Source: Promethearchaeota archaeon (GTDB lineage Archaea > Asgardarchaeota > Lokiarchaeia > Sigyniarchaeales > SOKP01). Taken from it: DNA of 64,000 nt. The stretch is taken from NCBI GenBank assembly GCA_019057795.1, contig JAHLWS010000078.1, positions 64,001-128,000 on the forward strand, written 5' to 3'. Numbering within the stretch: the first letter of the stretch is position 1; every line of letters begins with the position of its first letter. Shown piece after piece: positions 1-64,000 of the stretch. The translations under genes were made by a program, and so were the position numbers. Below the pieces are notes generated by a model. The model had not been told where the DNA came from. It saw only the letters and a program-made list of their open reading frames with translations, and ran no database searches.

Positions 1-852
1 TTCATGAGCACCGATATTTCTTATTCCTGTCATCACACCCATAAAAATAAATTTAAATCCTCTCTGTTCATCAATATCTGATAGCGTTTCTAAAGAATTA
101 AGTTTAATAATTGGATTTTCTTCATTAAATGCTCTTGCCATAGCCCCAGATAAATCTTCTTTATGAATTTCTGCTTCTCTCTTCACAAAATTATTTAAAG
201 ATTTAACGGCTTCAAAAATGGATTCTGGATAATGTTTATCTTTATAAAGTCCATAACTTACTTCATATAAGTCTGGATGTAAATTAAGAAATATCAAGTC
301 TCTTCTTAAGTCAAAAAAATGGATTTTTATTAAATATATTAGTATCAAGAAAATGCTAATAATGGAAATATAAAAACTACTTTCCAGATGAATGGTATAA
401 TCAACAGAGAAACTAGAATGAAGGTTATTCAATGAATTGTGAATCGGTAAAATAAAGCCAAAAATATTTACTAATGTGAGATTTAAAATAAACATTATTA
501 AGCATAAAATTAGAATTACTTTTCTAGACGATATATTTTTCTTATGCATATAGTAAATTAAATCAAATAGAATAAGAAATATTCCCATTAAATATAAGAA
601 TATCCCTGTTTGTATCCAATACCCATTAAATACAATTTGATGCAATGGATTGGGAGTACTTACTGATTCAGAATTGAATTTATCTATAAAAATGTTAAAT
701 GCATTGAAATTAAATATTCCTAAAAAATCATCTGTACTATATTGTTGACCTGTAACTACAATAGAATATAAAGGAAGAAAATAATATAGAATTCCTAATG
801 AAATTAAAAAAACTGTTAATATATAATCAATAATCTGTGATCTATTAATCAT
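1..852 (-). CDS. Membrane protein with C-terminal TIGR02391-like (HEPN) domain, runs off the window edge
   Basis: Not in the ORF track. Manual translation from ATG 852 gives a hydrophobic N-terminus, then LHPDLYEVSYGLYKDKHYPESIFEAVK...DEQRGFKFIFMGVMTGIRNIGAHE. Confidence 0.75.
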   Translation of the reverse strand, partial: MINRSQIIDYILTVFLISLGILYYFLPLYSIVVTGQQYSTDDFLGIFNFNAFNIFIDKFNSESVSTPNPLHQIVFNGYWIQTGIFLYLMGIFLILFDLIYYMHKKNISSRKVILILCLIMFILNLTLVNIFGFILPIHNSLNNLHSSFSVDYTIHLESSFYISIISIFLILIYLIKIHFFDLRRDLIFLNLHPDLYEVSYGLYKDKHYPESIFEAVKSLNNFVKREAEIHKEDLSGAMARAFNEENPIIKLNSLETLSDIDEQRGFKFIFMGVMTGIRNIGAHE

Positions 853-1027
853 GTAATTGATACCTCTGGTTAAATACTTTGACTTTATTGTAAAGTATAA
901 ATAGTTAATATGTTTTAAAAATTATCAATTTTTGCAATAATTCAAGCAATATAGAAATTATTTAAGAGACTTTTTTCTTCTATGTCCTTCGATAAAATTG
1001 TTTAAAATCATCCCACAATCTTTTTTT

Positions 1028-1065
1028 ATCTCCCTCCCCAGTGGGGCCCCCTCCTAAAAAATTCG
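1028..1065 (+). repeat. Site A copy 1 (GC-rich cassette-boundary repeat)
   Basis: ATCTCCCTCCCC..GTGGGGCCCCCTCCTAAAAAA-TTCG. Confidence 0.9.
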
Positions 1066-1103
1066 ATATAAGTTTTGTTCTAAATGTGATACCTATTATT
1101 ATT

Positions 1104-2081
1104 TTAAAATTTAAAATATTTAAGAACGATATCTTTCATCCAATTAAAATTTAAAGTTAATAAAGCGTTTGAAACATATTTTTTATTATCAAATCTAGTT
1201 TCAAATGGAATTCTTATTAAAGTTGTCAGATCTGATTGCTCTAAAAGTTTTATCCCTTCAGGTGGTTTGAGCATTATTTTTCCTTTGAAATTCTCTATTT
1301 TTAAGATATCTCTATGATTTTCTTTAAGATAAATATAAATATCTTTATAAATCATCTGAATATATTCTCTAAATTGAAGTGGAGTAATCTTATACTTTTT
1401 TCTGATTAAGTTATTATACAAATTTTTTTTCCTAAGATTCCCCACTTTTCCAAAAACTTCCATATTATACCATTTTCTAGCAGCAACAATATCCTTTCTC
1501 TGAATAAAAATACTAATGACATCATCTACTATTATTCTAAAATCTAAAGTAATATTGATGAATTGAAACCTTTCGGGCATTAAGCTTGATTTTAAGAATG
1601 CTGTTAATTCATAAATCTCTGAGAAATCTTTTGTAATTCTTGGTTGTTTTGATATATTAAAAACTACAAATCTATTTACATCCAATTTGAATTTGCTATT
1701 AATAAAAATATCAATATAATCTGACTCAAGATTAATAAGATTTGATAACTTAATAAAAAAGAAATTGTCAATTAACCCAAAATATTTAGGTTCTAATCCC
1801 AGATTGTCCGAAGATTGTTGATCATATATTTCTACGTAAAACAAATCACTTGGGATTTGAATTGGATTTTTTAAATATTGCTCAAGCAGATTTTCAATAA
1901 ACGTAATTTCACTCATAAAATTATTATATGTTCTTAGTCGATAATGTAGAGTTAAATCTTCATTTTTGCCATTATATCTAAAAAAAACTAATTTGAATAT
2001 CTCATCATATTGGTTAAATTTCTCCATTAAGTTAGAAACACATTCGAATTTATCAATCTCTCCTATACTCATATTAATCAA
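1104..2081 (-). CDS. Hypothetical protein
   Basis: 325-aa ORF, 2 nt downstream of the upstream gene. Confidence 0.7.
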   Translation of the reverse strand: MINMSIGEIDKFECVSNLMEKFNQYDEIFKLVFFRYNGKNEDLTLHYRLRTYNNFMSEITFIENLLEQYLKNPIQIPSDLFYVEIYDQQSSDNLGLEPKYFGLIDNFFFIKLSNLINLESDYIDIFINSKFKLDVNRFVVFNISKQPRITKDFSEIYELTAFLKSSLMPERFQFINITLDFRIIVDDVISIFIQRKDIVAARKWYNMEVFGKVGNLRKKNLYNNLIRKKYKITPLQFREYIQMIYKDIYIYLKENHRDILKIENFKGKIMLKPPEGIKLLEQSDLTTLIRIPFETRFDNKKYVSNALLTLNFNWMKDIVLKYFKF

Positions 2082-2083
2082 CC

Positions 2084-3466
2084 TTATGTTTGGGCAGTCT
2101 CAACTGAGTAATTATAAATATAATCAAAATTAGCTTTGAATTCTTCAATATTACTTAGAGTAATAATTTCTTCATTAGAATAATATAGATTATTAAGAAC
2201 ATCTCTATATTGTACCTTAAAATGAAAATTAAACACACCTCGACCATTCATAATAAATTGTCCTATTAACTTGTCTAACTTTATCTCAGGAGGTATATCT
2301 TGCTCAAATTCGATAGGATCTTTCTTGTCAATTTCAATTGGTATGAGGTTATTATTATCGTCTTTTACATCTATTTCAATATTATCTATTGAGATTTGAA
2401 AATCCTTTAGACATGAAATATTTATCTCAAATAAACCATTATTTGAAGAATACTGCCGATTTTTTACTTTCAATCTCACAATTGGTTTTAATATATCAAT
2501 TTTGAGTTGTTTTTCGCTGATTTTTGATAATTTACTATCATACACCGAAATAATTAATGATTCTAAATTTACTGAATTATCACCGCTTGGCACCTTCGAT
2601 ACTAATTCAAAAGGAATATAATATAGGTTAATATTTTCATTATATAATGAAATAATATTATTTGATTCATCAAAAGTATGAATAATATTGTAAAAACTCT
2701 TTATTTTCAAATTTGGGGTTAGTTTAATTTCAATCTTAGAAATTTTAGTAGAAAATAGTTCAATCCAGACCAAAATCTTTTCATTTGGAAGAGCCCATTT
2801 GTTACAATCAGCTTTAAAGTAATCTTCTGCTTTTATATCGATTTCTTCATGTTTCTTAGTATCGATCCCACTGTAATAACCATTATAACTTTCTAATAAA
2901 CAAGAAATGAGTTTCGCTCCAAAATCGGTAATCTCATAATATGAATATTCATTTGATTTCTCAACTTTTTTAAAATAATTTTGAATCATACCTCCTAGTT
3001 CTAACTTTTGTAAATGATTACTTAAAACACTCTTATTCATTTTAGTAATTTCGATGATTTTTGTGAAAGTATATGGACCCCTTTCCCTTAACAACGAAGA
3101 TAATGCAAATCTAAATTTATTCGATACCGCTTTCAGAGCCTCAGATTGATGTAATAAAAAAGATTCCTGCAAATCGATTACAAATCTCATACCAAATTTA
3201 GTTAATTCATAAAATGAGAATTCTCTTGTTTCTTCACTTTTTAATAAATAATTTTGTACAACTCCAGCTAATTCTAGTGTTTTCAAATGATTTAAAACAA
3301 GACCATTTTCAAGATCCAATATACTTCCTAGTTTTGAAAGAGATAAATTCTTATTTTTGTATAATTGAAAAATTAGATCAATCCGAATTTTATGTCCAAG
3401 AGCTTTTAATAATAATTCAAAATCTTCAGGTATATCCTTAATATACTCTTCAAGATCTTTTGACAT
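2084..3466 (-). CDS. Tandem ArsR-type winged-HTH protein with C-terminal beta-rich domain
   Basis: Two repeats: LKALGHKIR...LNHLKTLELAGVV...YELTKFG and LKAVSNKFR...LSNHLQKLELGGMI...YEITDFG. Confidence 0.8.
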   Translation of the reverse strand: MSKDLEEYIKDIPEDFELLLKALGHKIRIDLIFQLYKNKNLSLSKLGSILDLENGLVLNHLKTLELAGVVQNYLLKSEETREFSFYELTKFGMRFVIDLQESFLLHQSEALKAVSNKFRFALSSLLRERGPYTFTKIIEITKMNKSVLSNHLQKLELGGMIQNYFKKVEKSNEYSYYEITDFGAKLISCLLESYNGYYSGIDTKKHEEIDIKAEDYFKADCNKWALPNEKILVWIELFSTKISKIEIKLTPNLKIKSFYNIIHTFDESNNIISLYNENINLYYIPFELVSKVPSGDNSVNLESLIISVYDSKLSKISEKQLKIDILKPIVRLKVKNRQYSSNNGLFEINISCLKDFQISIDNIEIDVKDDNNNLIPIEIDKKDPIEFEQDIPPEIKLDKLIGQFIMNGRGVFNFHFKVQYRDVLNNLYYSNEEIITLSNIEEFKANFDYIYNYSVETAQT

Positions 3467-3546
3467 AGTTTAATTCATTTTATTTATTTAATAATAAATT
3501 ATATACCTAGGTATATAAAAATTAACCATTTTTAAATTTAACTTTT

Positions 3547-4038
3547 TCAAAAAATAATATTTCTGTGGATAAAAATTAAACAATGTTGATATATCTCATT
3601 CTCATCGTTATATATATAGACATTTAGCCTCTTTTCACTCATTAATCCCCTAGATACAGTGTAATTATAGTCATAAGGAATGTAAACAATCAACTTATTA
3701 GACTTTTCTTCAAAATATTTAGAATGTATTAATGAAGATAACTCAGTTATTACAGAATTGTTTTTTTCGGGGAATAATACAAATATATTAAAATCTGAAT
3801 TTTTCATTAATTTAACCATTTCAGTATAAATGTAAGCATTTCTATCTTTTTCTTTTAGTACATCCTCACTAGGTTCATGAATTACCTCATTTGCTAAGAA
3901 AGTGTTCATAAAACCTTTTTCTCTAAGGATTTTAACTAATCTATCTACAACAGGTTTGTTAATTGGATGATAAGATCCGAGTACTAAAATTTCAGTTTGG
4001 ATATGATTAATATTTAATCTTTTGAATTCTGACATCAT
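3547..4038 (-). CDS. Hypothetical protein, possible TIR/nucleoside deoxyribosyltransferase-like fold
   Basis: ILVLGSY...LREKGF..TFLA...SDFNIFV...SVITEL pattern; start moved to ATG 4038. Confidence 0.5.
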   Translation of the reverse strand: MMSEFKRLNINHIQTEILVLGSYHPINKPVVDRLVKILREKGFMNTFLANEVIHEPSEDVLKEKDRNAYIYTEMVKLMKNSDFNIFVLFPEKNNSVITELSSLIHSKYFEEKSNKLIVYIPYDYNYTVSRGLMSEKRLNVYIYNDENEIYQHCLIFIHRNIIF

Positions 4039-4391
4039 TAAATAATATTGTACTATAGCTAAATCGATTTTTATGAAATAATAATAATAATAAATCATTA
4101 ATATTTAAAACAAGATACATCTTGAGTTTAATAAGAGATAAATTATTATAATTTTTAAAAAAAGTTTAATTATCAGTTTCATTAACGATTTCTCTAACTA
4201 CTTGTAGAAATTTGTTTTTCTGGTTTTGCTCAAATTCTCAACATTGGAAACTATTTGTATTCTAAAAACGAATTTTGAGAAATATTGCGTGTCTTAAATC
4301 ACAATCTTCAATAATTTTGATATTGAATAATGCTCCTTATTCCTTTAACTAATTCTTTTAAATATTCTTATTATTTCTCGTTACAATATTC

Positions 4392-4430
4392 ATCTCCCTC
4401 CCCCGTGGTGCTCCCTCTTAAAAAAGTAGG
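4392..4430 (+). repeat. Site A copy 2
   Basis: ATCTCCCTCCCCCGTGGTGCTCCCTCTTAAAAAAGTAGG. Confidence 0.95.
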
Positions 4431-4540
4431 CTCTTAATTAAGTAATTTAAACATCCCTCAACTATAATGTTTCACCTGTCAACCCATCAATCAATTGAGC
4501 CCAGATTTCTAATTTCCTTCTTAAAAATTAGGTATTTAGT

Positions 4541-4762
4541 TTATAGTTTGTTATGTGGTTTAAAATCTGGAACTTGTATTTCTTCTCCACAATTTTTACA
4601 TACAACAGTAGGAATTATACCAGATCTTATCTCTCCATGCTGCATATTCTCTAATGAGGGTTTTCCCCAATTCTTTACCTTCTCTTTTGAAAATTCATAA
4701 GGAAATGTTTCTCCACATTTTAAACATTTAATATTATGTATTTCAGTAATTAACATCACCAA
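4541..4762 (-). CDS. Small zinc-ribbon protein
   Basis: CLKC...CKNC; only plausible gene between site A copies 2 and 3. Confidence 0.65.
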   Translation of the reverse strand: MVMLITEIHNIKCLKCGETFPYEFSKEKVKNWGKPSLENMQHGEIRSGIIPTVVCKNCGEEIQVPDFKPHNKL

Positions 4763-4842
4763 TATAAATAATTTAACTCATCTATCAAATAAATTCTTTA
4801 ATTTTTATTGTTATGGATTTTCTTTCTTTCTCTCTTTATTGA

Positions 4843-4882
4843 CTCCCTCCCCTCGATGCTGCCTCCTAAAAAAGTAGGGGAA
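4843..4882 (+). repeat. Site A copy 3
   Basis: CTCCCTCCCCTCGATGCTGCCTCCTAAAAAAGTAGGGG. Confidence 0.85.
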
Positions 4883-4901
4883 GGATTAAAAATTGCGGAA
4901 T

Positions 4902-5741
4902 TTACATTATGTTAAGACCTGCATCTTTACATCTCTCTTTTATCATTTCCAAAAATTCTTTTAAAATATCAAGATTTTTATCTGGTTCACTATAATGATA
5001 GGTTCTATCATTATGCTTAGAAATGTAGAGGGATTTACGATAAGCGTGATTTAGAATTAAATTCCATTTTTGGTATTCAATTAACATAGAATCCCCGTAT
5101 CCCGGTCTAAGCCTTCTATAATCCATTTTTAAGACCTTCTGAAGATTTTTCTCTCCAATTTCATCAAAAATCGTTTTGATATCAATATGAATATGTTCTA
5201 AATCATCTGAAGCTAATCTATTATAGAGATTCTTAAATTTTTCTTCTAAATAATTTTTTTGATAATCTCCAACATTATAAGTATGACTTGAAATAATTGT
5301 AATAGGATTAATAACTTCGCTCTTACCTAAATATCCAACCTGCTTCATGATCTTTTCTACAAATTTAATATATTCTATGGCTAAAGGTTTCTTAATAGTT
5401 TTTAAATCCAAATGTTCTAATCCATGTTGATACTTACTTCTATCTCTATGATATTTTTTCACGAATTCATTATATTTTGGTACCTTAGGATAAAAAAATT
5501 CTAAAATTCCTTTGTATAATTCCCTAAAATCCCGAGTTCTATATTTTTTATCATTCGTATATACTAAATCTTCCCTCTTCTTTTCTATTCCAATTAGCAT
5601 ACAAATTTTACTAAGTACATTATCTGCTATATAATGTCCTAATTCATATACTTCACTCATTTCATTTTTAGCTATAAATTTTCCAATCGCTAGCATTCTT
5701 TTAAGAGTATCAATGCGGTGCTTATTATCCTCAACAAACAT
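4902..5741 (-). CDS. HEPN-like domain protein
   Basis: Helical N-terminal domain with RSKYQH (Rx4H). Confidence 0.55.
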   Translation of the reverse strand: MFVEDNKHRIDTLKRMLAIGKFIAKNEMSEVYELGHYIADNVLSKICMLIGIEKKREDLVYTNDKKYRTRDFRELYKGILEFFYPKVPKYNEFVKKYHRDRSKYQHGLEHLDLKTIKKPLAIEYIKFVEKIMKQVGYLGKSEVINPITIISSHTYNVGDYQKNYLEEKFKNLYNRLASDDLEHIHIDIKTIFDEIGEKNLQKVLKMDYRRLRPGYGDSMLIEYQKWNLILNHAYRKSLYISKHNDRTYHYSEPDKNLDILKEFLEMIKERCKDAGLNIM

Positions 5742-6014
5742 AGTATCCTAAAATCATCAATTTTTGAAAGAAATCTATAATTCTATGATTTATAACACAA
5801 TTCAGTTATATAAATAAGAGAGGTTTAAGGATTAATAATTAATATGGCAATAACAACGAAAAATTTTGACTGTGGGTTCCTATTTCATGTTTTTATAATA
5901 TTATACTTAACAGATTCAAATTAAAATATGAATGTAATTAGGTTTTTTATTTAAATACTCAAGAAATTATGTAGTTTTAAATCATTATATCAATATATAC
6001 AAGTAAAAAAGGAA

Positions 6015-6224
6015 GTGATCGGTTTGAAACTAAAAGAAGAAGAAAGCTTTCATGGAGAATTAATTGAAACACCAGAAGAATTCATAGAGGATCTGTGCGA
6101 GAGACTCAATATCGCCTATAGCACACTAATGGAAGAAGATGATAAAATGAATCGGCTCGCTTATATCACCACTTTTCTAATCGCTTTCAAAGGAAGACTG
6201 AATCGAGTCTGCGAAAATATATAG
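6015..6224 (+). CDS. Small conserved acidic protein, repeat family B copy 1
   Basis: 69 aa; paralogues at 12239 and 42677, fragments at 31438 and 36375. Confidence 0.8.
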   Translation: MIGLKLKEEESFHGELIETPEEFIEDLCERLNIAYSTLMEEDDKMNRLAYITTFLIAFKGRLNRVCENI

Positions 6225-6288
6225 AAATTTATGTCTGCAATTTAATAATAATTATATAAAAAGATAGATTTTAAACGGTAGTAAAAAC

Positions 6289-6951
6289 ATGCCCGAGATA
6301 ATTATTCATAAAAAACCTGACCTGAAAGAAGTTAATGGTGAAGAATTTTATCATATACAAAGGTCTAATCTCCCAATCCGTTGGGAAATTGGGCAACAAA
6401 TTGAAGTAGGAAAGGAGTATAATTATTTTTATGAATATTTTTTTGATCACCGAATGGGAGTTAAGAATTCCGCAGGTGATTTTATTTCCTTAAACTATTT
6501 GTTGGAAAAAATTATTGCTACTCATGAAGGGAAAGAGGATCCAGATTCTGATATAGAATGTATTTATGGTTATGATCTATTAAAATCGCTAAAAGATGCT
6601 TCAGTTGCAATTAAGGAATATACAATGTTATTAAGAGAAATAATATCTGAGCAAGTAAGAGTTGAAAAATTCAGCAATTTGCCATCAAGATTAAAATGTA
6701 TCTGGGTTCTTCCCAATTTAGATTCAGTTAGGTATTGGAAACCAATAATTGAGGGACGGATTTTAAAATTAAGTTTGACAGGAAAAATCTTAAAAACGGA
6801 TGCTGCTTTCCTCAAAAATGACACATTTTCTTTAAATGAATTTAAAAAACAAGCTGAATTTTATTGGGCAGGTATTAAACAAGAAGGTTCTAATGCTGAG
6901 GAAATTCTTTTCTCTGGTACTATAGTTGTATTAGAAGAAATAAAAATTTAA
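6289..6951 (+). CDS. DUF2441-like protein (putative ADP-ribosyltransferase-like fold)
   Basis: FYHIQ...REIISEQVRVEKFSNLPSRLKCIWV...AEFYWAG...EEILFSG. Confidence 0.65.
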   Translation: MPEIIIHKKPDLKEVNGEEFYHIQRSNLPIRWEIGQQIEVGKEYNYFYEYFFDHRMGVKNSAGDFISLNYLLEKIIATHEGKEDPDSDIECIYGYDLLKSLKDASVAIKEYTMLLREIISEQVRVEKFSNLPSRLKCIWVLPNLDSVRYWKPIIEGRILKLSLTGKILKTDAAFLKNDTFSLNEFKKQAEFYWAGIKQEGSNAEEILFSGTIVVLEEIKI

Positions 6952-7091
6952 TTAATGCTACTCTCTGAAATGGTTTTGAAGTTCTCTTTATGAGCAAAAC
7001 GTTTGATTAATCTTTTTTTACTTGATGGGACAGTGAATTGCACATATTTATAGGTGTATCTATTTTTATTTGGTCTTGGATTTTCGCTCAT
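6948..7091 (-). pseudogene. Truncated ribbon-helix-helix (CopG-like) ORF
   Basis: Manual translation MSENPRPNKNRYTYKYVQFTVPSSKKRLIKRFAHKENFKTISESSIN*; breaks where the second RHH helix should be, abutting the DUF2441 stop. Confidence 0.4.
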
Positions 7092-7435
7092 TTTTCTTTT
7101 TCACCGTTTTAAGAGACACAAGGTTCGAGCCTTTTTAAATTTTGTCCCAATTTCAAAGGAAATTTGGATGGAAAGGTAAATTCAGAGTCATTTTCCCATG
7201 AAAATTTCATAAAAAATTCCCCCTCCCCTCAAATGAACGAAAAATTAAAATAAACAAGGGACTTAAAAAAACAGGAATAAAAGTTATTTTAAAGTTAAAT
7301 AAATATAAAATTACTTCTGATGGTTTGTGGCACATAAATAATGAAAAAGACCGTTCAGGACTTGAACTTTATATTAGAATTAAACACTTAGATAGATTGA
7401 GATACTAATCAAAAAGCATAATTGATCACAAATAA

Positions 7436-8428
7436 CTATTTTTTTCTTTCTGCTACAGTTTCTTCTTCTAAAGAATTACGTTTTGTTTTTTCGTCTCTTA
7501 TTACTTTTTTTACTTTTGCTCTTTCTTCAACAATTTTCTTGTCTTGTTGTTTTTCATCTTTTATTACTTTCTTCCTTTGTTTCTCTAGAATTTTTTTCAT
7601 ACTTTCAGTATATTTTTGTTGTCCCTTCTTTTGACTCAATACAGCATCTACAAGAAAAACTAATGAAGTACTAATTGATTCTGCATCTTCTAAACATTCT
7701 GTATCTGTTCTTCCATGCAACCCTTTACTTAAAGCATCGTGTAATGTTTTTAAAGGATTAAACTGTTCTGGCTTTAATATTAATGGTAATAGGTCTTTTA
7801 CGAGTGCTATTTTTTTTGTAGCAGTTTTAGTTTTTCTTACTTCTTCTAATGCTACTTGATATTTTTCTAATTCTTCCCCGCTCATTAAATCTGTAATCGA
7901 TTCTAGTAATTGTCCAATAATATCTTCGACAATTCTCCTATAATAAGCAAATGCTCCAATTCCATAACTGTGAAATTCACAGGTTTTACCTTTTTTATAA
8001 TATTCAGAATATCCCTTTAATATCTTTTTTAGAGTCTTTTCAATATTTATATCCCATGCTGGAAATTGTCCAACTTTTTCAATAGTTTTCAATCCCTTCC
8101 CCATTTTTATAGCAAAAAACCGATGAAATTTTTCACAATACGCACAAATATAATTTAGATTAACTAAATCATTTTCTTCGAGTGTTGGAGGAGGTGGTGG
8201 TTTGAATATTTTAATAACAACATCTTTTTCTTTTTTATGATTGTATTTATGAGTAAGTCTGAAAGTCCGAATTTCATTACAATTTGGACAGTACATATTT
8301 AAATTAACATCTGGCAAATCAACAATAGTAATAGGGAAAAGAAATGAATTTTTTCCAAAATCAAAATCAAATTTTTGATAGAGTGAATATTCCTCAAGAA
8401 ATTTTGCATCTGGCATGATTAATTTCAC
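7436..8428 (-). CDS. Zinc-finger plus DUF4145/HEPN-like protein
   Basis: CPNC...CAYC, then YYKKG...GIGAFAYYRRIVE...LSKGLH; charged tail. Confidence 0.65.
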   Translation of the reverse strand: MKLIMPDAKFLEEYSLYQKFDFDFGKNSFLFPITIVDLPDVNLNMYCPNCNEIRTFRLTHKYNHKKEKDVVIKIFKPPPPPTLEENDLVNLNYICAYCEKFHRFFAIKMGKGLKTIEKVGQFPAWDINIEKTLKKILKGYSEYYKKGKTCEFHSYGIGAFAYYRRIVEDIIGQLLESITDLMSGEELEKYQVALEEVRKTKTATKKIALVKDLLPLILKPEQFNPLKTLHDALSKGLHGRTDTECLEDAESISTSLVFLVDAVLSQKKGQQKYTESMKKILEKQRKKVIKDEKQQDKKIVEERAKVKKVIRDEKTKRNSLEEETVAERKK

Positions 8429-8568
8429 CTAGAATATCTTGAAATTATAATAAATAAAAAAGAATTCAAATATTTAAATAAATAGATAGCGAAATGGTAT
8501 AGGGAATTTTTAGAGTTATTAAAATTTAAAATCAAGGTCAGATAATTAATTTAATTCTCAATTTTTTT

Positions 8569-8817
8569 TTACATTTTTATTTTCTTATACTTAGATCTAT
8601 TAAAATCATTTTTTTTTGTTTTCTTTTCCTTCTTTTCTAAAATTTCTTCTTTCTTCGTCTGAACTTCTACTTTAGAAGATTCATCATTTTCTATTCCATC
8701 CTTTCTGGATTTAGGTTTATTGTCAATCTTCTCTTTTTTTAAGGGTTCCTGCATTGCTTCCTTTACTTTTTCTTTTTCCTTATCCTTCTTTCTTTCTAAT
8801 TCTTTTACTGGTGACAT
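8569..8817 (-). CDS. Small Lys/Glu-rich protein
   Basis: Probable start ATG 8817 (MSPVKELERKK), just downstream of the site A promoter arm. Confidence 0.5.
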   Translation of the reverse strand: MSPVKELERKKDKEKEKVKEAMQEPLKKEKIDNKPKSRKDGIENDESSKVEVQTKKEEILEKKEKKTKKNDFNRSKYKKIKM

Positions 8818-8857
8818 TATTACTATCTTTTCTTGATATTTTTTAATTAAATTCCCT

Positions 8858-8955
8858 CTTAACCTAAAATACACACAACAGAAATATAAGACTTTTCCCA
8901 TTTTCCTTAATAATTTGCATTTCCCGCCTCTTGTTGCCCCCTCCTAAAAATGTAG
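8858..8955 (+). repeat. Site A copy 4 (long form with promoter arm, diverged)
   Basis: CTTAACCTAAAATACACACAACAGAAATATAAGACTTTTCC...TTGTTGCCCCCTCCTAAAAATGTAG. Confidence 0.8.
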
Positions 8956-8994
8956 TTTTTTTCTCTTTATTTGCAGATTCAAGGTGTAGAACTA

Positions 8995-9702
8995 TCACCT
9001 TCTTAAAAAAGAATAATAACTTGTAAGTTTTGTAGGGTATTTCACTCCATTCCATTCTATAGTGCTATTACTCCACATATTATTACCATCATTATCATAT
9101 ATCATTTCTTCTAGGAGATTATCATATGCATCCTGAGAAATTTCGACATGATAGGGAGATCTTGCTTGATTGGCTATAGCAACTGCAAAATTAACACATT
9201 TTCCAATAAAAACTAGATCATTATTATTAGCATCCCTAGAAATTCCTGCTCTAAGAATATATACTTCACCCAAATCTATTCCAATCCCGAAATCAAGTTT
9301 TTCATATTTTTCAAAATGTTTTGAAAATTCAATGTCCAAGAACCATTTAGTTACCATTGCTGCTTCCACAGCGGTAGTTATCTGTTTCTTATAAGCACCA
9401 GCCCAAAAGGCCAAAATTGAATCTCCCTGAAAGCTTCTTATTTTTCCACCGTATTTTTGCGCTACCTTTGCAGCTACTGTCAGAAAGGCTTTATGAATTT
9501 TACCAGAAGTTTGTTTATGATGTTGAAAGAGTAAATCACTTGAATTCCTCAGATCAATACTATAGGCACATAGATTCAACTTTTTTGCTTTCTTTTTAAA
9601 AGAAACATTATCAACTGATGGAATATCTGTAATTTCAGAAACTTCATAATCCCCTGCTAAATACTCGCGCACCTGATTTTCTAAATCATTCACAAACCCC
9701 AA
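8995..9702 (-). CDS. pycC: Class III nucleotide cyclase, Pycsar-type
   Basis: SIDLRNSS, GGKIRSFQGDSILAFW, FGIGIDLGEV, NDLVFIGKCVNFAVAI; adjacent to a Pycsar TM effector. Confidence 0.8.
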   Translation of the reverse strand: MGFVNDLENQVREYLAGDYEVSEITDIPSVDNVSFKKKAKKLNLCAYSIDLRNSSDLLFQHHKQTSGKIHKAFLTVAAKVAQKYGGKIRSFQGDSILAFWAGAYKKQITTAVEAAMVTKWFLDIEFSKHFEKYEKLDFGIGIDLGEVYILRAGISRDANNNDLVFIGKCVNFAVAIANQARSPYHVEISQDAYDNLLEEMIYDNDGNNMWSNSTIEWNGVKYPTKLTSYYSFLRR

Positions 9703-9720
9703 ATTTCTATCGCCTTCATT

Positions 9721-10275
9721 TTAAACTAATAGATTAATAAAACCACTTAAAATCAAAAATAGAATTGTTAAACCCATATTAGTTATTAAAAAGTAGATCG
9801 AATAATTGACAAACTTGAATTTTTCTTTTGCTATATAAGATAATTGATAAATTTGTTTTGAATACTCTTCCATTAAATCTTCTTCATTTAAGTCCTTTAT
9901 TTTGGAGTAATAATCATTAGAATTTTTATATTTCAATACATGTTTAAAATAAAACAATCCCTTCCGTTCTCTCTCTGACTTCTCCTTTGCTTCCCTAGGT
10001 TTAAAAACCAAAATTGTGCAAATAGTTCCACATATTGATGAACTTATCAAAACTATTGTTATTATTATGTAAAAAATTACAAATCCTTGATACTCGTCAA
10101 ATAATATTCCCGCTTTCTTAAAAACATCAGATAATAATGAAAATCCTAACCCTATAGTAATTAATAAACTGTGAATTGTCAAAGAAATATTTGCCTTAGA
10201 ATCTGCTAAAGCAATCATACCTTGAGAATCAGAATAAGCCTTTGAAAGAACTTCATTTTTGTTTTTAATATCCAT
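9721..10275 (-). CDS. pycTM: Pycsar transmembrane effector (DUF5706-like)
   Basis: IALADSKA motif, 3 TM segments, PR...GLFYF...QIYQLSYIAKEKF. Confidence 0.8.
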   Translation of the reverse strand: MDIKNKNEVLSKAYSDSQGMIALADSKANISLTIHSLLITIGLGFSLLSDVFKKAGILFDEYQGFVIFYIIITIVLISSSICGTICTILVFKPREAKEKSERERKGLFYFKHVLKYKNSNDYYSKIKDLNEEDLMEEYSKQIYQLSYIAKEKFKFVNYSIYFLITNMGLTILFLILSGFINLLV

Positions 10276-10440
10276 TTCTACCCTCTTTATTAAATGTGTT
10301 ATCTAATGTTATATAAAATGAATAATAAATAAATATTTTTAGTAGGTATTGTTAGACTTTAATAAAGAAATAGAAAAAAATTTTAACTATTTATAGCTTA
10401 TCAACATGAAATTGGTTATATTAAGTATAAATTTTTTATG

Positions 10441-10478
10441 ATCTCCCTCCCCCGTGTTGCTCCCTCCTAAAAAATCGG
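10441..10478 (+). repeat. Site A copy 5
   Basis: ATCTCCCTCCCCCGTGTTGCTCCCTCCTAAAAAATCGG. Confidence 0.95.
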
Positions 10479-10542
10479 ACATTACTCTGATTTTATATTT
10501 TTAATTTAATCTAACATTATGAAAAAATAATGAGTATTAAAG

Positions 10543-10623
10543 AGGGAAATGGTGGGAGTTGAACCCACGCTCGTCTGATTGACGGTCAGTGATCTGCCCG
10601 CGCAGTCAGGGAGATGGTCTCCC
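10543..10623 (-). tRNA. Non-canonical tRNA-like RNA (apparent GTC anticodon, Asp-like)
   Basis: Minus strand: T arm GTGGG-TTCAACT-CCCAC, anticodon arm CTGA-CCGTCAA-TCAG, 6-bp acceptor GGGAGA/TTTCCC, extended D arm, TTTATA about 20-25 nt upstream. Confidence 0.55.
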
Positions 10624-10708
10624 ATATTTATTATTAATATTATAAAATAAATTTAGCCTAATAAATATATACATTATAGTAAAAATAATAAAAGGCTATC
10701 TTACATAT

Positions 10709-10746
10709 TATTCCTCCCCCATGGTGCCCCCTCCTAAAAAAGTAGG
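10709..10746 (+). repeat. Site A copy 6
   Basis: TTCCTCCCCCATGGTGCCCCCTCCTAAAAAAGTAGG. Confidence 0.95.
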
Positions 10747-10817
10747 TGAATATTGAATATAATTCAACAGATATTTAAAAAAGGAATTTATATCTAATAC
10801 AAAGGCTTAAGCAAAAA

Positions 10818-11957
10818 ATGAAATCTTTAGTAATCGCACTAGATACAAATGTCTTTCTACACTGTAAAAATTTTACTCAAATACAATGGGATAAAATTTT
10901 CGGAGATGATTTTGATGAAATGCTTATCTTAATCCCTTGTATGGTTTTGAAGGAATTAGACAATTTGAAATATCAAAATAAAAATGCTTTAAAAGCACTT
11001 AATAAAATAAGAGACATTGAAACTGGAAAATTTCAAGTAAAAGCGTTCGGATTAATTTCATCGATCTTACTACCTAATTGGGATAAACTTTTAGAATTGC
11101 ATAAGCAAAAACTCTCTAGGGATGAATCTGATCACCAAATTCTTGCTGAAGTTCTACTCTATCATCAAGATAATCCACAATGTAAGGTTGTGTTTGTGAC
11201 GGGTGACTATTTACCTTCAAAGTTATCTAAAGAAATAAATATTGAATGCTTATATTGGTTGGATGAAAATTTTAGAATATATTTTGAAAAAGAGAAAATT
11301 TCTACATCAAAACTAGAACCATTGGAGATTTATTTTACTGAAGAAGAAAAATTTTCAAAAGAAATCACACTGAGTAAAACAATTATTCCTCAAGAACCTT
11401 TAAGATTGGAAGATTATGAAAAAGATTTTTCTAAACCTATCCCTCATCCATTAATCTCTCATAAACCAAAAGAAGATTTTCAGCGTGAACTTGATGATTA
11501 TAACAATAAAATGGAAGAACTTTGTCGATATGCAGAAATATATCTTAGCTTAAAAAATAATTCAAATGCCCCATTTACCAACATTGATTTGTATATTCAA
11601 ATGGAATTGGAAAAGGGTTTTAAAGTAAAATATAGTAATGATATTGAGTTTCCAGAACGACCAAAAGTTATAGGTGGTCTTACTTATTTAAAACCTATAT
11701 TTCCCTCTTATTCAGTACCTAAAGAACCAAATGTAAAATATCATAAAATTATACATATAGAAAACGAGCGTAATTATGTCTGGATTATCCAAAATAGAGT
11801 TGGAAAAATAAAGCATAACGAAACAGAAATTCTTTATCCCTTAATGTTATGGATTCCAGAATATCCATCAACAGAAAAGATAGTTATTCAGGTATCTTTT
11901 ACGCAAGATCAAGAAGGGAAGATAAATGACCAAATATTATCAATTATTCTCGTATAA
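10818..11957 (+). CDS. PIN-domain ribonuclease protein
   Basis: IALDTNVFLH...VLKELDNLK...SDHQIL...FVTGD. Confidence 0.85.
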   Translation: MKSLVIALDTNVFLHCKNFTQIQWDKIFGDDFDEMLILIPCMVLKELDNLKYQNKNALKALNKIRDIETGKFQVKAFGLISSILLPNWDKLLELHKQKLSRDESDHQILAEVLLYHQDNPQCKVVFVTGDYLPSKLSKEINIECLYWLDENFRIYFEKEKISTSKLEPLEIYFTEEEKFSKEITLSKTIIPQEPLRLEDYEKDFSKPIPHPLISHKPKEDFQRELDDYNNKMEELCRYAEIYLSLKNNSNAPFTNIDLYIQMELEKGFKVKYSNDIEFPERPKVIGGLTYLKPIFPSYSVPKEPNVKYHKIIHIENERNYVWIIQNRVGKIKHNETEILYPLMLWIPEYPSTEKIVIQVSFTQDQEGKINDQILSIILV

Positions 11958-12238
11958 GATCTTAATTATAACTTATTAATTTGATGTTTTCTCTTCTTTT
12001 TAAAACACATTATTTATATATATTGATTATATTATAAACCGGTTCTTATTAAAAATCAAATAAAACATAGATAGCTTTATGATGTCCAATACAATCAAAA
12101 TCTAAGTATTATGCATTCCAAACACTACCTTAAAATCTGAATAAACTCAATTTAATAGTCTTAATAAGATTTTTTATTTTTGTACACATGAAATTATTTA
12201 ATTTCAAATTGTTTAATCAAAATATGTAAGTAAAGGAA

Positions 12239-12439
12239 GTGATCGGTTTGAGATTAGATGGAGAAGGAACCTTTTTTGGTGAAATCATCGATACTCCAGA
12301 AGAATTTGTCGAAGACCTCTGCGATAGAGTCAATACCGTCTATAGCACTGCAATGGACGAGGACGATAAAATGAATCAACTCGCCTATCTCATCGGATTT
12401 CTGATTGCTCTTAAAGGAAGGCTGAATCGAGTTTTCTGA
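12239..12439 (+). CDS. Repeat family B copy 2
   Basis: Paralogue of 6015..6224 with altered last codons. Confidence 0.8.
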   Translation: MIGLRLDGEGTFFGEIIDTPEEFVEDLCDRVNTVYSTAMDEDDKMNQLAYLIGFLIALKGRLNRVF

Positions 12440-12642
12440 AAATAAAGAGAATTTTCGTCTATTCCCAACGAAATGTTAGACATGAATGGGAGATAATCGA
12501 ATTTTTATATTAAATAATAGATTGGGGATAGAAGAAGATTCAATTATTGCTCCATCTTCAAATGAAATGTTTCAAATCAGCAATAATTTAGATGTACAGA
12601 TTAAAAAAGCTATAGAAGAAATTTAAAAAAACTAAACAAGAA

Positions 12643-12933
12643 ATGCAAGTGTATTACTCCTATAGCCTGAAAGGATATGTTTTAGCTAAAATGGATATTC
12701 TCACTACAAAACCTAATGAATTAAACCAGTTAAAAATAGGTGATTGGAGTGATGTTTTATTAATTTCATTAGACAACGATTTAATTAATAATTTCTTGAC
12801 AAAATTAAAATCTAAACCCCAAACTAATTTATATATTATCACATCCTCAGTGGATCCAGACACAACCTATATGAATTTAGAAAGATTTGATAATTTTGGA
12901 TTAGATCTCAAAGTATTTAAAATGATTAGATAA
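12643..12933 (+). CDS. Hypothetical protein (possibly a fragment)
   Basis: 96-aa ORF, no recognised motif. Confidence 0.35.
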   Translation: MQVYYSYSLKGYVLAKMDILTTKPNELNQLKIGDWSDVLLISLDNDLINNFLTKLKSKPQTNLYIITSSVDPDTTYMNLERFDNFGLDLKVFKMIR

Positions 12934-13140
12934 CCTATTAATAATTTAATATAAAGTTTAATGAGCATTTAATAGGGTAAATATTTTCAAGTATATTAAT
13001 AAAAAAATTACATTTTAATCACACCTATGTTTGAAATAATATTTTTTAATTTGATTTATATAAATGAAGATTCATATAATGGTTACTTTCCTCTCCCAAT
13101 TTCATTTTCTTCATTATATCAAATTAGATGTGAGGTAATA

Positions 13141-13770
13141 TTGGGAAAATATTTAAAAGAAAAAAACCCTCATGTTGATGGTAAAATAAAAATTTTAGAT
13201 GGTTCTTCTAAACCGAATCCAAAAATTATTTTCGAATGTCAAACATCTGACAAGTTTGTTGATTCATTTATTTATAATCCATTAAATAAATCAAATGAAG
13301 GAGTATCAGCTTTATTATCTTATGATTTTGCAAATGTAGATCTCCCTTTCATATTATTAATTGAAATCTTTGAAATAAAGATGAAATTTATTGATTCCTT
13401 AAATACTTCAAAGAAAAATAAAAATGAAATCCTCCAGATAAACATTAGATACTTATTAAAAAATTATAAAGATGCCTTAATTAGAATTGGCACTTTAGGA
13501 GAGGCAATAGCTAAAGAATTAATGCGAAAGCTTAAAATTCCTTGGAAAGATTTTAGGGGGGCAATAAATGCTCTGGTACATAAAGATATAACCCGATCAA
13601 GAATAAATTATCAGTATCTGGGACATCTACTCTCTCCCCTTTATTATATAAGAAACCAAACTCATCATTCAGAACCTAAGATTGAAATTAATGAAACTGT
13701 AGCTGAATTTGCTATAAAGAATTTAACTTTAATATTAGAACATATTTATGATAAAAATATTAGATTTTAA
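13141..13770 (+). CDS. HEPN/DUF4145-like protein
   Basis: YKDALIRIGTLGE...RNQTHH; TTG start after GAGGT RBS (ORF track starts at 13027). Confidence 0.65.
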   Translation: MGKYLKEKNPHVDGKIKILDGSSKPNPKIIFECQTSDKFVDSFIYNPLNKSNEGVSALLSYDFANVDLPFILLIEIFEIKMKFIDSLNTSKKNKNEILQINIRYLLKNYKDALIRIGTLGEAIAKELMRKLKIPWKDFRGAINALVHKDITRSRINYQYLGHLLSPLYYIRNQTHHSEPKIEINETVAEFAIKNLTLILEHIYDKNIRF

Positions 13771-13914
13771 TTAAAATTATTATGGATTTCTAAGAGTATT
13801 TCTAAGAGTAATCCTTTCAATTTCTAAGAGGACCTGTCTCTGATCTGGTGTCACTTTGCTATATTTTTGCCTATCTGCCTTATATTCATTCACAGAATCA
13901 CAAACTTAAGTTTT

Positions 13915-15048
13915 TTATTTATTTCCAATAAAAAAATCTTTAAAGAGCGAAAATTGATATTCATAGTTTTTATCAATGGATTTGATATAAACTTCATAGA
14001 ACATGAAAAAGGAATTCTGAAATTTTCGGAAATCCCGGAATAGCGTTTCAAATTCTTTCAATCCCATTTCCACGGTCTTTTCCCAATACGCTTTTCCTTT
14101 TCTTTCCCGTTTTAAGTTGAATTTGAGCTTAATTTCTTCTAACTTTCGATCATATAATACATCAAATCCCCTTGCATGATTAATTGCATTTCTATAATCA
14201 ATGAGATTTTCTTTATCAGAACGTTCAATTTGTAAAGAACTGCGTGGATTAAGATAATAACCAAGACCTTTCTCAAAATCATCAAAATCATCAAAATCAT
14301 CATTTTGGTCTATTTTTTGGAGATTATAAATGGAAACAATGATCGCCTTTAAAAAAGGTTCAATAACCCTCCCAAATCTATATACAAATTCATTCATACA
14401 GTCAACAAGATCCTCATCGGAGAGCTTGAATAATTCTTGTTTTTTAGTAAAAATAATCTTTAAAAAACTTTCAATAAGATTCATTGTTGTATCGATTTTA
14501 AAATTTTCAAATTGGAGTCCAAGTTTATTATAACTAGATTTAATAAATAATGTATCCGGCTGTTGTTGGCGTTCTACATATTTTAGTGCTAATTTAAACG
14601 ATTTTACCACCTTACTCTTATTTACTTGTTCTGCACTATCCAATTCTTCGAGAAATCTTTTTTTTATCAAGTCTTCAAACTCATTACCCGTAGAAATGGA
14701 AAGTAATTCTTTATGAAAATCTACTGATTGGACAATTTGCACAGAATTTTTAACTATATCTTCAATTTGTTTTACCATTTTAGGATTTTTCTTGGAAAAT
14801 TGAGCAGTTACTTTTAAAATTGTCTCTATATATTTTTTAGGTGGCATATCTAATTGGATATTTTGTTCAAGTTCTTCACCGAGCTTAGAAGAAACCCCTA
14901 AGATTTTTATTATATTTTTAAAAAAGGAAAGCATTAGCTCTTTATTTGTATTTTTTTCTAAATCCTTTTCAAGTTCTTCTAAAGATAGTCCTTCCCCGAA
15001 TATTTCTTCAAAATATTTAAATCCTTCCTTTTCCCAATTATCATTCAT
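13915..15048 (-). CDS. HEPN-like protein
   Basis: C-terminal YRNAINH. Confidence 0.6.
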   Translation of the reverse strand: MNDNWEKEGFKYFEEIFGEGLSLEELEKDLEKNTNKELMLSFFKNIIKILGVSSKLGEELEQNIQLDMPPKKYIETILKVTAQFSKKNPKMVKQIEDIVKNSVQIVQSVDFHKELLSISTGNEFEDLIKKRFLEELDSAEQVNKSKVVKSFKLALKYVERQQQPDTLFIKSSYNKLGLQFENFKIDTTMNLIESFLKIIFTKKQELFKLSDEDLVDCMNEFVYRFGRVIEPFLKAIIVSIYNLQKIDQNDDFDDFDDFEKGLGYYLNPRSSLQIERSDKENLIDYRNAINHARGFDVLYDRKLEEIKLKFNLKRERKGKAYWEKTVEMGLKEFETLFRDFRKFQNSFFMFYEVYIKSIDKNYEYQFSLFKDFFIGNK

Positions 15049-15076
15049 TTTATTTATTCAAGTTTCTTTCATTAAT

Positions 15077-15185
15077 TTGTCCTATCCTATAATAAATGCA
15101 ACAGAAATATATCTTTTTCCTAATTCTCTCCTATTATTATTATCGCCCTCCCCCGTGGTGCCCCCTCCTAATTACTCGGGGAAAA
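15077..15185 (+). repeat. Site A copy 7 (long form)
   Basis: TTGTCCTATCCTATAATAAATGCAACAGAAATATATCTTTTTCC...ATCGCCCTCCCCCGTGGTGCCCCCTCCTAATTACTCGGGG. Confidence 0.95.
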
Positions 15186-15262
15186 ATTATTTTTAATTAC
15201 CTTTATAGTGAGGAAATATGGGACTCTTAATTATTGAAGGTTAATCCGTGGAGAAGAATAAA

Positions 15263-15781
15263 CTACTCAAAAATTTTATCATACTCTTCTAAAGCTTCAA
15301 TTAAAAAGTTTTTTATCCTTTTGCGATATTTTTCATTGAGTGAATAACTTTGATTTTTACTATCTATGTGGATAAGATTTTCCTTTTTCATATTTTTAAC
15401 TCGTATTCGAATACCGCCTATTTGTGGTCCCAATTGACGAGCTGAAAAATTTTCATAATTACGCTTGTCATTTTGTCTAATAACTTGTAATATTCCCTCT
15501 CTAGTAAGTGACTCATTCATACGGAGCATATTAAGTATCATTACTTGTAAATTATTGGATTCTTTAATGAGGATATTTAATTCTTCGTTAGTCCATTCAG
15601 TTCTAAATTCACCTGAGATTTTAGAAAAATCTAATATTGGAAGCAAAAGTTTTAAAGGTTCATAATAAGTATCAACAAATTCTTGGAATAGTATTTGATT
15701 CCTAAAAGGAATTTCAATACCCCCCATTTTAATACCGACTACTTTTTGATTATCAAAGGTCGGAATTATATCAACATTCAT
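15263..15781 (-). CDS. Protein with C-terminal winged-helix domain
   Basis: ...QIGGIRIRVKNMKKENLIHIDSKNQSYSLNEKY pattern. Confidence 0.55.
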   Translation of the reverse strand: MNVDIIPTFDNQKVVGIKMGGIEIPFRNQILFQEFVDTYYEPLKLLLPILDFSKISGEFRTEWTNEELNILIKESNNLQVMILNMLRMNESLTREGILQVIRQNDKRNYENFSARQLGPQIGGIRIRVKNMKKENLIHIDSKNQSYSLNEKYRKRIKNFLIEALEEYDKIFE

Positions 15782-15847
15782 TTTTTTAATTAATATTTTA
15801 TATTTCTAGTTATTTTATAGTACGCAATCTATTTAAGTTTTCGGATC

Positions 15848-15891
15848 GATCACTTTTATTTTATGATTGATCACTTTTTTCGTAAGTGATT
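15848..15891. promoter_or_regulatory. Putative operator
   Basis: GATCACTTTT twice, 21 bp apart, plus inverted AAGTGAT, upstream of the wHTH gene. Confidence 0.4.
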
Positions 15892-16200
15892 GCTATTAAA
15901 TTATAAGTTTACCAATCAAGACTCAGAGCAGATTTTGAAAGTTAAAATCATCATAAAACCGGAATTATAGTTTTTTGGAAATCACCCTCAACCGGGGAAA
16001 TTTAGGAGTACTGTTGGGATTTAGATGAATACCGAGAAATGGTTAAATCGGAAAGAGAATTCAGTAAAAGAGAAACTCGAAGCTTAAATTTAATTCTTAG
16101 CTTGACTTATCTTCTAAGAATAAAATATAAAAATTCATGAATAAAGCTATTAGATAACTGAGAATTAAGTAAGATTCAAAAAAAAATAATTAAAATATAT

Positions 16201-16344
16201 TACATAACATTTTGGGAGAGTTTAATCATGCAATAAATTCTTTTAATCCTATTTTAATAAAAAATATTTATAAGCATTACTTTTTTGTTAAATTAATAGC
16301 ATAATTATAGATCCTTAGATCTGAAAACTTAATTAAATTAAAAA
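16201..16344 (+). repeat. ~145-bp leader/promoter duplicated at 27072-27215
   Basis: Near-identical TACATAACATTTTGGGAGAG...GATCTGAAAACTTAATTAAA. Confidence 0.9.
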
Positions 16345-16362
16345 TGAAGTTTATGAATAAAT

Positions 16363-17148
16363 ATGAGTGTTAAGAAAAAAGAGATATTATTAAAACAGAT
16401 AGAAGAGATTTTTGAGGAATTTAAATTTGTGAAAAACAATTATCGCCAAGGCCATTATCCAGTTATACATTATTATAACGCTGAAGAGGGTGCGAGAATT
16501 CAAGCTTTGTATACCAAAATAATCTCATTGGTCAGAAGGTTTTATGGTCCAGAATCTCAATATTTTATACAAGTTAAGGATTTAGCTTCTAAGCTTACTA
16601 GATCTAATTTGGAGCTGATAATTGGAGTCTTAACTGCTATTTATGATATTTTGAAGAAGGATTATGAAGATCTGGATTTAGTAAGACCTATAACTTTGAA
16701 GTTTGAGAAAATCATTGAGGACATGAATCTTAATGACCAAATTTATCAGGATGTTGTTGACGAAATTAATGGGACATATAGGCACTATTACTTTAATTCT
16801 ATGTACATAATAATTCGAAAGTTATTGGAAAATCTTGTTTATGACTGTCTCAATAAGTATTATGGAACAAATCAAATAGAATTATACTATAATACAAGTA
16901 AAAATAGACATCATGGTTTTGGTACTTTAATTGAGAATTTTAACATCTTAATTAAGGTTATGAATTTCAAAACATCAGTTGGTGATATTGAACAAAATAT
17001 TATTGATTGGCTTAAAAATTTCCAAGAAAAAGGTAATAAAAATGCACATTCTTTATTTAGTCTTGCACATCAAGAAATGGTTGAAGAAAATAAAGATAAA
17101 ATAAATGAACTTATAAAAAAATTAATTTACATAAAAGAAAAATTATAA
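16363..17148 (+). CDS. DUF4145/HEPN-like protein
   Basis: EINGTY...IIRKLLENL...GNKNAH. Confidence 0.65.
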   Translation: MSVKKKEILLKQIEEIFEEFKFVKNNYRQGHYPVIHYYNAEEGARIQALYTKIISLVRRFYGPESQYFIQVKDLASKLTRSNLELIIGVLTAIYDILKKDYEDLDLVRPITLKFEKIIEDMNLNDQIYQDVVDEINGTYRHYYFNSMYIIIRKLLENLVYDCLNKYYGTNQIELYYNTSKNRHHGFGTLIENFNILIKVMNFKTSVGDIEQNIIDWLKNFQEKGNKNAHSLFSLAHQEMVEENKDKINELIKKLIYIKEKL

Positions 17149-17213
17149 TTTCATCGTAAGAATAGCATATAAAATATGACCTGTACATATTTTCAAGAAA
17201 TATCGATTTTTAT

Positions 17214-18269
17214 TCATTGAACTCCAAAACTAACATTTTCCATATATTTCCTATCGAGTTCATCCCTAAGATATGAGATAATATTTAAAATTCGTGACTT
17301 AAAATCACGAACCATATAATCATCGATTTGATTATCCTGTAGAGTGCCATGAATAATTTTATGTCGCTTTTTAATGTAATCATCAAGAAAATTGAGAGTT
17401 TCATTAAAACCATTAAGATCGATATTGAAAAAGGTTTTAAACAATTTTTTTATACCCCATTTTCCAGAAACCTTTTGAAAATTAAGAATTTTCATTATTT
17501 TCGCTTGCTTTTTTAAAATTTCTTTCAATATTTCAAATCTTCCTATTTCCATTCCATTATTTCCTTGTTTTTTATGAATGTATTCATTATAAACCCCTAA
17601 ACTCTTACAAATGTTATGAATTTTTTCCCAATATCGTACATTTTTCCATTTTTCTGCTAAATCTAATTTTATTCGATCAATACCAATTTTTATCCCATTT
17701 ATCTCTTTAAATCTTGAATAATAACCTAAAATAAAGGACTTACTAATTTTTGGATCAATTATAATCCCTAGCTTTTCATAAATCTCATCATCAAACTCAT
17801 CATCTAGAACAAACCATGATTCATTATGTAGAAAAAATAAATCTCTTGTGATATTTTCAAAGGCAGATACTAGAAAAACTAGACCTACAGCATAGTGGCC
17901 ATCTTTTAGTAGATTTTCTACTCTCTGTAGATTAATAGAATAAGCATTATCTACCCTTAATTGATTTAATTTCCCTAATGCGTAGCTTTCGCCTAACTCT
18001 TGAAGCTTATCTTCTTGTTTTATCTCTTCAACTGAAACAAATAGATAGTCATCTCCTTGGCGTGGATTATTAACAAAAATACAATTTAATTCTGTATTTT
18101 TCTCATCTATTAATGCGAGTCCAACAAGGTTTTTTCTCTTAGGAAAAACTTCAATAGTAGGTTTTCCTTGAAATAGTTTAATTCCCTCTTTTTTTAAATA
18201 CTCAAGATAATATTTAATAATCTTTTTTACACTATTCAAAGGGATTTGATCCTTGATATTTTCAGTCAT
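17214..18269 (-). CDS. HEPN-domain protein
   Basis: LVSAFE...KRHKIIHG. Confidence 0.65.
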   Translation of the reverse strand: MTENIKDQIPLNSVKKIIKYYLEYLKKEGIKLFQGKPTIEVFPKRKNLVGLALIDEKNTELNCIFVNNPRQGDDYLFVSVEEIKQEDKLQELGESYALGKLNQLRVDNAYSINLQRVENLLKDGHYAVGLVFLVSAFENITRDLFFLHNESWFVLDDEFDDEIYEKLGIIIDPKISKSFILGYYSRFKEINGIKIGIDRIKLDLAEKWKNVRYWEKIHNICKSLGVYNEYIHKKQGNNGMEIGRFEILKEILKKQAKIMKILNFQKVSGKWGIKKLFKTFFNIDLNGFNETLNFLDDYIKKRHKIIHGTLQDNQIDDYMVRDFKSRILNIISYLRDELDRKYMENVSFGVQ

Positions 18270-18448
18270 AAAACGAACTCCTATATCAATATTTATCTTA
18301 ATTTATAATAATTGTGATAATTAGTAAAATATTAGTAATATTTGGTATCATTTGGGAATCCTATAATTTAAATATAATTGCAGTTTAATAGGATTAAAAT
18401 CCTCCTTTATTTTAGGATCTATTTTAATAAATTAATATTGAGATAACA

Positions 18449-19309
18449 ATGATTATTGAAAAGGACTTTGAGTCTATAAGAGACAATTTAATTGAAATAA
18501 AAATAATTATTAATAAGATTGAAATTGAACTAAGAAATTCCCAAATTGATCGGTCTGAATGCAAACACTTTTTATATTCTTTATATGCCACTTTCCATAA
18601 ATTAAGGGACATTTTAATCGAATTCATAGGTGTAGAAGAGTCAAAGCTTAAAGAAGGATTTGAGAAATACATTATAATCTCCTTTGAAGAATTCATTGAT
18701 TCATATCGAAGGGAATTTAAAAGGTCTTATGCGACTTATAATTCTGGAATTTTTAATGAGATTGGAAATAAAATTAATAACATTGCTGAGATGTGTGATT
18801 CGAGAGAAGGATTGACAGGAGCTTATTATCAGGATACTAGCTATATTAAAAATAAAATATATGTGCTTATTAATGCATTTAAAATCTTCATAGAAAGAAT
18901 TAATAAATTAATCCTAAAACCAGTTAAAAAAGGTATATCTGCGACTTTTTCTATAAATGAATTTATTTTACAAAATCCATTGGGATTAAATCTGAATTGG
19001 ATAATTTCTACTTGCTATTTAAGTGCTATTGAGATATTAACAATAAGCAAAAGACAAGAATTTGGTATAGTTAAAAATAAAAAGACAGAGATGAACCTAC
19101 CTTTTGATCAAAAGTTAGATGAGTTGCTTAAAGAAGTTGAAGATAGAGGAATACAATTGGATAAGAAAATGTTAGGATTTCAAAAAATGTTGAGAGATTA
19201 TAGAACTCAGGTAATTCATTATGGATATATTCCCAATGACAAGGAATTAGGACTAATTATTGAATATGCCAATAAAACATTGTCTGAATTAAGTAAAATT
19301 AAAATATAA
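18449..19309 (+). CDS. HEPN-domain protein
   Basis: LSAIE...YRTQVIHYG. Confidence 0.65.
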   Translation: MIIEKDFESIRDNLIEIKIIINKIEIELRNSQIDRSECKHFLYSLYATFHKLRDILIEFIGVEESKLKEGFEKYIIISFEEFIDSYRREFKRSYATYNSGIFNEIGNKINNIAEMCDSREGLTGAYYQDTSYIKNKIYVLINAFKIFIERINKLILKPVKKGISATFSINEFILQNPLGLNLNWIISTCYLSAIEILTISKRQEFGIVKNKKTEMNLPFDQKLDELLKEVEDRGIQLDKKMLGFQKMLRDYRTQVIHYGYIPNDKELGLIIEYANKTLSELSKIKI

Positions 19310-19397
19310 AAGTAAAAACAAAGCTTTTAATTGATAATTTCAAATTCTTCGATACAAGAAAGAAAAAGAATCAATTTTTCTCAGTTTTTTTAAATTT

Positions 19398-19496
19398 TTG
19401 TCTTAACCTATAATAAATGGAATATAAATATATCTTTTTCCTTGTTCTTCAATAATCATTATCTCCCTCCCCCGTGGTGCCCCCTCCTAAAAAAGT
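19398..19496 (+). repeat. Site A copy 8 (long form)
   Basis: TTGTCTTAACCTATAATAAATGG...ATATATCTTTTTC...ATCTCCCTCCCCCGTGGTGCCCCCTCCTAAAAAAGT. Confidence 0.95.
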
Positions 19497-19550
19497 GAAT
19501 GTCTTCTCCTCTCCCAATTGCCTAGGGAATTTATTTTTAAGTAAAAGTTA

Positions 19551-20093
19551 CTATTTTATTACTTCAGGCTCAATATTTGGTCCAGGATGCCAAATTAAAA
19601 AGATATTTTCGGAATAATCTTTAGTCTTCTCTTTAAAAGTCTCTAAAATATTATTATTAAATCTATCAAATCCATTAGAGTAAATTAGCATAATTCCATA
19701 ATGATATTCTGCTTGTTCAATGAAATCTAATATTTTACCCAAATCCTTTTCTAAGTTAGAAAATTTATCTTCGATATTTCTGATTGACTTCACTTCAATT
19801 ATAACTAAATTATGATCCATATAACTACGATAATGAACAACAAAATCGGGTATTTTTGCACCAATATTCTTCTCAATTATGGGGTGAGCTTTTTTGTCAA
19901 GTTCTCCATCCAGCATATATTCATAATCATCACCCAATAATTTTCGCAACTGGTGATATAATTCATAGCAATATACTCTTTCCCGATATCTCTTGTCTGG
20001 TAATTTGTACATTGAGACAGTTATATATTTTTCATCAATCAAAGTTATGGCTTTTTTAAACTTTTCCACAAAATAATCAAAATCATTTTCCAT
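19551..20093 (-). CDS. PD-(D/E)XK nuclease-family protein
   Basis: RERVYCYELYHQLR...IPDFVVH...NLVIIEVK. Confidence 0.7.
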   Translation of the reverse strand: MENDFDYFVEKFKKAITLIDEKYITVSMYKLPDKRYRERVYCYELYHQLRKLLGDDYEYMLDGELDKKAHPIIEKNIGAKIPDFVVHYRSYMDHNLVIIEVKSIRNIEDKFSNLEKDLGKILDFIEQAEYHYGIMLIYSNGFDRFNNNILETFKEKTKDYSENIFLIWHPGPNIEPEVIK

Positions 20094-20125
20094 AAAATCA
20101 CTCTCATTTCGAATTAAAATTACTT

Positions 20126-20233
20126 TTGTCTTAACCTAATATTAACGCAATAGAAATATATCTTTTTCCATATTCTCACCTATTATTAATATAAACTCCC
20201 CCGTGGTGCCCCCTCCTAAAAAAGTAGGGGTGG
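20126..20233 (+). repeat. Site A copy 9 (long form)
   Basis: TTGTCTTAACCTAATATTAACGCAATAGAAATATATCTTTTTCC...CTCCCCCGTGGTGCCCCCTCCTAAAAAAGTAGGGGTGG. Confidence 0.95.
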
Positions 20234-20395
20234 AAGGATGTTAAAGTGGAGATTATTTTCTATCCCATATTTTCCTCTCAATTGATAGTATTAAATAGTT
20301 GGATTAATCACTAATTCTATTATCTCTTTAACAATAAAGTAAAAAAATAATATGAGGATTTAAAGTAGTGATAATTATAAAAAGGTTAGATTATT

Positions 20396-21265
20396 ATGTC
20401 TTTAGGTGTTAAATTAAAGAGTATTTTAGGATATTATCGGGAACAGATTACATTGGTAATGGATGTAATGTTTTCAACATATTATATTTTAAAAAATGAA
20501 TATATTCAGATTAGAGATCTATTAAATAGCGAGGATTATAAAAAGAGTTATACAGAATATGCAAAAATAATAAATCAACTTGAAAATAGTGCTGATGGAA
20601 CTGGTATATATTTATCTAAACAACACCACGAAATGTTAGAGAAACACCGTGAAATGAGAAGAAATATCCCTAAATCAGAACATTTAATGAATATGACTCT
20701 CGTTTATCTCATGGCACTTTTTGAAGGTTTTAATAAAAAGTTCTTTCAAACATTGCTAATAAATAAACCTGAACAAATGAAAAACAGAAAAAAAAAAATT
20801 AATTATGAAAAATTAGTTGAATTTGATTCTATAGATAAATTGCATAAATATTTAGCAGAAGAAATAACAAATAAATTAGGATATAAGGATATCGATAAGT
20901 TTAAAAACTTTTTATCAGAGCAGTATACTATAAATTTGGATAAAGAGTTTGAAAATTGGGAAGCCTTAAGGGATAATTATTACAGAAGAAATATTATAGT
21001 TCATAATAATGGTCGTATTTCTGAATTATGTATTAAAAAGTTAAATATATCACCAGACCTTTTGAATAGTAAACCTATTATGAATATTGATTATTTAACT
21101 GGAGCTTCTAATAACCTTAAAAGCTATATGGATTTTATATTCATAACTATTAAGGTAAAGTTCAAACTAGACACATCAGTAAGAAGATTTGCTCCCTTTC
21201 CTCCTAATTTTGATAAACCAATGGTTGTTAAAAGGGGAAAAGATGAGATTTTTAATGATGATTGA
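20396..21265 (+). CDS. HEPN-domain protein
   Basis: LVYLMALFE...RRNIIVHNNG. Confidence 0.7.
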   Translation: MSLGVKLKSILGYYREQITLVMDVMFSTYYILKNEYIQIRDLLNSEDYKKSYTEYAKIINQLENSADGTGIYLSKQHHEMLEKHREMRRNIPKSEHLMNMTLVYLMALFEGFNKKFFQTLLINKPEQMKNRKKKINYEKLVEFDSIDKLHKYLAEEITNKLGYKDIDKFKNFLSEQYTINLDKEFENWEALRDNYYRRNIIVHNNGRISELCIKKLNISPDLLNSKPIMNIDYLTGASNNLKSYMDFIFITIKVKFKLDTSVRRFAPFPPNFDKPMVVKRGKDEIFNDD

Positions 21266-21463
21266 GAATATGTCCAAAAATAAGAATTTCCTAAAACAGA
21301 TGGATAATAGATAATGATTTTGTCGCAATTTTGATTGAAAGGTAAATTCAGAGTCTGATTTCGAAGGAAATTTAGTGAAAATTCTATAAAAGAAAAGATA
21401 TTATCTAAATACAAATCGAATTCTAAAGAAATATAATCAAAAGGTAATTCCATATAATTACTA

Positions 21464-22285
21464 TTATTTTTTTGTCTTAAGTAGCAGTTCATTATGACTT
21501 TTATATAAGTCAAGCAATTTTATTGAATTTGACAAAATTCCTAATGAATCTGCAACATTAGGGAAAAAAAGCAATTCATGTGTTAATAAATTTCTCGCTA
21601 ATTTAATATATGAGAGAAAATTGCTCTGATATTTTTTTTCATTTTTCTCAATTATACCTTTATTAATACAATCTATTGAAATTAATTCTATGTAGCTTTT
21701 TTTGCTTTTCTTATTCTCATTCTCTTCAATTAGCTCTTTATCAATCTTAAATTGATCTAATGTATATGATATTACACGACTTGCAAACAGTACAGAACAT
21801 AAAATATTTCCTTTTTCAAACATTTCTATTGATATCTCTATGTTTTTTATAATACCTAAGTCCGGTATTTGTAAATCTTCTAATTGCTCTCTTAATGAAC
21901 TTAAATCGTTTTTAATTTGAGGTGTAACTTCTTTTGGTTTTTCTTCTTCTAATAATCCTAGAATCTTTTCACATTCAGCAATTAATGGTATTAATTGCCC
22001 ATAATTGAACTTTCTCTCACTATAAGAATCGATAAATGAAATTTCTTTAATGAATTCAAAATGATTTTTGTCTAAAATATATCTTAGGAACTTTAAATTC
22101 TCATTAAAGGATTTAATTATCCCACATGATACCTCAGATGTAACTGCTAGATAAGCATCTTCAAAACTACGCTTAGATTTATTTGCCGAGTTAAGAACTG
22201 CAAAAGTATTTTTTTTTATGGAACTATATAATGCTTTTAAAGCCTTTTTGCTTTTGAGTTCTTTCTTATTCTCATTATCAGTCAT
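21464..22285 (-). CDS. HEPN-domain protein
   Basis: C-terminal ARNLLTH. Confidence 0.65.
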   Translation of the reverse strand: MTDNENKKELKSKKALKALYSSIKKNTFAVLNSANKSKRSFEDAYLAVTSEVSCGIIKSFNENLKFLRYILDKNHFEFIKEISFIDSYSERKFNYGQLIPLIAECEKILGLLEEEKPKEVTPQIKNDLSSLREQLEDLQIPDLGIIKNIEISIEMFEKGNILCSVLFASRVISYTLDQFKIDKELIEENENKKSKKSYIELISIDCINKGIIEKNEKKYQSNFLSYIKLARNLLTHELLFFPNVADSLGILSNSIKLLDLYKSHNELLLKTKK

Positions 22286-22396
22286 AAATAAAACCCCATT
22301 TTCTTTAGTCTATTAGATTCTCTTACTTTTAGTTTCACAATTTATTATGATTAAACTTTTGTCTTTTATTTTATTTAATTACAAATATTATTTAGC

Positions 22397-22458
22397 TACA
22401 ATAGACATATATATTTTTCCCATTTTCTTTCCTGCTGTGGTGCCCCCTCCTAAAAAAG
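22397..22458 (+). repeat. Site A copy 10 (internally deleted long form)
   Basis: CAATAGACATATATATTTTTCC...GTGGTGCCCCCTCCTAAAAAAG. Confidence 0.85.
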
Positions 22459-22799
22459 CATGTGTAGAAAGACCTCAAAAAAGCAAGATCTTCTAATTAC
22501 TACTTATACTTTCTTCTCCCTCTACTACTGAGCTAATAATTTCAGTTGAAATTAAAGTGAAAAAGTGATTCTTATCAGTAAGACCTTAAATCAAGGCTAA
22601 AGATTCAATAAAGGGGTTATATAATTATATTCTACCACTTATATTAAAAAAAGTATTACTAGAAGGAATTTGTGTTTTTACATATGTATTGATTAAAAAA
22701 TCTTCTCTTCTTAATTTACTTAGATCCATGTTGTTATATTATCTAGATTTAAAAGATTTAATAATTCAATATGATTGATATATTAAATAAGGTTTTTTT

Positions 22800-23954
22800 A
22801 TGGAATTAAATTATAAGATAATTGAAATTACAACCGAAGCAGCACTCAAAGATGCTTTATTTACACTTAGTGGAAAAGATAAATATTTCTTATATAGAGG
22901 TCAAAGTAATAATAATTGGTCGCTCCAGACCTCCTTAGAGAGAAAATTGGAAAATCTTAATAAAACCGAAATGGATATCGGAAAATATGAAAAGCTGGTT
23001 GTTGAAGAGTGTCAAAATAAGGATTCAAACTCATCTCCAATAGAAATAATTTCTAAAATACAACATTATGGGGGTGCTACTAGACTAATTGATTTTACAC
23101 ATCATTTTCCTGTAGCTGTGTTTTTTGCTTTTTGTGACTTTCCTTCACAAAATGTATCAATATGGGCAATATCAAGAAGAGATATACCATATATTAGTTA
23201 TAAACAATTAGAATATAATAAGGGAGATTTAGATTTATTTGAAATTGATTTTCAAAGAAGAGATCAAGAGGAAAAAGTCTGGGATTTTTATATTGATGAA
23301 TTTGTTTTTAGCAGTTTTACTAATATTAGGGATTTTATTAATAGTAAGATGGAAGATTACCCTGAGGAGTTGAAAAAATTTAAAATAGGATCCCTGGATT
23401 TATTAGCAAGTAAAGAAGATGAATTTAATTGGCAGTATCAAATGGAGCATGGAATTGAAAGTTGGGTAGTTAGATTAAATGAATTGAGTCCTAGAGACAA
23501 ATTTGTTCAAGAATCTTTAAAACAATATTGCAAAGACTTGGATAATGAACGATTATACAATCAAAGTGGATTATTTCTATTTGCTCCTAATAACAATTAT
23601 AGTTTTGAAAAAAACCTTTTTTTAGGAAAAACATGGAAAGAGCTTGAATCTAATATAATTAAAATAAAAAATCCAGATTTTAGTTAACTAGATGGCATTT
23701 GTTCTGATGTGTATAATTCATTTAGAGGTGTTATTAAATTTAATATCAGTCATTCTTTAACAAAATTTATTTTAAAGAATTTAAAAGAGGGAAAATATGA
23801 AATTTTACTACCCGATTTTTGGACTGGTGGGAATGAGAGAAAAAATAAAGAGATTGAAAATGTCAATTGGGATGGGTCTTCTATTTCCTTTCTGACATTA
23901 TTTCCAGATAAAATTGGATTTCATAAGGACTTAACTCATAAATTAATTGAATAG
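22800..23954 (+). pseudogene. FRG-domain gene interrupted by in-frame TAA (23685-23687)
   Basis: YRGQSN...SLER, QHYGGATRLIDFT, NERLYNQSGLF; ORF 23709..23954 is in the same frame and carries the family C-terminal TLFPD motif. Confidence 0.7.
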
Positions 23955-24033
23955 TATTAAAATGTTAAAACATGCGATTAATCAACATTTTTGGTTTTTT
24001 AAATTTGTAGTTTTTGGAGCAAAATTAAATAAA

Positions 24034-24273
24034 TTAAAAAATATTGACCCATATATCTTTAGGATCTTTTATTACTTTCTGTTCTTCATCTAAAATCCCT
24101 TCAAGCCGTAATTTTTGATTAATATCCAAGTTTACTTGTAGTTTGCTTACAGAACCTACACTAGGGATGCAGATTTTATAAATTTCTTCTTGTATTTTTA
24201 ATTGAATTTCTACATTAAATCCCCTGTCATAGGATGCGTTTTGGATAATTCCTTCAATTTTTATTCTTTTCAA
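24034..24273 (-). CDS. Small hypothetical protein (OB-fold-like)
   Basis: 79 aa, alternating beta pattern. Confidence 0.4.
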   Translation of the reverse strand: MKRIKIEGIIQNASYDRGFNVEIQLKIQEEIYKICIPSVGSVSKLQVNLDINQKLRLEGILDEEQKVIKDPKDIWVNIF

Positions 24274-24468
24274 AGCATTTCCACATTTTTTTTATTTTTT
24301 GACATTTCAAGAAATAAAAATTATCTGATTTAAATATATCTGATAGATTCCACACCCCATAATTATTTTAAATTGTGATTATTATTGCTACTTCGCAACT
24401 ATTAATTCCTTAGTAGATTATATATATTTTTTTTCATTCATATAAAAGTAAAATATTTAAAATGGAAA

Positions 24469-25344
24469 ATGAGCAAAAATTACCAAATACTTCGGAATGT
24501 ACTCTTTAAATGCATTAAATGTCACAAAACTCTGAATTGTGAAGACATTTATACATTTTTAGAAGATAATATTAGTCAGATTAGAAAAGAATATGAAGAA
24601 AACATTAGATATATGATTCTTGAAGATCAGTATGTCGAAGATCCCTATGAATGCCCCATTTATGGTAGAAAGGAATTTAAATGTCCGCAATGTGGTAAAG
24701 AACTTAAAATTAAAATTGTTTTTTCTGCTTATGACAAGGAAATTTGCTCATTTTATGATATTAAGGGAGTTATACCTTTCTTTCCATTTCAAGTTTTAAT
24801 GGGGGCAAATATTAAGGAATTAATTTTAGAATTAATATTTCGCTGGATTCATATCGCGAAGAGAATTGATATAGTAACTCCTTATCTTGATCGATATGGA
24901 TATAATTTTTTAAGAAAACTACCAAGTTTTATTTATTATTATGATGATAAATCATTCATAAATATAATTACTAGAAAAGGTAAGAGAGCAACAAAAACCA
25001 AAAATGGTAAAATCATTTATGGAGAGACCGGAAAGGTGTTATTAGATAGATTATTTAAAGAAGAAGATTGTAAAACTTGCAGAGCTAATAACCCAATTAT
25101 CTCGTATGGTGATTGTATTGGGTGTATTAAATTAAGTAATCATTTAAAGTTAAAAATACCTAATATATCTCGCTCTCATTTTCACGCAAAATGGTATGCA
25201 GGTATTATAGGTAATACAGTTGAAATAATTATTACATCTCATAATTTAACTAAAATAGGTAAACTTCAACCAGAAACAGTTGGTTTATTGATTATCGATA
25301 CCATTGATTATGAAAAAAAATTCCTTTCAAAACTAAAGATTTAA
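24469..25344 (+). CDS. Zinc-finger plus phospholipase D-like nuclease domain protein
   Basis: CxxC pairs; IDIVTPYL...HFHAKWY...IITSHNLT. Confidence 0.7.
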   Translation: MSKNYQILRNVLFKCIKCHKTLNCEDIYTFLEDNISQIRKEYEENIRYMILEDQYVEDPYECPIYGRKEFKCPQCGKELKIKIVFSAYDKEICSFYDIKGVIPFFPFQVLMGANIKELILELIFRWIHIAKRIDIVTPYLDRYGYNFLRKLPSFIYYYDDKSFINIITRKGKRATKTKNGKIIYGETGKVLLDRLFKEEDCKTCRANNPIISYGDCIGCIKLSNHLKLKIPNISRSHFHAKWYAGIIGNTVEIIITSHNLTKIGKLQPETVGLLIIDTIDYEKKFLSKLKI

Positions 25345-25476
25345 TAACAATTTCGCCTATTAGAAATGTACGTTTGTCACCACCTTTTCTATGTTAGCAT
25401 AAAATGCTCCAAAGTATAAGTTGTAGATGGTAAGATAAAAAGCAAGCACTTGTTTAGTGTTTATATTATGTGAAAA

Positions 25477-25731
25477 TTAATAACTTGTTTTATCTTTTTG
25501 GCTTCTAATTATCAGAGCAAAAGAGTCAACAATAATATCCTTTAAATCATCACTTATAGGAAGAAGTAATAAATTCTGATATTTATCACAAAGGCTATTA
25601 AAGATTTCTTTTGTACTTTTAAGCTCAGCTTTTTTAATAGCTTCTCCATATCTTAATTTTATTTGTTTTTTTGTTTCCTTATTGAGGTCTTCTTCAAATC
25701 GATGCATTAAATTCTCAAAAAAATTAGACAT
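25477..25731 (-). CDS. Small hypothetical protein
   Basis: 84-aa ORF downstream of site A copy 11. Confidence 0.45.
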   Translation of the reverse strand: MSNFFENLMHRFEEDLNKETKKQIKLRYGEAIKKAELKSTKEIFNSLCDKYQNLLLLPISDDLKDIIVDSFALIIRSQKDKTSY

Positions 25732-25860
25732 TAATTATTCACTCTTAGAACAGCAAAAAAACTTATCATTTTAATTTTATAATAAAACTATTTTGATAAT
25801 AAAAAACCCTTATAGACAATGAATTTATTAATTTTTTCTATTTTTTTTCTCCCTATTATT

Positions 25861-25899
25861 ATCTCCCTCCCCCGTGGCGCCCCCTCCTAAAAAAGTAGG
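25861..25899 (+). repeat. Site A copy 11
   Basis: ATCTCCCTCCCCCGTGGCGCCCCCTCCTAAAAAAGTAGG. Confidence 0.95.
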
Positions 25900-25989
25900 T
25901 ATAGAATGATTTTAAATAACTCAAAAATAAGACAAATTTAAATTATCTTAATCCAAATTCTTTATATAAGTAAACATGAGGATGATTAT

Positions 25990-26913
25990 ATGATATCAAA
26001 GAAGAATAGCATTTGGAAATATATTTATGAAATGTTTAATAAAAGTGTTAGTGAATTAAATTCTCTTTATAATCATCCAGGTATAAAAGGACGAGAAAAT
26101 GAGGATGTTCTCATCAAGTTCCTGAAATCATTTTTACCAAGAAAATATGAGTTAACACAAAGCAAAGTTTTACTTGATAGAAATGGAAAAGAATCAACTG
26201 AGAAGGATATAATTATTTGGAACTCAGCTGAATACCCTCGTATCTTTTCAGAAACAGAATATTTCCTTATTGAAAGTGTTTCAATGTGTATAGAAGTAAA
26301 AACAACTTTAAGGAATGAAAATCTAAAAGAAACCCTTTTAAAAATCAGAGATTTAAGAAGAATGAATTATTTTAAAAGGTTGGATGGTGATCCACGATGG
26401 CAAGTACACCCCCCGCTTAATTTCATTTTCACTTATGATACAATCTGGAAGAAGTTTGGTTCAATTTTAAATTATATTACTAAGATTGTAAAAGAGAATG
26501 ATATAAAACCTAGTGAACGCTTTGATTATCTCTATATTATGCGGAAGGGAATATCATTTAACTGGGATCTCCCAGATTCCCCAACAACAAGAGGTATAGT
26601 AGATTTTTCAAAAAAATATGGGGGGAAAATACCATATAATCCTCGATGGCCTCAATTTTTTCCATCAAAACTTATAAAAGACTGCCCTATAATTTTATAT
26701 GAAAACCAAATGTGGCAAAAAGAGGGATTTAGAGAAGGATTCTTTAATGATTTAACAATAGAAAACCAAATTAAAGGTATAATTAGTTTTCTATCAAAAC
26801 TTTGTCAGTCCCTTGAAGATCAACGACTCTTCCATTCGCATAGTCTTGTTGTTTTTAGTATCCCTAATATGAAAACATCAAAGGGAGGAAGGTGTTCTGC
26901 TGAACCTTTTTAA
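25990..26913 (+). CDS. DUF6602/NucC-like restriction-fold endonuclease
   Basis: HPGIKGRENEDVLIKFLKSFLP...KDIIIWN...IESVSMCIEVKTTL. Confidence 0.7.
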   Translation: MISKKNSIWKYIYEMFNKSVSELNSLYNHPGIKGRENEDVLIKFLKSFLPRKYELTQSKVLLDRNGKESTEKDIIIWNSAEYPRIFSETEYFLIESVSMCIEVKTTLRNENLKETLLKIRDLRRMNYFKRLDGDPRWQVHPPLNFIFTYDTIWKKFGSILNYITKIVKENDIKPSERFDYLYIMRKGISFNWDLPDSPTTRGIVDFSKKYGGKIPYNPRWPQFFPSKLIKDCPIILYENQMWQKEGFREGFFNDLTIENQIKGIISFLSKLCQSLEDQRLFHSHSLVVFSIPNMKTSKGGRCSAEPF

Positions 26914-26934
26914 ATCTTTTTTTCTCTCTTTATC

Positions 26935-26975
26935 ATCTCCCTCCCCCGTGGTGCCCCCTCCTAATTAGTAGGAGA
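26935..26975 (+). repeat. Site A copy 12
   Basis: ATCTCCCTCCCCCGTGGTGCCCCCTCCTAATTAGTAGGAG. Confidence 0.95.
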
Positions 26976-27071
26976 AAATTAAATCAAAATTTATTTTATA
27001 TAAAATGGAAAACCTGTTAATAAGATAAGTGATCATCTGAATAATAAGCCTATTATGAATATTGATTATCT

Positions 27072-27215
27072 TACATAACATTTTGGGAGAGTTTAATCTT
27101 GCAATATATTCTTTTAATCCTATTTTAATAAAAAATATTTATAAGCATTACTTTTTTGTTAAATTAAAAGCATAATTATAGATCCTTAGATCTGAAAACT
27201 TAATTAAAATAAAAA
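27072..27215 (+). repeat. Second copy of the ~145-bp leader
   Basis: Near-identical to 16201-16344. Confidence 0.9.
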
Positions 27216-27224
27216 TTAAATAAG

Positions 27225-29819
27225 ATGTCTGAATTTAATCCATTTCCTAAAAATAATACTTTAAATGAGATAGAAGAATTAAAAAAAAGATTCTTAGAAA
27301 TAAAAGAATCTCTTAATTCTATTACTAATTTAGAAGAAAAATATAAAAAGATATGGGAATTAAAAGATATTTCTCGAAAAATTAAGCTTAAATATTCATT
27401 TCTCAACAATTTAAAGCAAGCTAATTATAAAGAGCAATATAATAATTGGCTTCGGGAAGAAATTTTTTATTTTGAAACTTGTCTTAAAATGCAACTTAAT
27501 CATCTAGGTGTTCTTAGAATTGATTATAGACTTTTTCTCGACTGTGCAACATTAGAATATGAATACTTTATTGTTCTAGAAAAGGAATGTTCCCAAGAAT
27601 TTCTTGGTTTTACTTTGGATTCTATAAATTTACATTTATCACCTCATTTGACCTTGATACATCAAAACCTAAATAATTCAATACTTTATATTTTAGGTGA
27701 AATCCCAAGGTTAAAAGAAGGAGATAATTATACATTTTTCATTGAATATGAAATTCTTGGTAATCTCTATCTCCAACTCTTTAATTTTTTATCAAAATTT
27801 TATTCAGTATCATCTGGTTATACGGACATTGTTTTAAGATTGAGTTATCATTATTATTTACAGTCTATCCATTATCTAGACATACTAAATCGACAAAACC
27901 CTCAAACCCATCATATGGGCGTAAATGGAAGTAGAATTAACTTTTTCCCTTTATACTATGAATTTTTTCAAGAAGAAGGGATTTCAAGAAATAATGTGAG
28001 AGAAAAGGTAAATTATATGTTAAAAAAGTTTAATATCTTGGTTGAAAATAATGTTCTTGACAGTTTAGAAAGAGATTTAGAGGATTCTAATAAATATTTT
28101 GACAATAAAAATTATGAAGAAGCACTTCAAGGATATAACAATATTTTAAAATTAAAACCATTAGACTTTTCTGTATGGCTTAAGAAATGTACCACTTTAT
28201 TTAAATTAAAAAGAGATGATGATGCAGAAAAGTGTGTAAAGTATTTATTACAGACTGATCCAATAGATTGGGAATTGTTAAAGAAAGCTCTAAATCTTCT
28301 AATAAAATATGAAAGAAAAAACCTTGCACTCAAATATATTGAAATACATGGTAAAAAAGATTCAGAAGAAAATGAATATCTAAAGAGTTTAGGAAGGATT
28401 TATTTTAATTTAGATAGATATGAAAAAGCAGAAGAAATCTATGAAAAAGCCCTCAATATTTCTAATACAGACTTAGATGTTATAATTGCACTATCTCAAT
28501 GTAAAATCATTGGTGGTGAATTCGATTTAGCAATGGAACTAATTAAAAAAGGTAAAAGTTTCAAACCAGATGATCCAAAAATAAATGAATTATCATCTGA
28601 ATTAGAAAAAATAAAAAAAGCTCGAAAAATCATTAAAGATTTAAAGAGATTTTATGATGAGATTCAATTTGATATTATTTTGGAAAAAACTGATATAGAC
28701 CAATCTTTATTAATTAGAATTCTTGAATCGATGATTAAAAAACAAGAAATTAACGCTAAGATTAGAAGTAATTCACTAATTTTTATTGCAGAAACAAAAG
28801 TGGAAAAGCCAAAACAAATACAATCTAAAGGAATCTTTATAGGTCGGGGTGGTTATTGGGAAGTAAATCAATTTCATTTTAAAATTAAATTAAAGAATAA
28901 CAGTAGTAATGTTATTACAAATATTCGAATTATTTTAGACAAATTTCCCGAGATGTTAAAATTAGAAGGTCAAGAGTTAATGAGAATCTCTCATTTAGAA
29001 CCAGAAGGGGGATTATGGACACCTGAGTTTAAATTATATGCTGGTGATGATTGTGTTTCAGGAAAAATTCATGCAAGTATTAAATTCTTCGATTCATCAG
29101 GTAAAAGTATTGATTATGAAGTAGAACCCCTTGAAATCTCTTATATTTGCCCCCTCCTTGAAGCCAAAAATCTTAATGAAATTAATTACTTAAGACGGAC
29201 GAAAAAGATGAATAAATTAGAAAAAGAAATACAACTTAATGTAGATTATGATCCCTCAAAACTTTTAGAAGAGATTACAAATAAAATGGAGAAAATGAAT
29301 CTTGCAATTATAAAACACGATGAAAATATTAATAGTTTATATGGTTATGCAGAAGATAAGATTAATCATGATGGACTCGCATTGGAAACGGAAATTAAGA
29401 GCTTAATTGATGGACAAACGAAAATAATCATAAAAGCGATTTGTGAAAAAGAAAATAAATGTGCTTCATTATTACATAAAGCAGTAGGAGAAATCACCGA
29501 GCTTGAGTTATCTTTAGAAAAGTCAATGATTATAGATAAACTAAATATGTTTATTGATAAACCTAATGACCTAAATAAATATATTAAGAAAATTTTGAAA
29601 GCAAATTGGTCTGATGATAAAAAAGATCTATGGGCAAAAACGGTTCAAGAGATACTTGAAGATTGGAAAACTTTTAAACCAAAAAAATGGGTTAAAATTG
29701 GCAAAGCTATCTTAAAATTTACGATCTCTACAATTGCAAGTGAAAAATTGGGGGATTTAATAACCTTTGGTTTTGAAAGATTATTTGAATGGATAACAAT
29801 AAATCTCGGAGAAGCTTGA
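27225..29819 (+). CDS. TPR-repeat and PCI-like domain protein
   Basis: TPRs (YEEALQGYNNILK, LGRIYFNLDRYEKAEEIYEKAL), PCI-like ILESMIKKQEINAKI, Ig-like/appendage C-terminal part. Confidence 0.75.
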   Translation: MSEFNPFPKNNTLNEIEELKKRFLEIKESLNSITNLEEKYKKIWELKDISRKIKLKYSFLNNLKQANYKEQYNNWLREEIFYFETCLKMQLNHLGVLRIDYRLFLDCATLEYEYFIVLEKECSQEFLGFTLDSINLHLSPHLTLIHQNLNNSILYILGEIPRLKEGDNYTFFIEYEILGNLYLQLFNFLSKFYSVSSGYTDIVLRLSYHYYLQSIHYLDILNRQNPQTHHMGVNGSRINFFPLYYEFFQEEGISRNNVREKVNYMLKKFNILVENNVLDSLERDLEDSNKYFDNKNYEEALQGYNNILKLKPLDFSVWLKKCTTLFKLKRDDDAEKCVKYLLQTDPIDWELLKKALNLLIKYERKNLALKYIEIHGKKDSEENEYLKSLGRIYFNLDRYEKAEEIYEKALNISNTDLDVIIALSQCKIIGGEFDLAMELIKKGKSFKPDDPKINELSSELEKIKKARKIIKDLKRFYDEIQFDIILEKTDIDQSLLIRILESMIKKQEINAKIRSNSLIFIAETKVEKPKQIQSKGIFIGRGGYWEVNQFHFKIKLKNNSSNVITNIRIILDKFPEMLKLEGQELMRISHLEPEGGLWTPEFKLYAGDDCVSGKIHASIKFFDSSGKSIDYEVEPLEISYICPLLEAKNLNEINYLRRTKKMNKLEKEIQLNVDYDPSKLLEEITNKMEKMNLAIIKHDENINSLYGYAEDKINHDGLALETEIKSLIDGQTKIIIKAICEKENKCASLLHKAVGEITELELSLEKSMIIDKLNMFIDKPNDLNKYIKKILKANWSDDKKDLWAKTVQEILEDWKTFKPKKWVKIGKAILKFTISTIASEKLGDLITFGFERLFEWITINLGEA

Positions 29820-29975
29820 AAAAAATAAATATAAATTAGTTTTTTTGATTCATTATTTACGTTCTATAGAGGAAAGATATAGGAGAGTGCTCTTACATAG
29901 ATATTAGCGATGATAATTCTTCCAAATAATTGTCTTATGAATTTCGGATGATTGATTTTATATATATAAATATAG

Positions 29976-30551
29976 TTATTTGAATTTTTCAATTGCTTCA
30001 AATATCAATTCTTCCATATATTTCACACATGATTCACATATAGTTATCGGATCTTTTTTTTCCAATGATTTACCCTTATGTTGAGATGGTGGATTTTTAA
30101 TAGAAATATTAGTTAAAAATTTGCCGCCTTTGTTTATTGGAATTCGTCTCTCTTTAGGTGTTCCTTTGTTTATGGTCCAATAAATACCATCTTTATGAAT
30201 ACCAATCGTAGCATCTGGTGTAGGTTTAGGGTTTACATTTGATGTTGAGAAATGGTCAATATAAACACTAGTTCCTAAAACATTTTTTCCCTCATGGAAA
30301 TCCATAGTACGTGCTTCATGAATAAATCTAAGTAATTCATCTTTTCTCATCTCATCTTGTTTTTCCTTATACCATTCTTCAAAACCATTTATTTTTTTTC
30401 CTTCTTTTTGTAATGCATATGTAATTGCTCTTGAAGGACTTAGAAATGAATTATATAAAGCTTTAAAATTCATTGCATCTTTTGTTGATTTTAATTGATT
30501 TAAGATATTACGAGAGTCTTCTAATTTTGAATTTGTATTTCCAAATACCAA
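29976..30551 (-). CDS. HEPN-like protein
   Basis: SRAITYALQKE...FEEWY...ARTMDFHEG. Confidence 0.55.
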   Translation of the reverse strand: MVFGNTNSKLEDSRNILNQLKSTKDAMNFKALYNSFLSPSRAITYALQKEGKKINGFEEWYKEKQDEMRKDELLRFIHEARTMDFHEGKNVLGTSVYIDHFSTSNVNPKPTPDATIGIHKDGIYWTINKGTPKERRIPINKGGKFLTNISIKNPPSQHKGKSLEKKDPITICESCVKYMEELIFEAIEKFK

Positions 30552-30715
30552 TTTAATAATCCTCTTTAAAATTCTATCTTTATATAAAGGATACGGAATA
30601 GGGATATTTAATTTTGACTGAAATGTCTTTTTTTTTATCCTAATTTTTATGTGGAAGTTGATAAATTGAAAGAAAAATTCATGAAAGTATCAGAAAAAAT
30701 AAAGAGAATTAAAGT

Positions 30716-31348
30716 ATGAATAATGAAAAGAATGATCCAAAAATTAAAGAAATTTGGGAAATGTTATCTGGCTTTAATATATCAGAAATTCTTGGATTTA
30801 GAGTAGAGAATAATAAAGTAAACTATCGATATGCTCCAACGAGAACAGAGGCATTTACAATGCCATTTATTAAATTCAATTTTAATATAAATAAAGTAAT
30901 GAATACTTTGAATTTAGCAATCCTCTCTAAAAATGACGATTTTCACTACCATTCTCTAATGGACAATTCCCAAATATTATTGATAACTGCTTTTGAGGCA
31001 TATCTTGCTGAATTGATAAACTTTTTAAGAGAATCTGAAGGCTTGGAATTATTAGATCCAATAGAGTTAGAATTTCAAAAAAAACCCCGAATTAAAGCTG
31101 AATTTAAAGAATTAAATATTGACATTGCTCATATTAATGATGAGTTATGGAGGAGAATTTTTGCATCATTAGAAGAAGGAGGTTTGATAAAAGTAAGAAA
31201 TTCTATTGTTCATGATGGTTGGAATAATCTATGTGAGAAATTTAAATTGTTGGACTTTAAATATTTGAACTTCGCAGTCTTAACAATAGTCGAATTAATA
31301 TACAAATTGGATAGACACATTAATCGAATTTACGGAATTGTTTCTTAG
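30716..31348 (+). CDS. HEPN-domain protein
   Basis: LITAFEAYL...VRNSIVHDG. Confidence 0.7.
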   Translation: MNNEKNDPKIKEIWEMLSGFNISEILGFRVENNKVNYRYAPTRTEAFTMPFIKFNFNINKVMNTLNLAILSKNDDFHYHSLMDNSQILLITAFEAYLAELINFLRESEGLELLDPIELEFQKKPRIKAEFKELNIDIAHINDELWRRIFASLEEGGLIKVRNSIVHDGWNNLCEKFKLLDFKYLNFAVLTIVELIYKLDRHINRIYGIVS

Positions 31349-31437
31349 AAATCTTTAAAGTATTCTCAATCTCGTGTCAAACTCTCTTTTAAAACGAAAT
31401 GGAAAATAAAAATGAACATCCTGAAGACTTTTGAAAT

Positions 31438-31525
31438 CACTTTTCTAATCGCTTTCAAAGGAAGGCTGAATCGAGTCTGCGAAAATATTTAGAAATTACC
31501 TTACTTCTTGATTGAAAACAAAAAT
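31438..31525 (+). pseudogene. Family B 3' fragment
   Basis: CACTTTTCTAATCGCTTTCAAAGGAAGGCTGAATCGAGTCTGCGAAAATATTTAG (TFLIAFKGRLNRVCENI*) plus conserved downstream flank. Confidence 0.9.
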
Positions 31526-31692
31526 GATTTCTAAAATTCTTCAAAAACTATTGATTATAGTAAAAAAAATGAAAATAGATAAGGAAATAAGATTAATCCC
31601 TTAAGCCCCCTATGATTTAAGTTATCCCATAAAATGTCTATGATCATTTTTATAATATTAAGCATTTTACATCTTAATAAAGACAAAAATAT

Positions 31693-33252
31693 ATGAACTT
31701 GTTTAAAATGAAAACACATAATTATCTTTTTAGAATATCATGCTTGGAATTATATTATCCCGTAATCATTGATGAAGAAATTTGCATAATTCCTAATTCT
31801 GATAACATGAGAGATGAAATTGAACCCAATCTAATTTTTATTGATTTTAATCCAGACTCATTTTCGTATTTATTAATACAGAGTGAAATTCCAATAAACA
31901 GAGAAGAATTAGAGAATCGTGCAAAAAAAGCAATCTCGATGTTGATAATCCTTATTTTAAATCCTTTATATATAGAAGAGTTTTATCATTTTAAGCATGA
32001 GGAAGGTAATTTTTCGCTTGTTAAGGCCTCAATTAAACCATTTGAAAAACCAGATTTTAAAAAAAAGAGGAATTATCTTCACGGGAGGTTGGGAATTTAC
32101 TCTTTTAATAAAATAGCTAGGAATTTATTTAAAAAAATATCTAAAAATCCCATATCCGATTCATTATATTCAATCATAATGGAATATATCGCATCCTATA
32201 AAGAACCATTGATCGAAATAAGCGGGACGATTGCGTGGAATGTATTAGAACACATTGCCTCAAGATACTGGAACAAAAAAAATAAAAAAAAGTTATATAT
32301 CATTAGAAAAGAGAAGTTTGAAGACTATATTGATGTCTTAAGTCAATGTGCTGAAAAATTTATTGAGAATATAGATGAACTAAAAGATGTGCTAATTGAT
32401 CATCCTAAATATAAAGGAGTTTACAAAGGATTACTTAAAAATAGTTTATCTTCAGAAATTCTCAAATATTCTCCAGTAAAATTCCGTATATATAGGATGT
32501 TTGAGGAAGAAAAGATCTCTGATAAATCTGATGAAGAATTGATAAAAGATATGTATGTCATCCGAAATGATATGTATCATTCTGGTCTTAATATATCAGA
32601 GATACAACAAAAGAGAGGAAAAAATCCCATTGATGTTATAGTGAAGTTCAAACCGTTTCTGTATAGAAAGATCTTAGAATTTTTAGGATTTATTGATGAA
32701 TTTTTCTTATTTGATACCGGACATCTAATTACCAGAGAAGAAACAATAAAAATTCCAAATATATTAGAGTGGGAACCAGACATTCCTATCAAATTGGATG
32801 AATCAAAATTAATTCAACAAATAAAGTCATTAGATGATTTATTGCAAAAGTTAATAGGCACCGATTTGAATGCTGAAGTAATAGATGAGGACAAACATTA
32901 TAAAGTGCGCGCGATTCTCTCTAAGAATAAAGGAAAATACATAATCACATTCTTAGATTCCCCCTTGATTTTTTTTAGTGCTTTTGATGAGATTCCATCA
33001 AAGGATAAAAAATATCCAGAAGATATTACAAGATATTTAAGATCAATAAGATGTACATTCATACATAATAATATTCGATATGAAATAGAGTTCTATAATA
33101 AACCACTTGGTTATCCTAAATTTAATTTAAAGATTAGTCATCCGGAAATAGAGAAATGGATAGAGGAGCAGACTGGAAAAGAAAGAAAGATCAAAGAAGA
33201 GACCAGTAAGGTTCATTTTAGAATATCTAAGATTAATATGATCGAAATATAG
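31693..33252 (+). CDS. ApeA-like HEPN protein
   Basis: IAWNVLEHIA...IRNDMYHSG. Confidence 0.6.
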   Translation: MNLFKMKTHNYLFRISCLELYYPVIIDEEICIIPNSDNMRDEIEPNLIFIDFNPDSFSYLLIQSEIPINREELENRAKKAISMLIILILNPLYIEEFYHFKHEEGNFSLVKASIKPFEKPDFKKKRNYLHGRLGIYSFNKIARNLFKKISKNPISDSLYSIIMEYIASYKEPLIEISGTIAWNVLEHIASRYWNKKNKKKLYIIRKEKFEDYIDVLSQCAEKFIENIDELKDVLIDHPKYKGVYKGLLKNSLSSEILKYSPVKFRIYRMFEEEKISDKSDEELIKDMYVIRNDMYHSGLNISEIQQKRGKNPIDVIVKFKPFLYRKILEFLGFIDEFFLFDTGHLITREETIKIPNILEWEPDIPIKLDESKLIQQIKSLDDLLQKLIGTDLNAEVIDEDKHYKVRAILSKNKGKYIITFLDSPLIFFSAFDEIPSKDKKYPEDITRYLRSIRCTFIHNNIRYEIEFYNKPLGYPKFNLKISHPEIEKWIEEQTGKERKIKEETSKVHFRISKINMIEI

Positions 33253-33601
33253 TAGAACTATCTATAAGTTAAATGATTTTTAACAATGAAATAACAATTA
33301 TCTAATTCCCAAATGTTTTTTGATTTTTTTAATTTCTTTATCATTTTAATATAATGCTTCTATTACAACATATTGAAATTCTTCTTCCTCACTTTTAGGT
33401 GGAATCCTTTTATGCTTTTGAAAATATTTTACCAAAATAAATCAATAACTAAATATCATCAAATTCTTTAATTAAATTCATAAAGTTCACCTTATTCCTT
33501 CAAGTTTTTAAATTTTAAGTTAAGAAATTAATCTAAAGGAAAATTAGTAAAAAAATCTTTTAGAATGAACTTTATTCTAATTTTTTACCTTTCTCTTGTT
33601 T

Positions 33602-33643
33602 ATCTCCCTCCCCTGTGGTTCCCCCTCAATAATCGGGGGAAAA
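33602..33643 (+). repeat. Site A copy 13
   Basis: ATCTCCCTCCCCTGTGGTTCCCCCTCAATAATCGGGGGAAAA. Confidence 0.85.
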
Positions 33644-33659
33644 ATTCTTTTTAAAAAAA

Positions 33660-34430
33660 TTAGAGAAGTTTTCTCATTTCTCTAGTAAATATTCTACAAA
33701 TCTTAATCGTCTCTAATATATCATCCCATTTTTCAAAATTAGCTCTAATATGATTACTATGAGCTAAATTATTTCTTAATTTTTTTAATTTCTTTAGGTA
33801 ATATCGAATATCCCCTTCATCCTTTTCACAAACTAAGCAGAAATCATTGAATTTTTCAATTTTTTTGATTATTTCGATTTTATCATCAAGAAATGAACAA
33901 TGTAGTATATCAATATCTAAATCTTGGGCTTTTAAAGATGCAAATCTTTCTTTAATTTTATCAAAAATCTCCTTATCCAATAAATTCTGCCAATTTGAAA
34001 CATATTTTATTATAAAATCAATACAAACTACTTCAAAATTCATAATCAATCCAAAAAGCAATAAACGACCTGGTCCTTTTTGTAAATCTCCAATAGTAAC
34101 TATTTTTTCGATGTTTTCATTTGAATTAAAGAAATATTTGGTTTTATGATCATCCATAAACTTGTTGAGGAGCGTCGTGATTGGTAGGTTATCTGGAATA
34201 ATTTCATCGAGATTTATGTTTTTTATTATACCCTTATTTGTTAATACTTTTTTTATCATCTTTCCTTTTCTTCTAATTCCAAGTAAATCATAGTTCTTAT
34301 TATGCATAAGTTGAAGAGCATCTTCTCTGGATTGTGAATCACATTCCCAACAGGTTAGATCAGATGCGATATGAGCAACTGTAATGTTCTCTTCAAATGA
34401 TTCAATGAAATCATAAAAATGAGGTCTCAT
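33660..34430 (-). CDS. CBS-like plus HEPN (Swt1-like) protein
   Basis: ITVAHIA...ALQLM..KNYDLLG...IVTIGDL, then LRNNLAH. Confidence 0.65.
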   Translation of the reverse strand: MRPHFYDFIESFEENITVAHIASDLTCWECDSQSREDALQLMHNKNYDLLGIRRKGKMIKKVLTNKGIIKNINLDEIIPDNLPITTLLNKFMDDHKTKYFFNSNENIEKIVTIGDLQKGPGRLLLFGLIMNFEVVCIDFIIKYVSNWQNLLDKEIFDKIKERFASLKAQDLDIDILHCSFLDDKIEIIKKIEKFNDFCLVCEKDEGDIRYYLKKLKKLRNNLAHSNHIRANFEKWDDILETIKICRIFTREMRKLL

Positions 34431-34631
34431 ATATTAACACATTTTCTTTCCATAACAAAATATTGCATAAATCAAATAAGATGAGTAATCAATATTTTTA
34501 TATAATGAATGATGATTTTTTAATTGAATATCAATTAATAATCATTTGCAAACATCTAGCGCAATTTTAAGCTTTATTTATAATTTTAAAAACCAATATA
34601 GAGTAATCGATTAAAGAGTCGAGATGATTTA

Positions 34632-36359
34632 ATGACATCAATGAAGACAAATACAATTATTTATTTATATAATATGGGTGTAGACAAGTCAATAAAGAAA
34701 GAAATTGATTCAGACATAGAAAATTTCATTTACAATAGCATTAATAAATATCTTGGTAATCGTGAAGAAGTTGAAATTGAAGAAGACCCATATCAATTAA
34801 ATGGGGCAATATTAAATTGGCTTAGGCGGGCAAAAATTGATGAAAGACAAGTAAATCCTTTTTGTAAAAAGTTGCGGGACGCTCTTAGCACAAGATCAAT
34901 TGAAGCTCAGAGAAATCTTATTTTATATTTACGGTCTCATAAAAAAAGTGAGCCTTTTTTTTATATTATTCACACTTCTGAGAGACTTGAAGTTGTTGAT
35001 GAAGATTTTAAAAAAATTATTGAAGTAGGATTAGGTCCTGGAAAAATTCTAAGAGTTCTACAATTTTCTAGATTAAGTATTGATTCTATACAATTAAGTT
35101 ATAGGGAAAAATATAAATCAAATTTACTAATTAATTTATTTCATCTCACTTCTGACAGATATAAATCGACGGGCAGTATCAAGTTAAAGGGATCTTTTGG
35201 AAATGACTTAGATTTTATAATTGATTTGACTCCATCTAACTTTCTAAAGCATTATAATTCAAATAATATTAAATTTGAAGAAGATAATCAAATTGATATC
35301 TTTGATAGATATTCACTGAAGTTAAGGGAAATTAAGTTTGGCTCAGTTTATATCAAACCAACTAAAAATAAAATTGATAAATTCATAAAAACCATCAAAG
35401 ACGAATTCGATGAACACGAAGAGTTAATAGAAAAATTTCTTTTAGATTTCCAATCAATAAAACTGAAGTACGGAATTGAACAAAATATGTCTTTAACTAA
35501 GTTCTTAGATCCAAACGGATTTCCAGATCGGGAATCAATTAGATTCGAAGAAGGGAGGGAATTTGTTAAATGTTTTATTAATGATACGCTTGATTGCAGT
35601 ATTAAAAAACCAGTAGATCCTTGGGGTGAATTTTTTGTAATCGATAATTTAATTAATTTTTCACAGCATTATAGCAAAAATATTGCACGAGAAATAATTA
35701 TCGGGTCTTTAAGGAATGTTAGATTTATAGATATACCATTTTCTAAGGAAAAATTAAAAATTGGGCAATATTATTGGCATAACGATTTTTTAATCCATAG
35801 TAATTTAAAAAAATTACTTGAGTTTGTTCAAGACGAATACGATAAATCGGATAGCGACAGAAGACGAAAATTACTCTTGGTAGCTATGTTAGACATTCTC
35901 AAAAATGCTGTAGACAACATTTGTATGAGGAAATTTTCAAAAGAGATAATTTTTTGGTTAATAAAAGGAAAAGAGGATCTTTCAAGAGATATAGTTGAAG
36001 ATAATATTTTCGAATTTAAAAGGGGGGATATTTTAGATACATCAACTTTTACACTTCCACAAAGAATAACGAAAATCTCGAATGGTTTAAGACCTAATTT
36101 GAATAATAATGGATTGTCTATTTTAATTGTAGGTTATGATGAAGATAGAAATCAGATAACACCGATTAAATTTAGTCACTATAGAGAGGAAGTACGCCAA
36201 GAAATATATGATGGAATAAAAGGTGAATTATCAAATCAAGAGTTAATAATTAATATGTTCTTAATCAATACAGAAGATACAGATAAGGGACTAATCATCA
36301 TTTTTGCCGCAGATACAAATTATAGTGATAAAATAGACTTAAATAATCTTTTTAGTTAA
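34632..36359 (+). CDS. Protein with C-terminal Schlafen/AlbA_2-like domain
   Basis: EDNIFEFK...NNNGLSILIVGYDED. Confidence 0.55.
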   Translation: MTSMKTNTIIYLYNMGVDKSIKKEIDSDIENFIYNSINKYLGNREEVEIEEDPYQLNGAILNWLRRAKIDERQVNPFCKKLRDALSTRSIEAQRNLILYLRSHKKSEPFFYIIHTSERLEVVDEDFKKIIEVGLGPGKILRVLQFSRLSIDSIQLSYREKYKSNLLINLFHLTSDRYKSTGSIKLKGSFGNDLDFIIDLTPSNFLKHYNSNNIKFEEDNQIDIFDRYSLKLREIKFGSVYIKPTKNKIDKFIKTIKDEFDEHEELIEKFLLDFQSIKLKYGIEQNMSLTKFLDPNGFPDRESIRFEEGREFVKCFINDTLDCSIKKPVDPWGEFFVIDNLINFSQHYSKNIAREIIIGSLRNVRFIDIPFSKEKLKIGQYYWHNDFLIHSNLKKLLEFVQDEYDKSDSDRRRKLLLVAMLDILKNAVDNICMRKFSKEIIFWLIKGKEDLSRDIVEDNIFEFKRGDILDTSTFTLPQRITKISNGLRPNLNNNGLSILIVGYDEDRNQITPIKFSHYREEVRQEIYDGIKGELSNQELIINMFLINTEDTDKGLIIIFAADTNYSDKIDLNNLFS

Positions 36360-36374
36360 TTTTATCTTAATAAA

Positions 36375-36542
36375 GATCTGTGCGAAAGGGTCAATATCGC
36401 ATATAGTACCATGATGGAAGAAGACAATAAAATGAATCAGCTCGCATATATCACCACTTTTCTAATCGCTTTCAAGGGAAGGCTTAATCGAGTCTGCGAA
36501 AATATTTAGAAATTACTTTACTTCTTGATTAAAAACTAAAAA
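36375..36542 (+). pseudogene. Family B 5'-truncated copy
   Basis: DLCERVNIAYSTMMEEDNKMNQLAYITTFLIAFKGRLNRVCENI*. Confidence 0.9.
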
Positions 36543-36773
36543 AATAAAATCGAATTTAATCTTGAAATCATTGAGATAGTTAACATATATCCATCTTTTG
36601 ATTAATAATATTTTAGAAATGAATTGAATTCAAGGAAAAGACAACAAATATGGGAGTAAGAGATCACCTTTTTCTATTCAATCTAGTATTTCGATTACTT
36701 TTATTATCTAATTACTAGAATTATTTTTATTAAATTTCTAATTATAGATTTATAGACTTAGCGAGGAGTTTTT

Positions 36774-37859
36774 ATGACAAGGAAAAATATATCAAGAGAA
36801 CATCTTCAGAATTTGCTTTATACTTTTGAAAGAGATGAAAATTTAAATTTCTTCTTAATGATTTACACATACCTAAACATTAGTTTTATAACGTTAATTT
36901 TTATTGGTATAGGGTTATATGAAATATCATCAATAATAATTGTTCTTGTCGTTTTATTTGTAATTATTTCGTGTGCTTTTACAAGAAAGCTTTCATTACA
37001 TTTAGACAAAAAGAAGAATAAAAAGATAACTCGCAAATTAAAACAATATTTAATTACCGGAAAAAGGGAAGAGGATAATAAATTTGAAGATATTCTTGAT
37101 AAGTTAAAATTAACTGAACGACAATATAAAATAAGTCAATTAACATCTTTTTCTTATGTACTTTTAATCATCTCCATAGAGTTTTTAATACTCTTTCTTT
37201 TCCAGAAAATCCTTGTTTTAGCAAACCCTTTAAATTATAATATAGTTATTATTGGAACTTTTTTACTTATAGAATTATCAATTAATCTTCTATTGCTACT
37301 TTTTCAAACACTAAGATACATGAACTTTAAAGGTATCCATCAGTTAAGGGATTTTTTAGAAAAGATCATAACCAAAGAATTAACTAGAATTGAAAATAAA
37401 ATCGAAAAAATCATGGATTTAAAATTAAGAGAGTTTAAGTTTAAAAGAAAGCAATTACTAAGATGTCTTCAAAAATGGAGTGATCTTTATCTTGGATCGT
37501 ATTTTGTTGGATTAAGAGAACAACTATTAATATCAGATTATAAAAATTTAACATACAATATTAGAGATGAGGTCTATTATTATACATTATTTAACGATCT
37601 TAAATTTAAGATTGAAGAAAGCCATATTTTTCATTCATTAAATAGAGATGAAAGCAAAAAAAAAGAAACAGAAGATCCTATCCACAACATAATTGAACTC
37701 AATATTAAAAGGTTGAACACGAGCATTCAAAGTAGACTCTTAATAAAAAATGAAAGAAGAACTAAGATTAGAATGTCTCAAACTTGGATTGCAATAATTA
37801 GTATAACATTATCCATTATATTTTCTCTTTCAAGACTCCCTTCTCTGTGGGTTTTCTAA
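36774..37859 (+). CDS. Multi-pass membrane protein
   Basis: About 5 hydrophobic segments. Confidence 0.7.
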   Translation: MTRKNISREHLQNLLYTFERDENLNFFLMIYTYLNISFITLIFIGIGLYEISSIIIVLVVLFVIISCAFTRKLSLHLDKKKNKKITRKLKQYLITGKREEDNKFEDILDKLKLTERQYKISQLTSFSYVLLIISIEFLILFLFQKILVLANPLNYNIVIIGTFLLIELSINLLLLLFQTLRYMNFKGIHQLRDFLEKIITKELTRIENKIEKIMDLKLREFKFKRKQLLRCLQKWSDLYLGSYFVGLREQLLISDYKNLTYNIRDEVYYYTLFNDLKFKIEESHIFHSLNRDESKKKETEDPIHNIIELNIKRLNTSIQSRLLIKNERRTKIRMSQTWIAIISITLSIIFSLSRLPSLWVF

Positions 37860-38081
37860 CTTATTGATAAGTTCATTTTACCAATCTTACTTTTTTTATA
37901 TGAATTAATTTAAAAATACATCAAATATCGAAGGAAAAATTAATTAAGGAATTTTATCTAATTTACTTTCGATAAATTTTCTGTCATTTCCACCAACTTT
38001 TTCAAAGGTTTCAATAATTAATCTTTTTGTATTTTTCTTTCTAATTCATGAAACCGACTTTTCCAAATATAATCTTTATTT

Positions 38082-38744
38082 TTATAGTATTCCTTTCCTA
38101 GTACCAACCAATAATTTTTTTTTATCAATCAAATCCTTAATTTTTTCATAATTTACGATTAACGCCTTCAATAAATCATAAGTATATCGAATTTTATTAA
38201 GATCTCCTAATTTTTCGATCATTTCTTCCAATTTATAAACACAATTCTCTAAAATTACTTGATTAGCAGATATAATAGATAAATATAAAGAACGAGCAAG
38301 AATTTTAGTAACGAAATTATAGTTTTCTTTTTCAAAGAAAAAATCTGTCATCTCTAAATATCCTTCTGCAGCTTTAGAAGCAATTTTAGGATTTTTTTCT
38401 TCTGATTCCTGCCAAACAATGTCAGCAAATTTAGCTTTCAATAATGAATTTCTTGTGTTTGAAAATTTTGTTGTAAAGTAATTTAAATCTTTTTCTTCAA
38501 AATCAAATTCTTTCCCAACTATTGGAATTAATTTGTAGTCATCATTCCTAATTTCTAAGGCATGAACCAATGCTTCTTTTTGAATCGATCTAAAAAGAAT
38601 ATATTTCTTGTTTTCTTCATATTTCCTCATTAAAAGATTACATAAGTTTAACCAATCCAGTTGATTAAAATGATTAAATTTACCCTCTTCAATCATAATT
38701 CTTATTTCATTTGGTTCTTTATTATTCAAATCTTCTAAGCTCAT
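38082..38744 (-). CDS. Helical protein, possibly a truncated DUF4209-type N-terminal region
   Basis: LLKAKFADIVWQ...AAEGYL...LARSLYLS. Confidence 0.5.
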   Translation of the reverse strand: MSLEDLNNKEPNEIRIMIEEGKFNHFNQLDWLNLCNLLMRKYEENKKYILFRSIQKEALVHALEIRNDDYKLIPIVGKEFDFEEKDLNYFTTKFSNTRNSLLKAKFADIVWQESEEKNPKIASKAAEGYLEMTDFFFEKENYNFVTKILARSLYLSIISANQVILENCVYKLEEMIEKLGDLNKIRYTYDLLKALIVNYEKIKDLIDKKKLLVGTRKGIL

Positions 38745-38771
38745 TAATTACACCTCAAAATATTTTTATTT

Positions 38772-38875
38772 TTGTCTTACCCTATAATAAACACAACAGG
38801 AATATATTTTTTTCCTATTTCTCTCCTATATTTATTATCTGCCTCCCCCGTGGTACTTCTTCCTAAAAAAGTAGG
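38772..38875 (+). repeat. Site A copy 14 (long form)
   Basis: TTGTCTTACCCTATAATAAACACAACAGGAATATATTTTTTTCC...ATCTGCCTCCCCCGTGGTACTTCTTCCTAAAAAAGTAGG. Confidence 0.9.
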
Positions 38876-38893
38876 TGTGAAATGATCAGTGAA

Positions 38894-40003
38894 TCATTTT
38901 TTGATTATCAATATTGTTCTTAATAGCAAGATCGTATAACTATAACCCATTTTGGCTTCCCATTCGAGGACATCTTTCTCATTACCGTGCCCAGAATCCC
39001 TAGTGTTCCTCACGGTTCCAACAATATTTATCCCCGATAATAAAAGTTTATCTATACCATTCATCACATTAGAATCGGTACCTCTAAATATTTTTTTTGA
39101 TTTCTGTCTAACTTTTTGGATTAATTTTTCAAGGCTTAGTTTACTATTTTCTTCTTTATCCCCCAAGAGATTTTTATAGAAATTTTCTAATGTTTTACAG
39201 CAATAGAGCAAAACATCGTTCCACTCACCAGTTAATTTATGCTCGTAAGCTTTGTCAACATTTTCCGTGACTTTTGGATATTTTTCAAGCTCTTTGTAAA
39301 CCCTTCTTTCTTGAAATTCCTCGACACTATTTCCTATGATTCTGAGTTTCCCAGCATCACAAGAAATCCAATTTTTGCCCATCAGTCGAAAGATTTCGTT
39401 TAAAAAATCATCAAATTCTTGAGATGTGAGGATATTTTTAACAGAATTCTCATTTAAAAAAAAGTTATTAAAATTGAAGACCTTACGAAAAGATACAGCA
39501 ACATCTCCAGATCTCCAACCTTTTCCAGGATTTTTTCTGAAAAATTCCTCCTTTTCTTCGATTTCTCTTAAACCTGCGTTTTCCCAACCTCCATAATCAT
39601 CTTGATAACTTATATTTTTATACATTTCACCTATCCAACAATTCAATTCTTTGAAAAAATTATTAACTTCGATGTGATTCTTCTTTTTTGTATAACCTAT
39701 TCTTTCAAAAAGGTTTAACAAATGATCATTAATTTCTTTTCTTACTATAGGATTATCTGATCTATAATGATATTCTTTATAATTTTCAAACCAATCTAAA
39801 AACAAAGGATAACCTTTTCTGTGACATTCACTAATTATTCCACTAAATGGAAAATTATAAGGGTCCATACTAAGCAAATTTTGTGCCTGGTATGAATTGT
39901 AAGGATAAAACAATACTAAATTGTAAAGTTTAGTAACACATTCATTTACATTGATATCTTCATATTTTATTGGTAATGATTGACCATTATTAGCCAATTT
40001 CAC
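38894..40003 (-). CDS. Abortive-infection (Abi_C/HEPN-like C-terminus) protein
   Basis: CCKTLENFYK...VRNTRDSGHG. Confidence 0.65.
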   Translation of the reverse strand: MKLANNGQSLPIKYEDINVNECVTKLYNLVLFYPYNSYQAQNLLSMDPYNFPFSGIISECHRKGYPLFLDWFENYKEYHYRSDNPIVRKEINDHLLNLFERIGYTKKKNHIEVNNFFKELNCWIGEMYKNISYQDDYGGWENAGLREIEEKEEFFRKNPGKGWRSGDVAVSFRKVFNFNNFFLNENSVKNILTSQEFDDFLNEIFRLMGKNWISCDAGKLRIIGNSVEEFQERRVYKELEKYPKVTENVDKAYEHKLTGEWNDVLLYCCKTLENFYKNLLGDKEENSKLSLEKLIQKVRQKSKKIFRGTDSNVMNGIDKLLLSGINIVGTVRNTRDSGHGNEKDVLEWEAKMGYSYTILLLRTILIIKK

Positions 40004-40308
40004 TTTTACTTCACTTACTTCGACAAAAAAATAGTTTTATTATTCAATAATCTTTGGATAAAGATCAAAAGAAAAAAACGATTGGTCTTAAGCAATTTAT
40101 TAATTTTTAAGATAAGGCAAAATATTAGTCGAAATTTAAATAGGTTTCTCCTTGAAAAAGACTAGGCTAAAAAGGAGGAAATTTCATTCTCTTAGAAAAA
40201 AATCTGAATTTCATAATCATCACTAATAGTTGCCGATTTTCTTTCTATAAGTTTATCACAAATTTTAAGAAACCAACTCAATTTTAATCTCCTCTTTATT
40301 ATAAAATA

Positions 40309-41217
40309 TTAGGATTTAAATTTCTTGTATAAAACTTCAAACATAGGTTTTATAGTATTATACCAACTTTCATCTATTATAGTGCTCTTCATTTCTTTAT
40401 TAATATGGATACAGTTTCTAAAATCTCGTAAATGGGATTGGACTAATTTCCATCGCATTTTTTCTCCAAAGATATCTTTTTGTATTGCAATATCTATATT
40501 TGCAGAGAGTCCTCTCTTTTTAGGAATATTATTAATTTCAAAGTATCTATCTAAAAGAAATTCTAAAATTGATCCCATCATTACCATACAAAATTTAAAT
40601 CTATGTTCATATTCAAATTTTAGCAGATCTCTTATGTTGTTTATAAAGATTTCCTTTTCATTATCATCTTTTAAAAATTTATCAAAGCATCCCAGTGAGA
40701 TTTCAAATTCTTCATTTCTTAATTTTGATTTATATTCTCTATAAACTTCATCCTCTATAAAATTCAATTCTATTGGAATAGCATTTAAATCTCTTTTAAT
40801 TTTTGAAATAATTTTTCTTAGAATATCTATTACGCCATCCAAAATTTTGTAAAATTCTGACTGAGGAATGAAATAAGTAATTGGAGTTCCCCAAATATTT
40901 GTTGTGTCATATCTAGAAATTTTATTTTTAAAAAAACTCACTACTTCTTCAATAGGGTTTATAAAATCTATAACTTTTTCGTATTCTCGTTCCCCGAACC
41001 AAGCAGATGCTTGTTTATGTAATTTCACATTCAATTTCCTATATTGTGGTAAAGCTTCAATTTCCTTATATCCATAAAGCTCCCAATGAGCCCACTCAAA
41101 AACACTTCTGAGGTTATGAACTTTTGCAATTTCTATCAAATTTTTTAAATTATTTGTAATTTGGTATTTATCTTCAATGTTTTTTTCTATTAATTCAATA
41201 ACTTTTTTAGTTTTCAA
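40309..41217 (-). CDS. AbiTii-like N-terminal domain plus HEPN-like C-terminal domain
   Basis: EWAHWELYGY...LPQYR; GSILEFLL...RDFRNCIH. Confidence 0.7.
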   Translation of the reverse strand: MKTKKVIELIEKNIEDKYQITNNLKNLIEIAKVHNLRSVFEWAHWELYGYKEIEALPQYRKLNVKLHKQASAWFGEREYEKVIDFINPIEEVVSFFKNKISRYDTTNIWGTPITYFIPQSEFYKILDGVIDILRKIISKIKRDLNAIPIELNFIEDEVYREYKSKLRNEEFEISLGCFDKFLKDDNEKEIFINNIRDLLKFEYEHRFKFCMVMMGSILEFLLDRYFEINNIPKKRGLSANIDIAIQKDIFGEKMRWKLVQSHLRDFRNCIHINKEMKSTIIDESWYNTIKPMFEVLYKKFKS

Positions 41218-41236
41218 ATTATCACTTCATATCTTT

Positions 41237-41310
41237 ATCTTATTTTAAAATTAAACAAATATAAATATCTCTTTTTTCCCACTTTCCTCGATATTTGCTC
41301 TCTCCCTCTC
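41237..41310 (+). repeat. Degenerate site A (promoter arm only)
   Basis: TATCTTATTTTAAAATTAAACAAATATAAATATCTCTTTTTTCCC...CTCTCCCTC, same spacing to the downstream start as the long copies. Confidence 0.5.
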
Positions 41311-41353
41311 TAGAAAATTCTGCATTACTCAGAAAAAAAATAAATGATTTTTT

Positions 41354-42406
41354 TTATTTATTTTTTTTAAAAAAGTCGATCATTTTTTCTATTTTACTTT
41401 TGGTAGAAAAATGAAATAAATTTTTTTGTAAAAAGTCTGGGTTAAATATTTCCTTTAATTTATTGGAAAGATCTTCCTTTAGAATAACTCTTTCTTTAAA
41501 ATTATAATGATCTAAATCAATTGTAATTGGTTTGTTCACAATTATTAAATAATATATTTTTCTGTTTGATTTAGGAAAGAATGAACTAAACTTTTTAATT
41601 ACTGATCTAGTAATATTTACTTTGTAAAGAGATTCTTTTTCAAGTTTAGTTAATTCCTCAATCAATACGATATTATTTGAGTTAATATCATAAATGATCA
41701 TCTCTGGATGAGCCATATTATTAAATTCAGAATATTTAGGATTATGTAATAGTAGTTCAATTGGAATTGTTTCAAAACCTAATAAGAAAAAGATTTTTGA
41801 TAACATTTTCGTTTTAATATCATCATTTAAACCCGTCCAATCACTATCAAGAAAGTTTCGAATATTAGTAATTTCTCCTTGATTTAGTAAAGAAAGGCGA
41901 TTTAAACTTTTATTTAAGATAACTTGATTCTGCAGATTTTTAAGTCTATTCAAAATAGTTGATTCAATTACTCCTTTAACAAATTCTTTAACATTTATTT
42001 TCAAAAAATCTATTGGGAGCATAATAATTTCTTCGGGATATACTCTTTCCACTATTGGTTGTTTGATAGTGTAATCATAGTCAACAGGTTCCCATAAGCT
42101 ATTCTCCCATTCTTCGTGATTTTCGTGTCCAATAAAAAGAGCCTCTTCTGTTGGTACTCCAGAAGTAGTTTTGTAATCAAGAGTATATTCTTTCTCAAAT
42201 CTATCTCTAAAACTTGTTTTATAGACTCGTAATTCAAATTCTTTTAAAACTTTATCATATTCAACCTTCCAAAGACTCAATGAGACATAAGGAACTTTAT
42301 CTGAGAAAGTATGAAAAAATTCAGCATACTGCGAATGTTCATTCTTAATTTGTCGTCTGAATTCTTCGACCATATTAAAAACCCATTCTTCCTGTTCCTT
42401 TTCCAT
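41354..42406 (-). CDS. Hypothetical protein, possible degenerate nuclease C-terminus
   Basis: 350-aa ORF; HPEMIIYD...IVLIEE. Confidence 0.6.
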   Translation of the reverse strand: MEKEQEEWVFNMVEEFRRQIKNEHSQYAEFFHTFSDKVPYVSLSLWKVEYDKVLKEFELRVYKTSFRDRFEKEYTLDYKTTSGVPTEEALFIGHENHEEWENSLWEPVDYDYTIKQPIVERVYPEEIIMLPIDFLKINVKEFVKGVIESTILNRLKNLQNQVILNKSLNRLSLLNQGEITNIRNFLDSDWTGLNDDIKTKMLSKIFFLLGFETIPIELLLHNPKYSEFNNMAHPEMIIYDINSNNIVLIEELTKLEKESLYKVNITRSVIKKFSSFFPKSNRKIYYLIIVNKPITIDLDHYNFKERVILKEDLSNKLKEIFNPDFLQKNLFHFSTKSKIEKMIDFFKKNK

Positions 42407-42676
42407 TTCAATCTCCTAAATCGATACAATTTAATTTTTTTACTTGTCTTTTAATAGATTTAAAATAATTAAGAATAAATATTTTTACAAAGAAGTAGTG
42501 TTTGTTTCACTTTTCTCAATAATAATTTCAAGATGAAATTTTAGTTACGGCTAATAACTATATGAAGAGACTATTTAAGTAACTAAAAAAAAAGGTTTTT
42601 TTTATTTAAATACCCACGAAATTATTTAGGATTATAATAGTAGATTCAAAATTGTTAAATAAAGGAAGTAATTGTT

Positions 42677-42877
42677 TTGAAAATTAAAGGAGAAGAAACC
42701 TTTTTTGGAGATACCATCGATACACCAGAAGAATTTGTCGAAGACCTCTGCGAGAGAGTCAATACCGTCTATAACACAGCAATGGACGAGGACGATAAAA
42801 TGAATCAGCTCGCGTTTATCACCACTTTTCTAATCGCTTTCAAAGGAAGGCTTAATCGAGTCTGCGAAAATATATAG
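42677..42877 (+). CDS. Repeat family B copy 3
   Basis: Paralogue of 6015 and 12239. Confidence 0.8.
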   Translation: MKIKGEETFFGDTIDTPEEFVEDLCERVNTVYNTAMDEDDKMNQLAFITTFLIAFKGRLNRVCENI

Positions 42878-42997
42878 AAATTACTGCAATTCATGATCGA
42901 AAACTAAAAAGATTTTTATGAGATTCCATACTTTTATTTTTATCTTAATTAGGATTAAAGTTCATTTTTAATTCCAAGTTAAGAGTATCAATCAACA

Positions 42998-43162
42998 GCC
43001 AAGGTGGCGTAGCCCGGTGAGGTCGTTAGAGTCTTCCAACCTCGGGTAAGAACGCACTAGATCTATCGGAATGCCCGATACAAGTGAAACTGAAGATCTA
43101 GGTATCAGGGGTTCAAAATGTGTCTTGCGATCCGCAACAATATGAAATTCCCCTTCTTGGCA
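42998..43162 (+). tRNA. trnF: tRNA-Phe(GAA) with three BHB introns (43019-43048, 43061-43088, 43118-43148)
   Basis: Spliced form GCCAAGG TG GCGT AGCCCGGTAGA ACGC A CTAGA CTGAAGA TCTAG GTATC AGGGG TTCAAAT CCCCT TCTTGGC A; each intron has a 4-bp helix and two 3-nt bulges. Confidence 0.93.
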
Positions 43163-43339
43163 TTTTAGATTTCACTTGAATTTCTTTTTTAAATCTTTAA
43201 TTACATTTTTAGCTTCTTCATTTAAAAATTCTCTTTATGCTTTTTTTAATCCTGTCCAATTGTCGCTATAGGTCAAAGCAACTTCTAGTTCATTGAAAAT
43301 CGATTCATTACTTACATCGCATTTCAGAATTGTCTTTTT

Positions 43340-44710
43340 TTATGAATAGTAATGAGGATCCAGCTCTCGAACTCGATTTATTTTACCTCTTAATTCATGT
43401 GACTTGAAATTTAAAAAAGTTTGATATAATTCTAAAGAGCTTGGACCTCTATTATTTTCATCATAAAATGTATCAATATAGTCATAGACAATATGGTGCT
43501 TCTCTTCTCCTCTACCATAGAGGCCATTTCCTTTTAAATATTTATTAATAGTAGGCTTTAAATCTGGTTGAGAAATCAGAAAATCTCTTAAATTAACGCT
43601 TAAAACACCTTGGTATTCTATATTACTTTTAGGATGTAACTTCTTAAACTGATTAACATATTTCGTAAAAACTGAATTCATTGGTAAAACTTCTCTGACT
43701 TCCTTGTTTCCTCTTAAAACATCAAGGATTTGGGTATTTTCTAATATTTCTCTCTTCATAGGTGACATACTTTCAATTTCTTGGCTGAGTTTTTTATTTA
43801 ACTCTTCCTGCTTTTTCATATTTTTAAATTTTTTTACAATATCATCAAGCTTGCCGAATTCATAATCTTCTGCCCATAAAGTACCATGGTGCATCTGTCT
43901 CATATCTTTACGTCTATCTAGCTTCAATTTAGCGTCATTTTTTGTTAACAAATTAATAGGGACAATATAGCTCTTAAGATTGTCCTGATTAACAGAAGCA
44001 ATAAAATCAACTTTACCTTTATACGATTCCCTAAAACGATTTCGGTTGATATTAAGTTTTCGTTGAGCTGTATCAAATCTGATATAAGTACTATCTTTTT
44101 CCTTAAATGTCCTAGCAGTTTTCACTTCTATTGCATAAAACTCACTTTTTTTTTTAACTATTAAATCAAAAGACGGTCTTCCTACAATCGGGTGAAGCAC
44201 ATTATATCCATGTTTTATAAATTCAGCGGCTATTCTCAATTCTATTGCGTCACCTCGATCAAGAGATGTTATTTCTTTCAAGAGGTTATCTTTACGTCTA
44301 ATCTCATAAAGCTTGTAATTACTTATATCTTTATTAATAATTTGAATTGGTATTAAGTAAGATTTATCACTTTTGTTATTATATATACCAATATAATCAA
44401 AATCTTCATTCTTCTTATCGAGTTTATTAGATTCTAAATTATTCTCAAAAACTTTAACTCTAGAAAACTTATCTGCACTTAAAAATGGTTTTTTACCATA
44501 TTTTTGCTGAATAATAAAATCATAATTAGGATTATTACTAATAGGTGTGGATATTATGTAGCCATTACTCACTAAATCCGCAGCAATGTTGACTCGAGCA
44601 ATTTCAATTTTATTTGGTGCTTCGACATTATCTTCTTTAATTTTTCCCCTATTTATCATCTCTATTTCATTAATATTATGAGATAAATCTTCGCTATTCT
44701 TCTTCTTCAC
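43340..44710 (-). CDS. Tandem PD-(D/E)XK endonuclease (group I intron-associated type) domains; in-frame continuation of 44777..45643
   Basis: GDAIELRIAAEF...PSFDLIV...IEVKT...YKGKVDF. Confidence 0.75.
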   Translation of the reverse strand: MKKKNSEDLSHNINEIEMINRGKIKEDNVEAPNKIEIARVNIAADLVSNGYIISTPISNNPNYDFIIQQKYGKKPFLSADKFSRVKVFENNLESNKLDKKNEDFDYIGIYNNKSDKSYLIPIQIINKDISNYKLYEIRRKDNLLKEITSLDRGDAIELRIAAEFIKHGYNVLHPIVGRPSFDLIVKKKSEFYAIEVKTARTFKEKDSTYIRFDTAQRKLNINRNRFRESYKGKVDFIASVNQDNLKSYIVPINLLTKNDAKLKLDRRKDMRQMHHGTLWAEDYEFGKLDDIVKKFKNMKKQEELNKKLSQEIESMSPMKREILENTQILDVLRGNKEVREVLPMNSVFTKYVNQFKKLHPKSNIEYQGVLSVNLRDFLISQPDLKPTINKYLKGNGLYGRGEEKHHIVYDYIDTFYDENNRGPSSLELYQTFLNFKSHELRGKINRVRELDPHYYS

Positions 44711-44776
44711 AATAGAATCGTAAATAACGATATCTTCATCTATTCTCCCTAATTGAGCTAAAACGATTTTATTTTC

Positions 44777-45643
44777 TTATGTTAAGCGAATCATCTCATC
44801 GATAATTGAATCAGATAATTTTTCTCTATTATTTCCATCTAAATTCTTGTTTTTTACCTCAAATCTTTCTTTTATAGAATCATCAATTTTAACTGAATAA
44901 ATGTTGTTTTTTCCTTCAATTTCACTCATTGGAATGAGATATGATTTAATCTCATTCCTATTATAGACCCCAAAATATTCTATTTCCCCTTTATAGCTTT
45001 TTATTCCTCCTTTAGATGAGCTGGATTGAATTGGAAATCTTTCATCCTTTGTCATAGTTTTTACTTGAACTCTATCTATTTTACCTTTCTCTTCAATTAG
45101 TATATCATATCGTTGAAAATCTCCATATGGGATCGAAACATTTTTACCATTTCTTTCTAAATCTCTTATTAAACTCAACTCAGAGATACTTCCAATTTTT
45201 TGCCTTTGACTAAGCTTAAATTTTTTAGTCGGGTGCTTTTTGTCTTTAAAATTTGTATCCGAACTTTCATTTTTTTTTTCGAGGTTTGTTTTTTCTTTTG
45301 ATGTAAATTTTATAATTTCAATAGGTTTTCCTTTATCGCCATATTTTTCTTTGATGTATTTTTTGTCTCTTTCTTCAGTCTGCTTCTCGTCTCTAATTCT
45401 TCTGTATTCATCAGGATGACTATTGAAACTAAATTTTGGATTTAATTCTGCATCGTCTATCGGTTCAAATGAATTATCCATTAAATCAGTGCTGTTCGGA
45501 TTTTCATCAGATGGGACGAAATCGTTTCCTAAATCATCTTTTTCCTCAAATCTGGATTCAGGTTGAAACTCATTTTCAAGTCTTTCACTGATTTTTTCAC
45601 TTTTTATCTTTTTTTCCTTCTCTTGTTCAGTATATTCTCGCAT
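44777..45643 (-). CDS. Conserved MREY/FEP N-terminal region plus PD-(D/E)XK endonuclease
   Basis: GSISEL...VSIPYGDFQRYDILIE...RVQVKT. Confidence 0.8.
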   Translation of the reverse strand: MREYTEQEKEKKIKSEKISERLENEFQPESRFEEKDDLGNDFVPSDENPNSTDLMDNSFEPIDDAELNPKFSFNSHPDEYRRIRDEKQTEERDKKYIKEKYGDKGKPIEIIKFTSKEKTNLEKKNESSDTNFKDKKHPTKKFKLSQRQKIGSISELSLIRDLERNGKNVSIPYGDFQRYDILIEEKGKIDRVQVKTMTKDERFPIQSSSSKGGIKSYKGEIEYFGVYNRNEIKSYLIPMSEIEGKNNIYSVKIDDSIKERFEVKNKNLDGNNREKLSDSIIDEMIRLT

Positions 45644-45699
45644 GGAGCCACCTTTTTTCTTTTAACTATATTTCTTTTGCCAGGATAAAACAAAATCAA

Positions 45700-46938
45700 T
45701 CAATTTAATTTCTTTTCTAGTTCCTTGATCACTTCTTTTCCGTAATTATTTAACTGATCCAATTTCCTCCTTTTATCTCTTAAGGCTTTTTCAATCGCAT
45801 TTATGATGTTCTTCTTATCTACTTTGTATCCATGCTTTTCACATAAATTTCTTAAGAAATTTTCATATTCGATTGAGTAGTGAATTTTTTTATCCGGATA
45901 TTTCTTATCAAGTTCTTTTTTAATTTTAGCTCTCTTAAGTGGATCCTCAAATGTTAATAAACTCATTCCAATTGTTTTTGCATGGAAGTCCCATTTTTTA
46001 GGTTTAACATTGTATAGAAATTTGGAAATCTCAAATTTATTTTCAATAGTAGTTTGATATGTTTTGAATTCCTCCTTTGTATCAGGATTTTGATAAATTT
46101 TAGGTTTAGGTATTTTTTGAGTCTCTATTCCCACAGACTCACAAATTTCCTTAAAATCTTTAACTAAAGGGAATGAGCCATTTTTAAAATTTAATCCAAA
46201 TGATTTCTGAGTATTTCTAAGATAGACTGAGCCATCAGTATCAAAAAGGCCTCGTAAACATCCAATTTTATTTCTCTCCGTTTTTTTAACCCAATTAGGA
46301 ACTTTAACTTGGTTTTTAACTTTATCTCCAGGAATTATACCTTTTTCTATCAATCCTTCTACTACTGATTTATTATATATTGTAAGGTCAGTCCCCTTTC
46401 TATCACTTTTATCATAAGATTTCGGTGAAATATTGAAGAGTTCTTCCATCAACTCTTTGGTATAATTTCGATACTTCTTTTCTTCTACTCGATTTGAAGA
46501 TATTCTTAATCGATACTTTTTACCTTTTTCGTAGTGAGTATTACCATCTCCAAGTATGATCCCAATCATTTCTGCGAGTTTTGGGTTTTCTTCTGATGTA
46601 AATTTTATAGTTTCAATAGGTTTTCCTTTATTACCATATTTTTCTTTGAGGTAATTTTTGTCTCTCTCTTTAATATGCTTCTCGTCTTTAATTCTTCGAT
46701 ATTTATCTTTATGGCTACTAAAACCAGATTTTGGATATAATTCTGCATCGTCAAATGGCTCAAACTCGTTATCAAATTTATCAGTGTTGTTAGGATTTTC
46801 ATCAATGGGAACGAAATCATTTCCTAATTCATCGTTTTTCCTGAGTTTGGTCTTGGGTTGAAACTCCTTTTCAAATTTTTCACTCTTTTTATCGCTTTTC
46901 TTCTCTTTTTCCTTCCCTTGTTCAATATATTCTCGCAT
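45700..46938 (-). CDS. Conserved MREY/FEP N-terminal region plus LAGLIDADG endonuclease
   Basis: LAEMIGIILGDG and CLRGLFDTDG motifs. Confidence 0.85.
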   Translation of the reverse strand: MREYIEQGKEKEKKSDKKSEKFEKEFQPKTKLRKNDELGNDFVPIDENPNNTDKFDNEFEPFDDAELYPKSGFSSHKDKYRRIKDEKHIKERDKNYLKEKYGNKGKPIETIKFTSEENPKLAEMIGIILGDGNTHYEKGKKYRLRISSNRVEEKKYRNYTKELMEELFNISPKSYDKSDRKGTDLTIYNKSVVEGLIEKGIIPGDKVKNQVKVPNWVKKTERNKIGCLRGLFDTDGSVYLRNTQKSFGLNFKNGSFPLVKDFKEICESVGIETQKIPKPKIYQNPDTKEEFKTYQTTIENKFEISKFLYNVKPKKWDFHAKTIGMSLLTFEDPLKRAKIKKELDKKYPDKKIHYSIEYENFLRNLCEKHGYKVDKKNIINAIEKALRDKRRKLDQLNNYGKEVIKELEKKLN

Positions 46939-46956
46939 GAAGCCCCCTTTTTGATT

Positions 46957-47508
46957 TTATTTCTCGTAAATTGATTTTTTATATTGTTCCTTCTTGAGTT
47001 CTCTGTTAATTTCTTCATCTGATTTTACAAAAAAATTCTTGACTTCTTTTATAAAATCTTTAATTCCTTGCTCTAAGTTTTTCCAAAAATCTCCTTTTGG
47101 TTTGGAAGGCTTAGGTTGTTTTTCGGGGGTACTTTTCTTTTCTGGTTGCTGAGATACATTAATAATTGTATTACCTTTATCTTTAGGGGGGTTATCAGGC
47201 GGTTCTTTATCTGGGGGGCTAATTTTATAATCAGGCGTTTCATTCACTTGAGTATTTGGTTTATCATTTTCAATATTTTGTTCTTCACCCAAACTGTCTT
47301 TATCGCCAGGATCGAATGGTTCAAAATCGTTTTGGTCGAGATTGTCATCCATTTCTCTTTCATCTTGGGGTTCGAACTCATTGTCCATTTCTTCATTGGT
47401 TTCATCATCTATATCGGTTGGTTCGAATTCGTCTTCAATATCAGATATTTCGTCTTCAATTTCGTCATCAACATCTGAATCATCTAAATCTTCATACTCT
47501 TCACTTAT
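46957..47508 (-). CDS. Acidic low-complexity protein with (D/N)(D/E)FEP repeats
   Basis: Frame is open upstream of ATG 47388 to ATA 47508, preceded by GGTGA RBS; EDEFEP, DNEFEP, QNDFEP. Confidence 0.7.
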   Translation of the reverse strand: MSEEYEDLDDSDVDDEIEDEISDIEDEFEPTDIDDETNEEMDNEFEPQDEREMDDNLDQNDFEPFDPGDKDSLGEEQNIENDKPNTQVNETPDYKISPPDKEPPDNPPKDKGNTIINVSQQPEKKSTPEKQPKPSKPKGDFWKNLEQGIKDFIKEVKNFFVKSDEEINRELKKEQYKKSIYEK

Positions 47509-50338
47509 TTTTGATCACCTTTTTTTTTTCTTTTAAAAAATCAAGATTAAATCTATTCTGAGAATCAAGTAAATCGGGAGATAATGGTTCTCCACAATAC
47601 GTGCACATAAAATCATTCTCATCAGGGGGATTACTACAGTATGGGCATATATTTTTGTCATGTGACATGTTAATTTGTTCTCTGAGCTCTTGTTTATTAA
47701 CTTTAATATCTAATGTTTCAATGATAAATTTTTCTCCATTAATTCCGTTTAAAATTAACGCTTGTCGGTTTTTTTGGCACATTAGGAATTCCTGCTCTAC
47801 GGGATTTCCGATCATAATAGTATTGCAAGGATACCCGACCCGAAAAATAATTTTCAAGCTGGGGAGTGTGGTAACGCAATCAAAAAGTCTTGAAGGGGTT
47901 TGGTCCGATAAGATAAAGGAGAGTCCTTTGGAGCGAAATTCTCTTAAAAGCTCGTTGAAAATTTTTTCTAATTGTTCTCGAGAAATAAAGTCATCATCGT
48001 CGTAATTGTTTGTGATTGATTTTTCTAAGATCTGGTGAGCCTCGTCAATTAAAATAATGTTTTTTAATTTACCAGCTTCTCTATCTGGAATTAAAACGCG
48101 GATTAATTGAAAAATCGCGCTTGTTAAGACTCTCTTTTCGTAAATCGTGCACATCGAGAAATCGAGAAAAATTTTCTTCCCTTTCTGCCAATCCATAAAC
48201 CAACCAGGAACCGCTTTATCAGGGTTTAAACGGAGGGTATTCGTTAAAATTTCGTTGGAAAAAAGTGAGAGCACTCGATTTTTTATAGCCCTTACTATGT
48301 TAGTTTGAAACTTTACATGGTATGGATATTGTTCAAAATACCTTAGGAGATTCTGAAATAGCATTTTTAACGAGCTAGGTAATTTTCCTTTCTTTGTTAG
48401 AAACGAGTTCATTACGTTGACCATATTCTTTTCGACGATATTTTTTAACCCAAGAGCAGCAATTAAGTAAGTAGCAGTTTCTTGTAAGCTTCTTTCAAGA
48501 TACTGTCCTTCATGAAAATAAGGCACTTTGAAATCAGAGGATCCAAATTTAATAACTTTATCAACTTTATAGAAAAGTTCCTGATTTCCTTTTCCAAGGT
48601 TTAATATTAGAATTCCGACATCAGGGTTTTTATTATAAAACTCGTTAACGATTTGAGCTAAAAGATAAGTTTTTCCCGTACCTTGTTGTCCTGCTATCAA
48701 AAGACTTTGAGCGAAGGAATTTTTATGCAATAATATTTTTCGCTTGGTGCTTCTCCCATTGTTGACATATTTCCCAATTAAAATATGATTTGGGTCACTA
48801 TCGCTAATAGGAATGTGTTTAATATTTTCATTTCTTAAAGTAAACGGTTTAGTTAACGGGATGTTCTCCGGAATGTTAAAATCAACGCAATTAGATGTAA
48901 TATAACCTCCAGATATGATGTTAACCCGTTTAATATTTCCATGGGTTCCTAAAGGTACTCTTTTAAGCTGTGCTGGATTTTTTTTATTGCGGCAGGACAA
49001 TGTAAGGCTCTTTAATTTACCCTCGAGGGTTTGAATTTCTTGTTTCATTAACACGGGATCAGTTTGGTTTATTTGATAATTGATATAAATCCGCACTCTG
49101 AAAATATCATCTTGCCACATTGATAATAACCGTTTTTTTTCATCTTCGTCTTTGAATTTTAAATTTCCAATTTTATCTCTAAATTTGCTAACCTTCTTAT
49201 CTTCAGTTCTTTTCCAGATGATGTAGAGTTTAACTTTTTTATCGCTCCGATGGAAAAGATTAATAAAATCGTTGATTAGTGTAAATTTCTCCATATAAGG
49301 TGGTTTAGGTAATTTGATTTCCCAAAACCGGTTATTCTTGTAAATTTTCTGTTTGGTAATGGGTTTTAATTCCAAAGTTCCATCTAAACCAGGATACATA
49401 CTCGTTATTCGGCTGAGAAGTGCTTCCCCCAATACTCTTGCTGTTTTCTCGTTTCGAGCTTTGAGAAAAAAAGTCCATCGAAAATCTTTATCTGATTTCA
49501 ATTCTAGGCCATATCTGTGTTTATCAGAGAAAAAATCTTTTAACCAAGCTATTTCATTTTCATTTTTCTCGCTTCCATATTCCATATTTTTACTAAGAAC
49601 TCCTTGGGAAATTTTAACTCTAGCTTGCCAAAAGAGAATCTTATTTTTTTTCTCTTTTTTAGGCTCTAATTGCTTTTTTTCTTCGTTTTCATAACTATTG
49701 ACGCGATGCCTTTTAGATACCTTTAATTTTAATACAATAGTTTGATAGAACGAGGTTATTCTGTTTCTAAAAGATTCGTTTGAAATAGCAATTGTAAGAG
49801 AAACTAAGCATAGCATAAGAGACGCTAAAACAAAAACATCTAGAATTATGGAACTATAAAAAAATAGAGATAGTCCAATAAAAAAGGCTATTAGTTTATA
49901 CTCTTCGTCAAATGGAATAACGATTATAGAAATAACTACGCCTATAATAGTAATGGTGAGCGTTCCAGTAATAAACATATCTGGAAGTCCGACAACGAAA
50001 ATATGAAATGCTAATAGAACCATTATCGAATGAAAGTATAATATTAGATTAGATCGAAAGTTCCTTTGAAATATGAATAAATTGACGCAAAGAACAATTA
50101 GGATTATAAAAAATTCCATTTCAATAAGAATGATGATACTTGGACTCAAAAATTTTAGAAGGAACATATCTTCATATATTATAAAAATAATAACCATTAG
50201 AATAAATGTTCCAAAATACTTCATTAAAGATTTAATCCGTTCTTTCTTATCGGTCAGCCAGTAATAAATAGAAATTAAACTAATAAGTGTAATCGCGATA
50301 ATAATGCCTAGCCAAAAGTTCTCAGAAAAGAAACTCAT
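47501..50338 (-). CDS. Membrane-anchored HerA/FtsK/VirB4-like ATPase with C-terminal zinc ribbon
   Basis: About 7 TM helices; Walker A GQQGTGKT, Walker B ILIDEAH, REFRSKG...SDQTPS; CPYC...CTYC. Confidence 0.85.
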   Translation of the reverse strand: MSFFSENFWLGIIIAITLISLISIYYWLTDKKERIKSLMKYFGTFILMVIIFIIYEDMFLLKFLSPSIIILIEMEFFIILIVLCVNLFIFQRNFRSNLILYFHSIMVLLAFHIFVVGLPDMFITGTLTITIIGVVISIIVIPFDEEYKLIAFFIGLSLFFYSSIILDVFVLASLMLCLVSLTIAISNESFRNRITSFYQTIVLKLKVSKRHRVNSYENEEKKQLEPKKEKKNKILFWQARVKISQGVLSKNMEYGSEKNENEIAWLKDFFSDKHRYGLELKSDKDFRWTFFLKARNEKTARVLGEALLSRITSMYPGLDGTLELKPITKQKIYKNNRFWEIKLPKPPYMEKFTLINDFINLFHRSDKKVKLYIIWKRTEDKKVSKFRDKIGNLKFKDEDEKKRLLSMWQDDIFRVRIYINYQINQTDPVLMKQEIQTLEGKLKSLTLSCRNKKNPAQLKRVPLGTHGNIKRVNIISGGYITSNCVDFNIPENIPLTKPFTLRNENIKHIPISDSDPNHILIGKYVNNGRSTKRKILLHKNSFAQSLLIAGQQGTGKTYLLAQIVNEFYNKNPDVGILILNLGKGNQELFYKVDKVIKFGSSDFKVPYFHEGQYLERSLQETATYLIAALGLKNIVEKNMVNVMNSFLTKKGKLPSSLKMLFQNLLRYFEQYPYHVKFQTNIVRAIKNRVLSLFSNEILTNTLRLNPDKAVPGWFMDWQKGKKIFLDFSMCTIYEKRVLTSAIFQLIRVLIPDREAGKLKNIILIDEAHQILEKSITNNYDDDDFISREQLEKIFNELLREFRSKGLSFILSDQTPSRLFDCVTTLPSLKIIFRVGYPCNTIMIGNPVEQEFLMCQKNRQALILNGINGEKFIIETLDIKVNKQELREQINMSHDKNICPYCSNPPDENDFMCTYCGEPLSPDLLDSQNRFNLDFLKEKKKVIKNK

Positions 50339-50559
50339 TTATTCAGTCTTTAGATTTTATAAATAAGTTCGAGAAGATTTATAAAAAGTAAGAGAATTTT
50401 ATATGTTTGAATAGTTATAATTATTCTAGATTGAAAAAAATCCTTATTCCGAGTAATATAATCTCAACATTTTCAATACTTAAAAAAAAAAATGATAAAT
50501 CTTTTAAAAATGATTAATAAAAATAATAATAATTAGATAAAAATTAAGAAATATGACTT

Positions 50560-51756
50560 ATGAACTTCGGCGAATTTTGTTCTACAGTTAAAAAATTTTT
50601 CGAGGAATCTCTACAAAATGTAAATGAAGAAATAAGAAATGGAAATATTAAAATAAAAGTTGATTATTCATTTCCATCGTATTTAAGAATTGGAGAGAGC
50701 CCTCAACATTGGATGGCGGAATTAACTGGAGCTAGTGAAATGATTAATGTTAATAATTATGGACTTGAAGCGCCAAATGTAAGTGAAAAGCATGAAAATA
50801 CATCTGCTTTTTTCAATCCTGGTTTAGATATTGAGGATTCAATGAAACCAGTATCTAATATTGTAGCAGTAAAAGGTGTTGGATTTGTTAATTTATGTGT
50901 TGCTACAAATTATGATTATACTGCTTTTAAAAAATTTATTAATTTAGAAACTTCATCTACTGAGGTTAGACTTGATAGTGCTGAGGTTCCAATTACAATT
51001 CAACCAGACTGTAAAACAATTTTTTTCTATAATGTCGACCTGATAAGAACTGAAAATTTCAAATTATTTTTTAAATCTATTCCCACAGCAATAGCAGTTA
51101 AAAAAAACATTACAAGAAATGAATTGAAACAATTTCTAAAACAACTTGTGAATAAATTATTTAAATCAAGGCCACCTACGATTTTTGGGATAAATATAGG
51201 TTATTCTTATTCCTCAGAGAAATTTGCTCGAGATTTATTGAGTTTAACAAATCAACCTATAAATGAACCTATAATTGATGGATTTATTCAAAAACATTTG
51301 AAATTTTTTACAAAAGGTCTTGGATATCAAAGAGGGCTTAGCCAAACTGAATTGAAAATATTAGAAGGAGACTTTGGAGATAAAGAATGTCTTAAACCTG
51401 ATTATTTGATGTTAAGAAATGATGGTTTTTATGATATTCTTGATCTTAAGACATCTGCTTTAAAGAAGAAATCAATCACGATAGGAGATACAAGTCGAAT
51501 GAGATTTAATGCATATGTAAGTGAATTAATATCTCAACTTGTAGGTTATGAAAGATATTTCAAATTAGAAAAAAACTATAAATGGGTTTTAAAAAAATAT
51601 GGTATAAAAATAAGAAATCCAAAACTAATTGGAATTGTTGGTAGTTTTCAAAATTTCGATCGCTCTCAGGTTGATTTAGCATTAGAACAATATAAAGATA
51701 ATATCGCTATTTTAAGCTACTCTGATTTAATCAATTTATTAAGAAAAAATATCTAA
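50560..51756 (+). CDS. Shedu (SduA/DUF4263)-like nuclease
   Basis: KPDYLM...DILDLK...ELISQLVGYERYF...LIGIVG...ILSYSDL. Confidence 0.7.
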   Translation: MNFGEFCSTVKKFFEESLQNVNEEIRNGNIKIKVDYSFPSYLRIGESPQHWMAELTGASEMINVNNYGLEAPNVSEKHENTSAFFNPGLDIEDSMKPVSNIVAVKGVGFVNLCVATNYDYTAFKKFINLETSSTEVRLDSAEVPITIQPDCKTIFFYNVDLIRTENFKLFFKSIPTAIAVKKNITRNELKQFLKQLVNKLFKSRPPTIFGINIGYSYSSEKFARDLLSLTNQPINEPIIDGFIQKHLKFFTKGLGYQRGLSQTELKILEGDFGDKECLKPDYLMLRNDGFYDILDLKTSALKKKSITIGDTSRMRFNAYVSELISQLVGYERYFKLEKNYKWVLKKYGIKIRNPKLIGIVGSFQNFDRSQVDLALEQYKDNIAILSYSDLINLLRKNI

Positions 51757-53295
51757 ATTATCTGGGATGTCAATAAAATCTAATTTAATGACCGATAAAA
51801 TATTTTCAGAAGGTATTTCACAGAATATTTCCCTTACACCCTTATTTATAGTAGTAGTGATTACTTCTGGTGGAAAAGTTTGAAAGATATAATTAGAATC
51901 CTCCTGAGTTGTAGATATCCACCAATATGGATTTTCATAAATATTATATATTCCAGATTCAGCTGGAGCAAGACATCTTTCATCAAAACTTTGAGGAAGG
52001 ATAATTCTAAGGTTTTGGGAGAATATTGGACCACTTCTGTCATTATCAATATCATTTTGAATAATCATTTCTGACTGGAATTCAATATTTTCTATAGGTA
52101 TTGAACCATCTCTATCCTTTAGTTGGATATTACTTTGATTTTGAGTTAAAAGATTATAAGAGAATTTATTCAAAACTTTATCTTGAGTTAACGGTCTCAA
52201 ATTATCACTGAGATCTCTAATCCTATTTTCAAATTTCCAGTCTGATTCCCCATTCAAGAAAAGATTAAGCTCAAAATCCATTAAGATTTTTATAGTAGAC
52301 ATTAAAATTGATGTATCATTAACAAATCCAGGTGAATGTGTATATTTTTCCAAACTATGTCCGATTTCATTCCTTCGAGTATATATTTGGCGAAAATATT
52401 TTAACATGGCTTGAATGTATTCATTTTCCTGTAATTCTTTAGTTAGACGGTTACTAAAATAACTTTTAAAACGCTGGTTGAGCGATCTCATTATATTTCT
52501 ATCTGTAGGAAATATAGAATTCTTGAAGGAATTCAATTGTTTCAATTTATCGTTGCGTAAGTTTTGATCTTTAATAAACTGTTCAAAATTAGATCTTAAA
52601 TCTTCATGTATACCCTTTTGCTCATTTGGATCTGCAATTGCAGTACCCCATAAATGAGAATATCCATGAAAATCTGCCCAATTATGGAAAATTCCCTCGA
52701 ATGTTGCGTAACTAAAAAAGTAACCGATTAACACTGAATTACCTACTTTACTATTAGCATAATTATACATAATTGCCCTCAATTTGTCTGTAGGTTTGAA
52801 TTGTAGTAATTTGTTAAGAAGAGGAAAAAATAATTGATATTGATTATATTCTTCTTGAAAATTACTACTGTGATCACATTTTAAATCAATTACTTTCTGA
52901 AAAGAGAGTTTAGGACGACTATTCTGCTCTTCAAAGTTTTCAACATGGAAATAAACTTTAGCTTTCAAATTTAAATTAATAATGAAACGCAGAAGATATA
53001 AAAAATCCATTATCCAACTACATAAATTATTATATAATCCAACATTCTCGAGAAAAGATTCTTTCGGTGTGATATTGACACCTAACCATATTGAGTCAAT
53101 ATCCATACCGCCTCTGCGTCTGAGAAGATCAGTTGGTAACTGTGGTTTAGGTTCAATACCCTCAATATATACTTTGTCATCCCTAATAGTAGATCTTCCT
53201 GTGGTGAATAGATCATGAGGAAAATTGTGAAGAGTGTTAATACCATGATAATTATCTTTATCAATAAGATGTACTATGAAAAAAGATTCTGTCAT
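51739..53295 (-). CDS. ApeA-like HEPN protein
   Basis: SYATFEGI...RRNEIGH. Confidence 0.6.
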   Translation of the reverse strand: MTESFFIVHLIDKDNYHGINTLHNFPHDLFTTGRSTIRDDKVYIEGIEPKPQLPTDLLRRRGGMDIDSIWLGVNITPKESFLENVGLYNNLCSWIMDFLYLLRFIINLNLKAKVYFHVENFEEQNSRPKLSFQKVIDLKCDHSSNFQEEYNQYQLFFPLLNKLLQFKPTDKLRAIMYNYANSKVGNSVLIGYFFSYATFEGIFHNWADFHGYSHLWGTAIADPNEQKGIHEDLRSNFEQFIKDQNLRNDKLKQLNSFKNSIFPTDRNIMRSLNQRFKSYFSNRLTKELQENEYIQAMLKYFRQIYTRRNEIGHSLEKYTHSPGFVNDTSILMSTIKILMDFELNLFLNGESDWKFENRIRDLSDNLRPLTQDKVLNKFSYNLLTQNQSNIQLKDRDGSIPIENIEFQSEMIIQNDIDNDRSGPIFSQNLRIILPQSFDERCLAPAESGIYNIYENPYWWISTTQEDSNYIFQTFPPEVITTTINKGVREIFCEIPSENILSVIKLDFIDIPDNLDIFS

Positions 53296-53559
53296 TTTTG
53301 GGGTTTATTTTTTCTTTGGTTATAATATTCTGAAAAATATATAAACTTCCCCTTTAGGAAAGGAGTATCAGTCAATTGAATTAAAATTAGATCACGATTC
53401 ATATATCATCAATGAAGAATGTCTTTTTAATTTAAAACATTATGAAGAAGTTCTAGAAGCCATTGAAAATGCCATTATTTCCGGTAAGGAGGAGTGGTTA
53501 AGAATTAATGATCTAAATTTAGATTTAAGAATTTGAGTTAATAGTTGAAATTTATTAAG

Positions 53560-54177
53560 TTAAATTATCAACTTGATGTAAGTTGTAAATCCGAATACGA
53601 TGCTCAATATTATTCCTAAAAAAATTAAACTGATAGGCTTATATTTGGTGCGTAAAATATTCTTGTTATAAACCACCAAAAATAATCCAAGAGATATTAA
53701 TATTACTGAGATAAAGGACATTAGGGCTGTAAAAAATATGAAGCTTATCGTTATATCATTATAGGGGAGAAGATCATTTATTGTAATTATTGAATTAAGG
53801 GCGTCTTCAACTTCAAATCCTCCAAACCAAATCACGAATGGGGGTAGAGTAAAAGATTGATCGAACCACAGTAAAAGAAATGGGATCACTTTAAATAAAA
53901 ATAATATTGCTACAAACACAAGTATAGCCGCGCTAATTCTCCCTCTCTTTCTTATAAATTCTAAATTCCTTCCATAAATTTTTTGTTTATCTTCAACATT
54001 TTTTGCGCTTACTAATAAATATCCTCCTAAAACGAAGTAAAATAGGAATAAGATCAGGTTTCCATACTGAAATATATTATAACAAACAAAATTGAATCCC
54101 CTAAAAATACCATTTAAACTTTCAAGAAGCGATTCTACTATATCATCTATGATATTTGTTTGTCCAAGAAAAATCAT
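53560..54177 (-). CDS. Membrane protein
   Basis: 4 hydrophobic segments. Confidence 0.75.
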   Translation of the reverse strand: MIFLGQTNIIDDIVESLLESLNGIFRGFNFVCYNIFQYGNLILFLFYFVLGGYLLVSAKNVEDKQKIYGRNLEFIRKRGRISAAILVFVAILFLFKVIPFLLLWFDQSFTLPPFVIWFGGFEVEDALNSIITINDLLPYNDITISFIFFTALMSFISVILISLGLFLVVYNKNILRTKYKPISLIFLGIILSIVFGFTTYIKLII

Positions 54178-54231
54178 TAATTTATTTCTAGATCAAATTA
54201 TAAAAAATTATATAATTTTAGTAGAACTCAG

Positions 54232-54786
54232 TTAATCCCTAATCCCAAGTCTAAGTTTTACTCTTCTCTTATCTTTTTCTATGAATTCTTTAAATTCTAG
54301 ATTATTATCATTGATAACATCCCAAAATTCGTCGTATACTTCTTTAAGGCTTCTTTTCCCTGTATTTTTTTTAGTATTTTTTTCAGTATCTTTTGGAGGA
54401 GGGCGTGAATCTCTATTAATTTTCCGTTTAGGATTAAATTCGACATAGTTTCCTTCAAAAATTAGGTCTTCAAAGAGTCCATCGTCATTTTCGTTAAATA
54501 GGTTTGCGTCAGCTTTAGGTTTCAGAGTTTTTTTAGATTCAAATTCAAAATCTACTTTTTGATATCCGCGAACGATAAAATTTTTATCGACAAACGCTTG
54601 AAAGTGGTGATCGCAAATTAATCCTTTAGGCAGAGAAATTGTGGTTAATTGCCTCGCTTTATTAATTACGGATTTCGGGAACTTTAATTCTTTATTAACT
54701 TTGCACACGGGACATACAATTTTCATGCTTGAATATTCATTTAACTCGCTTATCTGTGGATGAATGTTTTGGTCTAAAATTGCCAT
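54232..54786 (-). CDS. Zinc-binding hypothetical protein (Lokiarchaeia-type family)
   Basis: CPVC...ICDHHFQAFVDKNFIVRGYQKVD. Confidence 0.75.
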   Translation of the reverse strand: MAILDQNIHPQISELNEYSSMKIVCPVCKVNKELKFPKSVINKARQLTTISLPKGLICDHHFQAFVDKNFIVRGYQKVDFEFESKKTLKPKADANLFNENDDGLFEDLIFEGNYVEFNPKRKINRDSRPPPKDTEKNTKKNTGKRSLKEVYDEFWDVINDNNLEFKEFIEKDKRRVKLRLGIRD

Positions 54787-54900
54787 AGCTATTCAACACC
54801 CGCAGTATTTTTTAAAACTACAAATAAAAACTACGATATTTTTCAAACAATTTTCAAAACTATTCGAAAATAAGAAAATTGAGCGTTAAAAGAGCAATAT

Positions 54901-55443
54901 TTAGTTATTTAGAGAATCAAAGTTTTGATTCAAATTTTCTTTTCCTAGCTCAAAGTTGAATTCAAGGGTAGGACTTATTTTTGACTTGAATTTGAAAGTA
55001 TGTTTTCCTTCAGAAAATTTTTCTAAACCGTCCTTATCAATTTTAATTAGTATATCTATAGTATCTCCTAAAGCTATCATTCTCCCAGCAAGCTTACCGC
55101 TCAATAAATCGTCAATTGCGAATCTTTCTCCCTTATGATAAAGCGCGAAATGGTCTTTAAGTTTCTCTACATCGTAATCTTTCTTAGAGACATTGATCGG
55201 AATTTCGTCAAGATACATTTTACCATAATCTGATAGCTCGAAGTTTTTAATATCAAAACTTTTGGTGCTAAATCCTCCGATTTCAATTTCTTTTGGAATC
55301 AGAATTGGCATTATAAGGTTCAAAGCCTTAATTAGGAGGGCGTCTACCTTTCCATCGCCAGTAGTATCTACTGTATATATAGATTTCTTAGACGGAAAAA
55401 TTTTTTTGATAAGTACTTTGAGAGCGGAAATATCGAAAGACAT
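54901..55443 (-). CDS. Hypothetical protein
   Basis: 180-aa ORF with a DTTGDGKVD Ca-binding-like loop. Confidence 0.7.
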   Translation of the reverse strand: MSFDISALKVLIKKIFPSKKSIYTVDTTGDGKVDALLIKALNLIMPILIPKEIEIGGFSTKSFDIKNFELSDYGKMYLDEIPINVSKKDYDVEKLKDHFALYHKGERFAIDDLLSGKLAGRMIALGDTIDILIKIDKDGLEKFSEGKHTFKFKSKISPTLEFNFELGKENLNQNFDSLNN

Positions 55444-55522
55444 AATTATTCAGACAAATTAAGAGTTTTATTTTTATCTTTGTTTTAAGTAATCATTATT
55501 CAATTAAAAATTTATGATACGA

Positions 55523-56572
55523 TTAAGGTATTGTAATTATTTTTACGCACTTTCTTTCTTTCATAAGATTAAACCCAGTTGAAATTAATTTTTCTAAAGG
55601 TATTGTTGTTGTTATTAATTTGTTAACATCTATAACTTTGTTTGAAATTAGCTCGATCGCGTCTAAAAAATCTTCAGCACAACCAATATAAGATCCCATA
55701 ATTTTCCTCTGATACCTTACAATATCGTTTGGTTTTATTATCGCTTCAGCACGCGAGTCTTGCCCAAAACAAATCAATCGAGCACCAGGCGCCCATATTT
55801 TAGTAGCCATTTCAAAAGTATCTGTAATCCCCACGGCATCAATGATAACATCTGCTCCTTCACCATTGGTTATATTTTGAATTTCTTGTTTTACATTCTG
55901 CGTTTTAGGATTAATCCAATGATCAGCACCAAGTTCTAATGCTTTCTGGCCACGCCATTGATCTATTTCTATACTAATTAATTTTTTTATTGGATGTTTC
56001 CTTATAACAGATTCGATAATTAAACCCATAGGCCCTGCTCCAATTATAACAACATTATCTGATTCCTTGACATCCGCAATATTATGGCAATGAACCGCAC
56101 ATGATAAGGGTTCAATTAAACTTGCAGCTATCATATCAATAGAATCGGGAAGTTTGAATAGTGCGTTTCTTGGTAAAACACAATATTTAGCAAAACCTCC
56201 ATTTTGAAATATCCCAAATGTTGTTCCTAGGGCCATATATTCACATAGATTCGAGAGCCCCCTCCTACAATTAATACAATAACCGCATTTTTCATTTGGA
56301 TCAACGACAATTTTATCCCCAATCTTAAGATCACTAATATTTTCTCCGATTTCTTTAACTACTCCTACAAATTCATGACCTAAAATAGTATTATCTGTAG
56401 CAGGATGACCTCCCTTTAATATCTTTAGATCAGTTCCACAGATACTGGATGCCTTCACTTCTATTAGTACATGATCCCCTTTTTTAATTCGAGGAATATC
56501 CACTTCTTCTAATTTAATCTCTCCACCCGATTTTTCATCTTTATGAAAAACTGCTGCTAACATTTTTTTCAT
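55523..56572 (-). CDS. Zn-dependent alcohol/polyol dehydrogenase (MDR family)
   Basis: ICGTD, GHEFVG, CxxCxxC...C, GAGPMG. Confidence 0.92.
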   Translation of the reverse strand: MKKMLAAVFHKDEKSGGEIKLEEVDIPRIKKGDHVLIEVKASSICGTDLKILKGGHPATDNTILGHEFVGVVKEIGENISDLKIGDKIVVDPNEKCGYCINCRRGLSNLCEYMALGTTFGIFQNGGFAKYCVLPRNALFKLPDSIDMIAASLIEPLSCAVHCHNIADVKESDNVVIIGAGPMGLIIESVIRKHPIKKLISIEIDQWRGQKALELGADHWINPKTQNVKQEIQNITNGEGADVIIDAVGITDTFEMATKIWAPGARLICFGQDSRAEAIIKPNDIVRYQRKIMGSYIGCAEDFLDAIELISNKVIDVNKLITTTIPLEKLISTGFNLMKERKCVKIITIP

Positions 56573-56750
56573 TTTATTTACCTCAAGATATTCTAGGAAG
56601 CTATTGGTTATTATATTGGCTATAGGTTATTTCCCACTAAACCAAGATTTAATATTAAATAAAAATTTTTAGCTAAAGATTTAAATTAATAAAAAGTTAA
56701 ATTCGATTAACTAAATAAAATTAATTTTAAAAAAAATGGTTGATGAATGA

Positions 56751-58163
56751 ATGAATGAAAGAAAATCTGAGAAAGTTCCTCTAGGAAAACGGGTCGCATT
56801 TGCAATGGGGGAAGTCGGAGACAATACGGCAATGCAAACATTCCAGTTCCTTATTTTTACATTCTACTTTGCAATTGTAGGATTACCTGTTCTTTGGATT
56901 ACTGGTGGTTTTATTTTATGGAGTTTATGGAACGCATTCAATGATCCACTGATAGGATATCTTTCTGACCGTACTAAAACTAAATGGGGGAGAAGAATTC
57001 CTTGGATGTTAGGCGCCACTATTCCATTAGCAATATTAATGATTTTACTTTTTACACCACCTCTTGCTCTTAATTCGGACTTATTAAACTTCATATACTT
57101 CTTTATAATTCTTATTCTCTTTGATACTACTTATACTGCGTTTAATCTAAATTATAATGCTGTTTTTTCTGAAATGTTTGTAACGATGGAAGATCGTAGT
57201 TCAACAGGAAAAGTTAGGATAAGTTTTGTGATGATTGCATTGATTTTTGCGTTTTTACTTCCCACATTAATTATAGAAGATCTCTTAGGGGGTGATCCGC
57301 AAACACCCGCAACTATAAGTAAGGCATTAGGGGAATACCAGTTAACAGGAATTATTGCTGCTGTTGTAATTATTATCTCATATTTCATAATTTTGAAATG
57401 GGGTGTGAAAGAACCTAAATATATCTCAAAAGACGCTGAAACCGCTATGTCTTTTGGAAAAACGCTGAAAACTACATTTAAGAATAAGTCTTTCCTATGG
57501 TTTTTAATACCTGCTTTAGGAACATGGATTGCCATAAATATTTTACCAACTTTGGCACCACTTTTTATGATCCATTCTCTTGGAGTTACAGATATGGAAT
57601 TAATTGGTTATGCTCTAGCTTTACAGTTCATTGTAGCTGCCGTTTCTACTCCTTTATGGGAAAAAATTCGTGTTAAAAAAGGGGCTCGTATGGCTGGATT
57701 GATAGGAATTGTAGCATGGATAATTCCTATAATATTTTTTGCTTTCTCAATAAACATTGAAATGGTTTTTATTGTGCAGATCTTCAACGGAATTGGTTTG
57801 GGCGGAGGATTATATTTCTACGATCAGTGTATCGCAGAAATTATTGATGAAGATGAAATTCGTCATGGAACAAGGCGATCAGGTATTTACTATGCTGTCC
57901 TTAATTTCTTTATTAGATTTTCGGCGATTATTAATTTCGTCTTAATAGGGATAGTCTTCAGTACAACAGATTGGCAAAGCTATGACCCAAATCCAGGTGT
58001 TAATACAATTTTAGGCCTCCAAATCTTAATGGGTGTTTTTCCCGCAATTGTGCTTGTGATATCATGGATTGGGCTGTATTTCTATCCAATTAAAGGCGAG
58101 ATATTAGCTGAAAATCGAAGGAAATTAACAGAATTGCATGAAGAAAAACAAAAAAGCCGTTAA
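56751..58163 (+). CDS. MFS transporter, GPH (MelB-like) family
   Basis: NDPLIGYLSDRTKTKWGRRIPW; about 12 TM. Confidence 0.92.
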   Translation: MNERKSEKVPLGKRVAFAMGEVGDNTAMQTFQFLIFTFYFAIVGLPVLWITGGFILWSLWNAFNDPLIGYLSDRTKTKWGRRIPWMLGATIPLAILMILLFTPPLALNSDLLNFIYFFIILILFDTTYTAFNLNYNAVFSEMFVTMEDRSSTGKVRISFVMIALIFAFLLPTLIIEDLLGGDPQTPATISKALGEYQLTGIIAAVVIIISYFIILKWGVKEPKYISKDAETAMSFGKTLKTTFKNKSFLWFLIPALGTWIAINILPTLAPLFMIHSLGVTDMELIGYALALQFIVAAVSTPLWEKIRVKKGARMAGLIGIVAWIIPIIFFAFSINIEMVFIVQIFNGIGLGGGLYFYDQCIAEIIDEDEIRHGTRRSGIYYAVLNFFIRFSAIINFVLIGIVFSTTDWQSYDPNPGVNTILGLQILMGVFPAIVLVISWIGLYFYPIKGEILAENRRKLTELHEEKQKSR

Positions 58164-58324
58164 TAATCTAATTATTTTTTTTTATTTTATTTTTATCTTT
58201 TTGAGATTAAAATTTCTGTTTGTTTCGTAAAATTTTAAATTCTATAAAGATTTTCCTGAGAGTTTTTGTTTAAATAGAAATGATATTAATTTTTCTTTAT
58301 ATATAAGGACAAAAATATAATATC

Positions 58325-58996
58325 ATGACTGATACTAACTTTACTTTTTTATCCTTAGAAGATAGTATTTATGAAACTCCTTACTTGGATGATGATATAG
58401 ATGACGATATTCTTGAGTGGCATTCGATTGAAGGTGCTGAACGAATTAAGGAGCTTTCAAGACAATTACGAACATTTCTAAATTACAAGACATCAATGAT
58501 TTATTTAAGATTTTCAAGATCTCAGAATTGTGATCCCTTTCATAATAGAAATATGATTATAGAAAAGGAAAGAGAACTTAACATATTAACTTCACATCTT
58601 TTAGCTAATTTAAAAGAGATTGGTGTAGATGACGGAGATATTATTGGTGAGAAAATTCAAAGTCTATTTGATAAAATAAAGACCCTCCCAAATGAAATTG
58701 ATATAAACCGATTAAAAGATATAAAATCAATAAATAAAAAAATATGGGTGTTAATTCACATTTTATCTGAACTTGAGATTCATCATCACTCAAGGCTTTT
58801 TAATAGGATAACGAATATTGCCTGTATTTCTTGTGAAATTCAAAGCATATTGTTTCATCCTTTTTCAGAGTTCTATTATGAATTGAAAAGCAATTATCTT
58901 CTTTTAGTTAAGGAGATATCTGATTTACTAAGAATAAACAATAAGAACAAGGCTCCATCTATTAAAAATAAAAATAGGGAGAGAGTTCTTACATGA
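58325..58996 (+). CDS. Hypothetical protein
   Basis: 223 aa, ATGA overlap with the next gene. Confidence 0.7.
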   Translation: MTDTNFTFLSLEDSIYETPYLDDDIDDDILEWHSIEGAERIKELSRQLRTFLNYKTSMIYLRFSRSQNCDPFHNRNMIIEKERELNILTSHLLANLKEIGVDDGDIIGEKIQSLFDKIKTLPNEIDINRLKDIKSINKKIWVLIHILSELEIHHHSRLFNRITNIACISCEIQSILFHPFSEFYYELKSNYLLLVKEISDLLRINNKNKAPSIKNKNRERVLT

Positions 58997-61821
58997 ATAC
59001 TAAAATTGAATCAGTAAATAGGGGAATGCTAAATGAGGAACGAATTGCAATTTGTTCCCATTTTGGATGTGGTACAATCAAAAAGGTTAAACCACTAAAA
59101 TTCGGTTCATTCGGATTTCGAAAATATCCTAAATGTTCAAAACACAAACTATCTTTAGTATTTGTCGATGAATTTGTAGAGCAATTTATTTGCTCTGTAA
59201 ATGCTTGTTTGTTTGATTTATCAAGCTTGCCACCTAAAGATTTGGTAAATTCTATTACTGAAGATGTTCCAGAAGAATTAGAATTATTTATCAATGTTTG
59301 GATGTATTGCAGTCCTATAGGACGAGGTGCTCAGATTATATCACGATATTTCGATGGACTTTCAAAGGGTTATATCAAATTACTCAGTCGTAAACAGAGA
59401 AAAGCAATTCAATGTGGAAAATCAAGCAAACGAAGTTACAATATGTTGCGTCAGGGATTAAAAAAAATTGCAGATGAATACACACTTTTCTTACAAGAGC
59501 TTCGTGTCGTATCGCACGATTATTGTGATCTAAATAAAGTACTTCCATTATCAAAAAAATCATGTGATATTATTAAAACCTGGCGAAAAAAACAATCAGT
59601 TAATAGAAGAAAGAAAAGTACTAAAGATGAAAATCTAAATGACATTTCATTATTAAAAAATGATTATGATGATATTCTACATTTAAGGACTTCTTCTTTT
59701 ATTATAGGAAAACCTCCTACAGAAAAAATATCTGCATTTGAGCTTTTTTCAGCTTATTTTGAATTTCTAAAGGAAGGTTTATGTAGCAAGCTAAAAAAAG
59801 AAAATATTCAACAAGTATTAAATATCCAAGAAACTAATACAGAGAACTCTTCATCTAAATCTCATTTAAGGCAAGAATTGTTAACCAATCTTTATGGTAT
59901 AATAGATTTAATAAACTTATATAATTCTGATCAAAAAGATGTAATGAAATCTAAATCTAAGGAAATACTAGAAGAATTCATATCCAGAATTGAACAAAAG
60001 GAATTTTATCTACCCAAAAATGCTAACTTAAGAGTTATTGCAAGTACGGTTGTATATACTACAGCTCTTTATGTTAAAAAATTGCCCATATTAACCACAA
60101 GAAAGATTGGAAACATTGCTGCTGCTACTCCCAGCAATATAAGTAGGTATTATAGAAGATATTTTGAGAAATTATATCCTCGAGAAAACTTTGAGATATA
60201 CGGATTTAAACGTATAAAATTAATTATTTCACTATATTTTTTTGAATTATTAAAGAATTCAAAGTTAAGAACATCCGAACTCATTTCAAACCTAGAAAAG
60301 GAGATATATAGTGAATTTTTTAAGGAAGAATTTGGAGAATATTTTACAAAAGACATTGAAATACTCCGTAATATGGTAACTCAATATCGAGATAAATTTA
60401 TTAAATACTTTTCTGATCTAGCTGAAATTGTTAAATTATTAGCAAATACAAGTAAAATTCATAAAGAAATTGGAGCAAAGGTATATCTCAAACCTATTAT
60501 CGACCTTTTAAATGAAGAAAACTTTAACTTGTTTCAAAAATCTCGTTTTGTTTTTTCCGTTAGAGAAATATATGATAGTTTAAGACATAAAAATCCGGAT
60601 CTTTTTCCTCCTCGAGCTTATCAAACAAAAGATAGAAATGTTACGAATAAACAGAGAACTAAAACCGATAAAGATTTGATAAGAATAATTGGAAGTAGAT
60701 TAAAAATATATGCCATAAAAAATATCTATAAAGGTAAGTATTTTAAAAACGGACAAGGAAAGTGTCAAGAATGTCAAGAAGAAAAAATGCTTATAAATAC
60801 CGACATTTCAAGATTGAATGCTCTAGAATTTCACCACACTTCTGAGAAAGAAAATCATTTTACTGCCAATAGACTTTATGAATTATTTACTAAAAATTTA
60901 CGTAATTTGAATTTGTTAGAATGGTTAATCGAGCTAATGGAAGCAGAAGAGGTGGTTCTTGTATGCAGAAATCACCATCGTATATTGGAAGAAAAGTACT
61001 ATGGATATTTTCATTATCTTATAAATTGGAAAAATTTATTCTGTTATCCACCAGAGGTAATACATGCACTCATTAGGATTTCAGTAGATACATTTTATAA
61101 AACAAAACGATTATCTGTAAACAAGAAAGCGGGTATTAGGGATGCAATTGCTAGATATATGAAAAAAAGGTATATTATAGAATTTTTTTATGGTGGTTCT
61201 TGTCATACTTGTGGAGAATTCCATACAAATAATCACTTACCAGCTTTCGTTTATCATCACAAAAATGAAGAGTCTAAAACGGTTAATATTAGTAAAGTAT
61301 ATCATCTTACTTGTTCTGAAATTATTCAAATCATTATAAAAGAGCAAGGTGGATATGTTTGTTCGAATTGTCATAGATTACTTCATTATAACAAATTTAT
61401 CCCCTTATTAGACGATATTTATAAAGATAAAAATATGATTAAAAGGATTATTAAAGACTATAATCGTATTCTCAGAGCATTTTCCCCCATTGAAAGTGTA
61501 GATATTAGAAAGAAGAGTCCTTTAATTAAACCTACTTTAGATACAGATAGCTTTATGAAGTTCTTAATAGCAATTTATGAGATTTCAAAGATGGGTAAAG
61601 AAGTCAATAATACTGAATTAAAAGAATATTTAAGCTATCACGATGTATCGTCCATAACAAGAATTTTTAGAAGAAAAGCTGATATTATTGGTAATTATAT
61701 CAGTATAATAAAAGGAGTTTCCAAATCTAGTCCTACTAAATACAAATTAAATGAAAAAGGAAAAAAAGTTATTTCCTTATTTCAAAAATTTAAGGATTTT
61801 TACGCTATTAGTTCAAATTAA
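58993..61821 (+). CDS. Large multidomain protein: Zn-binding N-terminus, TFIIB-like helical/HTH region, two HNH-like Zn domains, C-terminal wHTH
   Basis: CQEC...LEFHH...CRNHH and CHTC...FVYHH...CSNCH; IASTVVY...TTRKIGNIA; TKYKLNEKG. Confidence 0.7.
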   Translation: MNTKIESVNRGMLNEERIAICSHFGCGTIKKVKPLKFGSFGFRKYPKCSKHKLSLVFVDEFVEQFICSVNACLFDLSSLPPKDLVNSITEDVPEELELFINVWMYCSPIGRGAQIISRYFDGLSKGYIKLLSRKQRKAIQCGKSSKRSYNMLRQGLKKIADEYTLFLQELRVVSHDYCDLNKVLPLSKKSCDIIKTWRKKQSVNRRKKSTKDENLNDISLLKNDYDDILHLRTSSFIIGKPPTEKISAFELFSAYFEFLKEGLCSKLKKENIQQVLNIQETNTENSSSKSHLRQELLTNLYGIIDLINLYNSDQKDVMKSKSKEILEEFISRIEQKEFYLPKNANLRVIASTVVYTTALYVKKLPILTTRKIGNIAAATPSNISRYYRRYFEKLYPRENFEIYGFKRIKLIISLYFFELLKNSKLRTSELISNLEKEIYSEFFKEEFGEYFTKDIEILRNMVTQYRDKFIKYFSDLAEIVKLLANTSKIHKEIGAKVYLKPIIDLLNEENFNLFQKSRFVFSVREIYDSLRHKNPDLFPPRAYQTKDRNVTNKQRTKTDKDLIRIIGSRLKIYAIKNIYKGKYFKNGQGKCQECQEEKMLINTDISRLNALEFHHTSEKENHFTANRLYELFTKNLRNLNLLEWLIELMEAEEVVLVCRNHHRILEEKYYGYFHYLINWKNLFCYPPEVIHALIRISVDTFYKTKRLSVNKKAGIRDAIARYMKKRYIIEFFYGGSCHTCGEFHTNNHLPAFVYHHKNEESKTVNISKVYHLTCSEIIQIIIKEQGGYVCSNCHRLLHYNKFIPLLDDIYKDKNMIKRIIKDYNRILRAFSPIESVDIRKKSPLIKPTLDTDSFMKFLIAIYEISKMGKEVNNTELKEYLSYHDVSSITRIFRRKADIIGNYISIIKGVSKSSPTKYKLNEKGKKVISLFQKFKDFYAISSN

Positions 61822-61889
61822 AATAACATGTCAATTTATATTATTTTTTGAATTTATTAAATCAATTATATACTAAATATTTAAAAAAA

Positions 61890-63098
61890 ATGAAAGCTAT
61901 AGAATTAAGAGCAAAATGGGATCCTAAACCAGATTTCAAACTTGGTTTAAAGGATAATGATGGAAAGCTTACTTATCTCGGTTCTCAAGTTTGGAGAGGT
62001 CCACATATAAGTGTTGTGGATAAGGAAAAGCCAAAGATTCTTCCAAATGAAGTGCTTATCAGAGTAAAACGCTGTGGAATTCTTTAAAGATTTGTTTTAA
62101 AGAACACAATATGCGGCTCTGATGTTCATATGAATCAGGCTTACGATGATGGGTATATCTATTATCCTGGGCTAACAGCATTTCCAGTAACCCTCGGACA
62201 TGAATTTGCAGGAGAAATTGTTGAAGTAGGATCTCAAGCAATAAGTAAAAGGACTGGGAAACATTATGAAATAGGAGAGCCTGTAACCGTAGAAGAAATG
62301 GCATGGTGTGGTGAATGCAAACCTTGTTGTGATGGATATCCGAATCATTGCGAACGATTACAAGAAATTGGTTTTTCTATAGATGGAGCGTTTGCCGAGT
62401 ACATAACGGTTCCAGCAAAACTTTGTTGGAGTTTAAAGAAATTAGAAAGAAATTACGATGATGTTTTTAAAATTGGTAGCTTGGTTGAACCAACTTCAGT
62501 TGCTTTCAATGCAGTTATTGAGAGAGGTGGAGGCATTCGTCCAGGAGAAAATGTTATAATCTTGGGGGCTGGACCAATTGGATTAGTCTCTACTAAAATA
62601 TTGAAGACCGCAGGAGCGGGGTTATGCATTGTTTCAGAACCTGAAGAACATCGAGCGTCGTTAGCTAAACAAATGGGAGCCGACTATGTTATTAATCCTC
62701 TTAAAGAAAACTTTGTAGAAAAAGTAAAAGAATATACCGACAATGAAGGTGCAGCGCTATATCTTGAAGCTACAGGATTGCCACAAGTAGTAACTGATGA
62801 CATTCAAAATGCTATTTGGGAATGCAAGGCGGTTAATAGTACCGTCGTAATAGTTGCAAGAGCGGAACAAAGAATGCCAGTGTGTGGAGAGTTTTTTCAA
62901 GTCAAAAGGGCTAGAATTGTAGGAGCTCAAGGGCACTCAGGACACGGAACTTTTTTCAACGTAATTAGTTCGATGGCAGCTGGTATGGATGTTACTCCGA
63001 TGATTACAAAAGAAATTTCTCTTGAAGAAGTCCCAGAAAACATAAAACTTTTACAAACTGATAGAAAAAATTGCAAAATCTCCGCAATTATAAACTAA
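61890..63098 (+). CDS. iolM: Scyllo-inosose 3-dehydrogenase-like MDR enzyme, interrupted by a 30-nt insertion (candidate intron 62080-62109)
   Basis: MKAIELRAKWDPKPDFKLG...TYLGSQVWR...KRCG[I]CGSDVHM...YPGLTAFPVTLGHEF; both ORF pieces are in the same frame. Confidence 0.8.
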
Positions 63099-63105
63099 TA
63101 TGGGA

Positions 63106-63918
63106 CTACAAAATCGATCTTAAATATTGCAAAGAGCTTTTCGCTACTTCTTCAAAAGAAGGCTTCATAATTGTTTCAATTGAAACAAATTCGCTATACC
63201 CTGCGTTTTTAAAAATACTTAGAAAAGTTTTAAAATCAAAATGCCCTGAACCGGGAGCTCTTCGAGTTGTATCTGCTAAGTGTACATGTCCGACATGACG
63301 GGCCACTTCTTTTAAATTCTCCCAAACATAGATAGGATCTTCTTCTAAATGCGTATGAAATGAATCAACTAGCAACTTTAAGTACTCTGATCCTATTTCT
63401 TCAATTAATTTTAATGATTGAGAAATCGTATTATAGGAATCTATTTCGAAACGATTAATAGGCTCAAACACGAGCATTACGTTATTGTCTTCAGCTAACT
63501 TACAACATTCTTTTAAGGAAGAAATAATGTTTAACCTTTCTTTATTTGGATTACTATTGTGTTTGAAACGACCTCTTATTAACCCTATTATGACTTTAGA
63601 TCGCGTTTCTCGAGCAAAATTAATGTATTTTTCAATTCTTTCTATCGCTTTTTCCCGATTAGACTTTTCAGTATCTCCAAAAGAATACCCATAACGTATA
63701 TATGTGCTCCCTGTGCCAAGAGCAGAGATTTTTAATTCGTAAGATTCCGCAATTTCCACAATTTTATCAACATCGATTTTTTCAGGTTCAAGAAGGCTTA
63801 ATTCTACCCCATCATACTGTAAAGGCGCTAGTAATTGGCATAACGACGAAAACTTTTTGATTATGCCCTCTTTGTTGCTTTTAGATTCGTTTAATCCGGC
63901 AACTATACTAAGCAACAT
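63106..63918 (-). CDS. iolO: Sugar phosphate isomerase/epimerase (5-keto-L-gluconate epimerase-like)
   Basis: YDGVEL, GTG, IIGLIRG, EPINRFE, DSFH, HVHLADTTRRAPGSGH; next to iolM. Confidence 0.75.
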   Translation of the reverse strand: MLLSIVAGLNESKSNKEGIIKKFSSLCQLLAPLQYDGVELSLLEPEKIDVDKIVEIAESYELKISALGTGSTYIRYGYSFGDTEKSNREKAIERIEKYINFARETRSKVIIGLIRGRFKHNSNPNKERLNIISSLKECCKLAEDNNVMLVFEPINRFEIDSYNTISQSLKLIEEIGSEYLKLLVDSFHTHLEEDPIYVWENLKEVARHVGHVHLADTTRRAPGSGHFDFKTFLSIFKNAGYSEFVSIETIMKPSFEEVAKSSLQYLRSIL

Positions 63919-64000
63919 ATACTTATCTAAATCTGTTATTATTAAAATATTTATCAGATGTGAATGACTAAAATTATTAATATAGAATTAATTTTTAGGT

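Follow-up and report, generated by a model that had tools for sequence, protein, structure and literature searches.

A GC-rich site bounding gene cassettes beside tRNA-Phe in a Loki-type Asgard archaeon is most likely the recombination site of an integron-like, non-integron system

Lokiarchaeia belong to the archaeal lineage nearest to eukaryotes. Gene acquisition and exchange in Asgard archaea are poorly understood; the classical integron is the only cassette system reported in them (PMC9668308). Here, we asked what built a 48-kb island that adjoins tRNA-Phe in a Loki-type Asgard genome (GenBank assembly GCA_019057795.1) and is made of gene cassettes, many with defense or toxin genes, whose boundaries have a ~45-base GC-rich site in common. 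The window, the whole stretch of DNA analyzed, comprises 64,000 nucleotides of contig C78 (JAHLWS010000078.1). An earlier note on this DNA had proposed a site-specific system that accumulates and shuffles cassettes, and our comparisons support it, as breakpoints among strains and species coincide with the motif. Cassette order varies among related strains and homology often starts or stops at the site; we therefore read the site as most likely the recombination site of a previously undescribed system, which we call integron-like by analogy of function, claiming no membership among integrons.

A profile search recovered all 14 copies listed in the earlier note (12 full, 2 half-sites) and added three that precede the window, at -5076, -3854 and -3218. 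All 17 copies lie on the + strand, in the single orientation previously described, inside 44 kb of the 203-kb contig. No further copy was found on the contig outside this cluster and, therefore, none to the right of tRNA-Phe, as had been claimed. A search with the 23-base core, allowing up to 3 mismatches, returned 10 matches, all on the + strand, compared with 0 in 100 shuffles. Two remnants also proved real, if degenerate, and minus-strand genes end 17–51 nt to the right of five sites, which agrees with the remark that genes often end close to a site. The array extends 5.1 kb beyond the left end of the window, up to a creatininase gene. Its features in the window are as follows.

1..41320, + strand: cassette array, 17 same-strand sites (the three left of the window included) around units of 0.27–6.7 kb
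1025..1067, + strand: full site copy (profile search, E 2e-10)
4390..4430, + strand: full site copy (profile search)
4838..4879, + strand: site copy with diverged core (profile search, E 0.008)
7217..7235, + strand: degenerate left-half remnant, directly after a copy of element C
8932..8955, + strand: half-site, right half of core only (profile search)
10437..10479, + strand: full site copy (profile search)
10705..10748, + strand: full site copy (profile search)
15138..15181, + strand: site copy with long (~60 nt) left arm and TAATTAC spacer variant (profile search)
19458..19500, + strand: site copy with long left arm (profile search)
20196..20229, + strand: site copy with long left arm (profile search); homology to L080 and L130 begins here
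22436..22462, + strand: half-site, right half of core only (profile search)
25857..25901, + strand: site copy, left boundary of a DUF6602 cassette kept site-to-site in L074 and L099
26931..26974, + strand: site copy, switch point of L099 homology
33599..33640, + strand: site copy with variant right side and CCCCC/GGGGG pairing (profile search)
38833..38877, + strand: site copy with 5 core changes, boundary of L054 homology
41298..41320, + strand: degenerate last site that retains the long left arm and has an eroded core

Besides the array, the 4.95-Mb genome contains ~10 copies, namely a 4-copy mini-cluster on contig C5, five or six singletons and one half-site on C43. The two clusters thus hold 21 of the ~27 copies, each cluster on a single strand. 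A REP/MITE-type repeat was rejected on these grounds, as the profile scan of the genome did not show the genome-wide scatter in both orientations that the earlier note had named as evidence against its proposal. The motif is confined to one Lokiarchaeial family (55 of the 161 genomes of the class) and is also present in >120 sediment metagenome contigs, with all copies co-oriented in 41 of 41 multi-copy metagenome loci. An identical 22-mer occurs in several genera between unrelated flanks.

Among 76 complete cassettes, most carry one or two genes (median length 1.3 kb); 77 ORFs run with the motif and 60 against it, and these genes appear to carry their own promoters. The cargo is highly diverse, including toxin–antitoxin, defense and acetyltransferase genes and many without known function. 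Its earlier description as mostly toxin or anti-phage held in part: HEPN types, PIN, PycTM, AbiTii, FRG, DUF6602 and an ArsR-type HTH were recognized, but most ORFs have no Pfam match and part of the cargo is not defense.

Comparing strains for changes at the motif, as the earlier note had suggested, uncovered both whole-cassette conservation and switches at the site. Whole cassettes are kept site-to-site at 90–94% identity between unrelated flanks in three loci (L102, L074 and L144), half-site 8932 forming the left boundary of the one in L102; the 448-bp cassette between sites 4390 and 4838 is likewise conserved site-to-site in metagenome locus L080. Homology starts or stops at a site in L054, L113, L139, L100 and L130. 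The strain contig L099 is 100% identical over window positions 25552–26964, up to ...CCTCCTAA, and beyond site 26931 it joins a cassette from window positions -3876..-3177, which lies 30 kb away in the source genome, and then B (described below) and tRNA-Phe. L054 is 97% identical rightwards from TCCTAAAAAAG (site 38833) and unrelated leftwards, with 5 core differences. Of 228 internal homology ends, 36% fell within 50 nt of a site, compared with 3.4% of random positions, and intergenic regions with the motif had 0.78 breakpoints each versus 0.24 in those without (3.2 times). Strain breakpoints thus do coincide with the motif, where the earlier note had allowed that they might miss it; ~one third of homology breakpoints lie at the motif and about two thirds away from it.

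These junctions also locate the exchange within the site. The core reads ATCTCCCTCCCCCGTGGTGCCCCCTCC, then TAAAAAA, then GTAGG, so that inverted arms of only 5 bp (CCTCC / GTAGG) surround a conserved 7-nt spacer; some copies have an additional ~60-nt left arm. Mapping of strain and locus junctions placed the crossover at TCC-TAAAAAA, between the inverted arms. Pairs of copies with only the left flank in common tend to have the same core variants (mean 2.0 differences versus 3.3 in random pairs), GTGATG being an example of a variant that travels with the left cassette, and differ in their right sides, whereas pairs with only the right flank in common have the right side and not the core in common. 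One left cassette was found with three different right partners, all of which diverge right after CCTCCT. The crossover is placed at the right-hand border of the conserved site, so that the last bases of the site derive from the next cassette. The core forms a perfect mirror repeat of pyrimidines, with G-runs (GG, G5, G5, G3) on the other strand, and spanning the crossover is a 4–6-bp hairpin, CCTA...TAGG, of which CCTG...CAGG is a compensatory variant. Complementarity of 4 nt or more was seen in 47% of copies versus 18% of controls; this small hairpin is thus enriched, yet roughly half of the copies lack it, and larger folds are absent. No Rfam family matched the site, singleton copies included. 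The possibility that it derives from the 3′ end of a tRNA (GGGGGCACCA on the minus strand) was discarded, as no tRNA here matches and the singletons belong to no Rfam family.

The right end of the array is anchored as follows.

42998..43162, + strand: tRNA-Phe (GAA) with three introns, read by eye
42598..42882, + strand: "B" unit, small gene of ~66 aa, in its ancestral place just upstream of tRNA-Phe
5935-6230 and 12162-12455: extra copies of the B unit
31438-31533 and 36373-36545: partial copies of the B unit

The tRNA-Phe noted earlier is real, although ARAGORN and Rfam gathering scans of the window found no RNA gene and so missed it, and an Rfam E-value scan of 40–45 kb returned only noise. 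It anchors the right side of the array at a fixed place, and its orientation matched that of the sites in all 5 of the loci examined. The motif itself is unlike tRNA-Phe, and the array lies upstream of the tRNA, beyond the B gene. The array locus is empty in two sister species: the interval from creatininase to tRNA-Phe measures 0.8 kb in G008 versus 48 kb in the source genome, and in G018 the B gene directly adjoins the left flank. G004 and G014 have a single site beside B and tRNA-Phe. The profile detected no motif at E up to 1 in the empty loci (G008, G018; L268, L269), in which no first target was recognizable. A 350-aa ORF beside the array end (41354-42406) was set aside as a candidate recombinase, having no Pfam match and a counterpart that varies in other loci.

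No integrase (PF00589) was found in or beside the array. In relatives, a 1.75-kb module encoding an integrase and a ribbon-helix-helix partner lies between motif copies on the opposite strand (L064, G104:C168, G134:C122 and, twice, G134:C129); by locus, it is so placed in L064, L220, L223 and L228. Three of the five motif copies in G104 and four of the six in G134 are on integrase contigs. The motif is present in all six genomes whose integrase is at least 80% identical, compared with 55 of 161 overall, and more distant integrase clades have no motif nearby. The motif-linked integrase is Xer-like (XerA 5hxy; PF00589, 81 bits). It is a separate, element-borne paralog that scores 90 bits against a XerA cutoff of 220 and so is not the host XerA; against the integron-integrase model TIGR02249 it reaches 50 bits (cutoff 265), over the common catalytic part only. 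The source genome retains traces of the module.

6963..7121, - strand: stub of the ribbon-helix-helix partner gene, first 53 codons at 66–68% identity, integrase itself gone
7052..7207, + strand: conserved upstream region of the integrase module, ending in element C
7173-7207: element C, first copy, at the end of that upstream region
21339..21373, + strand: element C, second copy in the window

The homology boundaries of the module are element C and an AATTCACAGAG end rather than the motif, and the module could be a separate element merely lodged in arrays. The source genome holds no intact cognate integrase, its best matches being 54% and 41% identical with no motif nearby, and a close integrase is absent from 49 of the 55 motif-bearing genomes, which are fragmented MAGs. 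A recombinase outside the window, as previously suggested, is thus plausible from the motif-linked clade in relatives and the lack of an integrase in or beside the array, but no intact cognate enzyme turned up elsewhere in the genome. Other candidates were rejected: the C82-type integrase of the source genome shows no association with the motif across the genus, occurring in 4 of 41 genomes, 2 of which have the motif; a serine recombinase, one Y1 transposase and Cas1 elsewhere in the genome are near no array; and a search for a common motif-adjacent protein family in 120 metagenome loci gave a largest cluster of 9 loci (Ras-type GTPases) and no recombinase.

How might such an array arise? In our proposal, the motif would serve as att site for a group of related small mobile units, found in a single Lokiarchaeial family, that integrate successively and in one orientation upstream of tRNA-Phe. 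Every integration would leave a copy of the site at each unit boundary, so that the island would grow by accretion. Most units would have shrunk to one- or two-gene cargo with its own promoters (defense, toxin–antitoxin or miscellaneous) and no integrase; still bearing the site, they would remain deletable, movable and exchangeable between strains and species. The most likely place for strand exchange would be the A-rich 7-nt spacer separating CCTCC from GTAGG, either inside it or at its border, and the most likely enzyme would be the candidate pair of Xer-like tyrosine integrase and ribbon-helix-helix DNA-binding partner, itself carried on some units in relatives. Because the source genome has only a partner stub and two distant integrase paralogs, its array would be either served in trans or currently frozen. 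Several observations count against the proposal: the source genome has no intact cognate integrase and most motif-bearing genomes no close one, the integrase module has its boundaries away from the motif, the empty loci offer no recognizable first target, two thirds of breakpoints lie elsewhere, and the core is a mirror repeat instead of the long inverted repeat usual for tyrosine-recombinase sites. We infer that catalysis is site-specific, that this pair performs it and that circles form as intermediates, and we consider att-site accretion with shuffling of mostly integrase-less cassettes the best reading and a probable one.

A more far-reaching view, to which we give somewhat less than even weight, is that Lokiarchaeia may have an independently arisen functional analogue of the integron. 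This would be a dedicated capture-and-shuffle system with a double-stranded, dif-like GC-rich site and a Xer-derived, cassette-borne integrase with a ribbon-helix-helix helper, by which single-gene defense and toxin cassettes, each with its own promoter, would pass from one strain, species or genus to another. On either reading, the array represents a second Asgard cassette system with a different site. The system is restricted to a single family of Lokiarchaeia, occurs widely in metagenomes from marine sediment and stockpiles defense and toxin genes at a fixed chromosomal hotspot. A full-text literature search found no paper containing the motif sequence, and a keyword search found no description of such arrays in Asgard archaea. 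The motif is short and easily searched for, and could flag hypervariable islands in fragmented MAGs; the cassette genes, about half without a known domain, are candidates for new archaeal immune systems; and the candidate integrase/site pair might become a genetic tool for Lokiarchaeia, for which none is available at present.

The strongest competing explanation dispenses with a dedicated recombinase: the motif and left arm would be a conserved terminator/promoter module, and homologous recombination between these 45–110-nt repeats, within the genome or with incoming DNA, would delete, duplicate or swap genes. In long copies, unrelated minus-strand genes are indeed preceded at 20–45 nt by a TATA-like box, and the upstream gene is followed by a T6 run; the lack of a cognate integrase in the source genome fits, as do the 63 breakpoints in motif-less intergenic regions and those marked by other island repeats (B, element C and a 153-bp repeat, 96% identity). 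We nevertheless regard it as unlikely. In informative junctions the core variants stay with the left cassette and divergence starts at one place; crossovers are not spread across the core, the longest identical stretch; moreover, orientation is uniform whatever the direction of the genes, the motif is identical across genera in entirely different surroundings, it co-localizes with one integrase clade in G104 and G134, and many copies lack the promoter arm or follow plus-strand genes.

We give still less credence to a purely regulatory or structural motif (a defense-regulon operator/UAS, a G-quadruplex or triplex-forming mirror repeat, or a small RNA gene) at which breakpoints coincide merely through its intergenic position. 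The mirror repeat and its G-runs, the strong conservation, the association with defense genes and an ArsR-type regulator within the array would suit such a role, but the orientation follows the array rather than neighboring genes, copies lie upstream, downstream or between genes on either strand, junctions are sharp to a few bases, the site matches no Rfam family and folds no better than shuffles, and the excess of breakpoints holds among intergenic regions themselves. Least credible is a single-stranded DNA site, whether an integron-type fold used by IntI or a hairpin-guided HUH (IS200/IS605 or REP/RAYT-like) system, since, despite the crossover-straddling hairpin, the one Y1 transposase and a uniform orientation that such a mechanism would explain, the folding of eight 121-nt site regions was no stronger than that of shuffles (z 0.03 to 0.92), GTTRRRY or RYYYAAC cores are absent from all 14 sites, with no GTTRRRY within -100/+60, the candidate integrase is far below the integron-integrase cutoff, no Y1 gene is near any array, and the copies are clustered, unlike dispersed REPs or MITEs.

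Accretion and shuffling at an att site, the reading we prefer, can be set beside known systems. The attC sites of integrons are imperfect palindromes of 57–141 bp that carry R''/R' cores (RYYYAAC...GTTRRRY) and fold in single-stranded form. Integrons, including archaeal and Asgard integrons and CALINs (Ghaly et al. 2022, PMC9668308), resemble the array in co-oriented sites bounding small cassettes, diverse cargo rich in toxin–antitoxin, defense, acetyltransferase and unknown genes, strain-variable cassette order with boundaries at the site, a crossover at its right edge, and arrays without an adjacent integrase. The site here differs from attC in having no long imperfect palindrome, paired cores or single-strand fold, so the earlier "non-attC" designation holds. 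The island also lacks an intI-attI-Pc platform; the candidate integrase is Xer-like, has no IntI signature and rides on a cassette-like unit; and the genes face both ways, whereas integron cassettes are mostly promoterless and co-oriented.

CIME-ICE accretion in streptococci is one example of tyrosine-recombinase integrative elements stacked in tandem at one att site. Others are archaeal iMGE arrays (Krupovic et al. 2019, PMC6563490) and the tycheposon islands located at tRNA genes in Prochlorococcus (Hackl et al., 10.1101/2020.12.28.424599). Such accretion arrays are like the present one in having direct att repeats between units, a hotspot beside a tRNA gene, empty and filled loci among relatives, integrase-bearing and integrase-less units with the same att, and defense genes among the cargo. 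They differ in that their att is identical to part of the target, usually the end of a tRNA gene, and present once in the empty site, neither of which was found here, and in that no unit in the source genome keeps an integrase; described arrays also have fewer, larger units, compared with at least 17 sites and units down to 0.27–1.3 kb.

Xer-dependent modules include IMEX elements and the pdif modules of Acinetobacter plasmids. An Xer/dif-type site consists of two inverted ~11-bp arms around a 6–8-bp spacer and is cut by a Xer recombinase. Whereas pdif sites alternate in orientation, all sites here are direct; their arms are only 5 bp, with a long C-rich mirror repeat on one side, and the candidate enzyme, while Xer-like, is below family cutoffs. 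The likeness lies in a candidate enzyme closest to archaeal XerA, a core that looks like two short inverted arms around a 7-nt spacer, and small gene modules bounded by sites.

Searching the window with the motif core, CCCTCCCCCGTGGTGCCCCCTCC, at ≤3 mismatches gave 10 matches, all on the plus strand, and no match in 100 dinucleotide shuffles. A profile derived from these clear copies recovered all 14 positions reported in the earlier note, 12 as full copies and two (8932 and 22436) as right halves only, and added three copies left of the window at −5076, −3854 and −3218. The profile search thus confirmed the array on contig C78, of which the window spans positions 64001–128000, with 17 copies on one strand over 44 kb, and found the motif nowhere else on this 203-kb contig. 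Two remnants noticed earlier were genuine though eroded (7217–7235 and 41298–41320). The C-rich motif is conspicuous because the local DNA is 25–30% G+C. A scan of the 4.95-Mb genome revealed a four-copy same-strand cluster on C5, neighboured by restriction-modification, AAA_15/21, PIN, Schlafen and HerA genes, lone copies on C4, C34, C65, C67 and C80, and a left-half site on C43. The tRNA-Phe gene downstream of the array (42998–43162) contains three introns and was uncalled by ARAGORN and unmatched in Rfam.

We computed site conservation over 139 distinct copies. The 27-nt ATCTCCCTCCCCCGTGGTGCCCCCTCC and the following 7 nt, TAAAAAA, were 70–100% conserved per position, and GTAGGT after this spacer 50–70%. 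The core forms a mirror repeat of pyrimidines rather than a palindrome; the sole inverted element is CCTCC ... GTAGG flanking the A-rich spacer, with a compensatory pair CCTG...CAGG in one copy and a complement of ≥4 nt in 47% of copies versus 18% of controls. A subset of copies shares an extra left arm of ~60 nt, whose minus strand bears a TATA-like box. None of the 14 sites contained a GTTRRRY or RYYYAAC core, and single-strand folds of eight 121-nt site regions were no better than shuffles (z 0.03 to 0.92); the site is therefore not an attC, which agrees with the earlier note. Half-sites comprise the right halves at 8932 and 22436 and the left halves at 7217 and G000:C43:8486 (G000 being this genome). 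Their breaks fall close to GTGGTG, at the centre of the mirror repeat, and both left halves run on ...CCCTCCCC|TC....; these breaks may reflect a second exchange point or recurrent deletion.

Nucleotide comparison of metagenome loci (L numbers) with contig C78 supported the sites as cassette boundaries: whole cassettes matched from site to site, homology ended at sites, and one rearrangement joint fell at a site.

Matches of metagenome loci to contig C78 (window coordinates)
8920–10473: whole cassette in L102, 90% identity, flanks unrelated
25860–26966: whole cassette in L074, 92% identity, flanks unrelated
−3869 to −3176: whole cassette in L144, 94% identity, flanks unrelated
4392–4878: whole cassette in L080, 87% identity, flanks unrelated
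38833: start of homology in L054, 97% identity
−3213: start of homology in L113
−3883: end of homology in L139
−3808: end of homology in L100
20196: end of homology in L130

The rearrangement was found in L099, part of the 51-kb contig Ga0209977_10000023, which is 100% identical to window 25552–26964 and then joins the cassette of −3876 to −3177 (97% identity) with a 55-nt overlap corresponding to the site, followed by the B unit (a repeat upstream of tRNA-Phe), tRNA-Phe and the right flank. From these alignments, L099 is evidently a strain-level rearrangement.

In junction alignments, identity to the left partner extended through ...GCCCCCTCCTAA and then switched. We also compared every pair of motif copies. 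Pairs alike only in their left flanks had core variants in common (e.g. GTGATG) and unrelated right sides, with a mean of 2.0 core differences versus 3.3 in unrelated pairs, whereas pairs alike only in their right flanks agreed in the spacer and right arm without sharing the core, as for L054 and this genome with five core differences. One left cassette occurred with three different right partners, diverging after CCTCCT. The junction alignments and the pairwise survey therefore place the crossover within TCC-TAAAAAA. That position corresponds to the spacer flanked by the two short inverted arms, the expected point of cleavage for a tyrosine recombinase. Overall, 36% of 228 internal homology ends lay ≤50 nt from a site, compared with 3.4% of random positions; in a fairer control, breakpoints per intergenic region numbered 0.78 with the motif and 0.24 without. 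Among 179 distinct breakpoints, 56 were at the motif, 6 only at a second short repeat, element C, and 117 at neither. The motif is thus the main recognisable boundary, and others exist.

The flanks of the locus are conserved genus-wide. The left side carries EMG1 with one radical-SAM and one DNA-alkylation-repair gene, to which some species add LRR, GNAT and creatininase genes; conservation on the right picks up again at window 54240.

Interval upstream of tRNA-Phe in this genome and its relatives (G numbers)
G018: gene of the B unit and tRNA-Phe adjoin the left flank
G008: 0.8 kb from creatininase to tRNA-Phe
G056, G057 and G016: a few kb, motif absent
G004 and G014: short array, one site lying just upstream of B/tRNA-Phe
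This genome: 48 kb

These states, from empty to 48 kb, therefore indicate that the island is an insertion hotspot filling by accretion. The sites kept one orientation relative to tRNA-Phe across the five occupied loci examined (this genome, L099, L080, G004 and G014), and no motif was detectable in the empty loci of relatives. A second insertion, without the motif, lies right of tRNA-Phe (43340–54240) and encodes two PD-(D/E)XK proteins, one LAGLIDADG protein, a 945-aa ATPase and one Shedu-like protein. In the relatives examined, the right flank resumes ~0.2–3 kb past the tRNA, with a LAGLIDADG-like gene kept in between in G018. Another variable position lies 8 kb to the left of the array (G000:C78:50880–51988; L021:6880–7988) and adjoins a tRNA (L021:6990–7061); here G017 has one copy each of the motif and element C together with a small gene, and metagenome locus L137 has an integrase of the type found on contig C82, with its partner gene.

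Neighbouring sites in the array enclose 0 to 7 ORFs, most without a Pfam match. Domains found include HEPN (Hypoth_Ymh and Swt1-type), ArsR-type HTH, DUF2441, DUF6602, DUF7380, PycTM, PIN, FRG, TPR and AbiTii. Across this genome and the metagenome loci among the matches listed, 76 complete cassettes had a median length of 1.3 kb (range 0.27–6.7 kb); 35 held one ORF and 21 held two, with 77 ORFs on the motif strand and 60 on the opposite strand. Their 137 proteins matched 82 Pfam families, led by OLD/AriA/GajA-like AAA_15/21 ATPases, Schlafen-AlbA_2, DUF6602, GNAT, PIN, PycTM and the DUF433/DUF5615 pair; Ras GTPases, cold-shock proteins, hydrolases and one dehydrogenase were also carried. The only content of the 268-bp cassette between 10437 and 10705 is a tRNA-like sequence (10551–10623, minus strand) with a perfect T arm, uncalled by ARAGORN and without a second copy in the genome; this cassette is kept at 81% in L034 and L131.

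No integrase was found in or beside the array, and this genome encodes four tyrosine recombinases outside it. Searching metagenome ORFs with these identified, in L064, a homolog of two of them located between two motif copies and co-transcribed with a 182-aa partner bearing an N-terminal NikA/CopG-like ribbon-helix-helix; the C82 paralog in this genome has a winged helix in addition. The L064 integrase spans L064:5161–6084 and its partner L064:6081–6629; the 54%-identical paralog in this genome lies at L147:8001–8915. In other genera, homologs ≥84% identical are flanked by motif copies and encoded on the strand opposite to them (G104:C168, G134:C122 and, twice, G134:C129). These loci share a 1.75-kb module of integrase, partner and upstream region. 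Of those checked, L064, G104:C168 and G134:C122 have the 35-nt element C at the module end, and G134:C129 has a diverged version of this element there. Integrase contigs carry 3 of 5 motif copies in G104 and 4 of 6 in G134, and all six genomes with an integrase ≥80% identical contain the motif; no motif was found near integrase clades at ≤70% identity. The candidate enzyme is Xer-like, with XerA (5hxy) as its best structural match and scores of 90 bits against the XerA model (cutoff 220) and 50 bits against the integron-integrase model (cutoff 265); the clade is probably new. In this genome, the partner gene is reduced to its first 53 codons (6963–7121, minus strand), with its upstream region and element C kept at 7052–7207 and no integrase remnant beside it in the array. 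Module homology is bounded by element C and an AATTCACAGAG end, not by the motif, and the module may be a separate rider. We see about an even chance that this integrase clade acts on the site. The last 60 codons of the C82 integrase (G000:C82:124003–124914) are repeated at 80% identity 2.3 kb downstream (121511–121690), which could represent a tandem-element remnant or an intragenic att site.

One to three motif copies were present in 13 of the 41 other species of the genus. Across the class, the motif was present in 55 of 161 genomes, all from one family (54 of 134), with none of 27 in other families, and the 22-mer was frequently identical between genera. A prokaryote-wide scan (one genome per species) detected it only in Promethearchaeota (Loki-type) MAGs and two bins labelled Hermod- and Hodarchaeota. 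Metagenome scanning located it in at least 120 loci from marine-sediment projects, including assembly LAZR01, which we take to be Loki's Castle. Among the matches listed, the profile found 178 copies in metagenome loci, and all 41 multi-copy loci had every copy on one strand. Full-text searching found no paper containing the motif, and keyword searching yielded no account of arrays like this one in Asgard archaea.

In function, the array resembles an integron or CALIN: its sites are directly oriented, its cassettes are small, diverse and reshuffled at the site, and the crossover falls on the right edge of the site. In structure it does not, as attC, IntI, attI/Pc and co-orientation were all absent; archaeal integrons described so far have canonical attC and IntI (PMC9668308). 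In origin, the array looks like the product of repeated, tandem use of a single att site by elements of the tyrosine-recombinase kind, a process documented for archaea as well as bacteria (PMC6563490) that also underlies tycheposon islands at tRNA genes (10.1101/2020.12.28.424599). This array departs from known ones of the kind in having an att not derived from a tRNA, units of much smaller size and in much greater number, and no integrase in most units. We classify the array as a putative site-specific, tyrosine-recombinase-type cassette/accretion system with a new site and a probable new integrase clade. This agrees in the main points with the earlier interpretation, under which the system would accumulate, excise and shuffle defence cassettes with a recombinase encoded outside the window.

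The island contains further repeats. Element C, AAGGTAAATTCAGAGTCTGATTTCAATGAAAATTC, includes a TCAGA-G-TCTGA palindrome and lies at 7173–7207, 21339–21373 and C78:58882, just before the first site. Among the matches listed, metagenome loci held 60 copies, 59 in the same orientation as the motif. Frequently it directly follows a site, at the cassette start, and some cassettes read through it in frame as an N-terminal sequence (MVNSESDFNEN...), among them those with a recurrent 34-aa ORF and those with S24-like peptidase-domain proteins whose C-termini vary. The B unit (~290 bp; a ~66-aa protein without a Pfam match) occurs at 42598–42882, 5935–6230 and 12162–12455, and partially at 31438–31533 and 36373–36545. 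Its ancestral place is just upstream of tRNA-Phe, including in the empty G018 locus, and it has multiplied within arrays. Because its 3′ tail, GATCGAAAACTAAAAAGATTTTTATGA, forms a direct repeat around a one-gene insert in G008, it may be another att-like sequence. Finally, a 153-bp repeat (16196–16348 and 27067–27219; 96% identity) directly precedes the unrelated plus-strand genes 16363–17148 and 27225–29819 and may be a common promoter/leader or a recent conversion.

Follow-up and report, generated by a model that had tools for sequence, protein, structure and literature searches.

A predicted VirB4-type ATPase of Lokiarchaeia with acidic F-x-P-tagged neighbours and exchangeable nucleases of homing families

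In the window (the whole stretch of 64,000 nucleotides that was analysed) four minus-strand genes follow each other in tight succession, encoding a membrane-embedded VirB4-type ATPase of 945 residues (47501-50338, assigned from weak Pfam matches and a structure match), an acidic protein of 143 residues (46957-47388), a leader-LAGLIDADG protein of 412 residues (45700-46938) and a leader-PD-(D/E)XK protein (43340-45643, about 776 residues in its ancestral form), whose gene is interrupted by a stop codon. The intergenic gaps, in this order, are 112, 18 and 56 nt, in agreement with the packed arrangement of a multi-TM ATPase gene and an acidic-protein gene described in the first-pass annotation. 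On the same strand, an orphan LAGLIDADG 3' stub is found at 43172-43321 and a polytopic membrane protein of 205 residues, with at least three hydrophobic helices, is encoded at 53560-54177. The surroundings are rich in defence genes, with a Shedu-like gene inserted inside the locus and AbiTii beside it, and the best PADLOC matches are mad8 and HerA. A GIY-YIG nuclease gene lies nearby. Neither a VirB2-like pilin nor a VirB6/CedA-like channel is recognised at the ATPase locus in the window, and a coupling protein (VirD4/TraG) is not found within the window.

The N-terminus of the ATPase has about six hydrophobic helices in residues 1-190 (about 49739-50338), which are followed by an N-domain (48899-49648), a motor domain (47672-48859) and a C-terminal zinc ribbon (47582-47653), all on the minus strand. 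The Walker A motif (GQQGTGKT at residue 550) and the Walker B motif (IILIDE at residue 761) are both intact. Besides the zinc ribbon, the Pfam matches (AAA_22, DUF87 and ResIII) are weak, being below or near the cut-off; the VirB4, CagE and TrbE models of Pfam and NCBIfam are not matched, and no sequence match is found in the PDB, including the solved VirB4 structures. The likeness to VirB4 therefore appears, from the models, to be structural only, membership at the level of sequence being absent. In the AlphaFold2 model of the ATPase (pLDDT 86), the motor domain matches DndH-C (Z 29.7), HerA (Z 27.1) and VirB4 (Z 26.5), which are tied in the range of Z 26-30; the superposition on the VirB4 of T. 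pseudethanolicus aligns 329 residues with an rmsd of 3.3. The N-domain (model pLDDT 88.5), when compared exhaustively with 48,161 PDB representatives, has as its best match residues 21-391 of TrwK/VirB4 (Z 11.3, 222 residues aligned, rmsd 4.3), the second-best match being an ESX-3 subunit (Z 9.6), and TrwK accounts for all of the top 12 Foldseek matches. The ATPase is thus predicted to be of the VirB4 type by fold, combining a TrwK-like N-domain with a motor of the HerA/VirB4/DndH type. The first-pass label of HerA/FtsK is replaced accordingly, and its comparison with CedB and VirB4 was apt. An assignment as HerA was rejected, since the modelled N-domain is a VirB4-like alpha/beta domain and not a HAS-barrel, and the NurA, Sir2 and DUF4297 partners of HerA-type systems are all absent from the locus; an assignment as FtsK was rejected in view of the VirB4-type fold.

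In the 143-residue acidic protein, two DxFEP motifs are combined with a linker rich in Pro and Lys and with a C-terminus that is basic and amphipathic; the protein matches no Pfam or PADLOC family. As the ATPase's constant partner, it is kept directly after it in six other loci (L025, L052, L053, L031, L041 and L069). The two nuclease genes share a leader (46576-46938 in the LAGLIDADG gene and 45281-45643 in the PD-(D/E)XK gene) that is 66% identical over 121 residues without a gap (E 2e-43), and beyond these 121 residues the two proteins have no detectable similarity; the earlier description of paralogues that switch from a shared leader to unrelated nucleases is therefore accurate. In an alignment of 12 leader sequences, the invariant columns are three F-x-P motifs; the conserved element is thus the repeat to which the first-pass annotation had drawn attention. 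When all 5576 ORFs of the genome are ranked by acid-flanked F-x-P motifs near the N-terminus, the three neighbours of the window come out on top. The recurrence of this motif among the three proteins, already seen in the first reading of the sequence, is not due to chance.

A similar signature is found when considering the gene that immediately follows the ATPase in about 31 loci, whose ATPases are 27-96% identical. A strongly acidic N-terminus occurs in about 18 of them, compared with 0.14% of the ORFs of this genome, and at least two acid-flanked aromatic-x-Pro motifs occur in about 15, compared with 1.9%; these loci are related, and the counts are not independent. The acidic aromatic-x-Pro N-terminus is also carried by proteins after the ATPase that are not nucleases, of 143-221 residues or giant (0.7-2.3 kaa), and these follow ATPases down to about 30% identity. 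The specific leader beginning with MREY is rare, with seven representatives in 1.8 billion proteins and an occurrence in 3 of 161 genomes.

The leader-LAGLIDADG protein matches LAGLIDADG_3 (1.4e-11) and LAGLIDADG_2 (1.7e-5), and the acidic residues are kept in both of its motifs (ILGDG at residue 130 and FDTDG at residue 234). The PD-(D/E)XK gene is now split into an ORF of 288 residues (44777-45643) and an ORF of 456 residues (43340-44710), which carries two more PDDEXK_5 domains. Both are in the same frame, separated by a single in-frame TAA at 44777-44779; the relative at L025 has CAA at the aligned position and one unbroken ORF of about 776 residues. The two ORFs therefore represent one ancestral gene of about 776 residues, comprising the leader, three PD-(D/E)XK_5 (I-Ssp6803I-like) domains and a C-terminal region. 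The PDDEXK_5 matches have E-values of 8e-17 and 9e-32, and PDB entry 2OST is matched at 9e-5. The catalytic motif reads D...QVK in domain 1, is degenerate in domain 2 and reads D...EVK in domain 3; the solved enzyme also has QVK at the place aligned with domain 1. The genes of the window are under purifying selection: dN/dS is 0.32-0.53 for the acidic protein, 0.27 for the LAGLIDADG core when compared with L025, 0.3-0.5, at larger divergence, for the leader and still 0.37 for the part of the PD-(D/E)XK gene beyond the stop.

Behind the constant leader the nuclease cassettes are swapped between near-identical loci. At L052, where the ATPase is 96% identical, the same leader heads a Hint+LAGLIDADG protein of 749 residues, and the homology with the window stops inside the leader, at about codon 86. 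At L053 a different LAGLIDADG gene is present, the 3' end of which corresponds to the stub in the window: blastn against L053 and translation match the stub, about 50 codons with one internal stop, to the C-terminal ~50 residues of the LAGLIDADG protein of L053 and to the flank downstream of it. The stub is what is left of an L053-type LAGLIDADG gene that has been displaced. The window together with L025, L052, and L053 hold different cassettes at the same locus. Between the LAGLIDADG gene and its L025 counterpart, dS is 0.48 in the leader and 0.11 in the core, from which it follows that the leader of this gene has been exchanged. Recombination within the shared leader exchanges the nuclease cassettes, and the LAGLIDADG genes appear to be mobile, as judged from their replacement at a fixed genomic site. 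The leader itself is fused to LAGLIDADG type A, to three PD-(D/E)XK_5 domains and to Hint+LAGLIDADG, and when the tag is included, LAGLIDADG type B and HNH_3 are also found as C-terminal partners. These five kinds exceed the two C-termini that a one-off duplication would have left. All these nuclease folds belong to homing-endonuclease families, for which site-specific cutting fits better than killing. An immunity gene or conserved small ORF after the cassettes is absent from the window, L025, L052 and L053, as had been noted for the window at the outset.

The ATPase family is confined to Lokiarchaeia, where it is patchy, occurring in 49 of the 134 genomes of a single family; it is multicopy, often decayed (with up to nine stops) and inserted in housekeeping operons. 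The module is accessory, selfish-looking and found in Lokiarchaeia only. Many other genomes also have tagged genes after the ATPase (L025, L052, L053, L031, L030/L033, L028/L032, L041 and L069). The 205-residue membrane protein, which has no Pfam family and only uninformative Atlas matches, is a partner that recurs with the membrane-fused ATPase: L052 has a 94%-identical copy immediately upstream of the ATPase, and L034 and L036 have homologs in its vicinity. Distant family members, and this distant subgroup only, are accompanied by a T2SSE (VirB11/PilB-type) ATPase and by a pilin-like gene. Among close members, a second ATPase, FtsK/HerA/TrwB-like, adjoins the first in L028 and lies close by in L031; the present genome encodes three homologs of it elsewhere. 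One ATPase homolog adjoins a SIR2-TPR gene, and the surroundings of L052 include SAVED and STAND-like genes.

Tagged nucleases are also found free-standing among housekeeping genes, on another contig of the same genome (C70, two genes), in L027, in G028 (L004) and in G114 (L064). L027 and L064 represent one tagged nuclease at the same site in two genera, in which the motif is kept and the rest has changed. Tagged genes, among them one confirmed HNH_3 gene, are also present in the two genomes G104 (97% complete) and G006 (87% complete), and searches of both at E<=1e-5 give no ATPase homolog; in G098, intact tagged genes lie beside a decayed ATPase remnant. The first-pass idea, supported in part, withstood both conditions that had been set for its refutation: in many other genomes the ATPase is followed by tagged genes, and the C-terminal partners are more than two. 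Tagged genes also occur without the ATPase. The description of these enzymes as domesticated is doubtful, as tagged nucleases are also found far from any ATPase.

The reading that we tentatively prefer, while giving it well under an even chance, sees the tag as a docking signal that brings homing-type nucleases to a Ced/T4SS-like machine encoded in a selfish island. In its favour are the VirB4-like fold, the T2SSE and second ATPases found with relatives, the acidic gene after the ATPase, the invariant F-x-P columns, the cassette swapping and the mobile behaviour of the family. The membrane-embedded ATPase and its small membrane partners would form a reduced T4SS/Ced-like translocator, and the unstructured, acidic aromatic-x-Pro tag would dock the neighbouring proteins onto it. 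Site-specific DNA cutting could in this way be coupled to the movement of DNA across the membrane, the nuclease either preparing the DNA at the machine or travelling over with it. The binding of the tag to the ATPase, the transport, the nuclease activity and its targets are what we infer. Archaeal conjugation and the Ced and Ted systems use a VirB4-type motor for which a relaxase or other DNA-preparing enzyme is not known (PMC9905601), so a candidate nuclease partner would fill a known gap; conjugative machinery had not been described for Asgard archaea at the time of a survey of their mobile elements (PMC11529989). Against docking speak the free-standing tagged nucleases, some of them in genomes without a detected ATPase, the tagged genes of G098 that are intact although the ATPase has decayed, the stop in the PD-(D/E)XK gene, the defence-rich island, the rarity of the MREY leader, and the pilin, channel and coupling protein not identified at the locus.

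It is possible, though on balance unlikely, that a direct functional link is absent. Free-standing homing endonuclease genes would then have piled up beside a conserved mobile-island gene, as they do beside conserved phage genes; the tag would serve the nucleases alone, either in their regulation or in binding to a host factor of replication or repair, to give two examples, and the acidic partners of the ATPase would merely be similar or share a host factor. This is in agreement with the nuclease folds, which are all of homing families (LAGLIDADG, Hint+LAGLIDADG, PD-(D/E)XK_5 with its I-Ssp6803I match, HNH_3 and the nearby GIY-YIG), with the solitary tagged nucleases in intergenic housekeeping sites, including the site shared across genera by L027 and L064, and with tagged genes where the ATPase is not found. 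Against it stand the acidic aromatic-x-Pro N-terminus on proteins other than nucleases directly after the ATPase, down to about 30% ATPase identity, and the near absence of such arrays from the rest of the proteome.

A role in defence against viruses or plasmids, in which a HerA/VirB4-like motor anchored in the membrane would detect or engage DNA entering the cell and enlist swappable nucleases via the tag, is improbable. The position in defence islands (Shedu-like, AbiTii, and the SAVED and STAND-like genes of L052), the PADLOC matches to mad8 and HerA, the neighbouring SIR2-TPR gene of one homolog and the scheme of a constant adaptor with variable effectors, typical of defence systems, would all suit it; however, the modelled N-domain is VirB4-like and not the HerA barrel of Sir2-HerA and DUF4297-HerA, nucleases of the LAGLIDADG and intein types are uncommon among defence effectors, the modules, with their many decayed copies, resemble mobile DNA in their behaviour, and tagged nucleases occur without the ATPase. 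Homing between cells, ranked after defence, has a small chance of being correct: the F-x-P array would be a translocation signal by which the VirB4-type machine passes endonucleases and DNA to a neighbour, where the nuclease would cut the recipient's empty allele and the incoming DNA would repair the cut. The tagged nucleases would then replace the relaxase never found in archaeal conjugation, and an immunity gene would be unnecessary because the donor has no target site. The least probable reading is a competition resembling that of polymorphic toxins, in which the ATPase would export tagged nucleases that kill the rival cells they enter, for although the constant N-terminus with variable nuclease C-termini, the recombination inside the leader, the orphan C-terminal stub, the Hint domain ahead of the nuclease in some alleles and the linked secretion-type ATPase resemble such systems, the cassettes in the window, L025, L052 and L053 are not followed by an immunity gene, the nucleases are of site-specific homing types, a channel or pilus gene is not identified in the locus, and many tagged genes are unlinked to the ATPase.

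The portable tag, shared by neighbours of a lokiarchaeial VirB4-type ATPase and by five kinds of nuclease, makes the coupling of cutting and transfer a testable candidate, and tagged, swappable nucleases beside a VirB4-like ATPase, a type of motor that powers DNA transfer in bacteria, may represent a new way of coupling the two in archaea. If the link to the ATPase is indirect, a common N-terminal tag on homing endonucleases of unrelated folds would still be new for such selfish genes.

When compared with known systems, the ATPase is most like VirB4/TrwK and CedB/CedD/TedB, with which it shares, as judged from the models, a VirB4-like N-domain and a motor of the HerA/VirB4 clade, as well as membrane attachment, small membrane partners and, in archaea, the lack of a known relaxase. 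It differs from them by about six fused TM helices, by the C-terminal zinc ribbon and by its partners, acidic F-x-P-tagged proteins and homing-type nucleases, which to our knowledge do not occur with any T4SS or Ced system. With HerA-NurA, Sir2-HerA/Nezha and DUF4297-HerA the ATPase has in common the clade of its motor (Z 24-27) and the pairing with nucleases, but it is membrane-embedded, has a VirB4-like domain in place of the HerA barrel, and its partner nucleases are unrelated. Polymorphic toxins (Rhs, CDI, LXG/T7SS and the Xanthomonas T4SS effectors with XVIPCD) likewise join a variable nuclease to a targeting part that stays constant, replace cassettes by recombination in the constant part, leave orphan remnants and are linked to a secretion-type ATPase; unlike these, the system described here has no immunity genes, many of its copies are unlinked and free-standing, its tag, a short and disordered array of motifs at the N-terminus, differs from a folded trafficking domain, and its nucleases are of the LAGLIDADG, intein and I-Ssp6803I types. 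The free-standing homing endonucleases (phage T4 seg/mob, I-Ssp6803I and archaeal LAGLIDADG enzymes) have the same nuclease folds as those found here, and like the tagged genes they occupy intergenic sites in conserved loci, vary by presence, absence and replacement between strains and decay by stop codons; we know of no homing endonucleases with an N-terminal tag shared across several nuclease folds, or with a recurrent position after a VirB4-type ATPase.

The four genes of the minus-strand locus at 43340-50338 are closely spaced and occupy the whole span; their contig is from a Lokiarchaeia-type MAG of 4.95 Mb with a G+C content of about 27%. They encode the ATPase (945 aa, 47501-50338), an acidic protein of 143 aa (46957-47388), a 412-aa protein (45700-46938) and a 288-aa protein, which is followed by an ORF of 456 aa (together 43340-45643). 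The first 121 residues of the 412-aa and 288-aa proteins, referred to as the leader, are 66% identical, and beyond these residues there is no relatedness. By Pfam, the 412-aa protein has a LAGLIDADG_3/_2 domain, the 288-aa protein a PDDEXK_5 domain and the 456-aa ORF two further PDDEXK_5 domains, the third domain being similar to the solved homing endonuclease I-Ssp6803I (2OST, match at 9e-5). A sequence search of solved structures gave no match for the LAGLIDADG core. By the leader identity, the Pfam assignments and the 2OST match, the first-pass annotation was correct in describing this gene layout, with a common leader and unrelated nucleases behind it. The 288-aa PD-(D/E)XK ORF is actually the 5' part of one gene, because it shares its reading frame with the 456-aa ORF, from which one TAA at 44777-44779 divides it, and the relative contig L025 (90% identical, with the same gene order) has CAA at this position and a single ORF of about 776 aa. 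The ancestral gene therefore consisted of the leader, three PD-(D/E)XK_5 domains and a C-terminal region. The portion downstream of the TAA has a dN/dS of 0.37, so either the gene break is recent or the downstream piece is still in use.

The ATPase is not recognised by sequence-level family models, searches of the sequences of solved structures give no useful match, and PADLOC returns mad8 and weak HerA matches and no others. Residues 1-190 include about six hydrophobic helices, and the Walker A and Walker B motifs and the C-terminal zinc ribbon are all intact. In the structure model of residues 231-945 (pLDDT 86), the motor domain falls in the HerA/VirB4/DndH/TrwB clade, with tied matches at Z 26-30. 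The soluble domain N-terminal of the motor, modelled separately (pLDDT 88.5), matches TrwK/VirB4 best when compared with 48,161 PDB representatives (Z 11.3, 222 residues aligned), with an ESX-3 subunit second, and its top 12 Foldseek matches are all TrwK. The build is thus that of VirB4/CedB-CedD and not that of HerA, and the ATPase is VirB4-type in fold. The membrane HerA/FtsK ATPase of the first-pass annotation holds for the membrane helices and the motor clade, and the HerA assignment gives way to the fold comparison of the N-domain. A virus packaging ATPase was considered and dropped, capsid genes being absent and related modules being merely 3-4 genes long.

The ATPase family comprises 78 clusters among 5.8 billion proteins, and all those with a taxonomic source label are from Lokiarchaeota or Promethearchaeota. 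It is present in 51 of the 161 species genomes of the class, nearly all within one family (49/134), and it is frequently multicopy, with pseudogenes having up to nine stops. Two forms exist, one of about 940 aa with a fused TM region and one of about 650 aa, upstream of which lie a TFB-like gene and the gene of a separate M50-like membrane protein. The idea that the TM region is the fused M50-like protein was dropped because no similarity was found when the two were compared. The own genome has additional copies on contigs C53, C82 and C84, and the assembly breaks at copies; C53 was also considered as a single large conjugative element, which was dropped, as its ATPases are separated by housekeeping genes. 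At two relative loci (L028 and L031), a second FtsK/HerA/TrwB-like ATPase is nearby. A distant TM-fused subgroup of 27-30% identity (L037-L040, from G097, G130, G125 and G158) has a fixed operon encoding a 520-aa polytopic membrane protein, the ATPase, a basic protein of about 240 aa, a pilin-like 124-aa protein and a 730-aa T2SSE-type (VirB11/PilB-type) ATPase; this operon might specify a more complete apparatus for transfer or a pilus. At locus L022 (G004:C109), a four-gene module at about 2600-13150, with a TFB-like gene, an M50-like membrane protein, a 655-aa ATPase homolog and a 1360-aa acidic giant protein, lies between ORFs of 192 aa (2031..2609) and 201 aa (13150..13755); no integrase is seen in it, and the flanking cluster looks like ribosomal-protein genes when the gene names are read by eye. 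Untagged proteins also occur near ATPase homologs, namely a 987-aa SIR2-TPR protein (L023 4271-7234, G018:C72), a 688-aa protein with a GIY-YIG domain by Pfam (L024 1349-3415) and its counterpart at L051 8982-11033, judged solely by a similar N-terminus.

The tag is an array of acidic aromatic-x-Pro motifs. When 12 leader sequences are aligned, two F-x-P motifs, D41-F42-x-P44 and F59-x-P61, make up the invariant columns, and F26-x-P28 is nearly invariant. Among the 5576 ORFs of the own genome, acid-flanked arrays of this kind near the N-terminus hardly occur outside the three proteins of the window and two nuclease-like genes of contig C70. The gene directly downstream of the ATPase has a strongly acidic N-terminus in ~18 of ~31 loci (background 0.14%) and at least two aromatic-x-Pro motifs in ~15 of ~31 (background 1.9%), with variants such as FEPxDE, FDPNDD, WDPN, YNPFEC and YEPL; these counts, for which three spurious small ORFs were corrected manually, are descriptive because the loci, covering ATPases of 27-96% identity, are related to each other. 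The profile of the MREY leader matches in 3 of 161 Lokiarchaeia genomes, and the leader is thus rare, with too few matches for a test of co-occurrence with the ATPase. The DNA pattern for D-N-x-F-E-P-x-D has 9 matches in the 161 genomes and 4 in the reversed control, and of the 7 genomes with matches, at least two matches being due to chance, 4 have the ATPase.

The sequences behind the leader are exchanged as cassettes, as seen when the window is compared with its closest relatives. In L052, whose ATPase is 96% identical, the gene of the 205-aa membrane protein (53560..54177, minus strand; ESM Atlas scores ≤0.83), the ATPase and the 143-aa protein are all kept, and the gene after them encodes a 749-aa protein that begins with the same leader and ends in Hint+LAGLIDADG; the nucleotide homology ends at 46679, at about codon 86 of the leader. 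In L053 (88%), a different LAGLIDADG follows the leader, and its last ~50 codons and downstream flank are found, with one internal stop, at 43172-43321 of the window, immediately past the PD-(D/E)XK stop; this segment is the orphan stub of a displaced cassette. The window LAGLIDADG gene and that of L025 differ more in the leader (dS 0.48) than in the core (dS 0.11), and the leader of the L025 gene matches that of the window PD-(D/E)XK gene (dS 0.085), therefore leaders have been exchanged. Elsewhere, the tagged neighbours of the ATPase include Hint+LAGLIDADG proteins (L030, L032 and L033), an HTH array (L028) and large unknown domains. The giant acidic partners of two TM-less ATPases (L021 4481-8566 and L022 3209-7291) have ~680 N-terminal residues in common at 48% identity and unrelated C-terminal halves, that of L021 containing a homolog of the window LAGLIDADG core; the design of a constant N-terminus and a variable C-terminus therefore recurs at a larger scale. 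Downstream of the cluster, at 42598-42947, a segment of ~120-330 nt overlapping a 66-aa ORF has three copies in L053 (77-85% identity) and resembles a dispersed repeat situated at the borders of cassettes. ARAGORN detects no tRNA anywhere in the window and Rfam has no match of any kind in 42400-43400 at E≤1, and a multi-intron tRNA could evade both. Relative to the 94%-identical L052 locus, a 3.1-kb insert (50466-53539) separates the 205-aa membrane gene from the ATPase; on its plus strand is a Shedu-like gene (SduA_C, 50560-51756) and on its minus strand a 518-aa gene without family (51739-53295), so that a defence gene has come to lie within the module.

The observations are consistent with a selfish accessory module whose VirB4-type membrane machine and partner proteins share one handle, the acidic aromatic-x-Pro array. 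In this module, nucleases of the homing type are fused to the handle and swapped by recombination inside it, and the handle would dock them to the machine, coupling site-specific cutting to DNA movement. This docking is the preferred mechanism, and we hold it tentatively because tagged copies unlinked to the ATPase exist and because we infer the binding of the tag to the ATPase. When ATPase residues 231-945 and the 121-residue leader are co-folded, both with alignments, the score is 0.16 (mark 0.32) and the leader is disordered, which carries no weight for or against docking.

The main rival, which we regard as somewhat less probable, has the tag act for the nucleases via another host factor, with the ATPase a mere neighbour in mobile DNA. 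The evidence against a simple coupling is that tagged nucleases are also free-standing among housekeeping genes. In G028, a 554-aa LAGLIDADG protein gene is flanked by L7Ae and S6e genes. Just past the window on the same contig is a 554-aa LAGLIDADG-family gene (L027 2063-3727), whose counterpart in another genus (L064 6149-7636, G114) is at the same intergenic site, flanked by a creatininase-family and a TIM-barrel gene; of the two copies, one bears six F-x-P repeats that are non-acidic, three acidic Y/F-E-P repeats are found in the other, and the repeats persist while the remaining N-terminus differs. Far from any ATPase are also the two C70 genes of the own genome, of which one (125182-126657) encodes 491 aa with three D-W-E-P motifs and a LAGLIDADG core, and the other (5616-6968) encodes 450 aa with FEP motifs and an HTH-like middle; the C-terminus of the latter has no Pfam match and by eye resembles a Vsr/DUF559-type nuclease, and its neighbours seem, again by eye, to be housekeeping genes of proteasome and exosome kind. 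Tagged proteins of G104 (FEP fused to HNH_3) and G006 (422 aa) are from genomes, 97% and 87% complete, respectively, in which no ATPase homolog was found at E≤1e-5. In G098, intact tagged genes adjoin a decayed ATPase remnant; an ORF beside them (L069 3-698, G098:C92) has no Pfam match and has an H-x-L-R-K-x-x-A-T stretch that by eye resembles a tyrosine recombinase.

A defence system is improbable; the island context is suggestive of it, with the Shedu-like and 518-aa genes of the 3.1-kb insert, AbiTii nearby and SAVED in L052. Least probable is the competition toxin of the first-pass annotation, whose architecture fits, but immunity genes are absent, with no conserved small ORF after any cassette (window, L025, L052 and L053), and the nuclease families are unusually site-specific for toxins.

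The searchable literature on Asgard mobile elements and defence does not mention VirB4, HerA or LAGLIDADG. VirB4 homologs without a relaxase are known from archaeal conjugative plasmids and the Ced/Ted systems (PMC9905601), and CedB and CedD are homologous to different portions of the VirB4 N-terminal domain (PMC11868833). The window ATPase has the same build as these proteins, whereas the build of HerA differs; the new element here is the tagged, swappable nucleases.

What the first reader, a model, noticed from the sequence alone, without database searches (positions are those of the whole stretch)
62070..62115. Candidate 30-nt BHB intron inside a protein-coding gene (iolM), at the catalytic Zn motif
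The conserved CGICGSD motif is interrupted by exactly 30 nt that contain an in-frame TAA and form a hairpin (TCTTTAAAG/TTTTAAAGA). It folds as a relaxed bulge-helix-bulge: helix GTGG(62074-77)/ACAC(62104-07) with one G.A mismatch, bulges AAT (62078-80) and AAT (62108-10), and outer pairs T-A plus CGC/GCG. Cutting after the second bulge base removes 62080-62109 and restores TGT GGA ATA TGC. The size matches the 28-31 nt tRNA introns in this window. mRNA BHB introns are established mainly for crenarchaeal cbf5, so one in an Asgard metabolic gene would be notable. Caveats: an alternative register (TGTG/CACA) would excise 32 nt and frameshift, and a 27-nt insertion with an AAT target duplication also fits.
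Basis: partly seen in the sequence, partly recalled or inferred. Interest (0 to 1): 0.8.

Follow-up and report, generated by a model that had tools for sequence, protein, structure and literature searches.

The report
tRNA-type mini-intron in Asgard iolM
A 30-base hairpin insert that breaks an inositol-pathway dehydrogenase gene of an Asgard (Promethearchaeota) archaeon has the shape, cut sites and evolutionary behaviour of an intron removed by the tRNA-splicing enzymes, a kind of mRNA splicing that the papers I could search confirm for only one archaeal coding gene (cbf5).

Summary
Window 62080-62109 is a 30-nt hairpin insert with an in-frame TAA, sitting inside the CGICGSD zinc motif of iolM (NCBIfam NF041097). 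Removing it restores the frame exactly.

The main evidence is comparative:
- About 64 orthologues from the same archaeal family carry 13 such inserts (29-30 nt) at three different sites in this gene. The rest read straight through.
- Three inserts are 29 nt, so those genes are frameshifted unless the insert is removed.
- Cutting two bases 3' of each strand of a 4-bp helix (the bulge-helix-bulge, BHB, rule) gives the conserved protein in every case.
- The helices show compensatory changes, and interrupted genes stay under purifying selection (dN/dS 0.03-0.18).

The genome encodes two EndA paralogues and RtcB. A tRNA-Phe in the window carries three introns of 28-31 nt.

I found no RNA evidence: no RNA contig covers the junction.

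It is a new member of a known kind, since only cbf5 coding-region introns are in print. This scan has already noted the same phenomenon on other DNA, in this genome and in other Asgard and DPANN genomes.

The parts
61890..62079 (+). iolM exon 1. It runs from the ATG to the first base of the Ile codon and encodes MKAIEL...VKRCG.
   Evidence: NF041097 model positions 1-64, E = 1e-16. The WDPKP..GKLTYLGSQVW..NEVL..VKRCG motifs are conserved in all orthologues.
62080..62109 (+). 30-nt BHB-type mini-intron. The ends are ambiguous by up to 2 nt leftwards or 1 nt rightwards because of the AAT repeat.
   Evidence: It is absent from about 50 orthologues and present at the same site in 6 other genomes and 3 metagenome contigs.
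62085..62087 (+). In-frame TAA inside the intron.
62074..62077 (+). 5' strand (GUGG, exon 1) of the 4-bp central helix H.
   Evidence: pairs with 62104-62107 as G-C, U-A, G-C, G.A. All four positions pair in G079 and G059.
62104..62107 (+). 3' strand (ACAC, intron) of central helix H.
62078..62080 (+). 5' bulge AA|U. The predicted cut is after 62079.
   Evidence: BHB rule: cut between the 2nd and 3rd bulge residue (stated in PMC2738675)..
62108..62110 (+). 3' bulge AA|U. The predicted cut is after 62109.
62081..62103 (+). Intron hairpin h': 9-bp stem 62081-89 / 62095-103, loop 62090-94.
   Evidence: In one search, 96.8% of cells are paired and 3 pairs changed on both sides.
62057..62072 (+). 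5' strand of the outer exon-exon helix: UAUCAGAGU (62057-65), an AAAA bulge, then CGC (62070-72).
   Evidence: MFE folds. It pairs 9/9 + 3/3 only in the G000/G009/G137 clade.
62113..62124 (+). 3' strand of the outer exon-exon helix: GCG (62113-15) and GCUCUGAUG (62116-24).
62110..63098 (+). iolM exon 2: the last two bases of the Ile codon, then CGSDVHMNQ... to the stop at 63096-98.
   Evidence: NF041097 positions 72-386, E = 7e-116.

Best explanation
Window 62080-62109 is an archaeal bulge-helix-bulge (BHB, tRNA-type) intron inside the coding region of iolM (scyllo-inosose 3-dehydrogenase).

In the pre-mRNA, exon bases GUGG pair with intron bases ACAC to form the central helix. This helix is flanked by two AAU bulges, the 9-bp intron hairpin, and an exon-exon outer helix.

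The splicing endonuclease probably works as a hetero-oligomer of the two EndA paralogues. It would cut after the second base of each bulge, that is after 62079 and after 62109. RtcB would then join the exons and recreate GGA-AUA-UGC, so the zinc-ligand motif CGICGSD and a 392-aa enzyme can be translated.

Shown here: the fold, the frame logic, conservation and covariation across species, intron-free orthologues, purifying selection, and presence of the enzymes.

Inferred: that cleavage and ligation actually happen on this mRNA.
For: 1. Recurrence. 13 inserts of 29-30 nt sit at three sites of this one gene in 12 genomes from 5 genera of the family. About 50 orthologues are uninterrupted. Three more site-1 copies occur in metagenome contigs.

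2. Three inserts are 29 nt (G079 and G059 at site 1, L090 at site 3). The downstream exon is then out of frame unless the insert is removed.

3. One rule (cut 2 nt 3' of each strand of a 4-nt helix) gives the conserved peptide at all 12 inserts tabulated. The central helix has 4/4 pairs in 6, 3/4 in 4 and 2/4 in 2. Site 2 is a textbook motif: [UCGG]AU|U, 8-bp stem, [CCGA]AU|G, with an 8-bp outer helix. The thirteenth insert, L090 (site 3, 29 nt), reads [GCAC]AA|A ... [GUGU]AU|G by eye and fits the same rule.

4. Covariation at site 1. 88.8% of cells are paired, against 41-52% when the partners are slid. Three pairs changed on both sides, against 0 in every slid control. The covariation score is 0.170 against at most 0.054.

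5. After in-silico removal every interrupted gene is open to the normal stop. Whole-gene dN/dS is 0.03-0.18, including pairs where both members carry the insert (L006-L007: 0.067 overall, 0.15 for exon 1).

6. The seven codons ICGSDVH between the intron and the next ATG vary only synonymously among the seven carriers: ATA/ATC, TGC/TGT, GGC/GGT, TCT/TCA/TCC, GTT/GTC/GTA/GTG, CAT/CAC. So this stretch is translated.

7. Machinery. There are two EndA paralogues of about 200 aa. One carries the Tyr/His/Lys catalytic residues. The other lacks the His and aligns to the non-catalytic half of two-domain EndAs. There is one RtcB.

8. Context. tRNA-Phe in the window has three non-canonical introns of 29, 28 and 31 nt. 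ARAGORN finds only 14 uninterrupted tRNA genes in this 100%-complete genome. A second gene in the genome (C43:23304-23332, minus strand) has a canonical 29-nt BHB insert splitting a CxxCxxCxxxC ferredoxin motif.
Against: - There is no RNA-level evidence. The RNA-labelled runs do not cover the junction.
- G000's own motif is relaxed. The central helix has a G.A mismatch, and the outer helix has a bulged U and an AAAA bulge. In G024 and G012 only 2 of 4 central pairs form.
- RNAfold's minimum-energy fold prefers the alternative UGUG/CACA register, which would remove 32 nt and frameshift.
- Exon-1 dN/dS among the three closest carriers is 0.4-0.9, on few substitutions. I attribute this to a mosaic segment at nt 100-200, but it does not exclude recent decay in G000 itself.
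- My genome-wide BHB+ORF scan showed no excess of frame-restoring motifs, so such introns are few relative to chance motifs.
Confidence: 0.8

Rival explanations
1. In G000 the gene is a recent pseudogene. The insert is, or descends from, an intron that is no longer removed efficiently, and iolM is non-functional in this genome.
For: The motif is relaxed, with a G.A mismatch in the central helix. Exon-1 dN/dS is 0.88 against G009 and 0.48 against G137. Intron-free alleles with 96-97% nt identity in exon 2 (98% aa) circulate, so the intron-bearing allele is dispensable at population level. The locus is invaded by nuclease genes, for example the 942-aa ORF directly upstream.
Against: Both exons are open, all conserved motifs are intact, and exon-2 dN/dS is 0.05-0.09. 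The same G.A-containing helix is kept in three separate species (G000, G009, G137), together with a perfect 9+3-bp exon-exon helix found only in these carriers. The elevated exon-1 divergence is confined to a mosaic tract at nt 100-200 that G000 shares with G009.
Confidence: 0.08
2. Translational bypass (hopping). The ribosome takes off at the Ile codon AUU (62079-81) and lands on AUA/AUC 29-30 nt downstream, skipping the hairpin and its stop. This would resemble T4 gene 60 or the mitochondrial 'byp' elements.
For: At site 1 there is an Ile codon at both ends of the gap, a stop codon two codons after the take-off, and a hairpin. A hop would also tolerate 29-nt gaps.
Against: At sites 2 and 3 the codons at the two ends do not match (GAU vs AAU; CAA vs UAU), yet the inserts have the same size and architecture. 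What is conserved and covaries is the 4-bp exon-intron helix and the bulge spacing, which a hop does not need. The stop does not directly follow the take-off codon. No bypass system is known in archaea (my own knowledge).
Confidence: 0.03
3. Split gene. The insert is never removed, and the cell makes a 65-aa N-terminal peptide plus a 322-aa protein restarting at Met 62130.
For: Gene callers annotate 322-aa products for the interrupted alleles (P0018 and P0023). An ATG lies 20 nt after the insert.
Against: The zinc-ligand segment ICGSDVH would then be untranslated, yet it shows only synonymous variation among carriers. Site-3 inserts (GAQ|GHSGH) have no restart codon nearby. The catalytic Cys would be lost.
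Confidence: 0.02
4. A miniature mobile DNA insertion (with an AAT target duplication) or an assembly artefact, with no RNA-level removal.
For: The AAT direct repeat and the palindromic core.
Against: It is single-copy in the genome. It is present in seven independently assembled MAGs from different projects and in three metagenome contigs, with sequence variation. A contig of run X4 (library type not on record) also carries a variant of it. The carriers are under purifying selection.
Confidence: 0.02

Closest known systems
BHB intron in the cbf5 (pseudouridine synthase) pre-mRNA of Crenarchaeota (Watanabe 2002; Yoshinari 2006; Yokobori 2009, PMC2738675)
   Same: A short intron inside a coding region, at codons for a catalytic motif. 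The BHB is often relaxed, and the predicted cut lies between the 2nd and 3rd bulge residue. It is linked to a hetero-oligomeric EndA, and its distribution is patchy, with gains and losses among relatives.
   Different: A different gene (iolM, a metabolic enzyme) and a different phylum (Promethearchaeota/Asgard, mesophilic and AT-rich). There are three separate insertion sites in one gene, and one orthologue carries two introns. Splicing of cbf5 was confirmed by cDNA; here it is not.
Non-canonical tRNA introns of Asgard archaea and Thermoproteales (PMC11291895; bioRxiv 10.64898/2026.10.13.758758)
   Same: The same size class (28-31 nt here), the same BHB logic, positions outside 37/38, and repeated gains. 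The same enzymes are presumed. A tRNA-Phe with three such introns lies in this window.
   Different: The host RNA is an mRNA. There is no tRNA body to help recognition, so the exons themselves must supply the central and outer helices. Removal must be exact to the base to keep the reading frame.
BHB intron in the 5' UTR of Haloferax volcanii HVO_1309 (PMC7714728)
   Same: An mRNA substrate of the archaeal splicing endonuclease, shown there by circRNA-seq and in vitro cleavage.
   Different: That intron lies in an untranslated leader (46 nt) and does not interrupt codons.
Translational bypass elements (T4 gene 60; yeast mitochondrial byps)
   Same: Short stop-containing hairpin inserts in coding sequence that do not appear in the protein.
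   Different: Those elements need matched take-off and landing codons, which are not met at two of the three sites here. They have no conserved exon-intron 4-bp helix with 3-nt bulges.

Membership tests
Archaeal BHB (EndA-dependent, tRNA-type) intron | Two 3-nt bulges separated by a 4-bp helix, flanked by helices (hBHBh' or a relaxed form) | tested here: met
   G000 has 3 bp plus a G.A mismatch in the central helix, AAU bulges, a 9-bp inner stem and an interrupted outer helix of 1+3+9 bp. The motif is canonical in G079 and G059 (site 1), G061 (site 2), and G071 and G070 (site 3).
Archaeal BHB (EndA-dependent, tRNA-type) intron | Cutting after the 2nd base of each bulge yields the functional, conserved mature sequence | tested here: met
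   It restores CGICGSD, GSDVH and GAQGHSGH in all 12 inserts tabulated, including two of the three 29-nt frameshifting ones. The third 29-nt insert, L090, fits the same rule by eye.
Archaeal BHB (EndA-dependent, tRNA-type) intron | Helices maintained by compensatory change | tested here: met
   3 pairs with double-sided changes against 0 in slid controls; 1 of 500 shuffles reaches the covariation score. There are only 7 related sequences, and the alignment was fitted to the model.
Archaeal BHB (EndA-dependent, tRNA-type) intron | Intron-free orthologues with a contiguous sequence at exactly the junction | tested here: met
   Some intron-free alleles are 96-97% nt-identical in exon 2.
Archaeal BHB (EndA-dependent, tRNA-type) intron | Host encodes the splicing endonuclease and an RtcB-type ligase | tested here: met
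   two EndA paralogues (C69:74164-74766 and C74:72273-72878) and RtcB (C70:112485-113792).
Archaeal BHB (EndA-dependent, tRNA-type) intron | Spliced RNA, excised (circular) intron, or in vitro cleavage observed | not testable with these tools
   The RNA runs found do not cover the junction. No exact spliced-junction sequence occurs in the JGI metagenome contigs.
cbf5 pre-mRNA intron (orthologous intron of Crenarchaeota) | Located in cbf5 at the catalytic Asp codon | tested here: not met
   The host gene is iolM (NF041097). It belongs to the same class of intron but is not the same intron.
Programmed translational bypass | Matching take-off and landing codons at the ends of the gap | tested here: not met
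   Site 1 has AUU and AUA/AUC (both Ile), but site 2 has GAU and AAU, and site 3 has CAA and UAU.
MITE / small insertion element | Multiple dispersed copies in the genome | tested here: not met
   One copy by blastn-short and by covariance model.
IolM, scyllo-inosose 3-dehydrogenase (NCBIfam NF041097) | Full-length match above the curated cut-off (450 bits) | tested here: inconclusive
   The exons scored separately give 60.7 + 387.1 bits and cover model positions 1-64 and 72-386. The intron-free orthologue L005 scores 506 bits. I could not submit the joined G000 protein.

The most novel reading that the evidence does not exclude
Loki-type Asgard archaea may hold a turning-over population of tRNA-type mini-introns in ordinary protein-coding genes. 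These would be gained and lost repeatedly wherever two exon stretches can fold into a BHB. Here that means three sites in one metabolic gene, with presence/absence differing between alleles 96-97% nt-identical in exon 2. EndA/RtcB-dependent mRNA splicing would then be a routine step of gene expression in the closest prokaryotic relatives of eukaryotes. The cluster of substitutions within about 25 nt of the site in intron-plus versus intron-minus alleles hints at one of two things: introns spread or vanish by short gene-conversion tracts, or the flanking exons co-evolve with the intron to build the outer helix.
Probability: 0.5. Interest if true: 0.85.

Novelty: new member of a known kind. Interest (0 to 1): 0.72.

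Why it matters
In the papers I could search, splicing of an archaeal coding region by the tRNA endonuclease is confirmed only for cbf5 in Crenarchaeota. PMC7714728 says so explicitly, and PMC2738675 says other cases were only predicted.

A conserved, covarying, frame-critical intron in a metabolic gene of an Asgard archaeon extends this to the lineage nearest to eukaryotes. Two further insertion sites in the same gene, and similar cases elsewhere in the genome, add to it.

Three things follow:
- Gene callers systematically truncate or split such genes. Here they produce a 322-aa 'protein' that lacks its zinc ligand, which distorts metabolic reconstructions.
- The substrate range of Asgard EndA becomes a directly testable question.
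- The locus offers natural intron-plus and intron-minus allele pairs for studying how protein-free introns are gained and lost.

Tried and rejected
1. RNA evidence. The look-up of sequencing runs and read laying returned only Logan contigs. The one true RNA run covers 62487-63051 of a relative (93% alike). No RNA contig reaches the junction. Run X4 (library type not on record) holds both an insert-bearing contig and an insert-free, diverged form. This gives no verdict on splicing.

2. An exact spliced-junction pattern in JGI metagenome contigs gave 0 hits.

3. A protein search for a full-length product with G000-type exon 1 found none. The best 392-aa hits come from contigs that also carry intergenic sequence and, for two of the three, neighbouring genes, so they look like DNA from intron-free relatives.

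4. A genome-wide scan of G000 for BHB motifs whose removal fuses two open frames gave a right-frame to wrong-frame ratio of about 1.0 at every stringency. Chance motifs between adjacent genes swamp any true introns, so the scan is uninformative.

5. A follow-up filter using paralogues that span the junction was also too noisy: 67 right-frame loci against 117 wrong-frame loci. It did recover iolM and one convincing extra case on contig C43.

6. I did not look beyond that.

7. rpl11 is indeed in three frame-shifted pieces, but I could not settle a BHB register for its first insert by hand.

8. MAFFT misaligned the 29-nt variants. I replaced that alignment with a covariance-model alignment.

9. 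I rejected the MITE, assembly-artefact, bypass and split-gene readings for the reasons given under the rivals.

Full report
**What is there.**
On the + strand an ORF starts at ATG 61890 and reads MKAIEL...VKRCGIL, then hits TAA at 62085-87. The same frame reopens and continues as ...ICGSDVHMNQ... to the stop at 63096-98.

Deleting 62080-62109 (30 nt) yields TGT GGA ATA TGC, which is the CGICGSD zinc-ligand motif of medium-chain dehydrogenases. An AAT repeat (62078-80 and 62108-10) means four cut positions give the same product.

The insert contains a 9-bp hairpin. The 76-nt surrounding RNA folds at -21.6 kcal/mol, z = -3.7. The insert is unique in the window and in the 4.95-Mb, 87-contig, 31%-GC genome.

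The gene is iolM. Exon 1 matches NCBIfam NF041097 (scyllo-inosose 3-dehydrogenase) positions 1-64, and the downstream ORF matches positions 72-386. The convergent neighbour (63106-63918, minus strand) is IolO-like. Orthologues 94-97% identical come from MAGs titled Promethearchaeota, including cold-seep bins. The Asgard assignment is therefore reasonable.

**Comparative evidence.**
I searched the genomes of the genus and family and the GTDB contigs and recovered about 64 full or nearly full orthologues. I aligned 43 of them jointly and compared the rest pairwise with an intron-free reference. This showed inserts at three separate sites.

- Site 1 (CGI|CGSD) is occupied in G000, G009, G137, G024 and G012 with 30 nt, and in G079 (another genus) and G059 (a third genus) with 29 nt.
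- Site 2 (GSD|VH) is occupied in G061 with 30 nt.
- Site 3 (GAQ|GHSGH) is occupied in G066, G061, G071 and G070 with 30 nt, and in L090 with 29 nt.
- G061 carries two inserts.
- All other orthologues read straight through.
- A degenerate pattern search found three more site-1 copies in metagenome contigs. One of them sits in a more diverged orthologue.

The 29-nt inserts put the downstream exon in another frame. Read-through of the stop or a tolerated in-frame insertion therefore cannot explain them. After in-silico removal every gene is open to its normal stop.

**The fold and the cut rule.**
I applied the canonical rule: a 4-nt helix strand, then two bulge bases, then the cut, on both strands. 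PMC2738675 states the cut lies between the second and third bulge residues. The 12 inserts tabulated give the following.

| Feature | Result |
|---|---|
| Central helix | 4/4 pairs in six inserts, 3/4 in four, 2/4 in two |
| Inner stem | 8-10 bp, with 0-3 mismatches |
| Outer helix, site 2 | 8 bp |
| Outer helix, site 3 | 4 bp |
| Outer helix, site 1 | 0-2 contiguous bp |

- Site 2 in G061 is a textbook hBHBh' motif: [UCGG]AU|U, 8-bp stem, [CCGA]AU|G.
- Site 1 in G079 and G059 is canonical: [GUGG]AA|U, 9-bp stem, [CCAU]AA|U.
- The thirteenth insert, L090 (site 3, 29 nt), was not in the table. By eye it reads [GCAC]AA|A ... [GUGU]AU|G, which fits the same rule.

In G079 and G059 the A-to-C change does two things. 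It completes the central helix, and it removes the U-A pair that RNAfold uses for the competing 32-nt register in G000. The frame-restoring register is thus the one that comparison supports.

I built a covariance-model alignment of the seven site-1 copies. On it, 88.8% of cells are paired, against 41-52% when the partners are slid. Three pairs changed on both sides, against none in any slid control. The covariation score is 0.170 against at most 0.054, and 1 of 500 shuffles reaches it. The sample is small and the alignment was fitted to the model, so this is supportive rather than conclusive.

In G000, G009 and G137 the outer helix is longer than a contiguous count suggests. It consists of U62073-A62111, CGC/GCG, and a 9-bp exon-exon helix (62057-65 with 62116-24). 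Only these three carriers reach 9/9 + 2-3/3 pairs. Other orthologues typically reach 5-7 of 9.

**Selection.**
- Whole-gene dN/dS is 0.03-0.18 for all pairs.
- Pairs where both members carry an insert behave the same way. L006-L007 give 0.067 overall and 0.15 for exon 1. L038-L040 give 0.055.
- The conserved exon-1 motifs are intact in every carrier.
- The seven codons ICGSDVH lie between the intron and the next ATG. Six of them vary among the seven carriers, and every change is synonymous. This excludes a model in which translation simply restarts at Met 62130.

Exon-1 dN/dS among G000, G009 and G137 is high (0.4-0.9) but rests on few changes. The differences concentrate in nt 100-200, where G000 and G009 share a tract resembling a more distant lineage. 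I read this as mosaicism. It still leaves a small chance of recent decay in G000.

**Distribution.**
The gene tree follows the genera. Site 1 needs at least four changes of state on the tree, and site 3 needs three.

Intron-free alleles exist that are 96-97% nt-identical to G000 in exon 2 (98% aa). Between G137 (intron present) and these alleles, 11 of 47 differences fall within positions 165-204, around the site at about 190. Two explanations fit: short gene-conversion tracts accompany gain or loss, or the exons co-evolve with the intron. I could not decide between them, and I found no donor sequence.

**Machinery and context.**
The genome has two EndA paralogues of about 200 aa. One has the catalytic Tyr/His/Lys and aligns to the catalytic half of two-domain EndAs. 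The other lacks the His and aligns to the non-catalytic half. This suggests a hetero-oligomeric enzyme, the type linked in print to relaxed motifs and to cbf5 splicing. That link is an inference. There is one RtcB.

The window holds a tRNA-Phe with three non-canonical introns of 29, 28 and 31 nt. Both scanners miss it, but it becomes a clean tRNA when the introns are removed. ARAGORN finds only 14 uninterrupted tRNA genes in the whole genome.

Elsewhere in G000 a canonical 29-nt BHB insert splits a ferredoxin CxxCxxCxxxC motif. The single uL11 gene lies in three frame-shifted pieces.

**Rivals.**
- Bypass fails because the take-off and landing codons do not match at sites 2 and 3.
- A mobile insertion or an artefact fails on copy number, on independent assemblies and on selection.
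- A split gene fails on the synonymous-only variation of ICGSDVH.
- A recent pseudogene in G000 alone cannot be excluded. I give it about 8%.

**What is missing.**
No RNA run covers the junction. No spliced-junction sequence turned up in the metagenome contigs. My genome-wide motif scan was swamped by chance hits.

**Known or new.**
The searchable literature reports coding-region BHB introns only for crenarchaeal cbf5, plus one 5'-UTR intron in Haloferax. Asgard tRNA-intron richness is published. I found nothing on Asgard mRNA introns.

Earlier notes of this scan describe the same phenomenon in this genome and in other Asgard and DPANN genomes. I treated them as leads. I checked the tRNA-Phe note fully, the rpl11 note in part, and the literature statements by reading the papers.

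This finding is a new member of a known kind of intron. Its support comes from comparison between genomes and not yet from RNA.

Noticed in passing
window 42998-43162 (+): tRNA-Phe(GAA) gene with three non-canonical introns at 43019-47, 43062-89 and 43118-48 (29, 28 and 31 nt). ARAGORN and Rfam miss it at gathering threshold. The T-loop intron obeys [UUCA]AA|...[UGAA]AU|.
   Followed up: yes
G000 contig C43:23304-23332 (minus strand): A 29-nt insert with a canonical BHB (GUGC/GCAU 4/4, bulges AG|U and AC|A, 8-bp stem). It splits a 4Fe-4S motif, CTGCGNCVVGCA^EGALAIIDG. Paralogues align across the junction. This is another candidate mRNA intron, and it is frameshifting.
   Followed up: partly
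G000 contig C73:108426-108999 (L129:1423-1996, minus strand): The only uL11 (rpl11) gene lies in three pieces in different frames: MSKTNK...GGPPI, then GPAVGPTGIN, then ...IKDVVDAVNEK.... I could not fix the BHB register of the first insert.
   Followed up: partly
window 61990-62090 versus L131, L133, L014 and L015: There is a mosaic tract in iolM exon 1. G000 and G009 share a diverged segment at gene nt 100-200, up to 20 differences per 60 nt against otherwise 96-97% identical alleles. Intron-plus and intron-minus alleles differ in a cluster within about 25 nt of the intron site. This suggests recombination or structure-driven co-evolution next to the intron.
   Followed up: partly
window 58993-61821 (+): A 942-aa ORF with several CxxC/HNH-like motifs lies directly upstream of iolM. 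In an intron-free close relative (L133) this position is instead occupied by MFS transporter genes. The inositol cluster of G000 therefore seems to have been invaded by a nuclease-bearing element.
   Followed up: no
G000 whole genome: ARAGORN finds only 14 uninterrupted tRNA genes in a 100%-complete genome, and 27 when canonical introns are allowed. Most tRNA genes are therefore probably interrupted at non-canonical positions.
   Followed up: partly
protein database hits P0018 and P0023: Public gene calls for the interrupted alleles are 322-aa proteins that start at the internal Met and lack the zinc-ligand Cys. This is a systematic annotation error caused by the intron.
   Followed up: no
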